The translations under genes and the position numbers were made by a program. Of a DNA stretch of 64,000 nt, positions 1 through 64,000 are shown in pieces. This stretch comes from Ruditapes philippinarum. Lineage: Eukaryota. The stretch covers positions 1 to 64,000 of the forward strand of contig NW_026852414.1 of assembly GCF_026571515.1 (NCBI RefSeq), written 5' to 3'. The notes beneath the pieces are model-generated. The model made no database searches, was not told where the DNA came from, and saw only the letters and a program-made list of their open reading frames with translations. The first letter of the stretch is position 1; every line of letters begins with the position of its first letter.

Positions 1-210
1 ACAATCTTGTACTTATTGGGTCACACACCATGTTCAATCATGTACTTATTGGGTCACACATCATGCACAATTTTGTACCTTAATTTGGGTCACACACCAT
101 GTTCAATCATGTACTTATTCGGTCACACATTTAGCATAATCATGTACTTACTGGAATATATTAGGTCACACACCTTTCACAGTCAAGTGCTTATTGGGTT
201 ACACACCTTA
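1..210. repeat. Degenerate ~33-bp minisatellite (atcatgtacttattgggtcacacaccatgttca)
   Basis: About 6 imperfect tandem copies are visible. They explain the repetitive 85-aa ORF at 7..264. Confidence 0.8.
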
Positions 211-652
211 TACTCCATGATATACTCATTCATTTTGGAACATCTTTACTCTTTTACTGCATAATTATAATTACAATGTATACAGCAATGCTGGGCACAT
301 GTATGCTGCACTAAACTTACGCGTTTGTATGAACATGGTGACTATTTGGCCTCACTCACATAGCAAGTTTATTGCAGTAGTATTGTCACAAATAATCTGG
401 GCATCAACTTTGAAGTATATTGAATTTTCATGAAGGAATAAGCTAAAATGTCTGTTGTATATACATGTAACTTGGTTGTAAGGCAAATTTGGTTTTAGTT
501 ATAGAATATATTTTACTAGTATCATCATGTTTTTAAATGTCTCTTATAAATCTATCGAGATTGGTCCAACATGTATTTTAGTATAATTAAATATTGTGTT
601 GTATTGTATATATGACATGCTTGGAATGAGACAATAAACTAAACTAAACTAA
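211..652 (+). mobile_element. Probable 3' end of a non-LTR retrotransposon with (AAACT)n tail
   Basis: Ends in AATAAA-ctaaactaaactaa exactly where homology to the paralogous block at ~14837 begins. The 5' boundary is undefined. Confidence 0.45.
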
Positions 653-2753
653 TACTTTAATAGTTGTTGAAGGAAATGCATGTTGCGATACTCAGCATTC
701 TAAATTAGAACTTTTTAACTTTTAAATTGATAGAGATATACATTTAAATGATGGCAAATATATGTAAACCGTGCAATAGCTGATTCCAGTTGAGCTTAAT
801 TTACCTTTTTCTATATAATTATAGTCCAGCTCTTCGAATTCTAAACGAAATAAGGAACGAAACTGTAATTACATTTAATTTTTCGGGTAATTATTGCATG
901 TTAACTTGTAATCATTTTACTCTTGTGAGGATATGTTTTGTTAACGACTTTCTTTTTTTATATTTGGTTATTGATTGCTGTGATAGAATGAAACAAGTTG
1001 CCAAAATATCGTGTTTTATGTAATCAAACCAATGGCTACCACTTCGTTCTGGAAGTTAAATCCTCAAGCGGGGTTGTTGCAGTGTCGTGTTATTTCTTTA
1101 ACAGGTTGTAGGTCGTTAATGGAAATGCAAAATGTTTTCAATATGCACAACCATATTTTCTTAACAAAGCACACTTTGCCTAAGTTTACTTTGCTAATAT
1201 ACCATTCTAGTAACAGAAATTATTTTAATTATTCAAAAATTATATTCAACAAAAACATTATCATTTAACAGTTCTTTTGTAATACTATGTTAACAGCAAA
1301 AGCTATAAATATAAACAATTATATTCTTATTTGTGCACATAACTGGAAATGCTGAAATTCTTAAAAAATGGCATTTATACGTTTCTGAAAGTTTCTTTAT
1401 GTTATCTTAATAATTTAAGAATCAAATATCAGTTTTTTACCTGTAAAGTGGCACGAAATTCTTGTTCTGTGCAAATAATTATTATATTTCCAGAAATTGT
1501 AGTGAAAAGAAAGGATATTGAATTGTTCAGTAAAATTAATTTGCGTTCTAGTTTTCTAGTTTAATAAAGACATTGAAATTGTTTTTAATAACTTACAACC
1601 TCAGACTGGTAAAGATCTTTACGACTTTCTCTTTTTTTATCAAAATATGAAAATATATTACTTATCTGTAAATGTCAATAAGTTTTTGTTTTCGGTCGTG
1701 CAGAAACTCGAGCGGGAGACGTTTATGAAAGACAGTTTATCAAAGTTGTGCCAAATAAACATTTACATATTGCAGTTGATAAAAACATTAAGCATATAAT
1801 TTCAATAGAAATCAAGTACCTTACCACTCTATTGTTAAGTAAAAAGCTTCTAAGCTGAAATTTCAATCTAAGTGTCTTGTAGCCAATATGTATTTTATTG
1901 CAGGTTTGTATTTTTAAAAAGCAGATATATAATGATTTAGCTCTCGATTGACATTTGGATACAATTTCTTGTTTGTGTAGCTCCCGTGATACTTAATAAC
2001 GGCTTTTGATAGAGCTGAATGTGTAAAAAAGACAATCATTGCGACTCTGATTACATCCCCTGCGATTATCCGACCATTGAAATTGTATATTTTTATGTTT
2101 TAAATGTCAGATTACTAATGGCTACCAGCATGTATACAAATGTACTACTTTTGGCGAATAGTAAAACAAAATAGTGTAAAGTTACATATAAAATCGTATA
2201 TAAAACGGCATACATATGTGATACTAGTACGTGTCACACTTTTAAAATAATAAAGTTGAAACCGTTCACCTTCTAAAGATAAATAAAGTCTATAAAACAG
2301 TCTTTTGTCCCCTGCATTTAAGTGACTTCCTAACAATTCTCAAAGAGAAGACATCAGTCACTTTTTATACCTGACACCTAATACCTTGGTAAAAATTCAG
2401 TCTCTCTTTAACAGACAAAAAGAACGAAAAGAACACTGCACGAAGAAAAAAACTGTTAAATTCACAATAAAGTCACAATGCGTGATTATAGATAATATTT
2501 GTTATAATTGCGAGATATAATTGTAAATGTATTTTTGTAATTGAGCTAATGGAACAAACATTAGTCTTTGAAGCTGTTTTAAGGCAACATTGGCGTCTTA
2601 CGCACTGATTAAAACACGAACTTAACGACAAGGTGTCTAGTTGATTAACTAAGATCGGAATACATAAGTGTGTTCTTTGAAATATTTCCAAAGATTGAAA
2701 AAAAATGCGGAGCATTGTGCCGAATGATGGTCAACCATTTAGTTTGTTAAATT

Positions 2754-2827
2754 ATGAATTTCTTAAATATTCGGCGGAAACTTGGAATATTTTCAAGAGC
2801 GGAAATACTTTTTCGAAAATGTGCAAG
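2754..2827 (+). CDS. Variable mini-exon V1: MNFLNIRRKLGIFSRAEILFRKCA + AG, donor GTAAGT
   Basis: ATG, 24 open codons + 2 nt, consensus donor AG|GTAAGT. Homologous to the other array members. Confidence 0.8.
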
Positions 2828-5097
2828 GTAAGTGTATGCGTTTTGCCTAATGTAAAACTGGTCCTAGAGATGCGCATAAAATATTACTTAATTAAGATAC
2901 AAAATGTATAGTCAGTTCAACAGTAGAGTTGAAGATCTTTCATCACAGTAATAGGGCGGTTAAAATATATAGAATAATGTAGATACTAGTATACCTTTGA
3001 AATTCAGAGTTTGCTTAAATTTTGAAGCATCGACTCTTAGAATATTACCAATCACATCGAGCAGGTGGCTGAAACGTACAATATCGAACAGATAAACATA
3101 CATGTATAATGTTTCACTTTGATAATAGTTTTACTGGCTAAGATTTCAAAAATTCATTTGTTGCCAATTCATTTGAATTATGCAGGATTCATTTTTATAC
3201 CATTTAAATTCATGAACAGACTCGATCCATCATCAGTGTCTGCTATTTCACTTGTTTTCTTTTTATCTTATGTTGTATTGCTCTCGTGGCACCTTAAAAT
3301 ATTTTCTCTAAGTTCAGTATGCAATTGGCATATTTGTTCATAGATTGTCTGTGATATTGCAACAATCATTTACAGAATCTGATCTTTTTGTTAAAATATT
3401 TGTATCGTGCGAACATGCAATAACGAATCGTTTCTGAGATAAGTTTACATATTAAGTTTATCTATCTATATTCAAAATTTGAATAAATCAGATGAAGATG
3501 ACAGATTTCGTAATAAAGATTTCGTAATAACATAAAGACTTTCGCGACAGAAATTAAAAATGAGAACAATGAACAACAAGCAAGATCTTTTCGTTCGTTA
3601 ATTCTTATCAGAAATTAATGTATAATTTCTGATCTTTAACAGAAATGATTATACAAAGGCTTTGCCGATTATGTTAACAAATGGCCAGAAAGTGACAAGA
3701 GAGCTCTTAATTCTGTCATTTTGATCTGCTTAAAAGGATATTTCGAAATTTTCACACTTTTAAATATTTAGTTGCTTTTCTTGGACGAGGTAGATAACAT
3801 TAAATCAAGTTTTTACGAATGTTACTACAATTTCAGAAAAAATTAAATCTAAACGGACGAAACAAATAATATAAATCATGGTGAATCTCCTGCTTCCATT
3901 TCAGTGTTTTGTGATCATTATTTTTAGAAATGGCCAGAGAGTTGTTTACTGTAACTGATATAACATAAAACACTTTTTGTCAGATCAATATTTGTCATTG
4001 CTCGTATTGTTTTCAACAGCTTTTCCATTGTGAACAGCAATCATTCAAAAAGGACTAATGATTATTAAAAATCTGATTTTACCACTTGAGATGATGTGAC
4101 GGAAACATTTATGTTTTTTGCCTATTGCATATAAAGTCCAAGCAAGCCTCCATTGAATGTTGCCTTTCCTTGTTGGTTAATGTTAACAAATTTTGACTTC
4201 TTTAAAATAAAAGCCCGTCATACTAGATGGTTGTTATAAAAGTATTTTGTTGCTCAAAAGCAGGGGCTGGGTGGCTCAGAAGGAACAGTAGAACATGACA
4301 CAAAATGTCCATTTACAATTTGTTCACCGCAAACATTTTATAAATATTTTCGCCGGAAGAAATTTTCAATTTCGAATAAATTGCATTTTAAATCATGTTG
4401 ATTTATTAAGAGATATATATGTGTTCGTTGTATGATTCAGATTGAAATTATATTAAATTCTAATAACAACTGACACCCTTTGACATTTCTTTCTTTAAAT
4501 ATTGAGCGCCATGCAAATAAGCGTAATTATGTAAAAGAATGTTTAGTTTTAGCAGCCATATATAGAATAAAATGGTTTGTAGTAATGTGCAATTATTTCA
4601 ACTTAAACCTTTTATAAATATTTCCACCGGAAGAAATTTATCAATTTCGAAAAAATGGCATTTAAAATCACAGAAATATACGAGTATTGTATGATGTCGA
4701 TTGAAATCATATTAGATTCTAATAACACCTGACACCCTTTGACATTTTTTCTTTAAACATTGAGCGCCATGCAAATAAGCGTATTTATGTAGAAGAATGT
4801 TTAGTATTAGCAGCCATATAAAGAATAAAATGGTTTGCATTAATGTGCATTAATTCAGATAACCCGAGGGAAAAGCTGCAAACTCATGATTGTTTTGTGA
4901 TACATAAAACAGGCATTGATCCTATAACGTAACACCGTCGTCAAAAGTCAATCAATTTAGACACGACAATAACGAAAAATAATCTGGCTAATTAACCAAA
5001 CATGGAATATTCAATTGAATTATACAATTCTCAGATTAGGTGTATTCTATGTAAAATCTTTTACAGAAAGGAATTTGATTTTTAAACTTCGGATAAT

Positions 5098-5178
5098 ATG
5101 AATTTCTTAAATACAATGTATTCGAAGGAAACTTTGAATATTTTCAAGTGCTGAATTATTGTTTCGGAAAAGTTCAAG
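5098..5178 (+). pseudogene. Pseudo-exon V2 (dead paralog of V6)
   Basis: 7-nt insertion (acaatgt) causing a frameshift, GGA>TGA, donor GT>GG, and a 20-bp tandem duplication over the donor. Confidence 0.8.
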
Positions 5179-6082
5179 GGAGGTGATTAAAGTTCAAGGA
5201 AGGTGATTAAAGTTTATATGTTTTTTTATTATTCATAATTACTTGTGACACATTGGTGCCACATAGTTCTTTATGGAAATATATATCAAATTATATATAA
5301 GTATATCTTAAACAGCGATTTTAAAATACTTGAATTTTCAAAAGAAACAAGAAAAAACTCTTTTTGCAACTTATATGTTTTGGTGTTGAATGTAGCAGGT
5401 AATTCATGTTAGTTGTAATTTGAAGTTAAATGTTGTTTATAATACATACAGTAAAAATAGGAAATCGTGTACATTTATATAATGATATATTGAAACTGTC
5501 GTAATCAAAAAAATAATATTAACATATTTTTAATGTAATGAAACCACTAAATAGATAGATAAATTAATAAATAATTTAATTGTAAAGAACTAGAAATAAT
5601 AATTGATTATTAAATTTACGACTTTAAAGAAATAGTGATAATAGTGAACTTAATCATCTTTATGACATATAACGAATATGTTATCGCAAAGTGCATGCTC
5701 AATTGCATATAATTCACTAACAATTATGAAATGTGGCCAAAGATATAACATAATAATCAAGGGAATCATTTCACAAAAGTTTAATTTTACATTTCCTGTC
5801 AAATAAAAAGCATATTGCATGAATTATTAAATTTGATATGATATGTCATTTACGGTAGCTAAATGTGCGACCTTTGTAACGAATATGCTAAAAGGGGAAT
5901 ATTTTGTTAACATATCATTCGGTTACAGATTAAAACGAAGACTTTTGCTTTCAACATTTGTCAGACATTGGCAACAAATGTGTATTCATTCTTAAAATTT
6001 TCGGATAGACATTGATAACACTAATATTTTGTAATTCGGAAACATAATCACTTTTCATTAAGTAGATTATTTGTTCTACAAA

Positions 6083-6156
6083 ATGAATTTCCGGTCTGTT
6101 CAGAGGAGTTAGAGATTGTTTTCTAGTGCCGAAATGCTATTCAAGAAATGTTTAAG
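6083..6156 (+). pseudogene. Pseudo-exon V3 (dead paralog of V7): MNFRSVQRS*RLFSSAEMLFKKCL
   Basis: 74-nt homolog with in-frame TAG (AAG in V7) and donor GT>GG. Confidence 0.8.
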
Positions 6157-7686
6157 GGAAAAAAATTATTTTAATGTTTGTGTCGGTTTTATAAAACCAT
6201 ATTTTCTTGAACAAGATAGACACATTAACCCATAGATTGTCGTTAAACACGTATTTATAAATATCTTATCTTTTGCACGTTCATTTATCTTTGATCTGTA
6301 ATTTGTATTACAATTGTAATATTGAGTCAGGCATTATAAGTAAGTCACGAGCAAACGACTCACGTATTATAAATATCGTTAAACAATAGCCGGAATTGTA
6401 TATAGTTACTGCATCAAAAAAAGATGGATACTTTTTAATTAAAATTTTAACTATTGTCATGTTTAAATGTTGTATACTGCTTTAATTGGTGCTAGGCGTG
6501 GACGGTCGGTTCGACTTTCCGGTACCATTCATGTACTTTTGCAAACTTCATTTAAAACTGCATAATTATAATTTAATAACCTGTGTGTTGTTATTAAGGA
6601 TGTAACAACACTTATAAAACAATTTCCAAACATCCAAGAATATGTAAAATATGTACTGCAAATGTTTTTACTCATTATAAGTAATTTTTAAATTATATGC
6701 ATTCATTTCTTATTTAAAAATTTGGCGTAGACTTTATCGAAAATAAATTTCTAATTACCTCCCTTTATTAATATGATATGTAAATTCGGTAATAACTTTA
6801 CAAATAATGCTTTTTGGAACTTACAATATTGATAAGTCTTCATATGTGCATCATATTTATGATATAAAACCATAACAAAAATTTGAGTTACAGGATCTTT
6901 AATGTTCATGGAAAGAATGGAACCCCCAAATTATTGACCTCAATAAGCGCTTGTAAGAAAATACTAAGCTCGGAATTATAACGAAATATATATATTTTAT
7001 TAAAACTATCTTAAATTGTTCACCTGTATGTTTATTATTTCAGGGGTTTTACACAGTATCATGAACATTTCTCATTGAACTTTACTATGTGTTTTTTTGT
7101 TTTAATCATTATCTAGTATCATTACGTTATCTATTTTGACATTTTAAAAATAAATAAGAATACTGAGGAATAATGGGCCTTTAGAAATTTTGAATGTTTA
7201 ACGTTCACTATTGAATGCTGGTTTCAAAGCTTAAATGCTGCTGGCCGTAAACAAATATATCGATTACACGAGCTATAAGATGTAATTTCTATCGAAACTT
7301 TGATTTAATTGTAAAGTCTGTGATTTTGATTCATGGCCTCTTTGAGCTTGAAAAATAGTGTCAAACTTGTAATAAGGTTTACATTGTTAAATTGTTAATC
7401 CTAACAGTTATTTGCATGCTCCCAACCTTTCTTCGCTCTTGTTCCCTCTCCCATTTTTTCTTTCAAATTATTTCTAATTGATGTATAAATAAGCCCCACG
7501 CACAATTTTAATTGAATCATGTTTGATGACTATATATTAACCAAATATTAGTTCATTGATCAAATATAGATCACCTTAGTCGAATTTGTCAATATAGAAT
7601 ATCCTGGTATGAAATTGCTCTGACATTTATTCATAAAAAACATGACAATAAACGAAACTTATCATAATTATAGTGTTAAAAGCTAT

Positions 7687-7704
7687 GTTGCTACGCAAAC
7701 CAAT
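7687..7704 (+). promoter_or_regulatory. X-box-like (GTTGCTACGCAAAC) + CCAAT motif ~210 bp upstream of V4
   Basis: Resembles the RFX X-box GTTNCCATGGNAAC. Conserved at 24713-24730 and in degenerate form at ~33650-33667. Confidence 0.3.
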
Positions 7705-7909
7705 ATAGGATTGTAAACCTATAACGCAGCCTTCGGAAAAAATACCGTTTTATCATTTGAAATTGGTTCTAATAGCGAGAAAACAATTAATTTTGTGAGG
7801 CTTTTACAGCTGTGCATGCGGATTATTATGTCTACTATATCAAACGACAATTATACTTCATGTTTTCATAGTTTTTTCTTAAAACAGCAAAACTAAACAG
7901 GACTTAAAC

Positions 7910-7983
7910 ATGAGTTTCTTGAATATACATATGAAATTGCGGCTCTTTGCAAGTGCGGAAATGCTGTTTAAGAAATGTACCAG
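7910..7983 (+). CDS. Variable mini-exon V4: MSFLNIHMKLRLFASAEMLFKKCT + AG, donor GTTAGT
   Basis: 74 nt, open, phase-2 donor. Differs from V9 at 9 synonymous and 3 non-synonymous codons. Confidence 0.82.
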
Positions 7984-9048
7984 GTTAGTTTATAAATAAT
8001 CTAGCAATTATAATTTTTTCTATACATATCACATAATTTTATAATGTGTTTATAATTGTTTTCATGTAAAAATTGATAATATATGAATGCTAAAACATGT
8101 ACTCGACGTTTGAAGTAAAACCCTTAAGATATGAAGAAGTTATTAGAAAAAATATAAGTAGAACTCCAAGTCAAAATGGGATTTTCTTAAACAATAAAGT
8201 TGTTAACGTTTCAAGCTTAATGCGGGTAATGATAAGGAACATGCATTCGAAAAGTACACTAGTTAACAAGTTTTAGTAAAAGTAAAAATTTCTAGGCAAA
8301 ATTTTAAGTTGAGAAAATAAACAGTGTTTAAACAAAATTTTGAACTGTGCTTTGAACATTGGTATAAAGAAACAAATTTATCATATAAGATTTGGGTTAT
8401 AATAAAAACATAAAATTGAAGATTGAAAGAGATGAGAGAAACTTATTAAATTTCTGATAGATACAAACAAATAACAATTTTATGAAAAAAAATATCACAA
8501 TGCTATGGAAGCCCTGGAGGGACATTTGAAATTAATATTTAAAACTTATTGGTTAATTCTTAATATTTAAAATTTAATTCTTAATATTCAAAAATTAAGA
8601 ACATAATACATAAGACGCGGGTATTTGAATTCAACGGTCTCTTGCAAAAGGTTGCTACACGAAGAAAAATTGGCAAATTCGATATAGCTGCTTACAGGTA
8701 ATTGTCATTTTTTATTTATATACAATAAACATTCCGAGAAATATTATATCTCGATTATTATATTTTCATGCTAACAGTTGAAACCATTAAGATATGTTAC
8801 TTTTATCATGGTGCCGCTTTACATTTTATTGACTACATGGTGTCAAAAGCAGTAGTTGAGAAAGTTTACCAATACATTTTGTTCTGGTTGAAGTTTTAAA
8901 AGTGACAGCAATATACCTGCTTGGCAGGGGTTAGGTTTGTCTAACGATAATGTTTAGTTGTTGGTGGTGGATAACAATATTACATGTTTACAGCCCCAGC
9001 CCTTTGTTTTTATAACGCTATATTTCATTTCTTTATATTTCTTTTAAG

Positions 9049-9550
9049 GTCGTAAACATGGAGATCCCGTTGCTGCTTGCCGTTATCATTTTATTGAAAG
9101 TGACTCCTGTATCAACAAATGTGTCATCCCTATTGCCATCTGGAAACGGAAGCACCAGGTTAAAAGTGATTACGCAGTACTTTCATGCTGACTTCAAGTA
9201 CGCACAAATTGTTTTACCACAACATACGTCTTGGTCTCCGTCAGTTAAAGAGGATACTTCGTTGTAATTATTACGGGCGTCACCGTGTCATATATACTCC
9301 AAAAGAAGTAGGAAAAGAATTGCAGTTTAGCGGGGACGGCTTATGGTACCAAGGTGGATGAATACGTTGAAGGATTTGAGAGCTCGTGGACGAATTGATA
9401 CGTCAAACCCTATTCATGCAAAATGCTTGCGATTTTATTTAGCGAATGTTCTTCAAGCGGGACTTTATTGCATTGTATTCACTAGAATTTACACAATGTG
9501 CGACCACAGAAACATGTAGACATGTGCACTTGTATTGGAAGACCAGAAAT
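9049..9550 (+). pseudogene. Transposase/integrase-core remnant of the IS3EU-type element
   Basis: Fragments ITQYFHADFKYAQIV, RLGLRQLKRILR, WMNTLKDLRARGRIDTSNPIHAKCLRFYLANVLQAGL and H*NLHNVRPQK, with stops, frameshifts and deletions. Recognised by eye as integrase-core-like. Confidence 0.6.
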
Positions 9551-9779
9551 AAAATGTTGTTAAATGTACTAGAACTATCAGGTTCTACTGATTATGGTGT
9601 TAATGCTGATTTGTAGGATATTGAATATGAAACAAATCCAGATGATTGAACATTAGACAATAATTTATATACTTTTTAATGAATAAACATTGATGTTCAT
9701 AGTTTTCAGAAGTATGTGCTTTTTATGTTTAACTGCTAGTTAAAATTTCAAGGCCGATCTCGAGTTCGCTTTACTTATT

Positions 9780-10336
9780 GTTAGAACAGGTCAAAAGAAC
9801 TTAAACAATGTGAGCTTTTTGTAGGCAGTACTAAAAACTTGCCAAATGTTCTCCAGAAGGGATCAAATTTAGCGCTTTTTAACCCCAAAAGACAATGTTT
9901 CAACTTTGACCTACATATATGACCTATGATAAGTTTACAAGTTGTTCCAACTGAAAAAAAACATGTAGTGTTCAAAATATTTTTCTTTGATTTGACCTAT
10001 TTTTTACCCCATATGACCCAGATTCAAACTCGACCTAAAGATTATCCACACAAATATTCTCATAAACTTTTAAGTTGTTCAAGTTGAAAATACAGCATTT
10101 CAAGTGTTCTCTATGTTTTTCCTTGATTTCAACTAGTGACCTAGTTTATGACCCCAGATAACCCAGATTAAAAGTTGACCTAGAAAATCAATTAGATAAA
10201 CATTTTGAACAATGTTGATAAAGATGGGATACAAAATGTGACCTGTAATGTGTTCACAAGGGAAATGTTGAGAAACACACCGACAGACGACACACAGTGG
10301 GCAATGACAGTAGCTCACCTTTAAGATGAGCTAAAA
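9780..10336 (-). mobile_element. Degenerate HINE/Helentron-like element nested in the IS3EU-type element
   Basis: Terminal 'agctcacctttaagatgagctaaaaa', gacagacgac microsatellite remnant and tandem gacct/gaccc core repeats. Reverse-orientation relative of 47200-49149. Left edge approximate. Confidence 0.65.
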
Positions 10337-11501
10337 AGGCATCAAGATATATCAAATTTGCTCTTTATTGAATTAAACACAGAGCTCTATTCATTTCTGA
10401 ACAGTTTTCAATGCAAATTGTTATGCATCTAAAATGTTGTTTTAAAATAAACTGGCCAACAAACGTTTGTATACTACTGTTTGATCCACTAAGTCTGTGA
10501 CAAGCTTTAAACCATCTATATTTTGTTTATTTTGCGTTTATTTTAAAAAAAACTCTAACTCAAGTGAGCTAAAATGGCTGAAATTAACAATGACGAGAAA
10601 CCCCATCATTTTCGACATTTTTTAAAAACAGTTGGTTACAAGAAATTGATATCTGGTCACAGGTTCCGTGATAAAAATAGTAGAACAGTACTTTGACAAC
10701 TTTGGTATCATCCCTTATGCTAGTGTTGCCAAAGTAACGCAAAATAACTGTTTCCATCAAATGGAAAATGTTCCTTATGATTTCCCTGAGCATTAAGCAT
10801 TTTCACTGATTTTACAGTGCAGTCAGCAGGTAAACCATTCAGTTATGCACTGCTATTTTAAGACAAATAACAGCAAGAAAAGTATGGATGATCATATGTG
10901 TTCCCCTTACTGATGGCGTATAGATAGGTTATAGTTGTTTGTTAAAAAGTATAATTAAAAAATAAGGCAGCAAAGTCAGTGTAACAACTTTTACTCTTTT
11001 ATTACAGTGACTTATCAAAGTACAAAATCAAAGCTACGTATCTACACTCATCAATGAATAATCGCTTCGGGTCAAATTTCCAATTGATAACAATTTGGGG
11101 TAACTACCTACAGCATACAACATACAAATAAAAGGGTATTCATTCAAAAGTTAAAAACATAGCAAGTTTTGCCATGTGGATGAGAATTGAAGGCTCAACT
11201 AGGCAAACTCAACAAAATGATTATTTTTCAACTAAATAGAACAAGAACTGTCACTATAAATAAATATATGCCACAAATGTGCTTTAAGCATTTGGCAGGT
11301 ACAAAAAACTAACATTTTACATTGATAAAAGTGTTTAAGAAGCAAACATTATTATAATAACCAAAATCACATCATCATCTATAATTGTCAATTAGTTTGT
11401 ATGTTTATAATTATCACAGGGTTACAACATATATGTCAGTTGTATACAATTTCAAATGAAAACAGAACAACGATTGATACCACTACAAAATAAATTTCTG
11501 T

Positions 11502-11715
11502 GCCTCCGTGGTCGAGGGGTTAGAGTCGATGACTTCTAATCCAGGTACCTCTCTGGCGTGGGTTCGATCCCTGGGAGATGCTTTGGTAGTTTAGCGCGGA
11601 GGAAGGTTGTCTAGTACTGGTGTAACTCTCCAGGAACGATGGTTAGGAAACTACCCGCCTATATGACTGAAATACTGTTGAAAAGGGCGTAAAATGAAAC
11701 AAACAAACAAACAAA
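11502..11715 (+). mobile_element. tRNA-derived SINE nested in the IS3EU-type element
   Basis: A-box TGGTCGAGGGG, B-box GGTTCGATCC, 3' 'atgactgaaatactgttgaaa...ggcgtaaaa' and (AAAC)n tail. Confidence 0.85.
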
Positions 11716-11743
11716 ATCAACCATTTTTAAATGAATGTTATTA

Positions 11744-13030
11744 TCATTTTACCAAGAACCAAACAATTACTATCAACTTAAAACTAAATATTTGATATGG
11801 CCCATTCAATACAAAATGTTGCTGCGATGAAGCTTCTGAACAATTATAAACGTTTCCATCTCTTTCTAGGAAGACTGTGTTCTGTACTTCTGTTCTAGAA
11901 ACCACATACCCATCTTCAAACGGATCACTTTCATGAATTATCTTTCTCTGGACACCCAGACGCATTAAAGCACCGCAATATTGATTGGCAAATACTTCAG
12001 ATTGTTCTTCAGAATATAATGAGTGCTTAATTTTGCTGTACTTTATGTTAATAGTTCTGTCGCCCTTTTCTACAGGGACTCCATTTATCATAAAACTTTT
12101 GTTCTCCTTTTTTATCTCAGGTATATATGGCACTGTGACGCATACCAACTGTTAGCTCTAAATACTCTGTGAAACTGCATGGATTTTGGTCTACATCAGT
12201 TTAACTGTCAATCACTTGTCCTGATGCTTAAGCCAATGACAAGTCGTAGTCCTTCACACTGTCCATGTTACTTTCTCCGTCCGGGAAATAGTTACTTAGC
12301 GCTTGATATCTTATTCTTTCTACTGCAAGTCTTTCCCCAAATGTGTAATACATCACGCGTGCTTATCCACCTTTTGCTTCAGTATCAACTCTGTACTTTC
12401 CATCTCGGTAGTTCTGCCATCCCATTTTCATTTTATATGCACTGCTTTGTCCTCTGCCTTTCTTTACAGCAGTTGCCTAAAATATATTAAAGCTTTTATT
12501 AACAACCAATTTCATACAATTTTGGCCTAGAGGGACATACTCTATAACTGATGTCAAACTAAACAACCTCCAAAACTTAAATAATAGAATCTTTTAAAAT
12601 ATTATAACTTAAATTAAAAGTTTAAGCTATACATTCCAAATCATTATCGATAAAATCAGCTGTTAAAATATGTTTGCAGTACAATGTACTGTAAAAATAA
12701 TCTATGTAGAGTTGTTGCTGTACAATTAATGGGTTGAAGCAATTTATTTCAGAACGCCTCTAAAATTGATAAATTGTGGTAAAATGAGGTTTCGTTCAGC
12801 ATAGATTCTTCTTTGACATTGTATTTATTTATCATTTTAATTTCATTGAGCACAAACTTTATGTTTCGAGAATATAATCTGCTATATGTACGGAGTTCCC
12901 CTTTATATCTACATCTAAAGTTTTGTTTACCAAACCTGTGGCAAGGTTTTTGCAAACTGCAGGCATTTAAAAGCACACTATTACAACCTATAAGTCTTGT
13001 AATGATAATTTCAAATGCAAATCAATGATC
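11744..13030 (-). pseudogene. Remnant of the second (accessory) gene of the IS3EU-type element
   Basis: Protein-like minus-strand ORF pieces at 11744-12148 and 12749-12976, convergent with the transposase remnant and inside the TIRs. Confidence 0.45.
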
Positions 13031-16000
13031 ATACCAGTAGGATGATTGTAGCCCTAAAACACTCGTCTTAAAATCAAGGCTTTTCATTTAGATTTACAGT
13101 ACCTAAATCCACAAGGACAGCATGTCCAGCCTGCTTGATTGTAATGTTTATTTTATAGCAGACGCTGTGAACTGCATCAAAAATGGACTATTCAATGTAG
13201 GTATAAACAAATGTGAACAAATGTACCAAGTTATTTTATATTCCCCTAAGCCCAATTCGGACCTTTAACCCCTTCAATCCGGGACGGATTGTCTTTTGCA
13301 ATAAATAAATAAACCCGCACAAGCCAGTCCTCACCATGAAATTAAGTGTGTGTGCGTGTCCTAGTGTGATTTAAAACAGATTTTCTTGTATATAAAGTCC
13401 AACTTACTTTACTTCCTTCGCTACTCGTATTCTCGCTGCCCAATCTGTCAACGGAATGGTTTCCCGCGTCCATTTTTAATGATAAGATTTAATTATTAAA
13501 TATTAAAAATTTAATTTTAAATATTAAGAATTAAATTTTAAATAATAAGTTTTAAGTTTTAGATATTAATTTAAAATGTCCCTCCAGGGCTTCCATACAA
13601 TGCACATGCTTCTTACATAATGTTATTAAATACAAATATAACTACATATTTGTTTACTTGAATTTTACGTATCAAAATAAAATTAGTCAACATAACATGA
13701 CATTAACTGCTAATAATAGCAGCTCCTTCCATGGTCAAAAAAGCAATCTATAAGAGACGACGCCGCTCACAGGCGTCGCCAATGATCTTTTATCATTTGA
13801 ATTAATAAGAAGATGTGAAAAATGTGACGCAACTCTGCGCGTTTCGCTGGATTATGTTTTTGTATCTTTCATTCAACTTTTGGGGGTGTTATGCAAGACT
13901 TTACAGTTGCTCCTTAGAAGTTACTTAAATACTATATTCCCATATGTCTTGAAGAGCAGTTTTGAATGTTGAAGGATTTATTTTTAGGCCAAAAGAATGA
14001 ATAAGTGAGTTAATATCATGATCAAGAATCAAGTGAAATAAAACATGAAATAAATCATTATAACAAATAATATTATCAACGGAAACATAAACAAGCTTGC
14101 AAACGAATATTAACATGAACATTTTTGAACATACATCAAACACATTTTCTCTAGAATTATGTCAAAAATTCCTAAACTTACATAGATACGAAAGTGGTTT
14201 AACTCATTGCTTTACAAATGATTATTACCCATCCAGTGCGCATTTTTAATTTGAGAAAAATTTATAGTATTTTTATACTTTTTCTAGATTAAACTTGACA
14301 TGAAAAGTGATCTGAATGTATTAGCAAATGTATTTATGGACATGTTAAATAACATTAAAACTATTCAAGGACATGTTAAATGACATCATAATTACATATA
14401 AACGTGGGAAGCAATTAAAACAACCTGTGTTAATTTCAGAATACTGTTACCATATATAAATTGATGTCCAAAACTGCTAGCGATAATTGAAATGACGAAG
14501 ACTAATGTACAAGCGAAACGCGAGATTTTATTCGTCGAAAAAAATATTTTTTTGTCATTTTCTTTTCGTCGTTTATGCAAAATGTTATCTTTCATTCATC
14601 TTAGTTGCAAAAACATATATCTAATACATGAATTATTGTTTCCTTTGTTTCTATTCGCCTGTCTGAAGTCGTTGCATGTTCATCCAGCTCCAATGCTCCC
14701 ATTTTATCAAATATAACAGAATTATTATAAAAATTATCAAATATCTGATATTTTTGAAAACCTACAAATTGAATAATTAGATAAAAACAACCAAAACTTC
14801 TTACAAATTAAAATAACATGTAACTTTATGTTCGTACTTTAATAGTTGTTGAAGGAAATGCATGTTGGGATACTCAGCATTCTAAATTAGAACTTTTCAA
14901 CTTTCAAACTGATAGAGATATACATTTAAATGATAGCAAATATATGTATAACGTGAAATTGGCGACTACCATTTTCTGTTTCAGTTGAGCTTAATTTACC
15001 TTTTTCTGTATAATTATAGTCCAGCTCTTTGAATTCTAACCGAAATTAGGAACGAAACTGTAATTAATTTTAATTGTTCAGGTAATTATTGCATGTTAAT
15101 TTGTAATCACTTTACTCTTGTGACGATAGGTTTTGTTAACGTTTTTCTATTTTTATATTTCTTTATTGATTGCTGTGATAGAATAAAACAGTATCGTGTT
15201 TAGTTTAATCAAACCAATGGCTACCATTTTGTTCTGGAAGAAAAACCCTAAATGGGTTTATTTCAGTGTCGTGTTATTTCTTAAAAAATGTTGTAGGTCG
15301 TTAATGGAAAAGCAAAATGTTTTCAATATGCACAACCATATTTTCTAAAACAAGCACTCTTTGTCGAAGTTTACTTTGCGAATATACCATTCTAGTAACA
15401 GGAATTATTTTAATTATTCAAAAATTATATTCAACAAACACATTATCATTTAATAGTTCTTTTGTAATACTATGTAAACAGCAAAAGCTATAAATATAAA
15501 CAATTTTATTCTTATTTGTGCACAGAACTGGTAATGCTGAAATCCTTAAAAATATGGCATTTATACGTTTCTGAAAGTTTCTTTATGTCATTTTATTTAT
15601 TTTAGAATGGTTAATGAAAAATCAAATATCAGTTTTCTTGTTTTGTGCAAATATTATATTTCCACAAATTGTAGTGAAAAGAAAGGATTATGAATTGTTC
15701 AGTAAAATTATTTTGCGTTCTAGTTTTTTAGTTTTATAAATTGTTTTTTTTAATAACTTACAACCTCAAACTGGTAAAAATCTTTACGACTCTTTTTTAT
15801 GAAAATATGAAAATATATTACTTATCTGTAAATGTCAATAAAGGTGTGCTTTCGACAATGCAGAAAGTCAAGCGGGAGTCGTTTATGAAAGACAGGTTTT
15901 CAAAGTTTTGCCAACTTGGCCAAATAAACATTTACATATTGCAGTTGATAAAAACATTAAGTATATAATTTCAATAGAAATCAAGTACATCACCACTCTA

Positions 16001-16910
16001 TTGTTATGTATATAGCTTCTAAGCTGACATTTCCATGTTTACTTAGTGTCTTGTAGCCGATATGTATTTTATTGCAGGTTTGTATTTTTAAAAAGCAGAT
16101 ATATAATGATTTAGCTCTCGATTGACATTTGGATACAATTTCTCATTTGTTTTGCTTCTGTGATACTAAATAACGGCTTTTGTACTTAGTAAAAGCAATG
16201 AAAGTGTAAAAAAGAGAAATATTGCTACTCTGATTACATCCCTCGATTATCCAATATATCTTTAATGTTTTAAATGTCATATTACTAATGGCTAACAGCA
16301 TGTATACTACTTCTGGCGAGTAACAAAATGAAAAAAAAGTAGTTTAATGTTAATGTAATTAAAGTAACCTCATGCATATGTGATGAGTGTCATACATTTG
16401 TAATAATAAAGGATGAAACGGTTTATCATCACAAAACAAATAATGTCAATAAAACAGCATTTTTTTCCGGGATTTAAGTAATTTCCTTACAATACACAAA
16501 GAGAAGATATCACCCACTTCTTATACCTGACACCTTATACCTTGGTAAAATTCTCTCTTTAACAGACAAAAAACGAAAAGAACATTACAGGAAGAAGTAA
16601 ACTGTTTTCTTTTACAATAAACGTCACTATGCGTGAGTATAAATAAAATTAGTTATAATTGCGAGATATAATTGTAAATGTATTTTTGTTATTGAGCTAA
16701 TAGAACAAGCATTAGTCTTTGAAGCTGTTTTAAGGCAACATTGGCGTCTTACGCACTGATTAAAACACGAACTTAACGACAAGTTGTCTAGTTAATTAAC
16801 TAAGATAGGAATACATAACTGTGTTCTTCGAGATATTTTCACAAACTAAAAATAAAATAAAATTTTGAGCATAGTGCCGAATGCAAGTCAACCATTAAGT
16901 TTGTTAGAAT

Positions 16911-16984
16911 ATGAATTTCTTAAACATTAGACGGAAACTTGGAATATTTTCAAGTGCGGAAATACTTTTTCGAAAATGTTCAAG
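16911..16984 (+). CDS. Variable mini-exon V5: MNFLNIRRKLGIFSSAEILFRKCS + AG, donor GTAAGT
   Basis: 74 nt, open, consensus donor. Confidence 0.85.
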
Positions 16985-18985
16985 GTAAGTGTATGCATTT
17001 TGCCTAATGTAAAACTGGTCCTAGTGATGCGCATAAACTTTCACTAAATTAAGATACAAAATGTATGTTCAGTTCGACTATAAATTTGACGATTTGTCAT
17101 CACAGTAATAGGGCGGTTAAAATATATAGAATAATGTAGATACTAGTATACCTTTGAAATTCAGAGTTTGCTTAAATTTTGAAGCATCGACTCTGAGAAT
17201 ATTACCAATCACATCAAGCAGGTGGCTGAAACATACAATATCGAACAGATAAACGTACATGTATAATGTTTCACTTTGATAAAAGTTTTACTGGCTACGA
17301 TTTCAAAAAGTCATTTGTTGCCAATTCATTTGAATTATGCAGGATTCATTTTATATCATTAAAAATCATAAACAGACTCGATCCATCATCAGAGTCTGCT
17401 ATTACAACGTTTTCTTTTTATCTTTTGTTGTATTGCTCTCGGAGCACCTTCAAATATATACTCTTATTTCAGTATGCAATTGGCATATTTGTTCATAGAT
17501 TGTCTGTGATATTGCCACGATCATTTACAGAATCTGATCATTTTGTTCAAATATTTGTATCGTGCGAACATGCAATAACAAATTGTTTTTGAGATAAGTT
17601 TACATATTAAGTTTATCTATCTTTATTCAAAATTTGAATAAATCAGATGAAGATGGCAGATTTCGTAATAACATAAAGACTTTCGCGACAGAAATTAAAA
17701 ATGAGAACAATGAACAACAAGCAAGATCTTTTCGTTCGTTAATTCTATCAGAAATTAATGTATAATTTCTGATCTTTAACAGAAATGATTATACAAAGGC
17801 TTTGCCGATTATGTTAACAAATGGCTAGAAAGTGACAAGAGAGCTCTTATTTCTGTCACTTTGATCTGCTTAAAAAGATATTTCGAAATTTTCACACTTT
17901 TAAATATTTAGTTGCTTTTCTTGGACTAGGTAGATAACATTAAATCAAGTTTTTACGAATGTTACTACAATTTCAGAAAAAGTTAAATCCAAACGGACGA
18001 ACCAAATAATATAAATCATGGTGAATCTCCTGCTTCCATTTCAGTGTTTAATGATCATTATTTTTAGAAATGGCCAGAGAGTTGTCTACTGTAACTGATA
18101 TAACATCAAATACTTTTTGTCAAATCAATATTTGTCATTGCTCGTATTGTTTATAACAGCTTTTCCATTGTGAACAGCAATCATTCAAAAGGGACTAATG
18201 ATTATTAAAAATCTGATTTCACCACTTGAGATGATGTGACGAAAACATAAATGTTTTTTTCCCATTGCATATAAAGCCCAAGCAATTAAGCGTCCATTGA
18301 ATGTTGCCTTTCCTTGTTGGATTTTGTTTACAAATTTTGACTTCTTTAAAATAAAGCCCGTCATACTAGATGGTTATGATAAACGTAATTTGTTGCTCAA
18401 AAGCAGGGGCTGTGTGGCAGAAAAGGAACAGTAGAACACGACACAAAAAATGCATTTACAATTGGTTCACCGCAAACCTTTTATAAATATTTTTGCCGGA
18501 AGAAATTATCAATTTCGAATAAATTACGTTTGAAATCATGTTGATTTATTTAGAGACAGAAATATATGTGTACATAGTATAATGCGGATTTAAATCATAT
18601 TAAATTCTAATAACACCTGACACCCCTAGACATTTCCTTCTTGAAATATTGAGCGCCATACAAATAAACGTATTTATGTAAAATGATGTTTAGTATTAGC
18701 AGCCATATATAGAGTAAAATGGTTTGCATTAATGTGCATTAATTCAAATAACCCTAGGGAAAAGCTGCAAGCTCATGATTGTTTTTGATACATAAAACAG
18801 ACATTGATCCTATAATGTAACGCCGTCTTCAAAAGTCAATCAATTTAGACACGACAATAACGAAAAATAATCTGGCTAATTAACCCAACATGGAATATAT
18901 AATTGTATTAAATAATTCTCAGATTAGGTGTATTCTATGTGAAAACTTTTACAGAAAGGAATTTGATTTTTAAGCTTCGGATAAT

Positions 18986-19059
18986 ATGAATTTCTTAAAT
19001 ATTCGAAGGAAACTAGGAATATTTTCAAGTGCTGAATTATTGTCTCGGAAAAGTTCAAG
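18986..19059 (+). CDS. Variable mini-exon V6: MNFLNIRRKLGIFSSAELLSRKSS + AG, donor GTAGGT
   Basis: 74 nt, open, phase-2 donor. Confidence 0.78.
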
Positions 19060-19698
19060 GTAGGTGATTAAAGTTTAATATTTATATGTTTCTTTTATTA
19101 TTCAATATTACTCTAATGAGCTTCTTTGTGACACATTGGTGCCACATACTTCTATCTGGAAATATATCTAAATATGTATATAAATATATCTAAAACAACG
19201 ATTTTATAATACTTAAATGAATGTTTTAAAGTAACAAGAAAACACGTACAAATTGTTTTGCAACTTATTGCAATATGTTGCAAATCAAAATAACGAATAT
19301 GATATCGCAAATTGCATGCTCGAATGCATACAATTTATTTATAATTGTGGACAAACGTATAACATAATAATCAATGGACTCATTTCATAAAATTTTAATT
19401 TTACATTTCCTGTCAAAGAAAAAAGGCATATTGCATGAATTAGTAAAATTGACATGATATGTTATTTACGGTAGCTAAATGTGCAACCTTTGTAACGAAC
19501 AGGCTAAAAGGGGAATATTTTGTTAACATATCATCCGGTTACAGATTAAAACGAAGACTTTTGCTTTCAACATTTGTCAGACATTTACAACAAAAGTTTA
19601 TTAATTCTTATAATCTTCTGATAGACATTGATAACACTAATATTTTGTAATTCGGAAAAATAATCAGTTTTTATTAATTGGAATATTTGTTCTACAAA

Positions 19699-19772
19699 AT
19701 GAATTTCCTGTCTGTTCAAAGGAGTAAGAGATTGTTTTCTAGCGCCGAAATGCTATTCAAGAAATGTTTAAG
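19699..19772 (+). CDS. Variable mini-exon V7: MNFLSVQRSKRLFSSAEMLFKKCL + AG, donor GTAAGC
   Basis: 74 nt, open, phase-2 donor. Confidence 0.82.
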
Positions 19773-22700
19773 GTAAGCATTATTTTTATGTTTGTGTCGG
19801 TTTTATAAAACTGTTGTTTTTTCACAAGATAAACGCTGTCGCATAAACATATACTTTTGGTTGCTGTTTAACACATTAACACATATTCGTGAATAGTTTT
19901 TTTTGCACGTCCATTGACATTTGCTCTGTAATTTGAATTGCAATTGTAACTTCGAGTCAGTCATTATTAGTAAGTCAGAAGCAAACGACTCAAATATTCT
20001 AAATATCGTAAAACCATGACCGGAACTTTATATAGTTACTGCATCGAAAAAGACGGATGTTTTAAAATTAAAATTAAAACTATTTTCATGTTTAAATGTT
20101 GTGTACTGTTTAAATCGGTGTTAGGAGCGTTCAACTTTACGGTACCATTCATTCACAAGCTCAATCAATGTGAGCTTGAAATAATTCAAATTTGCTGTTT
20201 TAGGCGTTGTTATGGGCTTCGTTTATCTCGTTTACATTAACGAGGTGTTCTTTTGCTTCGTATGCTTGTTATTATATTTTTCTAGTCCTTCGGGATCATT
20301 GATGCCAGCACTATTAAGTGTTGAGAATTGAGTACCGCTCAAGCCCTTGCTAGGGGGAGTGAGGGATGTTGCACTTATTCATTATCCTTCATGTACAGAC
20401 TCAATTAAATCGATTCTGCAATTCTTATGTAATTTTGTTGTTATTAATGCTTCCGAGGGATCACTTTGTTTCCAGATTTTTATTTACAATACTGCCAGTC
20501 AGTTCATAATGAGTCAAACAAAACAGAAAATTCACTTTCTGAGATGAACTTTTAAAGAACAGCAATATTATCTGATCAATTATTGCATGTGAATATACAA
20601 GGTGTGTCTTAATTAAGTATATGCCTGTATTAAGCTTGCTTTAAAAAATTATTTTGCCATTTTATTCGCTAAATGTACGTCATTTCACAGAATAATTATT
20701 AGAGAAATATCATTGGTTATTTGAATAGCTGTAGAGTAAGTTAACATATGTTTTAATCGAATTAGGCATAAGTAAAATCATAATTAACTATACTCTATTT
20801 GGAGATATATGAAAATACATGTGTTTGAAATCGGTTTAGGTCATTGCAGGATATACATATTGTATGTTGTATTATGTATATGTTGGCAAAACAAGATTTT
20901 TCGTAGTAACTTGACTTTGAGAAATAATTTATTAATAATATTGCCAACCGAATTTGTCTGAAATTGACTTATTATGATTGTTAAAGCAATCAGTAATCAA
21001 ATACATCGTTAAAGCGTATTTTTACGAAGAAACGCATCATATCGTTCAGCAGAATGTTATCATGTGTTACAACATATCTTCGACAAATTGTGTGTATGAT
21101 ACTTAAATAACAATTTGTTATTACAACATTGTTTTGTCAACCCAGTATTTCATGTTCAATTATATACAATATCATGCAGAATCTTCTAATATTGTTTAGA
21201 TGTTTAAGATATGATCAGCATGAGTTTGGCACATGACAATTATATAATTAACATTTGCAATAACTATCATTTAAAATGTGCACTGGTACAAGAAACTATT
21301 TTATATACACTCTGTATATAATACTTTTTATATAATACTACATTTGTCAATATAAGGTGACTTATAGGTCCATTGGGCCGCGTGTATATTTTGTTACTTT
21401 TAGTACACATGTATCATATCATTGATTTTACACATGTCACTATGATAAATAAATTTCTTATCTTACCTCTGAAGAAATGCAAAATTTAAAAGAAATCTTA
21501 GCATGAATATTCAGAATATACAGAAAGTTTTAATGTGACATGAAATCGCATAATGCTGTGCTTCTTTTTTTATTTCAAAGTTGAATTGACTTTATTTCAA
21601 AAGATTGACTGTTTGATAGTGGAAAATGTTCACAGTAAAATGACAATATGTCTAAAAAATAAAAACAAGACTCCCTATTCTTTTTTATAAATTGAACGTT
21701 ACAGGTAAATTACAATGGATATTTATAGAAATTTATTTGGCCAAGTTATTGATCATTCAAGTTTATCATGAAAGGAATTACGGAAAATGTACACTCAATT
21801 TAACTTTTACCTGTTCCCTTAGATTGGCATAATGTCACTTTATCTATACAAATGTACAATTTTAAAAATAATGTTACTGATGTTTACATTTTAAAGCCAT
21901 TCTGTTTGTCAGTTTTTATTAACGCTAAACGTTGAATATTGTTTCACCTTGTACAGAGGAGGTTTTTTTATAACAATAATAGTATCGTTTGCATTGTTTG
22001 GTCTTTTACATCTAAAGTTCAAATAGTAATACTTTTCGTTGGACAATGTTTGCAAAGCAAATGTCTAATTGTTTCCTTTAAAGCTTTTTATGCTGGACCG
22101 GGGATACAAACAGTGTCTTTATTAGCTAAATATCAAATAAAAAAACAGAGTAATAAAATTGAGAGATCAGCTTGGAACAAATATTACATAATATATTTTA
22201 TAGATATCATCTCATCTGCATTGTAGTTAATTTACAATACAGCGAAAAGTAATCAGTCACTGCTATCAAGTGATTTCACGTGAAAGTACTCTATTTAAAA
22301 TTCTGAGAACAATAAATGTAACAATGCACATATATGTAAGTGGTGTTTTTGTCAGAAAGCTACTGTATATCAACATAAGATTTACGTCACTGCACAAGGT
22401 TCCTAACTTTTTTGATATACGAGCCTTTAGAAGAGCATTGACCGTGGTTTCTAAAACTATTTATGCACCCAATAGCTTTTAGATGTCATTTAATCATCGT
22501 CATCGTTAGTCATCTAATTTTAGCATGTACTTTATGACAAATAATTGTACTAATTGATATAAGAATAAGTGCCATTTTATATTACGATAGCTATTTTAGA
22601 AAATTTGGAAATTGCAATTACAATCATACAAAATTCATTTCGATATTTCAGTGGTCTTTATTTCGAAGAAATATATGTTTTAGATATGAGGGAAACCTGG

Positions 22701-23499
22701 ATTAATTTCAAATTCATTATAAATGAATTGCCACGTTGCCAGCAGAATCTAAAGAACATGTACGAACAAATTTAGCCTTTACGTTACATACTTTACAAAT
22801 CGTGTAGCATTATGAAAATCAGATAAATAAATGAGAAAAAATTGACAATTATAGGTTAATTTGGTCTTCTCTGAAAATGTTCATCTTAAGTGTGCAAAGT
22901 TTTAGATATTACATATCTTCTCTGTGTGTAGTCAGATTTTAAATTTGCTAGGGGACTGTATAGACTGTACTAGTATTTCACGAGTTTTAAATTTGAAAAT
23001 AACATACCTTTCAATATTTTCAGTTGCAAAGTTTTCATTGAAGTTTACATAATCCTGACGAAGAATACTGTCCTCTCATTTCTGTAGTGAGTGGAAGTGC
23101 TTTAATCATATATCGTGTGCTGGACTGTATGTATTTTATAAATTCATTGTGTAAATAAAGACAATATGTCTTATTGTACTCGAGGGACTTGTTGTATAAA
23201 TTTTAATTATACTTTTTCTGATAAATAAAAGACAGCAAAAAAACCTTGTTGAAACCAGATATGTAATGTTTTCAAAACAAAGCATTCGATATGACAATGG
23301 CAGATGCATTCAGAGAGTGAGAAGAGTGGGAGAAGCTAAATGTTTGTGAACTTATTTAAAGCAAGTGAGTTTTCTTTCAAATTAAGTGTACCTTAGCAAG
23401 TCATATTTCTTAAAAGGACAAACTTAAACCGAAGAAAATAACAACTTTGTTGCGAGTTGAAACGATATGTAATTATTTTACTATAATAAGACTATAACT

Positions 23500-23576
23500 C
23501 TGGCCTACGCAAAGATTGTTAACAGAAATAAAAGTATATTCTTTAGTACTGAAATGTTAGTCAAGAAATGTTCAAG
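23500..23576 (+). CDS. Divergent mini-exon V8: (CTG)AYAKIVNRNKSIFFSTEMLVKKCS + AG, donor GTAAGA; start ATG absent
   Basis: Open frame and intact donor. CTG GCC stands where paralog V13 has ATG GCC. May be a pseudo-exon or use a non-AUG or internal start. Confidence 0.45.
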
Positions 23577-24963
23577 GTAAGAATGGTATGATCCTTTGCA
23601 AATTGCTTAGTGTTTAAACTTGACACCTGGTTTCATCAAGATGCAAATTAATACTTTTGTGAGCAGTTATCCTTATTTTGTAGGTTTCTTTCTATCTTGT
23701 TACTGACCAAAAGTTATCCCTACAAACCCATTATCATACATGTGAGTCAAATGGCATAAAGAAATGTTTCAACGAAAAGATAAAATTTTGTGAATGTAAC
23801 GTATTTTGTTTTTTAAGTGTGTTACGCTGAGCATTTTGTAAAATTTAAGATATTGGCTCTTTAGTTATGTTATTGACACATTAAAAACATTCTGGTATTT
23901 CAATATCACACAAAACACCTTAGCATCAGTTAACAAGATATATCATTGACAAGGGGATCCCTTGCTCTGTTATCTTTGCATTAAAAAGTTCTCATTTAAC
24001 GTTGGAGGGTTTAACTTATATTATTACATTATAATAGAATAAATATTTGTGGAATAAAAAAATTCATTGTTATAAATGGGTAGTAGTAGACTTGTCCTGA
24101 TTAATCTGATTCGCTTGCACCTTTACTATATATTGTTTTAATACTTGAATATTAACTTGAATGTTACACAATTGTATCGATAATTGATATTGGACACTCA
24201 TATCATTCATTCTGCTGAAGATGTATGAATCGTTTCGTTTCCTATATCAATGAAAGAAAATATGTGTAATATTATTATTCCATAGCCTGGCGTCGAGGAT
24301 TATACCGATCATTTTATATTATACAATCAGTAATCTTGATAACATATAGACATGTTTTCAGTACTTAAAACAACAACATGCTACTATGTAAAGCTTTAAA
24401 AGTAGGACCAATTTACTAAGTATGTTCTAATAGCACTTTCAATTTAAAAGTTGTAAAATATTTTTCTAAAGCGTAGAACATTTCACTTACATTGCATCAC
24501 CTTTGAAGTAAACGACATAGACATGCAACAGGAGAGAAATCCTTTGCAAATGATATATCTAAACGATTATTTACATAATTATACTTTACGTTGCTGATCA
24601 AGTAAATCGCATGTATTAAAATAACACATGTAACTGTAAGCAATTTTATCAATTTATATGACAAGCTGTGCTAATAAACTACGACAAATTCAATCTTTTT
24701 CTAAAAAGCCACGTTGCTATGCAAACCAATTTATGAAGGCATTAATAGACCTTTGGAAATAAGTATCGCTTATTATGAATAGTTTGTCATCTGTAACTTG
24801 CCTCTATTTAATAGCAAGCTTGTTATTATTTTGTCAGGCTTTTAAAGCGGAACATTGTGAGGAAGTGTCAGTGTATTAATGTCTGACTTCGAAATTTGAT
24901 TTGTTTCTGAAATTTTCAAACTATTTTAAAACAATAAAAAGGCTTGTTGGATTCGACTTTAAA

Positions 24964-25037
24964 ATGAGTTTCTTAAACATTCGCATGAAACTGAGACTTT
25001 TTGCAAGTGCAGAAATGCTATTTAAAAAATTGTCAAG
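24964..25037 (+). CDS. Variable mini-exon V9: MSFLNIRMKLRLFASAEMLFKKLS + AG, donor GTGAGA
   Basis: 74 nt, open, phase-2 donor. Upstream module shared with V4. Confidence 0.82.
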
Positions 25038-26056
25038 GTGAGATTTTAAAACATTTTTATGAAATGTTTATCTTATTAGAATCATGCTCATTTTGCAGTT
25101 TGCATGTACAATAGGTGTTAGAGAAAGGTCTTATACAACTGATAATTTTAAACTTACATATTTCTTTATACATGTAGTTTGAATTTTTTTTTTAAATTCA
25201 AAGACAAAAGCAGCTGAGATATAGCTTTATACACTTTAATGAACAACTTTCATAAATAAAAGTATTTTGCGCACAACAGGAAACATTTTATAACTGATTG
25301 TTCAGACTGAATATGCTATAAATCCAAAATTGATGCACAAAAGTTAATAAATAAGAAAAAATCCGAAAGTTCAAAAGAAAAACCTCGGTGATAACATATA
25401 TTTTTCAGATACGACGCGATAGATCGACAAAATAAATATGTAAAAGAATGAATATTATTATAATTATGAAAAAAAAAGTTTCAATCAAACATTCAGAAAA
25501 GTTCATTAAACAAGAAAAAGAAGCTTTAAAGATCCTGTATGTTTTGTCATTGATATTGTTACCGTGTGTATTCCACACTTGCAAAAAGTTACATATGTAT
25601 ATAATTATGCAAATAAACAATTTTCAAACATCGAAGAATATGTAAAATGTGTACTGCAAATATTTGTGCACATTATATTTAATCAATAAATTATAAGCAT
25701 TCCTTTCTTATTGGAAAATTTAACTTAGAATTTATAGAAAATAAATTTCTAATTTCCTCCCTTTATTTACATGAAATGTTAAATTCGGTAATACCTTTAT
25801 AAATAATGCGTATTGGAACTTACAATATTGACAAATCTTAATTTGAGCATCATATTTATGAAATAAAACCATGAAAAAAATGAGTTACAGGATCTTTAAA
25901 AACTTATATTATTAAATATGCTTCCCATTCAAATGAAATAAGCATAAAATTTGAATATATTTGATATTCAGTTTTATATCCAAAGTTTTAAATTTTATTT
26001 TACTAAAGCTTCAAACTTATGATTGTTCTTTGAGACATGGTACAGATGTTAATATT

Positions 26057-26236
26057 ATAATGTAACGCCGTCGTAAAAAGTCAATCAATTTAGACACGAC
26101 AATAACGAAAAAATAATCTGGCTAATTAACCTAACGTGGAATATATAATTGTATTAAACAATTCTCAGATTGAGTGCATTCGGTGTGAACACTTTTACAG
26201 AAAGTAATTTGTCTTTTTAGCTTTGGCAAATATGAC
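26057..26236 (+). pseudogene. Truncated unit: V6/V10-type upstream module and ATG (26232) with the exon body missing
   Basis: Matches ~18810-18990 up to 'aatatga', then homology stops. Confidence 0.6.
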
Positions 26237-26665
26237 TTAGAAAACTTAAAGAATATTAAAATATAATATTTGATAGAATTACGACTTTAAATCATTTAAA
26301 TCGTTTTTAACTTGATACCATTTTCCTTCAGCTATCCTACATTTATTTTAAGATTATATTATTTGCATCATTTAATATTGTAATTCTATAAAAATGATTC
26401 TTTTATGTATTTTAAACAATAAGCAATACCATTATTATAGAAGTATGTGTGCTTAAAATACCTTAAATATTTATTAACTTTATTGTCATTGCTTTTCAAG
26501 CACCTCTCCTTATATAAACTACTCGTACAAGTTCAGGTATGTTAGTTCAGGTACAAGTATTATTATATGGTCATATTGTTCATAGTCTGGCATCTGATCA
26601 CCTGTTCAGATTTATTTGTTCAGATACTTGAAGCGTGCCGTCATGCAATGTTCTTACTTCTTTTT

Positions 26666-26748
26666 TCCTAGTTTTAACTGATATTCTCCTTTCACTTAAC
26701 CAGATGTCTTACTTCTATGCTATATACAATCATATGAGAGAGTATGAA
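26666..26748. repeat. 83-bp perfect direct repeat, copy 1 (copy 2 at 28747-28829)
   Basis: tcctagttttaactg...gagagagtatgaa is identical at both positions. Confidence 0.97.
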
Positions 26749-28746
26749 TTTAATGTAATTTATGTATGTATATTCTAGTATTCATAATGTGATATTACAG
26801 TCAATATCATGTGCGTCGAAAACGAAAAACTGTCTGTAAATACTCTGTAGGGTAACAGCGTAATTTTATATTTTTTCATTGTAAATTTGTTTTTATATAC
26901 AAATATTTAAACGAATGTGCAATGTTTCAGAAAGGAAAATAACATATTTGTGTCAAAATTCGTGTATAACTATTTATGTTGTAATCGGGATAAAAAAAAA
27001 CAGGGGTGATACGAGAAAGTTACTTAAACTACAAAATGTTAATTTTAAGAAACTAACACCTATCCTTAAACTTATAAACACATGAAACAAAGTTTGATGT
27101 TCAATTACAATAGTTTTTTATGCGTCTTTTGTTAAACATTTCTCTTTTCTCATGATGTGCATGCATGTACCTTTTTTACTTAAGAGTTTTCATTTGATTT
27201 GTTGGTATTTATATGTTTGTTTGTTTTCAATGTTTTATTTTCTGTTCCAAACATTCGTTGTAGATATTTCGGAAGAATTTCCTCGAATCTCACGAGCCGG
27301 CCACGGGAGCGAAAGCCATTGGTCATATTCTGAGAATTTGATCTGCCGTGTTGTTGTGTTTTCTGGTCTTAAGGGGTTCGTTGACTTAAATATGGCAAAT
27401 ACTTTGCCTTCGAAAGACCATGCTTTTTCGATTCGTTTGGGATCTTTTAAACGTAATGACATTAAAGCTTGCTGATTGGAGTGTGTAAGATCTTCATTCA
27501 AATATATTCTGGTTCCTTTAAGTGACTTTGCATTTTTCATTATATTAATTTTCGTTTGCCTTCTTACGAATTTTACAATTATTGGACGGTTACTGCCTGT
27601 CTTGAACTGACCAATTCTATGTGCAATGTCGATTTCTTCGTCGAGAACAACCAATCCGAGATTGTCTTTACACATTTTCTGGAATTGAATTTTTGTCTGT
27701 AATGAAGACTGTTGGGGGGAATCTTCTTTAATTCCCGTGATACGAAGGTTATTCCTTCGACTGTATTGTTCTTGATCATTTGCATTTTCTTTTAATTTTT
27801 CGTTTTCTAATTTTAATATTTTTAATTCATTGTTCGTCTTTTCTTCTGATTTTTCTATTCTTGTTTCTATAACATGTTTGTTTTCGCTTATTTCGGAATT
27901 AAGTTTTGAAGTGGAGGCTGATTTGTCATAAATTTCATCTTCTAAAATTTCTAATCGTTTGATGACTGATCCTAATAATTGTTCCTTCATTTCTTCAAAT
28001 GTGTCTTTTATTATGTCTCTGATGAATGACCTGTCATCTTTTGTTAAAACGTTGTTGAGTTTTTCATCTATTTTGTCTAGTTTTTGTTCAAGTTTCATCT
28101 CTGCGTTCGTTTCTATCAATTCTGGTGATGCCGCGGTTTTTTGTTTTTTACTTTGTTGTTTTCTTTGATGAGACTTTGAGTTATTTGGGTTGTTTTTTAT
28201 TCGAATGTCATTTCCTAAACTTTTATTTACTGGGTATGTTTCTTCTGTTGTTTCATTTAAGGAGCTAAATGAGTTTGTTATAGCACTAGAGTCTAAGTCG
28301 CTACAGCTAGTGGTGGATTCTTTTTTTCGTTTTGGTGTTCCGCTTTTAACATTCATAATGTATATGATCAAAAGTCACAAGCGATCAAGCAGAGTACGTG
28401 ATAACCGTTAGTTCCCGTTATATCTATCCTATAATAGTCATAACTGTTATACCTAGCCAAGCGTGACGATTTTTTGGCAATACTGTCTATGTGCGATGTG
28501 TTCAGTATTATCACGTGAATCATGCGCTTTACACCTATTTATTAAATGTATACTAAAAAGTTCTGTATAAATATCACCATAAATACTTTATAGATTTCAT
28601 AAATGTTCATACCATTTTGAAGCTATTCCTTTATATATTTAACATACATAAATTCCTTTTTAAGCGTTCAGTAATTCACACAAAATCCGCTGATTTACAT
28701 GATAGACATTTTTACGTGTTTACATTTTAGAACCGGAAGTAGCATG
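26749..28746 (-). mobile_element. ORF1-only (HAL1-like) non-autonomous retroelement, 1998 bp
   Basis: Bounded by the 83-bp repeats. Single ORF1-like CDS, no ORF2. ACTTCCGG at the 5' end and ATTAAA at the 3' end. Confidence 0.7.
27235..28356 (-). CDS. LINE ORF1p-like protein (coiled coil + RRM + CTD; L1 ORF1/Transposase_22-like), 373 aa from first ATG
   Basis: Uninterrupted ORF. A coiled-coil region precedes EQYSRRNNLRITGIKE, IDIAHRIG, RPIIVKF and IYLNEDLT motifs. Confidence 0.88.
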   Translation of the reverse strand: MNVKSGTPKRKKESTTSCSDLDSSAITNSFSSLNETTEETYPVNKSLGNDIRIKNNPNNSKSHQRKQQSKKQKTAASPELIETNAEMKLEQKLDKIDEKLNNVLTKDDRSFIRDIIKDTFEEMKEQLLGSVIKRLEILEDEIYDKSASTSKLNSEISENKHVIETRIEKSEEKTNNELKILKLENEKLKENANDQEQYSRRNNLRITGIKEDSPQQSSLQTKIQFQKMCKDNLGLVVLDEEIDIAHRIGQFKTGSNRPIIVKFVRRQTKINIMKNAKSLKGTRIYLNEDLTHSNQQALMSLRLKDPKRIEKAWSFEGKVFAIFKSTNPLRPENTTTRQIKFSEYDQWLSLPWPAREIRGNSSEISTTNVWNRK

Positions 28747-28829
28747 TCCTAGTTTTAACTGATATTCTCCTTTCACTTAACCAGATGTCTTACTTCTATG
28801 CTATATACAATCATATGAGAGAGTATGAA
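28747..28829. repeat. 83-bp perfect direct repeat, copy 2
   Basis: Identical to 26666-26748. Confidence 0.97.
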
Positions 28830-29659
28830 GGCACCATATCTGACTTTCAGGAATAAGAAGACAACAGGAACATCGTGTAAAACAATGTATTTCACTCAGA
28901 CATTGTTTTCATAAATATGTTTCTGATTTGCAATAAGAAATATTGTTAATGCTTTTAAGATACTGACGTAGATAATCCAGTCGTTCAATAAATTTTAAGT
29001 ATCAAGTCGTAAGCGAGGGGTATTTAACTTTAAACAAGGTTTTAAAGTATAAAACGGTTTTTACTATTCTTTATAATCTGACAAATGTAAATTACGTTAT
29101 AAGCGAGTTTGCAATCGAGGTAAAGTTCACAAATTCAGCAATTAAAAATGGTACACCGCAAGTAGTTCTCCGGTCATATAAATATAATGAGGAAATAAAA
29201 ACATCATATTTGGATACATGCCGTTTTAAAATATAATCAATTTTCGTTGTTAGAGACGATATTATTTTTGTACCATACACATAGAAACCATATTAAAATC
29301 TAACAACACCTGACATCCCTTTACATTTCCTTCTTGAAATATTGAGCGCCATGCAAATAAACGTATTTATGTAAAATAATGTTTAGTATTAGCAGCCACA
29401 TAAAGAGTAAAATGGTTTGCATTAATGTGCATTAATTCAGATAACCCGAGGGAAAAGCTGCAAACTCATGATTGTTTTGCTATACATAAAACAGAAATTG
29501 ATCCTATAATGTAACACCGTCGTCAAAAGTCAATCAATTTAGACACGACAATAATAAAAAAAATAATCTAGCTAATTAACCCAACATGAATTATATATAA
29601 CTGTTTTATGCCATTCTCAGAATGTGTTAAATGAATGTGACTTTTAAGCTTTGGAAAAT

Positions 29660-29733
29660 ATGAATTTCTTAAATGTTCAAAGGAAACTTGGTATATTTTC
29701 AAGTGCGGAAATATTATTTCGAAAATGTTCAAG
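29660..29733 (+). CDS. Variable mini-exon V10: MNFLNVQRKLGIFSSAEILFRKCS + AG, donor GTAACT
   Basis: 74 nt, open. Upstream ~370 bp is homologous to that of V2/V6. Confidence 0.8.
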
Positions 29734-29749
29734 GTAACTGCTATTTATT

Positions 29750-30146
29750 ACATACTTATAAATGAAATATTGAGAAATATTGATGAAATAAAATGCGTAT
29801 TTTCATTTTACGTTTTTTCATTGTAAAAATCATTTTTCACTGCATTGAAACATATTTTCCGTATTTTCACTGGTGTTTTGTCGGACTACCTTTTTCCTAA
29901 ATTCTGCCAGTACACAAAATTAAAGGGAAAGTCTTTCAAATAGCAATGTCAAAAAGAGAAAAATGTATATAATAAACAGAACATTCATGTTTTTGCTATA
30001 AATACAGGATTTATTTTCATCTTGTGGTATGCAAATGATCATATTTCACACGTGGCTACCATGAACTCATGCAATATTGAATTTTATACCACTCAATGAA
30101 AATAAATCCTGTATTTATAGAAAAAATACTTGAATATCCTCTTTAT
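29750..30146 (-). mobile_element. Non-autonomous element of the 'AGAGGATATT + long palindrome' family
   Basis: Ends in aatatcctct with an imperfect palindrome at ~29990-30127 and ttttcactg motifs. Related to 34433-35587 and 38273-38674. Confidence 0.55.
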
Positions 30147-31032
30147 ATTTTTTATCTAATTGATAATAATAATACATAAATAATATTAACATAATAAGCT
30201 TCTTCTAGGCGGAAATCTATATTGACAGTCTTCTTAATTGTTTTAAAGAGTTTGTTGCTATATCAGGTTTGTAAAACTGACATTTTCATGTTTATTGTAA
30301 ATTACGCATTGCTTTTATTTTTAAACGACTTAACAGGTATTGCGTCATGATATATTAAAAATCGAATCAATTTCACAGTCTGTGACCATTTAGGTGCATT
30401 TTGAATTGTAAATATAGTTTGTTTACTAGTTTACCGCTATATTGAGCGAGCAGTTACCTTTACGCGATTTATATATCGACAGAAAAGCTATACGTTTGCC
30501 AATAATGATGATGTTTGATCACATAGACAGAACATATTGACTAACTAAAGATTATTAGGAAAATGAAAAAAGCCACATATATGATATAAAGTTACATGTC
30601 AACTTAATTACATGAGTGTCATGTATCGTTTAATGTATCTAAAACGGAAAAAAATCTCATAAACTGAAATCAATTATTTTCTTGAAAACATTATTATTAT
30701 TACTATAACGGATAACACCTGACTCTTTTTGAAATATATCTATCTAAATCCTGAACTACACATAAAGCAAGTTTAAATTATTTTCTGTTATAGAGACGCA
30801 ATGTCAGACAACCGTATGTAGAAATGATAAATATCGTCAAAACATATAAATATCATTGTTAATTGTGTTTCGTAATTGTATGGGCGTCAAGAGGCATTAA
30901 TTTTAAAACAAACTTAGCGACGAATTGTCTACTCAGTTAACAATCATAGTATACATAACTGATTTTGCGAACTATTTTTTGTATATTTTGATACTTTGCA
31001 GGAAGGATGTCAGCCGTTGAATTTCGTTAAAT

Positions 31033-31073
31033 ATGAACCTCTTGCAAATTGTATGAAAAAAGCAGGTGTATGT
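31033..31073 (+). pseudogene. Truncated pseudo-exon V11 (MNLLQIV*...)
   Basis: Upstream ~30880-31030 is homologous to the V1/V5 module. ATG AAC CTC TTG is followed by a stop and loss of the 3' half. Confidence 0.5.
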
Positions 31074-32251
31074 CAGTTAACTTATATTTTAAGCATTTAG
31101 GCTCATAAATGAATTTACTTTATGAATAAATATATAGTACATTTCTTAAAGGACTTTACTCTGATTTTCTTGCATATCGGAATATCCGTCCCGAGGGGTC
31201 CCGCCCAAAGGGTTAGACAATTGTTGGAAGAATCGATGAACAAGGAAAAACAGAAATATTAATGTTTAGATTTAGTGTATTGATAAATTGGAAAAAAAGT
31301 TTTGCTTTTGATTTTTTTCAAAGGATTGTAAATTATAGTACAAATAAGAATCATAATATATATAATGAGACACAGTCATAAACATATTATATCTTTCCTT
31401 ATGACACTTTTGTATATTTGATATCTGTGTATGTATTGATAACTTATTTTCGTAGCGTTTCACTTGTTTTCTAATTTGATTGTTACAGTATTTGTTCGTG
31501 TTAATTACCGCTGGGAATATTGTTCCACATTGAGCAGACTAAAAAAGAGAGGATTATAAAAACGGTGATAAACTCCTTTGTGTTAATGTGGCAATTACAT
31601 AAATGTGTTTTTTTTTCTACTGTTATATGTGGCATTTTCTTACAATAATGCTCTGAGTTACCTTTGTCCTTTGAGAAAACTCGTGTATTTGTTTGTTTTT
31701 AACTGTTCATCTGTTGTCAGCCCAGACTTGATTCTATGAAAATAACGACATACATGCATATTAAATTCGTAAATCAAAATGTCAGATAATTATGTGTTTA
31801 TCGGTACATGTATCTTAAAGGAAACCTTTGTGGCGCTTTGTTTAAAACAAGCTAATAGTGAAATCCATGTCAAATATCATACACAGAACTATTCAACAAT
31901 AGATATGGTTTGTTCTGTATTTGAGGCATTATTTGTAATTTGTTGCTTTATTTTGTACATACAAAAAATGTAATTTCAATTTCAAAAATGAGCAGGAGTA
32001 CATGTCATTTATAATATATACCGGTATTGTGTGCTTGAGTGCATGTAATTTACTAATTATTTTGTAAATGGAGAAAATATGTCGTATTGCACTTAAGGGA
32101 CTTATTTCATCAATTGTTAATTATACTGTTTTTATTGAATCAGAAAGAGCAAAACAGATATGACATACATGGTTTCAATTCAAACCATGTGATATGACAA
32201 TGGACGATGCATTTCATGTGAGAGGAAAGTGAGGACGTTTGAAGTCTATTG

Positions 32252-32608
32252 CACGAAAGACCGATGGGGACATATGTTCATGAAAATCCGATTTCAACGT
32301 CACAAATTCCCGACTTCAACTTCATGAATTCAATCAACTTCACGAATTCAAGTTTTCAACTTCAAGTCTGCAATATTTTCAATTTTGACGTATTGAGCTT
32401 TCTTTAGGGATTCTTATTTTCTCTATGTTTTCACTAATTGAAATTCATGAAGATGATTGTGATGTTAGAATTGTGAACTCGTGAAGTTTAAATCGTGAAT
32501 TCGTGAGTTCTGTATCTTGAAATCATGAATTTATGAAGTTGAAGTTATGAATTCATGAAGACGAACCCGATAAGTGAAGAAATTGAATGTCACCACCGAT
32601 CTTTCGTA
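32252..32608. mobile_element. MITE with ~22-bp imperfect TIRs and internal short repeats (possibly IS3EU-related)
   Basis: cacgaaagaccgatggggacat / atgtcaccaccgatctttcgta, with mirrored ttcaacttcatgaa repeats inside. Absent from the paralogous region near 23340. Confidence 0.7.
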
Positions 32609-33835
32609 ATGTTGTATGCTAACCTTCTTAAAGCAGACGATTTTGTTATAAAACTAAGTCCTTACATGTAGCAAGAGTCGAGGAAAACAAAATGTAACTT
32701 TCGTTCGCTTTCATACAAAATTGACAATTTCTGTTGTAAATAAACCAAACTTAAACATGTGTGATTATAATTGGAATATTACTGTGAATTTGTTAAGCGT
32801 TAAAAATTAATTTAAAATTGAAATATTTTTTTAAATCAATTTATTTTACTTCATTAATATTTTTAAGAGACCGTGTTACTCATTTTTAAGTTGAGCTGAA
32901 TTGACCTGATTTCAAAAGACTGACTGTTTTGATGGTGAATGACCAAAAGTTGATACTGGAAAATGATTTGGATTAAATCCGAATCTGCCTAAATTCTAAT
33001 AAGGTCGCCACATTGAACGTTACAGGTAAAATCCGAAAGATATATACAGAACAGTCATATAAGTTTATGCAAAGTAAATTATTAAAGTGAAAGGAATTAT
33101 GGCATAATGTAAAATTATTTTGACTTTCACATTTTCGCTCAATATATACCTTAGTTGGGAATAATGTCATTTTAATTTCAAAATTGTTTATTCAAGATTG
33201 AGTGTTGACTCATAGGCGGATGCTCCTCTGACCTTATTTCGCCATTGACGGAGAGAATTTATGGAGTCGTCCTTAAAAGTAAAAACAACCTTTTATAATA
33301 AACATGTCAACTTATAATAAGTACTAAATATATCAAATTGAATATGTTATTATATTGTAATAAAAAGTACCCATTTTGCTATTGTTTACGTAAATGTCAT
33401 AAGATTATTTCTAATAGAATAAAAATTTTGCTCTGTGGCTATATTGTATATCTTCGAAGTATGTAATACATGGATGTGATACACATTTCTATATATATAA
33501 TGGAGGAATCATTTAACAGATTATATAATATTCCATGGCATTGCCAAGCTGATCACCTTACATATTGCTGTTAAACAATTTAATCATTTTAAATAACCAT
33601 TCGTTGATGATAATCTCCAACAAGTTCAATTATTTCTCTTAAAAGCTATGTTGCATTGAAAACCAATAAGAAAACATATTAAATAGACCTATGGAAAAAG
33701 GTTCGCTTATTATCAATACTTTTGCTTCTGAAATTGGTAAATATTTATAAGTAAACTCATTATTAATTTGTAAGGCATTTAAAGCAGAAAATGTTGAGAC
33801 TATGACAATGTGTTTGTATCTACATTTATTTTTTG

Positions 33836-33877
33836 ACCATTTTGCAAGGCAAAAAAGCTTTTTAAGATATTAACAAG
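33836..33877 (+). pseudogene. Pseudo-exon V12 (3' half of V4/V9 type; ...AKKLFKILT + AG|GTAGGT)
   Basis: Flanks are homologous to V9 flanks. The 5' half and ATG are missing, with an in-frame TGA just upstream. Confidence 0.55.
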
Positions 33878-34432
33878 GTAGGTCCTGTTAGTGTAATTAT
33901 CAAGCTGTTTCTTTTATAAATATAACTATTAAAGTTGTAATATCATGCTTGTTCCACGGCTTGCATGCATAAATAAATTGAATAATAGTTAGGGAGAAGA
34001 GTTTCCTTAGCATGTCATGCATATCCTTAAACAGAATAGGATAAATATGGCTGGCGATTTTTTGTAATTAATTGTAGAACTATTAACGATTGACCTAGTT
34101 TTAACTTTATCACAATTAAAACATTTTAGTAAGACTATCTGTTTATTAATTAAAACGCTGGCTACAATTATTTGCAGTTATAATCAATAATGTCTAATAT
34201 TGCAATTTTCATTATTTTTAATTGCTTCATCGATTAGCACATATATAATTATAAACTATTAAATGACAAATATATATCGATTTGAAATAAGTAAAGGAGG
34301 GCGTTGATTCACCAAGGCTCTTGTTGAAATAAGAAGTACATGTATAATCAGAAAGGTAATAATTCTACTCTGCAAATAAAGCAATATATCAGTTGCGGTT
34401 TGATTGGTCCTTTATAAAATATTGTTGAAATA

Positions 34433-35587
34433 TATAGAGGATATTTGTTTGTTTGTGTGTAAGATGAAATTTTATTTCATCGAGTGGGCTTTTAAAACAG
34501 TATTCTCACGAGTGGCGTAGCCACGAGTGAGAATACTGTTTTTAAAGTTCACGAGATGAAATAAAATTACATCTTACACAACAAACAAACAAATTTTCTT
34601 TTTATTTTATGCTAAAAAACAAGTTTAAACGAAATTTCCATAATATTAACATAAATATTAAAATCTGTTTCCCCATTGAGAGCCTCATTTCGTGCGAATT
34701 TCTCATTAAAAACAAGAAGTCTTGAGCTGAAAAATAAGTCCGACAATCAACATTAAATGACAGTGATATTATTTATTTTGTTTAAAAAATATGAATGATC
34801 GCTTGTTTTAATAATAAAAACAAACAATTCGTGTAGGAGAAAATTCCAACCATCCATCCATATTTCTGTTACTTACTGCGAATTTATATTAGACCTGGCT
34901 TTGTTAAATGTAAGCGGCAGCCATTTTTTAAAGTTGTGTATTTCACGGAGGAAAATAATTGTGTTTGATTCAGAGCGATATCATTTGGAATTGTTAGTCA
35001 TACACCTTTTTAAAAGAAAGAAAACATATTTGAGGATTGAAACAGACAAAAAATAAGTGTTGACAGATGTGAAAACATGAAAAAAGCAGCTATGAAAATG
35101 GAAGACTTGGAACTTGCTCGGAATGCTGGGTGGTTTACTTGTTCTACGAGCTGTAGCTGTCACTGCTTTTCAATTTTTCATAAAGCATACGGCAGTTATT
35201 ACTCGTAGGGTACTTTAATATGCCCAAATGTCATCAAGAGCAGTTTGCATGTGGAAGGAATGTATTTTTCAGACTGTAAAAATGAAACAAAAAAATTAGA
35301 GACGAAATTTGGTGATTGGAATTTGAATGAATAGAAGTAAGTTTTCTTCTTTTTATTACTTTTGACGTTTAAGGTATTTATCAATTTCAGCTTTGCTTTT
35401 TCTTTAAACAGCCTGACATTGTCAGAATTGTCAGCAAAAATAAAATTGAGGTACCACATGGGGAAAATCTTAAAAAAGTAGTTTCGTCATTGAAAAAAGT
35501 GAAATTATATTTTGATAATTTTCACTGTGAAATTACCAAATATAATTTTCACGGATAAATCAGTAATCCACTGAAAAGCATAAAATA
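34433..35587 (+). mobile_element. Non-autonomous element starting TATAGAGGATATT with a 152-bp palindrome (34443-34594); tentatively Crypton-like
   Basis: Near-perfect hairpin centred on cacgagtggcgtagccacgagtg, no TIRs, and relatives in the window. The superfamily call is from memory and tentative. Confidence 0.6.
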
Positions 35588-36899
35588 AAACAAAATTAAT
35601 TTTAATTAGATATCTTGATAAAGATATTGAAGCATGTGTGTATCATTAAATCCTTCTTCAAAGAATGAAATATGCAAATGATTTGATTGAATTGGATATA
35701 TACTTTCAATAACATTTCAATTAAATTTTTGATTACACTAAATATGTAATGGTGAACAGTGATGAATCTTTAGATCTATCACAAATATACATAGTATATA
35801 GCTTCTTTGCAACTGGTGAAGAAATGAATTATAAAACTCAGCTACATACACTTATCTATCTTTAACCAGGGTTACCCTTTAAACCGGTCAAATTGTTCGT
35901 TCAATTCCTTTTTGCCGTTTCTCTATTTATATTCTCTCTATAATCTAGAAAACCTACAATTCAGAAACGGGACATTTTCTGTCTTATATTACATTTTATG
36001 TTTATAAAAATACGAAATAGATAGTTTCTCATTTTATAGAATGTTTAGTTTTAAACATTATGTTACATTATGTTACTTTAGGGAAACAGTTCGTAAACGA
36101 TTGTTCTTTTACCTTTATTTTAAAGGATAAATGCTCCGAAACGATTGTCAATCTTTGTTTCATTCGCTAACACCTTTCAAATACATTTTACTGTTTGTAA
36201 TTAAGCTTTGATTATGCCAAACAATTTGAAGCTGTAACATGATTTAATTGATCCGACAATCATTTCGTGTCAACATGCAATCATAATATTACTAAAGTAA
36301 CAGTTAATTTCTTCTTATAATTTATACATCTTTATTGATTATTTTAATTGCTTGGAACACATTGATATGCTATCATATATATAAAGATCGTCTTGACGTT
36401 GTGAAATTTTTACTCTTTTTAGCTTAGGTGTGCTTTTCACTTAACTATTTGGTAAACGCTTCTATATAATAATTATTCTCAATAAATATAAAGTATTAAT
36501 GTTATTTCAAAATACATTATTATTCGTATATATCTTTACTCTTTTTACGTAAGATGTGTTAGACGTAAGATATAAGACTTGCAAGAATAGATGAATTTAG
36601 ATGTTTCACTTGGGAAATTATATTTATGTAAGAGATAAAAGTATTGTTATTAGTAATGTTTAAGGTGCCGATACTTTGCAACCTTTAAGTAAGCTTTTTG
36701 ATAACGTGCGTGTTTTTCGCTTATCAAGACAGGTCAAACAAATGTCTTTAAGATATGAAGCGTGTTATGTAATGTGTTATTACAACATGTAGGAGAAGAT
36801 CATCTGTAGGCTTTCGTTATCGTTTTAATTCATCATATAATATTAGTTGCTCTCTGACACAATTAGACATTCGTACGGATATTTTCTTTTATAATCTAA

Positions 36900-37700
36900 T
36901 TGCAGGTTGGAGAGATATGTAAAAAAAGCAAATAAGGTAGCGAATTGTAATTAATTAATATGTTCTCGTATGATCTTACCTTAGACAGTAGCAATTAAAG
37001 AAAGATGGATGATGGATTTTAAATTTTTCTGTTTAATAATCTAGTCCACTTATGCGGGTACCAAATGTTTGAAATTTTTTTCTCTAATTACAACTCTTTT
37101 TAAACAGATTTGAATTTACTCAGCACTATGATTGGTATGAATTCTGTTTTAAACAATTTACTAAGGATAGCATTTTGACACACATTTGGAGTAATCTTGG
37201 TATGCTTTGTCCTTCAAATTGAAATCGGGAGGTTGAATATCTTAAGACTAAATTTGACTATTATAACAATATGCTGGAAAAGGTGTGGTCCGTAGAGAGC
37301 AATTAAAGAGAAAAAGGTGACAATCATAAAATCTTTTTGACCATGTATGGCAATAAAGACAATGAAATGTTCAACATATCTCGCGAATTAAGTGAAAATA
37401 TAAATCTGCGAATACTTATAACAACCCACATGTAAATCTCAGTAGAAGTTAATGTCTATCACAATTATGGATCATATTTCTATTTTTGTCATTTTTATTC
37501 TGTTGTCCTTGTTCCAATAAATGGGTTAACATTTCTTGTCCTGTTAACAATAAAGAATTTCTCTCCTCTGAATTGTTTTTCGATATGTTTATAACATTTT
37601 TGTCGCTTAGTACTTTGTTGCGATTGTTTCATTTAAGAAATTTAAATATGTCCCTGATGAAATGACCACGGTATTGATGTATTTTATCTGTTTTGTATAT
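36900..37700 (+). mobile_element. Heavily decayed RTE-like reverse transcriptase remnant, triplicated with block B
   Basis: Ordered vestiges resembling AG..KGCG..EQ, FDHVW (KAFDxVW) and MFNISREL, across many frameshifts. Confidence 0.35.
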
Positions 37701-38272
37701 CAGACTACTAATGGTTTTGCCAAGGTGTCGACTGCCTTGATTTAAACTGGGTGATGTGTAAAGAGCAACATTATAATTAGGTTATATATTATTTACTTTA
37801 TCAAGACAGAGAACGCTGTCATTTCATTTTCCGAATGAGCAGAAGTGCTTTTATAATATATTTTGTGCTTGAACGCATGTTATTTACTAATTAATTTTGT
37901 AAATGGAGAAAATATGTCTCCTAGTACTGTAGGGACTAATTGCATTAATTTTTAATCATACTGTTTCTATTTGATGAAAAATAACAAAAGCATTGCTGAA
38001 TTCAGAGATGTCTTTTCGTAGCGATATGACAATAAAAGATTTATTTAACGTATGGGTATAGGTAGGGAAGTTTAAAGTTTCTGTACCTAGTAACATGTAC
38101 ACAAAACTGATTTTAGGTGCCTATTAAAGTGACATTATGCCTATCCTAGGGTATAAAGTGAGTGAACAGTTGAAAATCAAAATAATTTTACATTTTGCGA
38201 AAATTCCTGTCAATTTTTATAATTTACATCGCCTGAACGATAAATTACTCATGTGGCCCAAGGAAATTTTAT

Positions 38273-38674
38273 TTATTACATGTTTTCCGGTAGTTTTTAG
38301 AAATATATCAGTGAAAAAAACCCTGATATTTCACTGTTTGAAACTGTGAAATTATCAATTTGATAATTTTCACTGTTTTGAACTTAAGCCCGTTACGCTA
38401 TTTTAGTGAAATATCAGCGTGCACAGTACTGGAAACCAACTTACTGACATGACGTCGTAAATGACGTCACATTGTATTATTTTTTGGCGCGCTTTTCATT
38501 AAACATTAGGTTAAACGTTTCTTTGTATAACATAAAAAGAAAATTTGTTTAGTTTAGTGTAAGATCGACCTATATTTCACTTCGTGAACACCAAAAGTTC
38601 ATATATATACCTTTAAGTGCACACTAGGTGAAATATATTCCGATCTTACACTGAACTAGACAAATATCCTCTAT
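38273..38674 (-). mobile_element. 'AGAGGATATT/palindrome' family insertion
   Basis: Absent from the paralog at ~46000 (empty site). Ends aatatcctctat with a partial palindrome at ~38540-38665. Confidence 0.75.
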
Positions 38675-38979
38675 GTAATTATCCGTCAGAATTTACCCGT
38701 GACGTTCAATTTATAAAAAAGAGTGAAACATACTTTTTATATTTTAGGCTGATTTATATTTATATCAAAAACATTTTCCAATTAACTTTTGGTCAATGAC
38801 AATAAGAACAATCAATCTTTTGAAATATTTAGTCAATTCAATTGAAATTAACTGTGAAAATATGAGCAAATCACAAATGAGTCAGAAAGCAAAACTCTAG
38901 ATTTCCTGTGGTATCTGAGCAATTAGAAATTTCAGTTGTTGATAGAAAAACAACTAAATAATGATTGATTATAATTGTA

Positions 38980-39658
38980 AAAGTGAAAAATAGAATCCCT
39001 AAAGAAAGCCCAACACGGCAAAATTGAAAAATGTTGCAGGCTCGGTTTGATTGAGCCTGTTCATGGACGTTACTGGAAAGTGCAAGTTACCGTCAACGCC
39101 CCCTAGCACCGGCTCAAGCAGAATCCAACATTTAAACACAAAAATGGTAAAATTTTAATTTAGAAACATCTGCAGATGTGTTCATACGGCGGTTATCATG
39201 GAACCTTTAATGTGACACAGTAGTGTCATTCAATGAAAAGCGGCGTATGGTCCCCAAGTAAAAGAATGCTTGTGTCCTAAACGAGAAAACAATGGGCGGA
39301 ACTAAATAAAATGGAATTTTGAAAGGGGATCTGAGGTTATGAAGCCTGCATATCACAGACAAGACGCCAAAAGACAAATTTAAAAAACAGGCAACATATC
39401 CTAAGGTTGATTATACAGTATTCAAGTAGGAATACTGGAACCACCCTAATTGAAAAAGGCCAAATACAAGAAACTTAAAATACCATCTGATATGTATACA
39501 CAACAATAATGTCGTGCTGAACGAGATTCCAGGATCGAAACTATAACATCATTGATTAAATGTACGGGGATACTTTTTACAGCCGCCACACGGCACAAAT
39601 AGCACGGATGTGACAATGAAATAATGAAAAAATAGAATCCCTAAAAAAGCCAAACATA
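38980..39658. mobile_element. ~680-bp insertion bounded by ~30-bp direct repeats (gaaaaatagaatccctaaa.aaagcc.aaca)
   Basis: Absent from the paralog at ~46300. Repeats at ~38985-39015 and ~39627-39657. Class unknown. Confidence 0.6.
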
Positions 39659-39797
39659 ACTATTACGTACAAAAGGTATATGATGATTGTTAAAAAGTGT
39701 TAAAAATCATTATTATATGATCTAATTATAGCTGCAATCTCGTTAGCCATCGTCTCGGTCAATATGTCATCTGCCGGTGAAGATCACATCATATTCA

Positions 39798-39863
39798 ATG
39801 GCCAACTAGCCAATAATTGTAAAGTATATTCTCTAGTGCTGAAATAGTGCAGAAATGTTGAAG
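39798..39863 (+). pseudogene. Pseudo-exon V13 (V8 type)
   Basis: ATG GCC AAC TAG, then aaagtatattctctagtgctgaaata...gaaatgttgaag. Donor lost (GA). Confidence 0.55.
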
Positions 39864-42490
39864 GAAAAAGGGTTTGTTTGCTGCTTGCTTCTTGTTTTAG
39901 GCTAGTGATCACTTTCATCTTGATATTGGCCATATTAATTCAATGCAAAACCAATATTCATTTTCTCGCTAATTGGAGGTTAAATTGCACAATTCGTCAT
40001 AATTAAAGGCTTGAAAAACGTGTAGTGTTGTTTTCAGAGATAATAAATTAAACATATTAAATAGTTGTCCCTTTTTCTATTTCTACAGTTTGTTTCTGAA
40101 TATTGGAAACTTAAACAATGACTTTCTTAAAATGTTATCTAAATTGTTCTTTTCTATTAATTTATATCATGATTACAAAATTATTTATTTAAATACCATC
40201 TTTGTTAATCTGAAAGACGGATTCCCCGCAACCCCATATCACATCATCAACGCAGGTAACAAATACAATCATCTATTAAAGGCCCATTATATCCTCAAAA
40301 TATTTAAATCCTTATTTTTCAAATGCATCTTATTTTTGAAGTCCCGTATAGCATCCAAAAAGAACTCATTGGCCGGTTTCTAAACTAACTCCTGCTTTTG
40401 GTGCTTTTTGCAATATATACATTGAGAGTGATATAGTATTTTGTATGATAGTTAAAATGTTAAAATGCTAGTTGGTTTCATGGTTTACATTTTGCTACTT
40501 TATGACAAACAGTTTCACATTCAGTGCTACTGTATAAAGTGACTGTAGCTTGCAATTACCTTTATCGTACATGAACATGCTCAATCAGACCGTACCTGCA
40601 ACATTTTAATTACACCGTTTTGAGCGTTTTCTTTTTTTGGAGGGGGGGATTCTGTTTTTTCTCTATTTTAGTTTCTACTGGAAAGTAAAAGACATATTTT
40701 TCAAATATTAACAAACCATTGCAAACTTACAAAAGTGTGTGTGTGCATGTGTGCGTGCTTGCGTGTGTGCGTGCGTGCGTGTATTTGCGTTTCATTGATA
40801 ATAACTTAAGTTAAACAGATTTACATAATGTAGATTAAACCTTAAACCTGTAAATCAATTTATGATTGTGTTGAATATATGTGAGAGCAGATGATTTTTT
40901 AATTTTATTACTTTCAATCGTCATATATCATTGTTAACTCTGTGTCATTATGCACAACAATAAATAAACTCAATATAAGCATTTAAAACACAGAAGTTAG
41001 ATGGCGGATAAATATCACTGTTTTCTAATTTTAACGGTCGGTCGATTTAATAAATAGTTTATTTACGATGTAACCAAATGTTAAAAAGATCGCTCAAACT
41101 AGGATGTTTAAAAATGCTCTTTTTTTGTGATTTTCGCTTTTATGTTATTAACTAATGTTTCCATTTTGATCACCTTTAGATTTGAATTAATATCTATCTC
41201 TATAAAAGTGGTCTTTTAAACTAGATTCGAGAGGAAAATTATCTTAAACTGACGTTTGTAAATGATAAAATAGCTACAAAAATGGGATTCATCGAGATCA
41301 ATGTAATAATATCGATTTTACCGAGTTTGTTACTAATGACATTGAAAAGTACATTTCGCATGAATGATATGAAAAGATTAATACAAGCGTATCAGCAATT
41401 ATTAATATCATATCACGTGTTAATCTCAGTCCAAGTCACGTTTTTGTTCAGATTCTGAAATGTCTCTTACATAAATATTATAGTTCTATTTTGTCTATTT
41501 GATAAAAGGTTTTCAATGAATATTGTAATACTTCTTGCCCTTTGAACCATTATCAGATGTTTACTATCCTAGTATGAAAAGCTTAATTTATTTTTCGATA
41601 GTATTCTATAACATTTCTTTTTTTAATAACATCAGCAGCGCGATGTATTTATTTGAGATATATATTTTACAAGGGAGAAAGTATTACACTTTTCTTATCT
41701 GAATACGTCCCTTGTTATGATAGGGATTTCATCACTTTTTATAGCATAACTGTTACACTAATTGTATATCAGCCTGTGGACTGACATAATTTAAACAAGG
41801 CTTTTTATGTATTATAGAAATTCATAAAATTTCATTAAAATGTAATGGAATTAGGTTAAATTTGATTTATTCAAACACGGAAATACACCACTTGCTAAAA
41901 ACCCATATTGTCTGCGGAAAATGACTCTAGTGGCGCAATAAGATACCACATAATTTGTTTTACGATGCATAAAGAACAAAGGGCAAGGACTGCCGACACC
42001 GGCCGCCTAATGAAAGCTTTCTTTTTAAATAACTATGCGCTTTACAAATGACAGACAGCTGACTATAGATTTCATTGTACATGTTAAAACATGTGACTTC
42101 GTAAATAGGGCCAGCTTTGAAAAAAGCTTTAAATACATTATTGTTCTTTAAACAATAAGTTTTCATAAAGAAAATATTGTTGACAAAATGAAGGTTGTTT
42201 AAATCTTTGTATAATCTTAAAAAAACGTTAAGAGGTCGTTGCTACTAATTATTGTTCTAATGTTTACATTTTGTTTACATTTTCATTTAATTCATGTTAA
42301 AAAACACGGATATTGAGTATACGTTATAGTTCCTTCTTTGTTACAAAACTGTCGCAAGTTCTTTATCAAATAAATGATAAAATTTGCATCGGTCTTGAAA
42401 TATGATTTCCAGCATAAAATGCATGTGGAAATGTTTTTGAATACACTAAATGGGCGACAACTATTTGGCTTCTTAAACACAAAGACCACA
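39823..42490 (+). repeat. Segmental duplication block C, copy 1 (paralog ~46343-50911; partial third copy ~43704-44146)
   Basis: Colinear. Copy 2 carries additional HINE and SINE insertions. Confidence 0.9.
40735..40790. repeat. (GT)n/(GTGC)n microsatellite
   Basis: Directly visible. Confidence 0.9.
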
Positions 42491-45400
42491 ACGGATATTT
42501 TCTTTTACAATCTAATTGCAGGTGGGAGAGATATGTAAAACAGCAAATAAGGGAGCGAATGTTAATTAATTAATATGTTCTTATATGATCTTACCTTAGA
42601 CAGTAGCAATTAAAGAAAGATGGATGACGGATTTTAAATTTTCCTATTGAATAATCTAGTCAACTAATGCGGGTACCAAATGTTTGAAAAAAACGTTTTC
42701 TCTAATAACCACTTATTTTTAAACATATTTTAATTTACTAAGCACTATGATTGGTATAAATTCTGTTTTAAACAATTTACTTAGGATAGCATTTGACACA
42801 CATTTGGAGTTTGGAGAAATCTTGGTATGCTCTGTCCTTCAAAGTGAAATCGGGAGGTTTAATATCTTAGACTAAATTTGTGTCTAACAATATGCTGGAA
42901 AAGGTGAGGGCCGTCGAGAGCAATTAAAGAGAAAAAGGTGACAATCATAAAATCTTTTTGACCATGTATGGCAATAAAGACAATGAAATGTTCAACATAT
43001 CTCGCGAATTATGTGAAAATATATATTATCGAATACTTATAACAATCCACATGTAAATCTCAGTAGAAGTTAATGTCTAAATGTCTATCACATTAATGTA
43101 TCATATTTCTAGTTCAGCCATTTTTATTCTAATGTCCTTGTTCCTATTATTGTGTTAACATTTCTTGTCCTGCGAACTATAAAGAATTTGATTTGTCTTT
43201 CCTCTTATGTGGATCTTTAATTGCTTTTCGATATGTTTATATACATTTTTTGTCGCTTGATAATTATTTTGGTGCGATTATTTCATATGAGAACTCTGAA
43301 TATGTCCCCGATGAAATGACTACGGTATTGATGTATTTTTATCCGTTTTGTATATCAGACCACTAATGCTTTTGCAAAGGTCTTGACTGCCTTGATTTAA
43401 ACAGGGTGATGTGTAAAAAGCAACATAACAAATATAATCAAAATTAGGTTATATGTTATTTAGAACGCTGCAATTTCATTTTTAGAATGAGAAGAAGTGT
43501 TTAAATTACATACTTTTTGCTTGAATGCATGTTATTTACTAATCAATTTTGTAAATGGAGAAAGTATGTCTCGATGTCCTTTAGAGACTTTTTCCATTAA
43601 TTTTTAATCATACTGTTTCTATTTGATGAACAAATAGTAAAAGGTATTGTTGAATTCAGATATGTCATTTCGTAGCGATATGACAATGAAACTATTACTA
43701 CTTAGTTGTTTCTGAATATTGGAAGTTAAACAATATTTTGTTCTTTAAATATTATCTAAATTGTTCCTGTTTTATTAATTTATAAGATGCTTACAATTTT
43801 TTTTTTAAATGCCATCTTTGCTATTCTAAAAACAGATTCCCCACAACCCCCTATCTCGCTATCAACGAGGAAAATAAATACAGTCATCCTTTAAAGTTCC
43901 ATTATACCTGCAAAATATTTAATTCTCATTTCTCAAAAGCTTCTCATTTTTGAGGTTCTGTTATAGCTTCTAAAATTTAACTCATTGGCCAAATTCCTTA
44001 CAAATAATTTACACTTGTTGCTTTTTTGCAATGCTATTTATTCATTGATAGTGATTTTATAATTTAGTATTTTTTCATGATAGTCAAAATGCTAGTCTGT
44101 TTACATTTTGCTATTAAATGACAAACAATTTCACATTGAGCGCTACTTTTTCAGATGATAAGCACCTGACAAGCTTTAAAACCATTATTTCTATGTAATA
44201 AATATAAAGCATGAATGCTATTTCAAAATGCATTATTGTTCGTATATATCTTTACTCTTTTTACTTAAGATGTGTTAGGCGTAAGATATAAGACTTGCAA
44301 GAATAGATAAATTTAGATGTTTCACTTGGGACATTATATTTATGTAAGAGATAAAAGTATTGTTATAAATACTGTTTAAGATGCCGATACTTGCAACCTT
44401 TAAGTAAGTTTTTTGATAACGTGCGTGTTTTTCGCTTATCAAGACAGGTCAACCAAATGTCTGCAAGATATAAAGCGTGTTATGCAATGTGTTATTACAA
44501 CATGTAGGAGCAGATAACATGTAGGCTTTCATTATTGTTTTAATTCACCATATAACATTAGAAGCTCCCTGACACAATTAGACTTGCGTACGGATATTTT
44601 CTTTTATAATCTAATTGCATGTGGGAAAGATATGTAAAAAAACAAATAAGGGAGCGAATTGTAATTAATTAATATGTTCCCATATGATCTTACCTTAGAC
44701 AGTAGCAATTAAAGAAAGATGGATGACGGATTTTAAATGTTCCTGTTTAATAATCTAGTCAACTTATGCGGATACCAAATGTTTGAAAAAGTTTTTTTTT
44801 AATAATCACTTATTTTTAAACATATTTGAATTTACACTTAGCATTATGATTGGAATGAATTCTGTTTTAAACAATTTACTAAGGATAGCATTTTGACACA
44901 CATTTGGAGAAATCTTGGTATGCTCTGTCATTCAAAGTGAAATTGGGAGGTTGAATATATTAGACTAAATTTGACTCTTCTGACAATATGCTGGCAAATG
45001 TAAGGTCCGTCGAGAGCAATTAAAGTGAAAAAGGTGACAATCATAAAATCTTTTTGACCATGTATGGCAATAAAGACAATGAAATGTTCAACATATCTCG
45101 CGAATTATATATTATCGAATACTTACAACAACCCACATGTAAATCTCAGTAAAACTTAATGTCTAAATGTCTATCATATTAATGGGTCATATTTCTATTA
45201 CAGCCATTTTTATTCTGTTGTCCTTGTTCCTATAAATGTGTTGACATTTCTCGTCCTGTGAACTATAAAGAATTGTCTTTCCTCTTATGTGAAGCTTTAA
45301 TTGTTTTTCGATATGTTTATATACATTTTTTGTCGCTTGATACTTATGTTGGTGCGATAATTTCATATGAGAACTCTGAATATGTCCCTGATGAAATGAC

Positions 45401-46336
45401 CACGGTATTGATGTAATTTTATCCGTTTTGTATATCAGACCACTAATGCTTTTGCAAAGGTCTTGACTGCCTTGATTTAAACAGGGTGATGTGTAAAAAG
45501 CAACATAACAAATATAATCAAAATTAGGTTATATGTTATTTAGAACGCTGCAATTTCATTTTCAGAATAAGCGGAAGTGCTTTAATTATATATTTTGTGT
45601 TTGAACGCATGTTATTTACTATTTAATTTTGTAAATGGAGAAAATATGTCTCCTAGTACTTTAGGGACTAATTGCATTAATTTTTAATCATACTGTTTCT
45701 ATTTGATGAAAAATAGCAAAAAGCATTGATGAATTCAGATATGTCATTTCGGCTCGTTATGACAATAAAAGACTTTAATGTTTTGGTACGATTGTGAAGA
45801 ATATAGTTTCTGTACTTAGTTACATGTACACAAAACTGATTCTAGGTGCCTATTAAGATGACATTATGCTCAACCAAGGGTATAAAGTGAGTGAAGAGTT
45901 GAAAGTGAAAATAAAATTACATTTTGCCATAAATTCTTTCAATTTTGATAACTTTAATTCGCATGAGCGATGAATTACTCATGTGGCCCAAGGTAAGTTT
46001 ATGTAAATATCCGTCAGAATTTACATGTGACGTTCAATTTATTAATAGAATGGGGCAGTCTTTTTATATTTAAGGCAGATTTATATTTATTTCAAAAACA
46101 TTTTCCAATATCAACTTTTGGTCAATCACAATTTTAACAATCTCTTGAAATATTTATTCAATTCAGCTCAACTGACGGTGAAAATATGAACAAATAACAA
46201 ATGAGTTAAAAAGCAAAGCTCTAGCTTTCCTGTGGTATCTGAACAACTAGGAATTTCTGTTGTGGATAGAAAAATAATTAAATAATGATTGTTATTGTTA
46301 TTGAACTATTACGTACACTATATATATATTAAAGAT

Positions 46337-46380
46337 ATGAGAATATTCTCTGTTGCTAAAATACTCCAGAAACGGTCAAG
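46337..46380 (+). CDS. 5'-truncated mini-exon V14: MRIFSVAKILQKRS + AG, donor GTAAAA
   Basis: 44 nt, open, phase 2. Homologous to the 3' half of the family. Function doubtful. Confidence 0.35.
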
Positions 46381-47199
46381 GTAAAACGTTTTGCTGATTG
46401 CTTCATGTGTAAGCACATAACCTTGTTTCATGATTTAAGACATTCTCTGGTGAATATCTATTTTAATTTCAAAAGTTTCTTTTGATCTTCTTACATGCCA
46501 TATTAAATCCATGCAAAACCACTATTCATTTTATCGCTTAATATAGGCTAAATAGCAAAATTCGTCATAATTAAAGTCTTGAAAATCGTGAAGTGTGTTG
46601 TTTTCAGAGATAATCAATTAAACATATTTAATTGTTGTTCCTCCTTTTACTATTTCTACTGCTTATTTCTGAATATTGAAAACTTAAATAATGTCTTAAG
46701 TTTAAAATATTATTTCAGTTGTTCTTTTTATAATTATATAATTTAATAATACGATGATTACAAAATTACAAAAAAATGCCATCTTTTTTTTTTCGAAAAG
46801 ACGGATTCCACACGACCCACTATCACGCAATCAAGACAGAGAACATCTATAAAAGGCCTATTATACCCTCAAAATATTTAAATGCTTATTTTTCAAATGC
46901 TTCTTATTTTTTAGGTCCTGCTATAGCTTCCAAAAATAACACAAAATAATAACACATTTGCCGATTTCCTTAACTATCTCTTGCTTTTGCTGCTTTTTTT
47001 GAATTTATACATCGAAAGTGATATTGTATTTTGTATGATAGTAAAAATGCTAGTTGGTTTTATGGTTTACATTTTGCTACTTTATGACAAACAATTTCAC
47101 ATTCAGTGCTACTTTTTAACGTGACGGTAACTTGCAATTACCACTATCATATCGTACATGAACCTTCAACATTTTTAATTATACTGTTTTGAGCGTTTT

Positions 47200-49149
47200 T
47201 TAGCTCACCTGAGCATGCTCAGGGTGAGCTTTTAGGATCGATGATTGTCCGTCGTCCGCCGGCCGTCGTCCGTCGTCCGTTCACATTTAGTTGTTAACAC
47301 TCTAGCGGTCGCATTTTTGCCTCAATCATCATCAAACTTGGTCAGGATGCTTATCTAGTTGATAGCTCGGATGAGTTCGAACATGGGTAATCTCGGATAA
47401 AAAAGTAAGTCACTGGAGCTAAAAAATAGAAAAACCTCGTTAACACTCTAGCGGTCACATTTTTACATCAATCATCATCAAACTTGGCCAGGATGCTTGT
47501 CTAGGTGATAGCTCATGTGAGTTCGAACATGGGTCATCTCGGATGAAAAACTAGGTCACCGGAGCTAAAAATAGAAAAACCTTGTTAACACTCAAGCGGT
47601 CACATTTTTGCCCCAATCATCATCAAACTTGGTCAGGATGTTTGTCTAGTTGATAGCTCGGATGAGTTTGAACATGGATGATCTCGGATGAAAAACTAGG
47701 TCACAGGAGCTAAAAATAGAAAAACCTTGTTAACACTCTAGAGGTCACTTTTTTGCCTCAATCATCACCAAACTTGATCAGGATGCTTGTCTAGGTACTT
47801 GCTTGGATGAATTCGAACATGGGTCATCTCGGATGAAAAACTAGGTCACCGGAGCTAAAAAAAGAAAAACCTTGTTAACACTCCAGCGATCACATTTTTG
47901 TCTCAATCATCATCAAACTTGGTCAGGATGCTTGTCTAGGTGATAGCTCGGATGAGTTTGAACATGGGTCATCTCGGATGAAAAAGTAGGTCACCGGAGC
48001 TAAAAATAGAAAAATCTTGTTAACACTCTAGCGGTCACATTTTTGCATCAATCATCATCAAACTTGGTCAAGATGCTTGTCTTGGTGATAGCTTGGATGA
48101 GTTCGAACATTAGTCATCCTGGATGAAAAACTAGGTCACAGGAGCTAAAAATAGAAAAACCTTATTAACACTATAGCGGTCACATTTTTGCATCAATCAT
48201 CATCAAACTTGGTCAGGATGCTTGTCTAGGTGATAGCTCGGATGAGTTCGAACATTGGTCATCTCGGATGAAAAAGTAGGTCACCGGAGCTAAAAATAGA
48301 AAAACCTTGTTAACACTCTTGTGGTCACATTTTTGCCTCAATCATCATCACATTTGATCAGGATGCTTGTCTAGGTACTTGCTTGGATGAGTTTGAACAT
48401 GGGTCATCTCGGATGAAAATCTAGGTCACAGGAGCTAAAAATAGAAAAACCTTGTTAACACTCTAGTGGTCACAATTTTGATTCAATTGTCATCAAACTT
48501 GGTCAGGAAACTTGTCTAGGTCATTGCTGGGATTAAATCGAGCATGGGTCATCTCGGATGAAATACTAGGTCACAGGAGCTAAAAATAGAAAAATCTTGT
48601 TAACACTCTAGTGGCTACTGTTGCGATCCAAATATCCTGTAAATTGGTCTGAAAGTTTGTTTTGATGATTTAAGTCAAGTTCGTACATGGGTCATCTTGG
48701 ATGAAAAACAAGGTCACACCGCCCAAATATGGAAAAACCTTGTTTACTTTCTAGTGGTCACATTTTCGACTCAATTATCATCAAACTTGGTCAGGATGCT
48801 TGTCTAGGTAATTGCTTGGATGTGTTCGAAATCGCATGTGGAACTAGGTCACTGGAGCTAAGAATAGAAAAATCTTGTTAACACTCTATTTGCTACGGTT
48901 TTGATCCAAGTATCCTGCAAATTGGTCTGAAAGTTTGTTTTGATGATTTCTAGGTCAAGTTTGAATATGAGTCACCTGGGTAAAAAAAAGGTCACACTGC
49001 TGTATATGGATAATACTTGTTAACACTGTAGTGGTCACATTTTTGACTCATGTTGTCATGAGACTTGGTCAGAATGCTTGTCTAGGTAATTGTTTGGATG
49101 AGTTTGATGGGTCAGGTGAGCGATCTAGGGCCATCATGGCCCTCTTGTT
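47200..49149 (+). mobile_element. HINE/Helentron-like element carrying ~13 tandem 145-bp core repeats
   Basis: Subterminal inverted repeats gctcacctga / tcaggtgagc, (CGTC)n microsatellite, 145-bp period (47439, 47584, 47729, 47874, 48019...), 3' hairpin agggccatcatggccct, T-rich target, and an empty site at ~40630. Confidence 0.9.
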
Positions 49150-49856
49150 TACGGTTGGTGGATTCTGTTTTTCTCTTTTTTAGTTTCTACTTGAAAGTAT
49201 ATGACATATATTTTTCAAATATTAACAAACCATTGCAAACTATCCCTCAAACTATGATATTTAAAAATGATTATAAATTTCATTAACTCTTTTTTATATT
49301 AGTTTTGCTTTCATGTAATTAACTTAGTTTTGCATTTGATCACCTTTTAAATTAATAAATATCTCCTTAAATGTTGTCTTTCCAACTAGATTTGTGAGGA
49401 AAATTATCTTAAACTTGTGTTTGTAAATGTTAAAATAGCTATAAAAAGTGGGTTCATCGAGATTGACCGAGTTTGTTAATAAAGACATTGAAAAGTGCAT
49501 TTCTCAAGAAATTATATGAAAAGATTAATACTAGCGTATCAGCAATTATTGATATCATATCACGTGTTAATCTCAGTCCAAGTCACGTTTTAGTTCTGAT
49601 TCTAAAATGTCTCTTACATAAATATTATATATCTATTTGACGTATCCTATATTTGGTTCGTTTTCGATTATTTTTGATGAATATTGTAATATTTCTTTCC
49701 CTTTGAATCAGTATCAGAGTTTAACTCTCCTCGCATAAGTTATATTATTATAACATTTCTTTTTTAATAACTACAACAGTGCGATTGATGTATTTGAGAT
49801 CTATATTTTACAAGAGAAAAAGTATTACACTTTTCTTATCTGATTACGTCCCTTGT

Positions 49857-50127
49857 TTGTTTGTTTTGGGTTTTACGTCACATCGACACAGTATAGGTCA
49901 TATCGCGACGTTCCAGCTTTACTGGTGGAGTAAGGACTCAGGTGCCCTTCCGTGCATTATTTCAGGCACGAACGGGTACCTGAGTAGAACCACCGACGTT
50001 CCGTAAGCTAGCTGGATAGCTTCCTCACATGAAAGAATCCAAAGTCCCTGTCGGGATTCGAACCCACAGAGGTGAGGGGCAAGTGGTTTGAAGTCAACGA
50101 CCTTAACCACTCGGCCACGGACGCCCC
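49857..50127 (-). mobile_element. Full-length tRNA-derived SINE (central domain possibly Meta-type)
   Basis: Minus strand: A-box TGGCCGAGTGG, B-box GGTTCGAATCC, (AAAC)n tail. 13-bp TSD ttac(g/a)tcccttgt at 49844-49856 and 50128-50140. Empty site at ~41704-41716. Confidence 0.93.
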
Positions 50128-51275
50128 TTACATCCCTTGTGATAATAGGGATAATAGGGATCTTATCACTTATTTTAGCATAACACTAATATCAGCATGT
50201 GGACTGACATAATTTCAACAAGGCATGCTTTTTATGTATTAAAGAAATGCATAAAGTTTCATTAAAATGTAATGGAATTAGGTTAAATTTGATTTATTCA
50301 AACAAGGAAATACACCACTTGCTAAAAACCCGTATTGTCTGGGAAAATTGACTCTTGTGGTGCAATAAGATACCACATAATTTGCTTTACGATGCATACA
50401 GAACAAATGGCAAGAACTGCCGACACCTGCCGCCTAATGAAAGCTTTCTTTTTAAATAACTTTGCGCTTTACAAATGACAAACAGCCGACTATAGATTTC
50501 ATTGTACTTGTTAAAACATGTGACTTCGTAAATAGGTGCCAGCTTTGAAAAAAGCTACGTTCTTTAAACGATACGTTTTCATAAAGAAAAGCCTTGCAGA
50601 CAAAATGGAGGTTGTTTAAAACTTTTTATAATCTTTCAAAAAAAAAAAAACGATAAGAAGTCGTTGCTACTAATCATTGTTCATATGTTTACATTTTGTT
50701 TACATTTTTATTTAATTCATGTTAAAATGCACGGATATTGAGTATACGTTATAATTCCTTCTTTGTAACAAAACTGTCGCAAGTGCTTTTATCAAATAAA
50801 TGATAAATTTTGCATCGGTCTTGAAATAAGATATCCAGCATAAAAAGCATGTAGAAACTTTAATACACTTATTGGGCGACAACTGTTTGGCTTCTTAAGC
50901 ACAAAGAACACAATTGTATTATAGGTGGGAAGAAACTTCTAAATGCGGGAAACTGTGCGCGGAAGAAAAAATCGAAAATGGCGAGAAAAATATATGCATT
51001 GAGTTTAACTGAATTATGGCTGAATTAAGTCTTCCAATATAATAATGATTTTCTTTTTAAACTTAAACCCACATTAGGCTTAAGAAACGAATATTCATTC
51101 CTTCTGTAGAAAGGGTAAACGTGAGTTTTTATAGCATGCGCTCAATGAGAAATTAGTTGTCATAAAAGTTACTGAAGCAAAAGTCTAAACTAAGTAGTGT
51201 TTTGACTTCCACATAAAAACTAAAACCATATAACCGTACTAATTACCAAAAGGCAGCACCATCTATTGACAGTAC

Positions 51276-54200
51276 ACACTTAAACACATCTTCGTTATTC
51301 TGTATCTCGGAAAAGAAAAATTTAAGGATCATGAATGTGAATTGTAGAAGTATACGCGGGGGCAAAAGTGCTGAGTTTCAAGCGGTTTTAAATTATATCC
51401 GCCCAGACATTGTTTGCGGAACAGAATCATGGCTTAAAGGGGTCAAACCCGGGAAACCAGAAACAACAGATGCTATTAAATCTAGTGAAGTATTTCCAAA
51501 CACTTATTATTCTTATAGAAACGACAGAGGCACTGTAGGAGGAGGAGTTTTCATCCTTGTGCATAAAGATCTTGTTTCAGAAGAAAAACCAGAACTTGTA
51601 ACTAATTGTGAAATTGAATGGACAAAAGTTAAAATGAAAGGAGCCAAAGACCTACTCATTTCATCATTTTACATGCCACATAGAAGTTTAAACTATATAT
51701 CTGAACTCCGTAAATCACTAGAACTTACCACCAAGGGGAAAGAAAAACACATAATACTAGCTGGAGATTTCAACTGTCCTGATATTGATTGGAACACTTT
51801 AACAGTCAATAGAAACGCCCAGGATAAGGATATACAACAAGCCCTCCTTGATGTTACTACAGACTTTAATTTAACTCAGGTACATGATAAACCTACCCGG
51901 GAAAATAACTTACTAGACCTTATATTCACATCAAATGCCACACTCATAAAATCTACGACAAATGCTCCGGGGATCTCCGACCACGCCATTGTAGTAGCTG
52001 ACTCTGACACTAAGCCCTTTTATATAAAACAAAAGCCTCGGAAATGTTTTATCTATTCTAAAGCGAACTGGGAAGAAATAAAATCGGACTGTAAAAACAT
52101 CTCATCAAATATAGCCTCCCTGGCTAACAAAGGTTCAGAAGTGGAAGAACTCTGGGATTTATTTAAGTCCAACTTGAAGACGACAATAAACAAGAACATT
52201 CCATCTCGTGTAAAGAAATCGAAACAATTCATCTCCTTGGTTGAACCAGAAAACTTAAAAAAATGTTGAAACGAAAAAGCCAGACTTTTTAAAAAAGCCA
52301 AGTCAACAAGAAATTGGGCCTTATATAAAGACTTTCAAAAACATTGTAAAAGAGAATTGAGAAGAGCAGAATGGAACCATGTGAATGACGTAATAAATGA
52401 AGGACTTAAAACAAATAACACAAAACCATTTTGGCGTTACGTGAAAGCAAGAAAAGAAGATAACATTGGTGTTGCTCCCCTCAAAGATAAAGGCCACTTA
52501 AATTGTGATAGTTTAAAACGAAAGCAGAACTTCTAGTAAAACAATTTGAATCAGTATTTACCAAGGAAGATAAAAATGTGAACTTACCTGAAATTCCTAC
52601 TCGTATTGAAGAAACATTACCAGACCTAAATATATCAACAGGTGGCGTTTGTAAACTTCTTAAGAACTTAGATATATCTAAAGCAGTTGGACCTGATGAA
52701 TTACCAACAAAAGTTCTTCAATATTGTGCAGAAGAACTAGCACCAGCAATCTCAACTATATTTCAAACATCTACCGACTCGGGAAATCTACCCTCCGATT
52801 GGAGAAATGCCTTCGTTTCACCGGTCTTCAAAAAAGGGGACAGACACCTCCCAGAAAACTTATCGACCTGTATCATTAACTTGTATTCTTTCCAAAACTA
52901 CTGGAAACACATTATTTGTCGGCACATCTTGAACCATCTGGATAAATACAAAGCACTTACGTCATTGAATCACGGATTCCGAAGCGGCTTCTCATGTGAA
53001 TCACAACTAATTGTCACCACTCATGATCTTTTATCCATGTACGATAATAACGCACAAGTAGACACCATCATTTTGGACTTTAGTAAAGCTTTTGATACTG
53101 TTCCCCACAAAAAGCTTCTTCATAAACTTCACTCCTATGGCATCAGAGGAAACTTACATACTTGGATCGCCAACTTCTTGATGCAACGCAAAGATGAGTG
53201 TAGTCGTTGAAGGCGAAACAATGCATCGTCGGTAAATTTGGGTTCTGGGTCCCACAGGGTCAGTTTTGCTAGGACCATTGCTTTTTCTTACCTACATTTT
53301 AACCGATCTTCCCGGACCATGTTAAATTCACAATTGAGGGTTGTTTGCTGATGATTTTTTTATATTCGCCAGATCAAGTCCCAAAAAGACCATCCTCCAA
53401 CTTCAAAAAGACCTAGCAATATCTCGCAAACCTGGGGGAACTACCATGGGGGATGAAAAATTTTAACTCAAAAAAAAAATGTTACCTGCTTGAGTTTCGA
53501 AGTCCAAAATCGAATGCCATTTCTAACAACTTTTGATAAAACATCTTCAAACAAGTTTCAAGTTAATCCTTAAACCTTAGGTATCACTTTCTCGGATGAC
53601 ATGAAATGGTCAACGCATATTAGTAACATCTGTAAAAGAGCTAACTCATCTATTGGATTCCTAAGAAGGAACTTACGCCATTGTCCTAAACCATGCCGCA
53701 AAAAATGCCTACCTAGCCCTAGTCCGCTCCAAATTAGAATACGGATGCACTATCTGGGACCCTTATACCAAAAACGAAATTGATAAACTTGAACGTATAC
53801 AAAGGCAAGCCGCTCGATTTATTACCAATAACTATACTTCTAGAGATCCAGGATGCGTTACATCAATGCTGGAACAATTGGAATTACCAAGCTCCAAGAA
53901 GCGCAGAAGACTACACCGGCTTACTTTCATGTATAAGTAGTGGAAGGGCAAGTACCGGCAATTAACATACGGGAATACCTAACTCCTCAGGGCATTAGAC
54001 GATTCTGTAAGAGCTAAATCATATAAAGACTATATAAGTGACAATATTGTGGAAAAATCTGTGTGTAATAATCAAAAGTGTTACAAACCAGTATATGTAA
54101 AAAAACAGAAAAACTATAAAAATTCTTTTCTTCATCAGAACAGTGTTAGACTGGAATAAATTAAAGTGACTCTCAAGTGTGTTCATCAACAGTTCAACAA

Positions 54201-54307
54201 TTTAAAAAACTCTATAAAACTTTGTGACTAAGGCGCACTCCCTTCACCGTCGTGTTAAAGCCAGATTTTGGTCTCTACGACGTACCCTCACAGATACAGA
54301 TACAGAA
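51276..54307 (+). mobile_element. 5'-truncated LINE (CR1/L2 group), APE endonuclease + reverse transcriptase, frameshifted
   Basis: APE motifs NVNCRS, GTESWL, YRNDR..GGGVFILV, GDFN, LDLIF and SDH (51331-52269). RT motifs HGFRSGFSC, LDFSKAFDTVPH, frameshifted VPQGS-LGPLLF and LFADD. (AGATAC)n tail. Possible 7-bp TSD ACAGTAC (51269-51275, 54308-54314). Confidence 0.93.
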
Positions 54308-54979
54308 ACAGTACCACCGTAATGCAAAAGAAACAACATAATTTTATAATCAATATCAAAATGCTTATGTTTGGAGTACGTAATTTCTTTTTCCATCAGC
54401 ATTTATTTCACATTTACTTTAAGCTTTAATCTGTTTCTGCCTTTTAAATAATCTCTAACTCACCGTTTTATGTAAACAATATGTTTCTTCTAAAGTAATA
54501 ACAATTTTCATTTCACCCTTGAAAACAATTGCCATTTTTTTGTATAGAAATGTGACCTCGAATATCAATGACAATGCGTCGAGTATTGTCTAATTAACTG
54601 CAGATGCAATATGATGAAATACGTTTTATGTTACAGCTCACAAGCCTCAGCGACAATGAGAATCACTATTTTTTGCTTTCTAGTCTCTTGATTGCGTCTA
54701 ATAATTGATTTTCCTCCACCGTGTTTATTTAATCTAAGTCACTTATATGTTGAAAACATTTCGGAAATTTGTTCTCAGTTTGTACTAAGGATGATTTCAT
54801 CGTATCCTGTCTCGGTATGAGGAGAAATCATTAATACAATAAAACCGTTCATAGAAAAGTATTGGTGATCGTTTTAAAATTAGAAGTTAGTTGATAAAAT
54901 AATTATCAGACTGTCAGTTAAAGGTGGGATTGTAACGTGTAGCTATTGTTTTAGAACAGACGAAGTAAACGTAGAAACA

Positions 54980-55056
54980 ATGAATTTCTTAAAAGTAACA
55001 AGGAATAAGAGATTGTTTTCAAGTACGGAAACACTTTGTAAAAAGGATGATTCGAG
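54980..55056 (+). CDS. Variable mini-exon V15: MNFLKVTRNKRLFSSTETLCKKDDS + AG, donor GTAAGT
   Basis: 77 nt (one extra codon, frame and phase kept), open, consensus donor, unique flanks. Confidence 0.8.
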
Positions 55057-57817
55057 GTAAGTGAAATTGAAATATGTGAAATTTTCATAACGTTGATGAA
55101 ACTGTGAAATTAAATTTTCACTGGCGTGCTGTTCAATCGATTGTAATTAACCTATACGTGCTTTCCAACTTGGAAACATTTTTGATATAATCACTTCTAT
55201 TCCTAATTAAAATTGTATTTTAGAGACGGTATATTATTTATCGACTTCTTATGATTTATTAAAAAACTGATGTATAATACATATTTATAATGTGCCTTAA
55301 TTGTGTACATATTAATCAAGGACCTAGTATCCATCAATCATTTCGGATAACACTTCATCTTATTTTTCTATATGTAAATTTTCTTGACACCATATTACCT
55401 AGTAATTGCTATGGCCATCCGCAAAGGGTTTGAAATTCTTTTGATGTTGAAGATAGAAAGACGAACTGGTGATTTTTCGTAAAGGATATGTAATATTGGC
55501 GATAACGAGGATATTTGTCATTCACGTACGATCGTTTAAATAAGTATATTCAAGTAATAGTTTGAAAACACATTGATTTCTTTTTTCTCACAAATATACG
55601 GACCATTTTTCTCATAAATCTAAGTTTTATCTCTGGTAACATGGTGCAAAATAAGTGTTTTTCTTGTAGACATAAGAATAGGTTATATTCAGCATAGTGT
55701 AAGCAAAGTATTTATACTTAATATGAAATACGACCTAGAAATCAGACACATTCAACCATTATGACGAAATGCAAACAATCAACAGCTTTATTAAGATCAA
55801 AATATCAATGGAGTACAGACGCCATAGTTAGATCATTATGAAATAATGCAAAGCTTTCAAGCTTATAAAGAGAAAACATTAAAAATAGGGCTCAGTCACG
55901 ATAAGAAAGCCATTTGAACGTCTTTAACATATTGCAGACAAGTAGCAATTATAATGTAAAAAGAGTTAAAACTAGGACAGAATCATCACTATTAAACATT
56001 AAAGTGCAAAATATCATAGAAAATCTAGTTAAAATGCCTTTTTCCACATGTTTGTGTTAATTTAATTTTTAAAGTTTTTATTCGAAGATTATAATCATAT
56101 GAGTCTCATAAATAAAATAAATGTATTTACATTTAAAACATGACATGAAAATATCTGAAGCAAAAGGTACTTTATTTGCAACAAATCACTTGATAATTGA
56201 AATAATGTTATTTAATGTTATTTTCTTTAATAGAAAAAACACTGAATTCGCCATGATTATAAAAAAGTTAAAACTTGTCCTTTTTAGTTAATATCATTTG
56301 TTCTTTTAATGTGAAACAGTGCCTATTTGTGAAAAAGTAAACCGGTGAATTTTAAATAAAACATGATCGATTACCCAAACCATTCGTTTGCAGGCAAGCT
56401 TGAAAGGATATTTTTCCATTTTTCACATTGAATTAAATTGTTTGTAAATTTCAAAGAAAATATAATTTAGGACACAAAGCAACATAATGGCTTAAATTGA
56501 TTATGTTTCTCTCTTCTATTAAATATTCAAAGGAAGACCACGAATTGTTTAAATTTAGGGTTCCTAATTTAATCTTTAGTTCTGCAATTGATTATGTAGA
56601 AGTGAATGTACTACTAGTAGCAAAGTATAGGTGATTAAATCACAAATGTAATTGAATTATTGTCACTCCAATAATTAAAGATTCGGCCACATGACGTATT
56701 AATTCAATTACACACAATTGATGACTTTTCTGCGTTGAAAATAGCTGGGTTCTTAAATAATAACAAGTTCAAGTTCTCTTTTTGTGCGTTTTTTGTCGTT
56801 ATAGGTGTTGGCTTTTATGCGTACTGCGTGGTTCACTTTACGACGTTTTATCAAAACGGTGCTAGGGGTGGCGCGAAGGATATTGCACTTTTTATTACCC
56901 CTTATATACATACTAAATAAAGCCAGTATACAATTTTCATACAATTTTCATAATGCTTATGAACTATTTTTTTAACCTATTATCTATATACTGAACATCC
57001 CTTGTATTTTAAATGATGAACGGAAAATGTAATACTAGTAAGCACTTTCATTGATAAAATCCTTACCAGAAATAAGCACACATTATAAAAATTTTACTAT
57101 TTTGTTATCTTCACCTATTCTATTTTTCGTTCTCTCTGGGGATTTCCCCTTTCGCTGTTTTTATATCATCAATACAACAGGTTTCAAGTGTTGTTTTATA
57201 GTTTTTAGGGAAGTTGCCGTATTTCTCGTAGTTTTCGGTGTTTAATTATTATTGTTGTTGGTTGTTGTTGTTTTTTTATTTTTTTTTTATTTTTTCTTAT
57301 TCAATATTAATCAATTTATTTATTGTTAATTTTTTTTTGAATTTAATTATTTATTCATTTTATTCAATACTGATGATAATGGGAAGGGAGATGTCTGCAA
57401 GACTAAGATGTTTGGATACTATTGTTGCTTCAGATTTCTTTGTCTATCAGAAACAAAAATATTCAGTCAGAGTCTGCCATTTCAGTCTATGTTTGTCTTT
57501 ATTGTTCTCAAGGGATCTGGTTTTTTCCAGAATTTTATTTATTTTATTCCTAGAAAATATTCTTCAGTTTGATACATAAAGTACGGCTATTATGACGCTC
57601 GGTGTGATTATTGTCGTAAAAAGAAATCTCGAATGGTCATGAACGTATGTCTATTGATTAAGTCAAAGCGATTTACTAACTAGTTGTCATGAGGCAGTGT
57701 ATTGATTTTCGCATGCGTGGTAAGTGGTGATATTATGACATTTTCTTGTTTGCCCATACCTATGTTATTCGAGATAAAAACAACAGGTTTTATCTAAGGT
57801 GATAATAAAAGATCAGA

Positions 57818-57897
57818 ATGAACTTCTTAAAATGTTCAGGACCATTAAATTCAAGAAGGCAATCATTTGACATGCTTTTTAAAAGACGTGATACAAG
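57818..57897 (+). CDS. Most divergent mini-exon V16: MNFLKCSGPLNSRRQSFDMLFKRRDT + AG, donor GTACGT
   Basis: 80 nt (two extra codons, phase 2 kept). MNFLK start and MLFK motif conserved. Confidence 0.72.
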
Positions 57898-58918
57898 GTA
57901 CGTTAAAATAACTTTTTATAAGTAAAAAAATCTTTCTAGTTAACAATCTCTCTAAAATATCTTGCTCATAAGTTATGCATTTGCTTTTTTCTTCGTCATC
58001 TTAATAAAAACTTTTTATTTTAAATGATTGTTTTATGATTTTAGAAGTTTCGTTATTCAGAAGTACTTGTAACATTGTATGAAAATGATTGATTTATTTT
58101 TATGTGAAAAAAAACGTTATACATATCCGTCAGTGTATAGTGAAAGAAAAATTTTTTTTAATGTATTCCTAATATGGCCAACGTTGCCATCGGTTTGACA
58201 AGAAAATCAAAATTAAATGTTATCTTTAGCTTGTTCGTGTTTAATGCAATGTCACTCTGAATAGAGCGCACGTCTTTCATTTTACATGAAGATATATTTA
58301 ACGTTTACTAAATGAGATGATTGTTGAACAATTACAATTAAGTTAGTAAAAGTAACTTTAATTCACTATTTGCCAACAACTCTCGTTCGTTAGATGCTTT
58401 CAACATTTCAAAGTCGCTTTCAGTATGTTATAATGGTCAATTCCATTTCAAGTCTTTTATGGGTTGTTTATCTTAAACAACAATAACACCACCAACAACA
58501 AAACACCAAATAAAAAACAAAAATTTTCAGAGATTTAAATGATTTTTTTTATATATTCCTTTGTCAATGTTCATTTTCTTCAAATTGAAACACTAAACTC
58601 CGACTTTGAAATGTTGAATGTATTGAAATGGGAAAATTATTTCATATTTGTCAGTTTTCTTTAAATATACAGTCGACATTGTATTAAGAGACCACTCAAG
58701 GGACTGCCAAAAAGTGGTCTCTTAATAAAGTGGTCTCTCAATAGAAATCTGGAAAATTCGAGACTTTTTTATATTACAAGTCATAGATATAATAACATCT
58801 TTTTTATAAAAACAAAAACTGTACAATATTATGTATGCATTACAGTTTCATAATTACATTTTTTAAGAAAAGTCATCAATATGTGTTTGTTTTTTAGTAG
58901 AAATTTGTGTACAGATGT

Positions 58919-60956
58919 CACGCCCGTTTAACTCACAACGAGTGAAAAATGTCCATCGGTAAAAATGTTGTGAGCAACTTCCGTTCCTCGTTGTGAGCAC
59001 CCATCTTTGACGTGTGACACGATAAACAAGGTGAGTTTTTCATAATTTTTGAAGATTACAGACATTTATGTAAAAATATCGAAATGCAGTTAGCTAGCGA
59101 TGTGTTTTCCGAGTATGCATATGTAAAGATATTGCCTGTTGGTGGACAATTTGATGGAAATACCGTGCGACGCAGTCACTCGGGGTAGCTGGAAAACTGG
59201 AGACAACTTCTCTTTGGACCTAATTTTACATTGAAAACGTCGATTCTGATGACGTTTTGTGCATTCTAACCTAAAACAGATGCCCACAAAGTCTTCAGCG
59301 TAAATTATTATCTGAAAGTCTTCATAGAAACGAAGATATACCATTTTTTGCTTTAATCCTCGTTGTGAGCACCATAACCTCGTTGTGAGCAAGACAAGCG
59401 CAGTGCGTGTATGGTTTTAATATGTAATTCAGATGGTGAAAATATAATTTCAATCTACCACAGCAATTAAAACGTTTTTGCACAGCAGCATTTCTTTTCA
59501 AGACGTTGTGCATACCCCAAAGGGAGGCATATTAGTTTTGAACTTTCCGTCTGTCAGTCCGTCAATCTGTCCGAAAAACTTTAACATTGGCCATAATTTC
59601 CTTATTTGTAAACGGATTTGATTCATATTTGAACACAACATCCCTTAGCACCTTCCTACGGACCTGCATTTTTTACCTTGACCCCTGAATGGCCTTTACC
59701 TTGAAGGTCAAATTGTCCAAAAACATTTAAGATGGGCCATAATGTCCTGGCATAATGTTTAGGCACAACACATCTTTGGACAATGCCTTTCAACTATCCT
59801 ATATTCTTTTTGACCTTGACCCCTGAATGACCTTCACCTTAAAGGTCAAATTGTCCAAAAACTTAAAAATTGGTCATAACTTCCTTATTAGTATACGGAT
59901 TCTACTCATATTTTGAAACAACACCCCTTTAGACAAAGACCTTCAAACTGATCTGTATTTTTTGGTCATAACTTCTTTATAAGTAAGTGGAATTAATTCA
60001 TATTTGGACACAATGCCCCTTTGGACAAGACCTTCCAACTGACCTATATTTATTTCACCTTGACCTTGAATTACCTTCACATTGAAGATCTAATTGTCCA
60101 AAAACAAATAATCTATCTGGTCCATAAATCAAAGGACAAAGCTACACTTCAGGTGCATTGTCAACTTACCGTGACAGTTCTTGTTTTACATAACTTGGCC
60201 AGTCTTCAGCTCAGGATAGACATATGTATGTGTGTATCACACAGATTGTGAAATTGTTGAAATATTCATAAACACCCCGTGCTGTTCACTCGTGCCACAC
60301 TAGAGTATACGAAATAAAATACCTGATTTACCTCCACTGATTAGTTCTTCTGTTAATCTGATGACTTGTGAATATGAAGAATAATTTTCAATAAAAGAAA
60401 AAGAAGAACTATTGCAAAGAAAAACTATTGTACAAAAACTTTTTGATTGCTTTTGGTAGATTGGAAATTGTATTCTTGCCATTTGAATCACAACGAGGAT
60501 ATGGTGCTCACAACGAGGATTAAAGCAAAAAAGAGTATATCTTCGTTTCTACGAGGACTTTCAGATAATAATTTACGCTGAAGACTTGTGGGCATCTGTT
60601 TTAGGTTAGAATGCACAAAACGTCACCAGAATCGACGTTTTCAATGTTAAATTAGGTCCAAAGAGAAGTTGTCTCCAGTTTTTCCAGCTACCCGAGTGAC
60701 TGCGTCGCACGGTATTTCCATCAAATTGTCCACCAACAGGCAATATCTTTACATGTGCATACTCGGAAAACACACCGCTAGCTAACTGCATTCCGATATT
60801 TTTACATAAATGTCTGTAATCTTCAAAAATTATGAAAAACTCACCTTGTTTATCGTGTCACACGTCATAGATGGGTGCTCACAACGAGGAACGGAAGTTG
60901 CTCACAACATTTTTACCGATGGACATTTTTCACTCGTTGTGAGTTAAACGGGCGTG
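58919..60956. mobile_element. Foldback-type element with ~470-bp TIRs, CAC...GTG termini and a 5-bp TSD (Transib-like signature)
   Basis: 58919-59388 is a near-perfect reverse complement of 60488-60956. TSD GATGT at 58914-58918 and 60957-60961. Repeated CTCGTTGTGAG motifs. Confidence 0.9.
59506..60185 (+). mobile_element. HINE-like element nested in the foldback spacer
   Basis: tccgtctgtcagtccgtc microsatellite, tandem core repeats with gaccttgacc/aaggtcaa, and a 3' hairpin followed by ttcttgtttt. Confidence 0.65.
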
Positions 60957-62699
60957 GATGTGATCTACGCTCATAATACTATGAACAGGTCATTTTGACC
61001 ATAAAATAAAGCATATTGTCTTATATTGTTAATATGTTCATACACATCTCCTGCTGAACATACTTTCGAATCATCAACCAGAGCTCCAGATAATTTTTCA
61101 GGCAATGAGTTTTAAACTTCTTATTTTTTTTCAGCAATTGGTTTTTACACTACCATGATTTCAAATTCAATAAGGTTTTAGAGATCTAGAATTTTTTAAT
61201 TTTTTTGTCGAAGGGTCATATTTAATGGGGTACGACATATATTTTATAAAGCATCAGATGAGCACCTACACCATCAGCAATGAAAGGTTCGGTTCTGTGA
61301 TGTTTAGTCCACTACGTTTCACGATTTTATTTCGAATACAAACGATGACATTTCTTATTTACTCAGACTCAATTCCATGCACGATTTCCTCATTCAATTT
61401 ATCCGGTCTTATAAGTTGTCTGTCATTTTTTCGCTCGATCCGACGTCGTTTTCGATTTTGATTTTCTAGAGGGAGGTCACTCTGAGCACATGATAAAACT
61501 GTGCAAATGCGGTGTTGTGATACGTTATTGCTCTGACAAAATATGTCACAATAAATATTACGATCGGTAAACTGCTTCTTTCTTTCCGATTTTGAAACTA
61601 TTGCAATTGTTATTCAATTCGTTTTTTTAACGACAATTATTTGTGACGGTCGTTTAATAGATACTTTAAGACCAATGACCATGAAAAATATTTGTTTGTT
61701 TGCTTGTACACATCAAACCTCCTCGCTGATTACACAGGTGAGAATGCCCGTAGGGACGATTGTTTGTCACGGCCGTTTAATAGATACTTTAACACTTAAT
61801 TTTGTACATTTGGGCCGACATTTAGTGGCCGCTGGCCGCGATATAAAATCGTCGTTTAATGGAATTAACTTATATAGTAAAAATCATCGGGAGGGATTTT
61901 ATGCGGCCGTTTAATAAAAAAGTCGCTTAATAAAGGTGGGCGCAAGAACGATGCCGACTGTAGTTGCATATTCATGTATTTTAATTCAGATAGTTCATAT
62001 TATTTCTTGATTGTCGATAACATAATTGATATGACCACAAATGGTGAACAGTAAATATCATATCCGTTCTTGACATACCAGTCGCAAGAATATTTAGCAA
62101 CAACTTTTAGGTTACAAAAAAAGAAATGTCATTAAAAAGCACCCAATTTTCTGACAGCGTGCCAAATACACGGTCCTATACATACTATATATGATGTGTG
62201 TCACATATGATATAAAATGTCAGCAAGAGTAGAATGTAGGAAGAAAAGTAGAATGTAGGGAAGAAACAAGTACTTTTGAATAACATGATAGTCTATATAC
62301 CATTTAACTGCCTGTTAAGCTATCAAAGGTCTCAGATAAGACAGAAATACTTCTGTAATACGTTCAATAAGGATTTGAAATACAAACGTTACTTGGTGAT
62401 GCTTTAGAGTCCAAATCAGTTTAATGGGTCTATGAAATCTTTAATCATACTTTATTTGAACTTGATGTGACTAAAGCAGATATGAAGTAAATTATGTGCA
62501 TGTTGCAATCAATTACTTCTATGTGAAAGTTCATACTAGTGTCTAGACATATTATATCAGTGCACAATGGTGGTAATTAAAGTTATGGCATGATATATAC
62601 ACATATATTCCTGAAATAAAATGCAACATGTATAATAAGAAAATAAATGCGGGACACAAAATAAGATTTGTTGTATTTTCTCATAGTCAAGTTTATTGT

Positions 62700-63055
62700 T
62701 ACACTTAATATGTTTATTTTTTGTATCAAATTATACCCTCTTGCCAGGATGAACAGCAAGAGACAGGTTTTTCTTTGACATGATGAGACTGGAAATATTT
62801 TTCCGAGGCCTGTGTACAATTTGATGTAGATCTGAACCAATAACTAAAGTGGAAATTATTTTCATCCCGTTTCCAGAATGGTATTTCTAAAGTGTAAAAT
62901 GACCCCAAAATGAAAAGCGTGCAACGCTTTTAACTCTTTTTATTCTCTAACTTCTAACTCGCTTAAATTACACGAGCTCTATATTTCAATTAAATTTTGG
63001 GTATATTTTTTTCCATTCTTGGTAGATTTATCAATTTAAAGTGCTTCATATTATC
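62700..63055 (-). mobile_element. Possible Kolobok-like element end (gtggagtccct|TTAA)
   Basis: Only one terminus is recognisable. Confidence 0.25.
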
Positions 63056-64000
63056 TATGTGAAAACAACTCAAATGGTATTTTTAATCTTTAAAACCTCA
63101 GTGGAGTCCCTTTAATTTTATTTACAAACATTTACGTACAATTGCCTATAAATTCTATAATAATTTTACTCATTTTTGTTATGTACATTACTCGTATTTC
63201 ATTTGATGTACATTTGCTGTCAAGTAAAGACCATTATTAAAATAACAAGTGCGTGTGTTGTTTGAAAAACCCATTGCATAGTGCCTTAATTATGACTTTA
63301 TTACGTTTTAATTTTCTATTATCACGTGCCGTGTTTCACGTGCACGTATTAATTCCTATCTACAATAACCTTTATTTCATAGAGGGTTTTTACGGGTTTA
63401 CAATGTTTAGATAATATATAGTCGTTGAAGTCATATAATAATTCTGTTTTGCATGAAAGTGACTTACAAAAATATATTAAATAATTATATAAAACATGAA
63501 ATTTGTAACTTGTATGAAAACAAATGATGTTTTCATTTGTCTGGCAGTCTTGGCAATATTGTATTTCTTAATCTTAAAAAAGTGTCTTAAATTGAAAGAG
63601 AGATAGCTTTTGGAGAGTAAAGTACAAAAAGCAATTTGGCTGTTACTTGAAAATTTAATATCAGATTAAATATTTCCGCATTAAGAACATAGCCGTGTTG
63701 TAATAGCACTATGCAAGCTATAAAAGCATTGTTTTCCTAAAGCCGGCGCCAGTCCCTTATGGAATACTTGACAATATTTTAAGATATAAATTTTGCGAGC
63801 TTGAAACAGTAATTCAAGTATGTTAGAAGACAGGTTTAGAATTCGAAGTAACAGCTTTGTTTTTGGATAGAGGCGGCTCACCATCATATTATTTGGAACG
63901 ACGAGTTTATAAATGATATAAAGTGTGCCTTAATTACAAAAATGAATTTGCTAGGTTGTACGCAAAGGGACACACGGCGCCTTTCTGGAAGCTCTCTTAT

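Follow-up and report, generated by a model that had tools for sequence, protein, structure and literature searches.

Could one gene acquire more than twenty different N-termini, each of them encoded by an exon of fewer than 30 codons? This question is posed by a stretch of the Ruditapes philippinarum genome which comprises positions 1 to 64,000 of contig NW_026852414.1 (henceforth the window; the contig is designated C901 and its coordinates are used below). At least 20 copies of a start exon, each 74-80 nt long, are present on the same strand of this locus. They are best read as alternative first exons which furnish one gene with many N-termini, a reading to which we assign a probability of roughly one half.

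Nine units in the window are intact. All are on the + strand and exactly at the coordinates given in the initial annotation, and a DNA profile built from the nine recovers each member with E-values from 1e-10 to 1e-23. An intact unit consists of an ATG, 23-25 further codons and AG, with GT coming next. The lengths are 74, 77 or 80 nt, i.e., length modulo 3 is 2 in all nine, as expected from the phase originally assigned. Seven units measure 74 nt. Type I (MNFLNIRRKLGIF...) is represented at 2754..2827 (donor GTAAGT), 16911..16984, 18986..19059 (GTAGGT) and 29660..29733 (GTAACT), type II (MSFLNI...RLFASAE...) at 7910..7983 (GTTAGT, no stop codon after the donor) and 24964..25037 (GTGAGA), and type III at 19699..19772 (GTAAGC). 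The type IV unit at 54980..55056 has 77 nt and belongs to the predominant type of contig C15122. The most divergent unit, type V at 57818..57897 (80 nt, donor GTACGT), is the last one on C901. The closest spacing, claimed as about 640 bp, measures 639 bp from the donor at 19060 to the ATG at 19699.

At least seven further units in the window have decayed, likewise on the + strand. Two of them are confirmed as dead, in agreement with the initial annotation. At 5098..5178 a paralogue of 18986 has its frame broken by a 7-nt insertion and its donor GT changed to GG; at 6083..6156 a paralogue of 19699 contains an in-frame TAG and has lost the donor. Both are part of a block, 653-6496, which is about 87% identical to 14835-20125 and in which two of the three units are dead. 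The other units listed as dead are less distinct. A remnant of a 3' half at 33841..33877 (donor GTAGGT, E 0.02; annotated at 33836) and the dead unit at 39798..39864, a paralogue of 46337 within a local duplication which has several stops and no donor, are weak matches, the latter only in 39823-39864 (E 0.02-0.04). The remnant at 31033..31062 is very weak (nhmmer E 3.8) and unit-like solely in its upstream bases and first codons. Two units are odd. At 23518..23576 the C-terminal two thirds and a donor (GTAAGA) are retained and an in-frame ATG is missing, and the short open unit at 46337..46380 has 44 nt, i.e., ATG, 13 codons and AG, then GTAAAA, in the phase of the intact units. An orphan at 26005..26300, a conserved copy of a promoter-like block (26005-26235) with a decayed unit behind it (ATG at about 26232), is an addition to the earlier list. 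All 15 profile matches on C901 with E <0.05 are on the + strand, as had been stated. Judged by these copies, turnover is clearly of the birth-and-death type.

The array is real, yet its supposed size of about 16 units is an undercount. A peptide profile run against the rest of the genome detected about 12 further units, exclusively on three other contigs, C15122, C14770 and C14427. C15122 carries eight units, all eight on the + strand and 5-55 kb apart. Genome-wide, about 22 significant copies are distributed over four contigs with a single orientation within each contig. A dispersed 74-mer would have indicated a transposon; because the units are confined to four contigs they are not a dispersed transposon.

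The anatomy of the units was evaluated over 15 intact copies, the nine of C901 plus those on other contigs. Intact units elsewhere in the genome start at C15122:6394, 11013, 60836, 136126 and 147383 and at C14770:17433. The form initially described, ATG, codons and AG|GT, is strictly kept: A at -3, ATG and AG|GT are present in 15/15, and G at +5 in 13/15. The ATG marks a rise in information content, which returns to background past donor position +5. Between subfamilies conservation extends from the start codon through donor +5, and DNA homology spans only about -8 to +81. A conserved 3' splice site upstream of the units was not found; conservation starts with the ATG context.

What is conserved is a reading frame. 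Differences between copies concentrate at third codon positions (409 vs. 296 and 213; 56 vs. 20 and 9). pS amounts to about 0.6 compared with a pN of 0.22 and 0.09. The ratio pN/pS takes values of 0.36 and 0.15 when calculated in the ATG frame, compared with 1.45-5.3 in the two shifted ones. Purifying selection is thus frame-specific across old, otherwise unalignable copies whose synonymous sites are saturated. Because the frame under selection is that of the ATG, the units, as far as sequence can tell, are translated 5' exons with apparently working donors. The peptide has 24-26 codons, is basic and non-hydrophobic and begins with a conserved M-N/S-F-L. A reading as signal peptide was discarded for want of a hydrophobic core, and so was an amphipathic helix, the hydrophobic moment being no better than that of shuffled sequences. 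Searched with a profile, 1.84 billion representative proteins yielded just four low-complexity matches, and a word-index search, which covered proteins of 32-101 aa, did not find the peptide. Among cluster representatives and these short proteins no database entry begins with the peptide.

At least some units possess what looks like a promoter of their own. The block at 18592..18985 (+) contains CAATCAAT, TAATTAAC and TATATAA about 90 bp ahead of the ATG, and is conserved with 4712-5097, 29293-29621 and 26005-26226. The homology of 29281-29659 to the block of unit 18986 ends at the donor of unit 29660. In this one group of units the conserved upstream stretch with its TATA box is about 400 bp long. 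Further, three subfamilies have a motif, TAATTAAC-N6-7-GGAAT, which is positioned at -109 to -120, e.g., at 16793 (-118) ahead of unit 16911, and has 0 matches in 99 kb of control sequence. A shared upstream motif was not found in the remaining subfamilies.

The initial annotation reported no conserved second exon between units, and our analysis agrees: a paralogous private second exon was not found between them. Apart from its DNA-level repeats, C901 shows no self-similarity at the protein level and, therefore, has no paralogous second exons. The 1.1-kb similarity between 17094-18200 and 2940-4060 (94%, unique to the locus) is not an exon because the two copies retain no reading frame in common. 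Several C15122 units are followed, at a distance of about 500 bp, by a 76-bp element which was considered as a second exon and is a tRNA-Asn gene on the opposite strand. The DNA surrounding the units is rich in transposons.

Placing the constant exons 3' of the window was not borne out in the adjoining DNA. Transposon ORFs were the sole outcome of ORF lists, a score of amino-acid composition, a tblastx comparison of the tails of C901 and C15122, and a Pfam search with the larger ORFs. No constant exon or common acceptor was recognised in the 38.6 kb left on C901 (57.9-96.5 kb) or in 10 kb of C9726, the contig which comes next and overlaps C901. The 89 kb beyond the last C15122 unit likewise contain no recognisable constant exon. 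Runs of N were not encountered. The end of C9726 (minus strand) corresponds to the last 1.2 kb of C901 at 94% identity, and the constant exons are probably located further downstream on C9726, on its minus strand, where exon 2 is expected below 125.7 kb; a second expected site is beyond C15122, on C3053 above 220.5 kb. The intron implied for the first unit exceeds 90 kb. Of the alternative-first-exon reading as first put forward, exons, donors and, for some units, upstream blocks stand; the constant exon and common acceptor were not recognised in these stretches.

Selection in the ATG frame, donors, upstream blocks, missing private exons and restricted spread add up to the layout that a variable first-exon cluster should have. 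We envisage the following. Each unit would be a protein-coding first exon with seemingly its own promoter, a good start context and a canonical 5' splice site. The units originated by repeated tandem and segmental duplication, copies often being lost. Promoter choice among the units would select one first exon for transcription, which would be spliced past all later units to a single shared acceptor, where the AG- codon would be completed. The outcome would be one protein with at least 20 alternative N-termini. Promoter choice combined with a shared acceptor is the most economical solution because there are no private downstream exons and the spacing goes down to 639 bp.

Other readings need to be weighed. 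The units might head a tandem family of separate small genes whose other exons escape recognition as paralogues, being either short or too rapidly diverging, a pattern reminiscent of peptide families with conserved leaders and hypervariable mature parts. The spacing of 5-55 kb on C15122 leaves room for whole genes, and a shared constant region was not found in the stretches searched. Against this, 18986 and 19699 leave hardly any space between them, as about 400 bp of the gap is the next unit's upstream block. Pairs with well-kept first exons, i.e., 7910 vs. C14770:17433 and 24964, or 54980 vs. the C15122 units, have nothing in common beyond +81 to +147. Protein-only self-similarity is absent from C901, and the peptide lacks the core of a signal peptide. 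We consider separate genes unlikely.

Similarly improbable, in our view, is that most units are orphaned 5' ends, i.e., that the promoter and first exon of one gene were multiplied as a module by segmental duplication, with only one or a few of the copies still serving a gene and all others being silent relics. Such a history would accord with the birth-and-death turnover, with the two dead units out of three in block 653-6496 and with the number of decayed copies. It would also accord with missing RNA at three intact units. Four RNA-seq runs (X4, X5, X6, X10) were mapped to 16800-22799; sampling was shallow, with 4-19% of each run read, up to about 13 million reads each, and tissues are unspecified. 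In these shallowly sampled runs the depth at 16911, 18986 and 19699 was 0-0.9, with neither junctions nor loose ends at the donors 16985, 19060 and 19773. Spliced reads from these donors had been named as a check; because of the shallow sampling and the unspecified tissues their absence neither refutes nor supports the first-exon reading. The only pile-ups were over a GATC-bounded repeat (20267-20483) and 30 bp at 21682-21711, the latter a chance match without splice sites and not an exon. What speaks against silent relics is the frame-specific purifying selection in old copies and the retention of ATG context and donors in about 19 copies, whereas relics should resemble 5098 and 6083.

A further proposal is that each unit is a stand-alone micropeptide gene, an unspliced small ORF of 25-26 residues, since in most units AG|GTAAGT can be read in frame as Arg-stop. 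Indeed, TAA, TAG or TGA immediately follows the AGG codon in 12/15 intact units, C15122:158422 keeps Arg-stop after losing the GT, and a spliced partner was not found. A small ORF should conserve its stop and leave the splice positions unconstrained. The stop is missing in 3/15 units (7910, 57818, C15122:11013), which nevertheless keep GT and G at +5, so the conserved signal is the donor and not the stop codon. A stop codon needs neither the conserved G at +1 nor the G at +5. In addition, the terminal Arg codon is invariably AGG whereas other Arg codons within the peptide vary, and C15122:158422 has an unusual residue 2, as in a decaying copy. These observations render micropeptide genes very unlikely.

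If there were no constant region in cis, the units could be independent genes of promoter, exon and donor. Trans-splicing would then attach their coding leader to one or more acceptor transcripts, which would thereby receive a selected N-terminal peptide of 24-26 residues. The absence of an acceptor within about 48 kb downstream and of private exons allows this scheme; positive support for it is nil, and we hold it to be highly improbable. It is equally improbable that the units belong to a transposon or satellite, or that they are a family of spliced-leader type RNA genes. Such an origin would fit short repeated units without a visible cis partner exon in transposon-rich surroundings and is largely refuted by the distribution of copies: they are neither scattered nor in both orientations on a contig, homology is restricted to the exon, variation tracks codon positions, the window contains no Rfam family and no tRNA, and nothing is conserved after +6, the place of an Sm site.

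How does the proposed first-exon cluster compare with known systems? The variable exons of clustered vertebrate protocadherins (Pcdh alpha/gamma) are spliced to shared constant exons. In both cases paralogous 5' exons are arrayed in tandem, point the same way and undergo birth-and-death turnover. Each Pcdh exon has its own promoter with a conserved element; here, promoter-like blocks are seen and a candidate element in three subfamilies. Pcdh variable exons of about 2.4 kb encode a whole ectodomain plus membrane span, compared with 74-80 nt and 24-26 residues, and Pcdh has constant exons whereas the present array is known from first exons alone. UGT1A combines paralogous alternative first exons, individual promoters and common downstream exons with interspersed pseudo-exons, comparable to the dead copies among intact ones. 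Its first exons are about 860 bp long and encode the substrate-binding domain; a UDPGT or other domain was not found in or near the array. In plectin, KChIP and DPP6, small alternative first exons affect localisation or gating by changing a short N-terminal peptide. The units would resemble them in altering only such a peptide; those exons, however, are few and not recognisably paralogous, as opposed to at least 20 clear paralogues with the conserved M-N/S-F-L start. Spliced-leader exons are near-identical, shorter and non-coding, with an Sm site after the exon. Their arrays share with the units repeated mini-exons with a donor, a promoter of their own (seemingly so in the units) and no nearby cis downstream exon, whereas the units differ from one another in synonymous positions, their peptide is under selection, and an Rfam match is absent. 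Variable N-termini of Kv4 auxiliary subunits are dealt with in a published article (PMC3973911).

Should the units feed one gene, a variable-constant locus in the manner of protocadherins or UGT1A would exist outside vertebrates, and in its smallest form: more than 20 promoter-linked cassettes, each under selection, would alter no more than the first 24-26 residues. The function of such an N-terminal tag, short, basic and with an invariant M-N/S-F-L start, would become testable, e.g., in docking, gating, turnover or localisation, as would promoter choice as a diversifier of cells in a non-vertebrate. Irrespective of the constant part, an unannotated coding exon below ORF cut-offs was detectable by frame-specific selection alone.

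The units at 2754, 7910, 16911, 18986, 19699, 24964, 29660, 54980 and 57818, initially annotated as mini first exons of a candidate variable N-terminus system, are all confirmed by reading the sequence. The build is identical in nine of nine: an A at -3, the ATG, 23-25 more codons, AG and GT. Seven of the exons are 74 nt long, the one at 54980 has 77 nt and the one at 57818 has 80 nt, so all donors share one coding phase. A DNA profile of the nine units, searched against the contig (C901; 96,545 bp, the window being its first 64 kb), finds all nine again with E from 1e-10 to 1e-23. The profile also matches the reported decayed copies at 5095 and 6079 and the odd copies at 23518 (without ATG) and 46336 (44 nt); the remnants at 33841 and 39823 are matched too, but faintly. 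All units had been placed on one strand and, indeed, 15 of 15 matches with E < 0.05 are on the + strand; at this threshold the other 38.6 kb of C901 contain no unit match. An extra decayed unit comes after a conserved promoter-like block at 26005-26235. No N stretches were encountered in the sequence examined from this 1.4-Gb assembly (30% GC, 15,874 contigs).

To judge from their substitution pattern, the units are translated exons, i.e., more than conserved DNA. Between subfamilies DNA similarity is confined to about -8 to +81 from the ATG and the flanks are unalignable; information content per position goes up at -3/ATG and is back to background past donor +5. Nei-Gojobori counts yield a pS of ~0.60 vs a pN of 0.20-0.22 for the 74-nt units, and 0.58-0.63 vs 0.08-0.09 for the 77-nt units. 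In the ATG frame pN/pS is 0.36 and 0.15; when, as a selection control, the identical alignments were recounted in two shifted frames it was 1.45-5.3. Substitutions are piled at third codon positions (409 vs 296 and 213; 56 vs 20 and 9).

We assign a probability of roughly 0.5 to the view that the array consists of alternative promoter-linked coding first exons spliced to a putative constant region. A first exon with its own promoter would be picked and then spliced to a constant region lying elsewhere. Of the variable first-exon cluster as initially proposed, the translated exons, the donors and the lack of private exons stand; the constant region was not found where searched. The layout is like that of protocadherin and UGT1A clusters, with a cassette smaller by a factor of 10-30. 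Next to short N-terminal variants of the plectin or KChIP type (PMC3973911), the cassettes here stand out as numerous and clearly paralogous.

Alternatively, the units could be separate small genes with private exons that have become unrecognisable, which we regard as unlikely. Well-conserved exon pairs have nothing in common past +81 to +147. As annotated, no conserved second exon exists between units: all tblastx self-matches of C901 are DNA-level repeats, and the DNA that separates the units consists of transposons or of unique, non-coding stretches. The reported spacing of ~640 bp is correct: 639 bp separate donor 19060 from the ATG that follows, and most of this gap is the conserved upstream block of the following unit. 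A LINE-type retrotransposon with endonuclease (Exo_endo_phos) and reverse transcriptase (51217-53937, + strand) separates dead units from unit 54980. A 135-aa ORF (11747-12151, - strand) is a dispersed repeat with at least 97 genomic copies. Another dispersed repeat is positioned at the contig start (160-650; at least 40 genomic copies of the first 650 bp). The contig thus begins within a repeat, and further units may sit upstream on a different contig.

Orphaned promoter-exon relics, few of them in use, are a further and rather improbable explanation. Block 653-6496 duplicates 14835-20125; two of three units are dead in the former, none of three in the latter. A second local duplication (36.5-40.6 kb with 44.2-47.2 kb) has a degenerate unit in each copy. 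A minus-strand ORF of 378 aa without a Pfam match is bracketed by the two copies of a perfect 83-bp direct repeat (26666-26748 and 28747-28829); this element sits just past the orphan promoter-like block at 26.0-26.2 kb and may have disrupted the unit there. Blocks 653-6496 and 14835-20125 average ~87% identity, and a 1.1-kb stretch (17094-18200 vs 2940-4060) has 94%, locally up to 99%. It is locus-specific and non-coding; an exon is ruled out as no reading frame is kept. Possible causes are gene conversion and the conservation of a regulatory region within an intron.

About 400 bp of upstream sequence (86-92% identity) is common to units 18986, 5098 and 29660 and to the orphan promoter-like block; at 29660 the homology ends at the donor. 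The least variable part includes CAATCAAT, TAATTAAC and a TATATAA ~90 bp before the ATG, the position of which would place the transcription start ~60 nt upstream of the ATG. On C901 the composite TAATTAAC-N6-7-GGAAT has four + strand copies; a fifth is in the 6394 locus of C15122, another contig of this genome. Each of the five is located 109-120 bp before a unit, and three subfamilies are represented. It is absent from 99 kb of control sequence and present twice on the minus strand of C901. For the remaining subfamilies no common upstream motif was found.

ORF lists and a composition-based coding score disclosed no constant region in the tail of C901 (57.9-96.5 kb). Cross-comparison of this tail with the 89 kb past the last C15122 unit gave transposon ORFs only and no exon in common. 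The end of C901 overlaps contig C9726 (135763-136983, minus strand, 94%), and thus the locus probably continues there; 10 kb of C9726 had no coding signal. Four RNA-seq runs of the same species were aligned to 16800-22799. Spliced reads from the donors had been predicted; in these partial data units 16911, 18986 and 19699 are covered at a depth of 0-0.9, and their donors show neither joints nor loose ends. As the reads comprise 4-19% of each run from unspecified tissues, this is absence of support, not proof of silence. In two of these runs (X4 and X5) a GATC-bounded repeat of ~200 bp (20267-20483) reaches a depth of ~500-700x per mate orientation and shows numerous back-joints and opposite-strand joints. 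This is probably a dispersed or tandem element with high expression and no part of the exon array.

Could each unit be a complete 25-residue ORF, i.e., a stand-alone micropeptide? In most units AG/GTAAGT doubles as Arg followed by a stop. However, all 15 intact units keep GT and 13 of the 15 have G at +5; the last Arg codon is invariably AGG while the remaining Arg codons vary, and three units without a stop (7910, 57818 and C15122:11013) retain both GT and G at +5. For these reasons we rate this possibility as low; the sequence pattern marks the 3' end as a splice donor and not as a stop codon.

The genome was searched with a 121-bp DNA query and, separately, with a protein profile built on the nine peptides. 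The DNA query matches C901 only. The profile has 22 significant matches, 13 on C901 and 8 on C15122; C14770 and C14427 have one match each. On C15122 (249 kb) the eight units range from 6.4 to 158.5 kb, every one of them in + orientation. C14427 is ~90% identical to the 147 kb region of C15122 over 1.4 kb and may, therefore, be its second haplotype. Copies beyond C901 carry the identical ATG context and AG/GT ending. The family extends past the window, yet the 74-mer is not dispersed genome-wide, and it is highly improbable that the units are repeats or elements of the spliced-leader type.

The peptide is basic (net +3 to +5); M1, F3, L4 and L19 are invariant, F13, S15 and E17 nearly so. A hydrophobic core is lacking and the helical hydrophobic moment does not exceed shuffled controls; the peptide therefore resembles neither a signal peptide nor a classical amphipathic targeting helix. 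That it acts in the cytosol as a short docking or regulatory tag is no more than a guess. Searching 1.84 billion representative proteins with a profile yielded just four matches, all low-complexity and multi-stretch, and a word-index search of 32-101 aa proteins returned none.

Additional features were observed around the units. A 145-bp satellite (~11 copies, 290/435-bp higher-order period) occupies 47291-49104. Just downstream of the last unit is a 470-bp inverted duplication with 97% identity (58919-59388 and 60488-60956, ~1.1 kb apart). On C15122 and C14427, tRNA-Asn(GTT) genes follow several type IV units, the 77-nt kind, at a distance of ~500 bp and on the opposite strand (in stretches of these contigs, L019:2003-2078; L023:2040-2115 and 2474-2549; L020:975-1049). 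They are 95-98% mutually identical, a conservation far above that of the surrounding DNA.

Follow-up and report, generated by a model that had tools for sequence, protein, structure and literature searches.

On the plus strand of contig NW_026852414.1 (C901) of the clam Ruditapes philippinarum lies a row of paralogous mini-exons, each opening with an ATG and closing at a donor site, and these units have been under selection as protein-coding sequence in the ATG frame. The stretch of DNA analysed, referred to here as the window, comprises the first 64,000 nucleotides of this contig. With moderate confidence, the row is taken to be a set of coding first exons that are used alternatively and all lead into the same downstream exon.

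We infer transcription, private promoters, the choice of one exon per transcript, the shared downstream exon and a role for the peptide, along the following lines. Repeated local duplication would have produced short protein-coding first exons, each most likely under its own promoter. Every transcript would take a single unit and join it to a second exon used by all, which would supply the final base needed to complete the split AG-N codon as Ser or Arg. The ~25 proteins made by one gene would then be alike except for an N-terminal peptide of about 25 residues, helical and basic, which is plausibly a module for targeting or regulation and bears a Ser site of kinase type.

Anatomy of the array

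C901 carries 16 intact-looking units and three decayed ones on its plus strand, with 13 units lying inside the window (Table 1), and a pattern scan of its minus strand returned none. A further nine units are found on contigs C15122, C14770 and C14427, the family being restricted to these four contigs out of a 1.4-Gb genome. Counts out of 25 given below refer to the 16 units of C901 together with the nine units of the other three contigs.

The layout of a unit is an ATG, 24–32 codons plus two bases, then a GT donor. All 25 units have the ATG, and position -3 is a purine in every one (A in 18, G in seven); the donor is GT in 24, with one unit having an AT donor, and intron position +5 is G in 22 of the 25. 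Five exon lengths occur (74, 77, 80, 83 and 98 bases), every one of the form 3n+2, and the copies differ in length by whole codons only, with a single splice phase throughout. The encoded peptides share a design consisting of MN[FL][FL], a basic stretch followed by Ser, and a second basic pair. The row shows the following features of a variable, or alternative, first-exon array: a same-strand tandem row of paralogous 5' exons, each with its own start codon and 5' splice site, a common splice phase, and coding sequence under purifying selection.

Table 1. Mini-exon units and the duplicated block on contig C901; a slash within a donor sequence marks the exon–intron boundary.
Feature	Position	Strand	State and product	Donor and remarks
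V1	2754..2827	+	intact, N-type, MNFLNIRRKLGIFSRAEILFRKCA + AG	donor AAG/GTAAGT
V2	5098..5185	+	decayed copy of V6	frame shifted by a 7-base insertion, leading to a stop; donor GT to GG
V3	6083..6157	+	decayed copy of V7	codon 10 AAG to TAG stop; L4R; donor GT to GG
V4	7910..7983	+	intact, MSFLNIHMKLRLFASAEMLFKKCT + AG	donor CAG/GTTAGT
V5	16911..16984	+	intact	recent duplicate of V1
V6	18986..19059	+	intact	donor AAG/GTAGGT
V7	19699..19772	+	intact, MNFLSVQRSKRLFSSAEMLFKKCL + AG	
V8	23518..23576	+	partial	3' half and donor AAG/GTAAGA kept; without ATG, 5' half diverged
V9	24964..25037	+	intact, MSFLNIRMKLRLFASAEMLFKKLS + AG	donor AAG/GTGAGA
V10	29660..29733	+	intact	donor AAG/GTAACT
V11	54980..55056	+	K-type, 77 bases, MNFLKVTRNKRLFSSTETLCKKDDS + AG	nearest relatives on C15122
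Probable divergent member	57818..57897	+	80 bases, MNFLKCSGPLNSRRQSFDMLFKRRDT + AG	donor AAG/GTACGT; pattern scan, 0 minus-strand matches
First G-type unit	63942..64000, continuing to contig 64021 beyond the window	+	MNLLGCTQRDTRRLSGSSLINRCGFV + AG	
Five more G-type units	starts C901:66559, 72678, 75688, 80439, 83648; last exon bases 66641, 72757, 75764, 80518, 83727	+		
Candidate unit	start C901:89058; last exon base 89155	+		
Recent segmental duplication, block A	653..6532	+		partner 14835-20152; 82–87% overall, stretches 90–99%

Coding constraint

The sequence-only reading of this DNA had aligned V4 with V9 by hand and proposed codon-level purifying selection. Recomputation returned the identical set of nine synonymous codon differences (TTG/TTA, AAT/AAC, ATA/ATT, TTG/CTG, CGG/AGA, CTC/CTT, GCG/GCA, CTG/CTA and AAG/AAA) and the same three residue-changing codons (H/R, C/L and T/S). 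The alignment is free of gaps, as had been described, with 16 of 75 bases differing (7910–7984 against 24964–25038); position 25037 is the final exon base of V9, directly before GTGAGA. The flanks, said to be heavily diverged, indeed fall within the range of shuffled sequences, at an identity of 0.62 upstream (-100 to -11; shuffled mean 0.56, maximum 0.66) and 0.60 downstream (+11 to +100 past the donor; shuffled mean 0.59, maximum 0.67), against 0.79 in the exon. When 16 random substitutions were placed on V4, with the transition/transversion split matched to that between V4 and V9, an average of 10.3 codons changed, and none of 100,000 trials altered the residue at three or fewer codons without creating a stop. 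In the ATG frame, Nei–Gojobori estimates for the pair are pS 0.87 and pN 0.065, whereas pN exceeds pS in frames +1 (0.26 vs 0.14) and +2 (0.27 vs 0.08).

That the ATG sets the reading frame holds family-wide and does not depend on this hand-picked pair. Computed in three frames, as the earlier reading had suggested, dN/dS is 0.21 for ten N-type and 0.11 for seven K-type units in the ATG frame, and 1.2–1.8 in the other frames; neither a ratio near 1 in the ATG frame nor equal conservation in the other frames and the flanks was seen. The two non-ATG frames are also interrupted by stops in most of these ten N-type and seven K-type copies, and on the tree the first, second and third codon positions account for 33, 27 and 69 parsimony steps, respectively (chi-square p = 6e-6). 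Where old paralogues are compared, their DNA is similar only from about -8 to +88 around the ATG, ending just past the donor, and no conserved upstream promoter element is visible in this comparison. Translation of the mini-exons, as originally proposed, is thereby supported in the sense of past selection on a translated product, which is evidence from sequence evolution as distinct from direct evidence of expression.

AlphaFold2, given a 17-row alignment, predicted one helix (residues 2–29, mean pLDDT 84), a weak line of evidence given how few residues there are. By inspection, the translations have charged residues along the whole peptide and are without a hydrophobic core. Signal-peptide leader exons were considered as an identity and rejected on this inspection, as they require a hydrophobic core of about eight or more residues after a basic N-terminus.

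Duplication and decay

The pairs V1/V5, V2/V6 and V3/V7 exist because of the recent segmental duplication (Table 1). Their introns match as well as their exons (90–99%), so these recent pairs are uninformative on selection. In V2 as in V3, the ORF is broken and the donor has been lost from GT to GG, with several lesions at just ~5–6% divergence from their partner copies. Copies losing function decay in ORF and donor together, in a process of birth-and-death turnover.

Searches for a downstream exon, transcripts and homologues

C901 ends 7.5 kb beyond its last unit. A downstream partner exon was not found on C901 up to 96.5 kb, nor on C15122 at 160–194 kb. The 138 plus-strand ORFs of at least 42 residues lying past the arrays (C901, 84–96.5 kb; C15122, 160–194 kb) gave no credible Pfam match, and long ORFs on C901 and C15122 (160–249 kb) comprised only transposon ORFs and one minus-strand gene. 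The downstream regions of the two contigs, compared at both DNA and protein level, have only repeats in common. C9726 was tried as an allelic contig and rejected: its 95% match to the end of C901 spans only 1.9 kb and it carries no member of the family, which makes it a probable repeat copy.

RNA depth over V5–V7 (16700–22600) was 0–3 in four runs, of which 4–25% each was read; the sole run with reads on these units covered introns too, and no loose ends or joints at their donor sites were recorded in the portions read. The strong RNA signals at 20246–20639 and 21428–21821 are repeat-derived.

A profile built from the 17 N- and K-type units and run against 1.84 billion cluster representatives returned four low-complexity matches only. 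Word searches with a 23-row family alignment gave, among the best 8,000 candidates, no match with a 58-residue first row and one match of E = 2 with a 424-residue first row; length windows and 50% clustering, along with that number of candidates, make these protein database blanks weak. The units are absent from the output of gene finders and, with the same proviso, from the protein databases searched, and they offer clean test cases for annotation.

Alternative explanations

It is unlikely that every unit instead opens a gene of its own, the genes being tandem duplicates with private downstream exons. The family is present on at least two long contigs, and the units of C15122 fall into groups at 6–11 kb, 61–80 kb and 136–158 kb, with gaps of ~50 kb between them that could hold gene bodies, as could the 25-kb gap separating V10 from V11 on C901. 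However, seven units are packed within 27 kb of C901, and the tightest spacing, 713 bases from V6 to V7, leaves private gene bodies without room. Comparison of old paralogues revealed no second conserved block within 1.5 kb either side of any unit, self-comparison of C901 at the protein level gave repeats and further mini-exons only, and coding-looking ORFs are absent between units except for transposon remains. Codon-level selection would fit equally well with stand-alone small ORFs, unspliced and encoding micropeptides of 25–27 residues that end at the adjoining TAA, TAG or TGA. In 20 of 25 units an in-frame stop does follow the last codon immediately (AGG TAA, TAG or TGA), and as the donor consensus in this phase automatically creates that stop, this reading retains a small share of probability, although it is decidedly unlikely. 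Four of the five units without the immediate stop still have GT and the +5 G, and this G, itself outside the would-be stop, is retained at the frequency given above despite a window G+C of ~30%. Moreover, 22 of 25 units spell their final codon AGG, base for base, with synonymous sites elsewhere near saturation and the other Arg codons of the exon varying freely (CGG, AGA, CGA, AGG), so the near-invariant AG/G fits a splice site better than a C-terminal Arg. In V2 and V3, loss of the T of GT alters the would-be stop too, and is therefore neutral on this question.

It is quite unlikely that the row is a relic of formerly coding first exons, now unused, whose selection signal is of the past only. 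Such disuse would suit the near absence of RNA reads in the four runs, the lack of a database protein carrying these peptides, and the presence of three decayed copies and one with an AT donor. Nevertheless, 24 of 25 copies keep the ATG, the open frame and GT at a synonymous divergence between copies of up to pS ~0.55–0.87, whereas the disused V2 and V3 gained their several lesions at far lower divergence. A non-coding repeat with an incidental open frame, whether regulatory, transcribed as an RNA gene or of the spliced-leader mini-exon type, is extremely improbable: a short repeated unit with a donor-like end is also seen in spliced-leader genes, but substitutions here show three-base periodicity and selection in one frame, indels are of whole codons only, all copies share one splice phase and a conserved start context, and copies occur on just four contigs of the genome. 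Spliced-leader mini-exon genes were rejected as an identity for the units, as those genes are non-coding and codon periodicity with frame-specific selection marks coding sequence.

Candidate host genes

As to the gene that alternative first exons with one downstream exon may serve, their resemblance to synapsin domain A at the level of motifs (MNFL...RRxS) offers no more than a lead. Domain A of clam synapsin (PF10581, Synapsin_N) starts MNFLRRRFSSGDL in its exon, and the mini-exons also have MNFL and R-[RL]-x-S or RLFSS. Synapsin exons were located on C12225 and C7862; only 6.7 kb separate the first known exon from its contig end, and the open frame upstream of the synapsin MNFL methionine is conserved in molluscs and without an ATG in the assembly. 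The shared motifs, the contig-end position and the ATG-less upstream frame hint that the row might give 25 or more domain-A-like N-termini (MNFL ... basic-x-Ser) to the clam's single synapsin gene or to another presynaptic phosphoprotein, a proposal we regard as unlikely. If true, the vesicle-binding heads made from one gene would be many and would differ in their regulation. None of ten mini-exon peptides matched PF10581 at E values up to 10, and the family profile scored 1.7 bits on clam synapsin, with many of 5,000 shuffles scoring higher (maximum 12.0 bits). The 6.7 kb upstream of synapsin contains no family members, and neither an overlap nor a contig link was found between the ends of the synapsin contig and C901. 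Upstream of the methionine, AG sites in the right phase occur at -139 and -70 but are given no weight, the latter being inside mollusc-conserved coding sequence. PDE4 was rejected as a host: its UCR exons are on C12605, C12311 and C11408, and the 113 kb upstream of UCR1 on C12311 holds no family match.

Comparison with known first-exon arrays

The clam row resembles the vertebrate clustered protocadherin and UGT1A arrays in its tandem, same-strand paralogous first coding exons, each with its own start codon and donor, in its one splice phase and in its birth-and-death turnover. In the vertebrate arrays, a variable exon is large (~2.4 kb for Pcdh) and covers an entire extracellular or substrate-binding domain, whereas the clam variable part amounts to only ~25 residues, cytosolic by appearance; the vertebrate arrays have known promoter elements and constant exons, and the constant part of the clam array was not found. 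PDE4D and Drosophila dunce, KChIP and Kv-beta are genes with several promoters, in which short unique exons code for N-terminal peptides bearing sites for targeting or for kinases; their loci span 100 kb or more, and their unique exons are mostly mutually unrelated. The clam units are like these in supplying short N-terminal peptides from putative alternative first exons, but differ in being ~25 homologous duplicates. Were one gene to pick among ~25 homologous, selected N-terminal peptides of 25 residues, this would constitute protocadherin-style diversification in which the part that varies is a small cytosolic module for targeting or regulation and not an extracellular domain.

Unit anatomy and extent of the family

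The window covers the initial 64 kb of C901, a contig of 96.5 kb in a genome of 1.4 Gb and ~30% G+C. Combined repeat and pattern searches identified a short plus-strand unit, the mini-exon, which opens with an ATG, runs for 24 codons and two further bases, and ends at a consensus 5′ splice site (AAG/GTAAGT and variants). Profile searches over the whole genome, together with a pattern scan, revealed a family far larger than the sequence-only reading saw, divided into N-, K- and G-type sequence subgroups. The near-copies on two further contigs perhaps represent the other haplotype. The same pattern scan found no units on the minus strand of C901, and over 89 kb of contig C15122 it gave a single, unrelated match. 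The encoded peptides share a common design: an MN[FL][FL] N-terminus, a run of basic residues leading to a Ser (KRLFSS in K-type, RR-x-SG in G-type), and a second basic pair toward the peptide end.

Mini-exon units and their positions in the R. philippinarum assembly
Unit or class	Contig	Start(s)	Last exon base	Strand
V4	C901	7910		+
V9	C901	24964	25037	+
N-type, intact (including V4 and V9)	C901	2754, 7910, 16911, 18986, 19699, 24964, 29660		+
K-type	C901	54980		+
G-type	C901	63942, 66559, 72678, 75688, 80439, 83648		+
Divergent candidates	C901	57818, 89058		+
Decayed	C901	5098, 6083, 23503		+
N-like	C15122	6394, 11013		
K-type	C15122	60836, 79967, 136126, 142164, 147383, 158422		
Near-copy (one)	C14770			
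Near-copy (one)	C14427			

Coding selection and decay

From two copies in the window, V4 and V9, the sequence-only reading had argued for codon-level purifying selection across 7910–25037, an interval that ends on the final exon base of V9. Recomputation returned the same nine synonymous codon differences and exactly the three replacements, with 16/75 bases differing and no indels. Among 100,000 trials of 16 random substitutions with the same transition/transversion mix, none gave three or fewer changed residues and no stop, the mean being 10.3 changed residues. The flanks are diverged as claimed, with identities of 0.62 on the upstream side and 0.60 on the downstream side (0.56 and 0.59 for shuffled sequence), and exon identity is 0.79. 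V4 and V9 are old paralogues, and their positions do not correspond across the recent segmental duplication (653–6532 and 14835–20152). That duplication produced the pairs V1/V5, V2/V6 and V3/V7, which are uninformative on selection because even its introns are 90–99% identical.

Over all pairs, dN/dS is low in the ATG frame only (0.21 in N-type, 0.11 in K-type), whereas the other two frames give 1.2–1.8 and contain stops in most copies. Parsimony steps on a tree of 17 N- and K-type units, a count that takes the relatedness of the copies into account, fall 33/27/69 at codon positions 1/2/3 (p = 6e-6). Exon lengths are 74, 77, 80, 83 and 98, every one 3n+2, and therefore indels comprise whole codons and splice phase is constant. 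A purine occupies position -3 of the ATG in 25/25 units. BLAST similarity between old paralogues begins 1–8 bases 5′ of the ATG and stops 5–12 bases past the donor, limits that recur in many independent pairs; the same comparison found no second conserved block within 1.5 kb of the units. Frame and donor have both been lost in V2 (7-base insertion) and V3 (TAG stop), each with the donor GT changed to GG and each diverging by just ~5–6% from its intact partner. This decay is counted, alongside the dN/dS values, codon-position steps, exon lengths, -3 purine and similarity limits, as evidence that the units are translated, as had been proposed.

Splice donor or stop codon

In the phase of the unit the donor consensus reads AGG TAA, TAG or TGA, so that 20/25 units are also ORFs closed by an in-frame stop, as stand-alone small ORFs would be. 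A splice donor is nevertheless the favoured reading of the 3′ end, and small ORFs are improbable, since intron position +5 remains G in 22/25 units, GT and the +5 G are retained in 4/5 units without an immediate stop, and the final codon is held to AGG base for base, in contrast to the free variation of Arg codons elsewhere in the exon.

The unit motif also resembles synapsin domain A; the clam synapsin exon, which reads MNFLRRRFSSGDL... (C12225:41824, minus strand), lies 6.7 kb from the end of its contig. A link between the two is unlikely: PF10581 gave no match, the family profile scored clam synapsin at 1.7 bits (many of 5,000 shuffles were higher, with a maximum of 12.0 bits), no family members were found in the 6.7 kb upstream of the synapsin exon on C12225, and the ends of C901 and C12225 do not overlap. 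Separately, in G000:C12225:40298-43324 (minus strand, ORF 41570–41983), 53 codons are open upstream of the synapsin MNFLRRRFSS methionine. Other bivalves and gastropods share a conserved protein sequence upstream of this Met (...AKISF[ST]NFR..G-MNFL), and so, judging from this conserved open frame, molluscan synapsins may start before domain A. An upstream Met (MA.KEDLF...) is present in several other species and absent from the R. philippinarum assembly.

Downstream sequence and expression

No coding-looking ORFs except transposon remains were found 3′ of the unit rows; the regions downstream of the two rows (C901 and C15122) have only repeats in common, and Pfam searches of 138 downstream ORFs yielded nothing credible. 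C901 stops 7.5 kb beyond its last unit, and the sole match to its end is an apparent repeat copy on C9726. Protein-database searches found no proteins with unit-like N-termini. In four RNA runs over 16700–22600 (4–25% of each read, tissue unspecified), depth on V5–V7 was 0–3 and no donor junctions were listed.

Within the same region, a short repeat at 20246–20639 has very high depth in all four runs (maximum ~8,300, in X4). Most of its reads continue into unlike sequence and many joints switch strand, and it has the appearance of a dispersed repeat with high transcription rather than an exon of this locus. Another, related copy occurs at C901:86.66-86.98 kb. Moderate depth (5–25, all four runs) at 21428–21821 comes from reads fitting only ~30 bases each (21582–21612, 21682–21711) with consistent unlike sequence on both sides, which resemble brief matches to abundant transcripts originating at other loci.

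Neighbouring repeats and other elements

A retroelement-like insert at 26666–28829 lies between perfect 83-base direct repeats (26666–26748 and 28747–28829), and carries a single long minus-strand ORF without a Pfam match (27235–28371; 373 residues when counted from its first ATG). Between V10 and V11 are local segmental duplications (36475–38958, 42398–43691, 44191–46282, and 41225–42535 versus 49390–50914), with ~60–100% identity at the translated level and no family units within them. A tandem array at 47291–49104 contains ~11 copies of a 145-base unit with 81–84% matches, the 145-base row stopping at 48888 and the 290- and 435-base rows extending to 49101–49104. The broken LINE at 51217–53937 has an endonuclease ORF (Exo_endo_phos_2, E = 1e-13), after which the frame breaks, and then a reverse-transcriptase fragment (RVT_1, E = 2.5e-8).

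On C15122, the sequence downstream of its K-type units (G000:C15122:160001-249011) contains a 1,879-residue retrotransposon polyprotein ORF (minus strand, 167666–173302) and additional retroelement ORFs at 212–216 kb and 229–235 kb. Minus-strand ORFs at 194–208 kb, with PHD-like and FHA-like motifs judged by eye, suggest a neighbouring gene.

Proposed mechanism and relation to known arrays

The anatomy of the units, their reading frame, selection on them, their constant splice phase and their decay are established by the analysis; we infer all that concerns transcription, splicing choice and peptide function. Each unit would be a cassette of promoter and first exon, one being picked per transcript and spliced to a common exon 2, giving ~25 putative isoforms distinguished by a basic N-terminal peptide that carries a kinase-type Ser. 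In the AlphaFold2 prediction this peptide forms a single helix (pLDDT 84, weak evidence for so short a length). In this scheme segmental duplication creates new cassettes, and those out of use decay. The architecture is of the known variable-first-exon kind; what is unusual is how many units there are, how tiny they are, and that their peptide is non-secretory and regulatory-looking.
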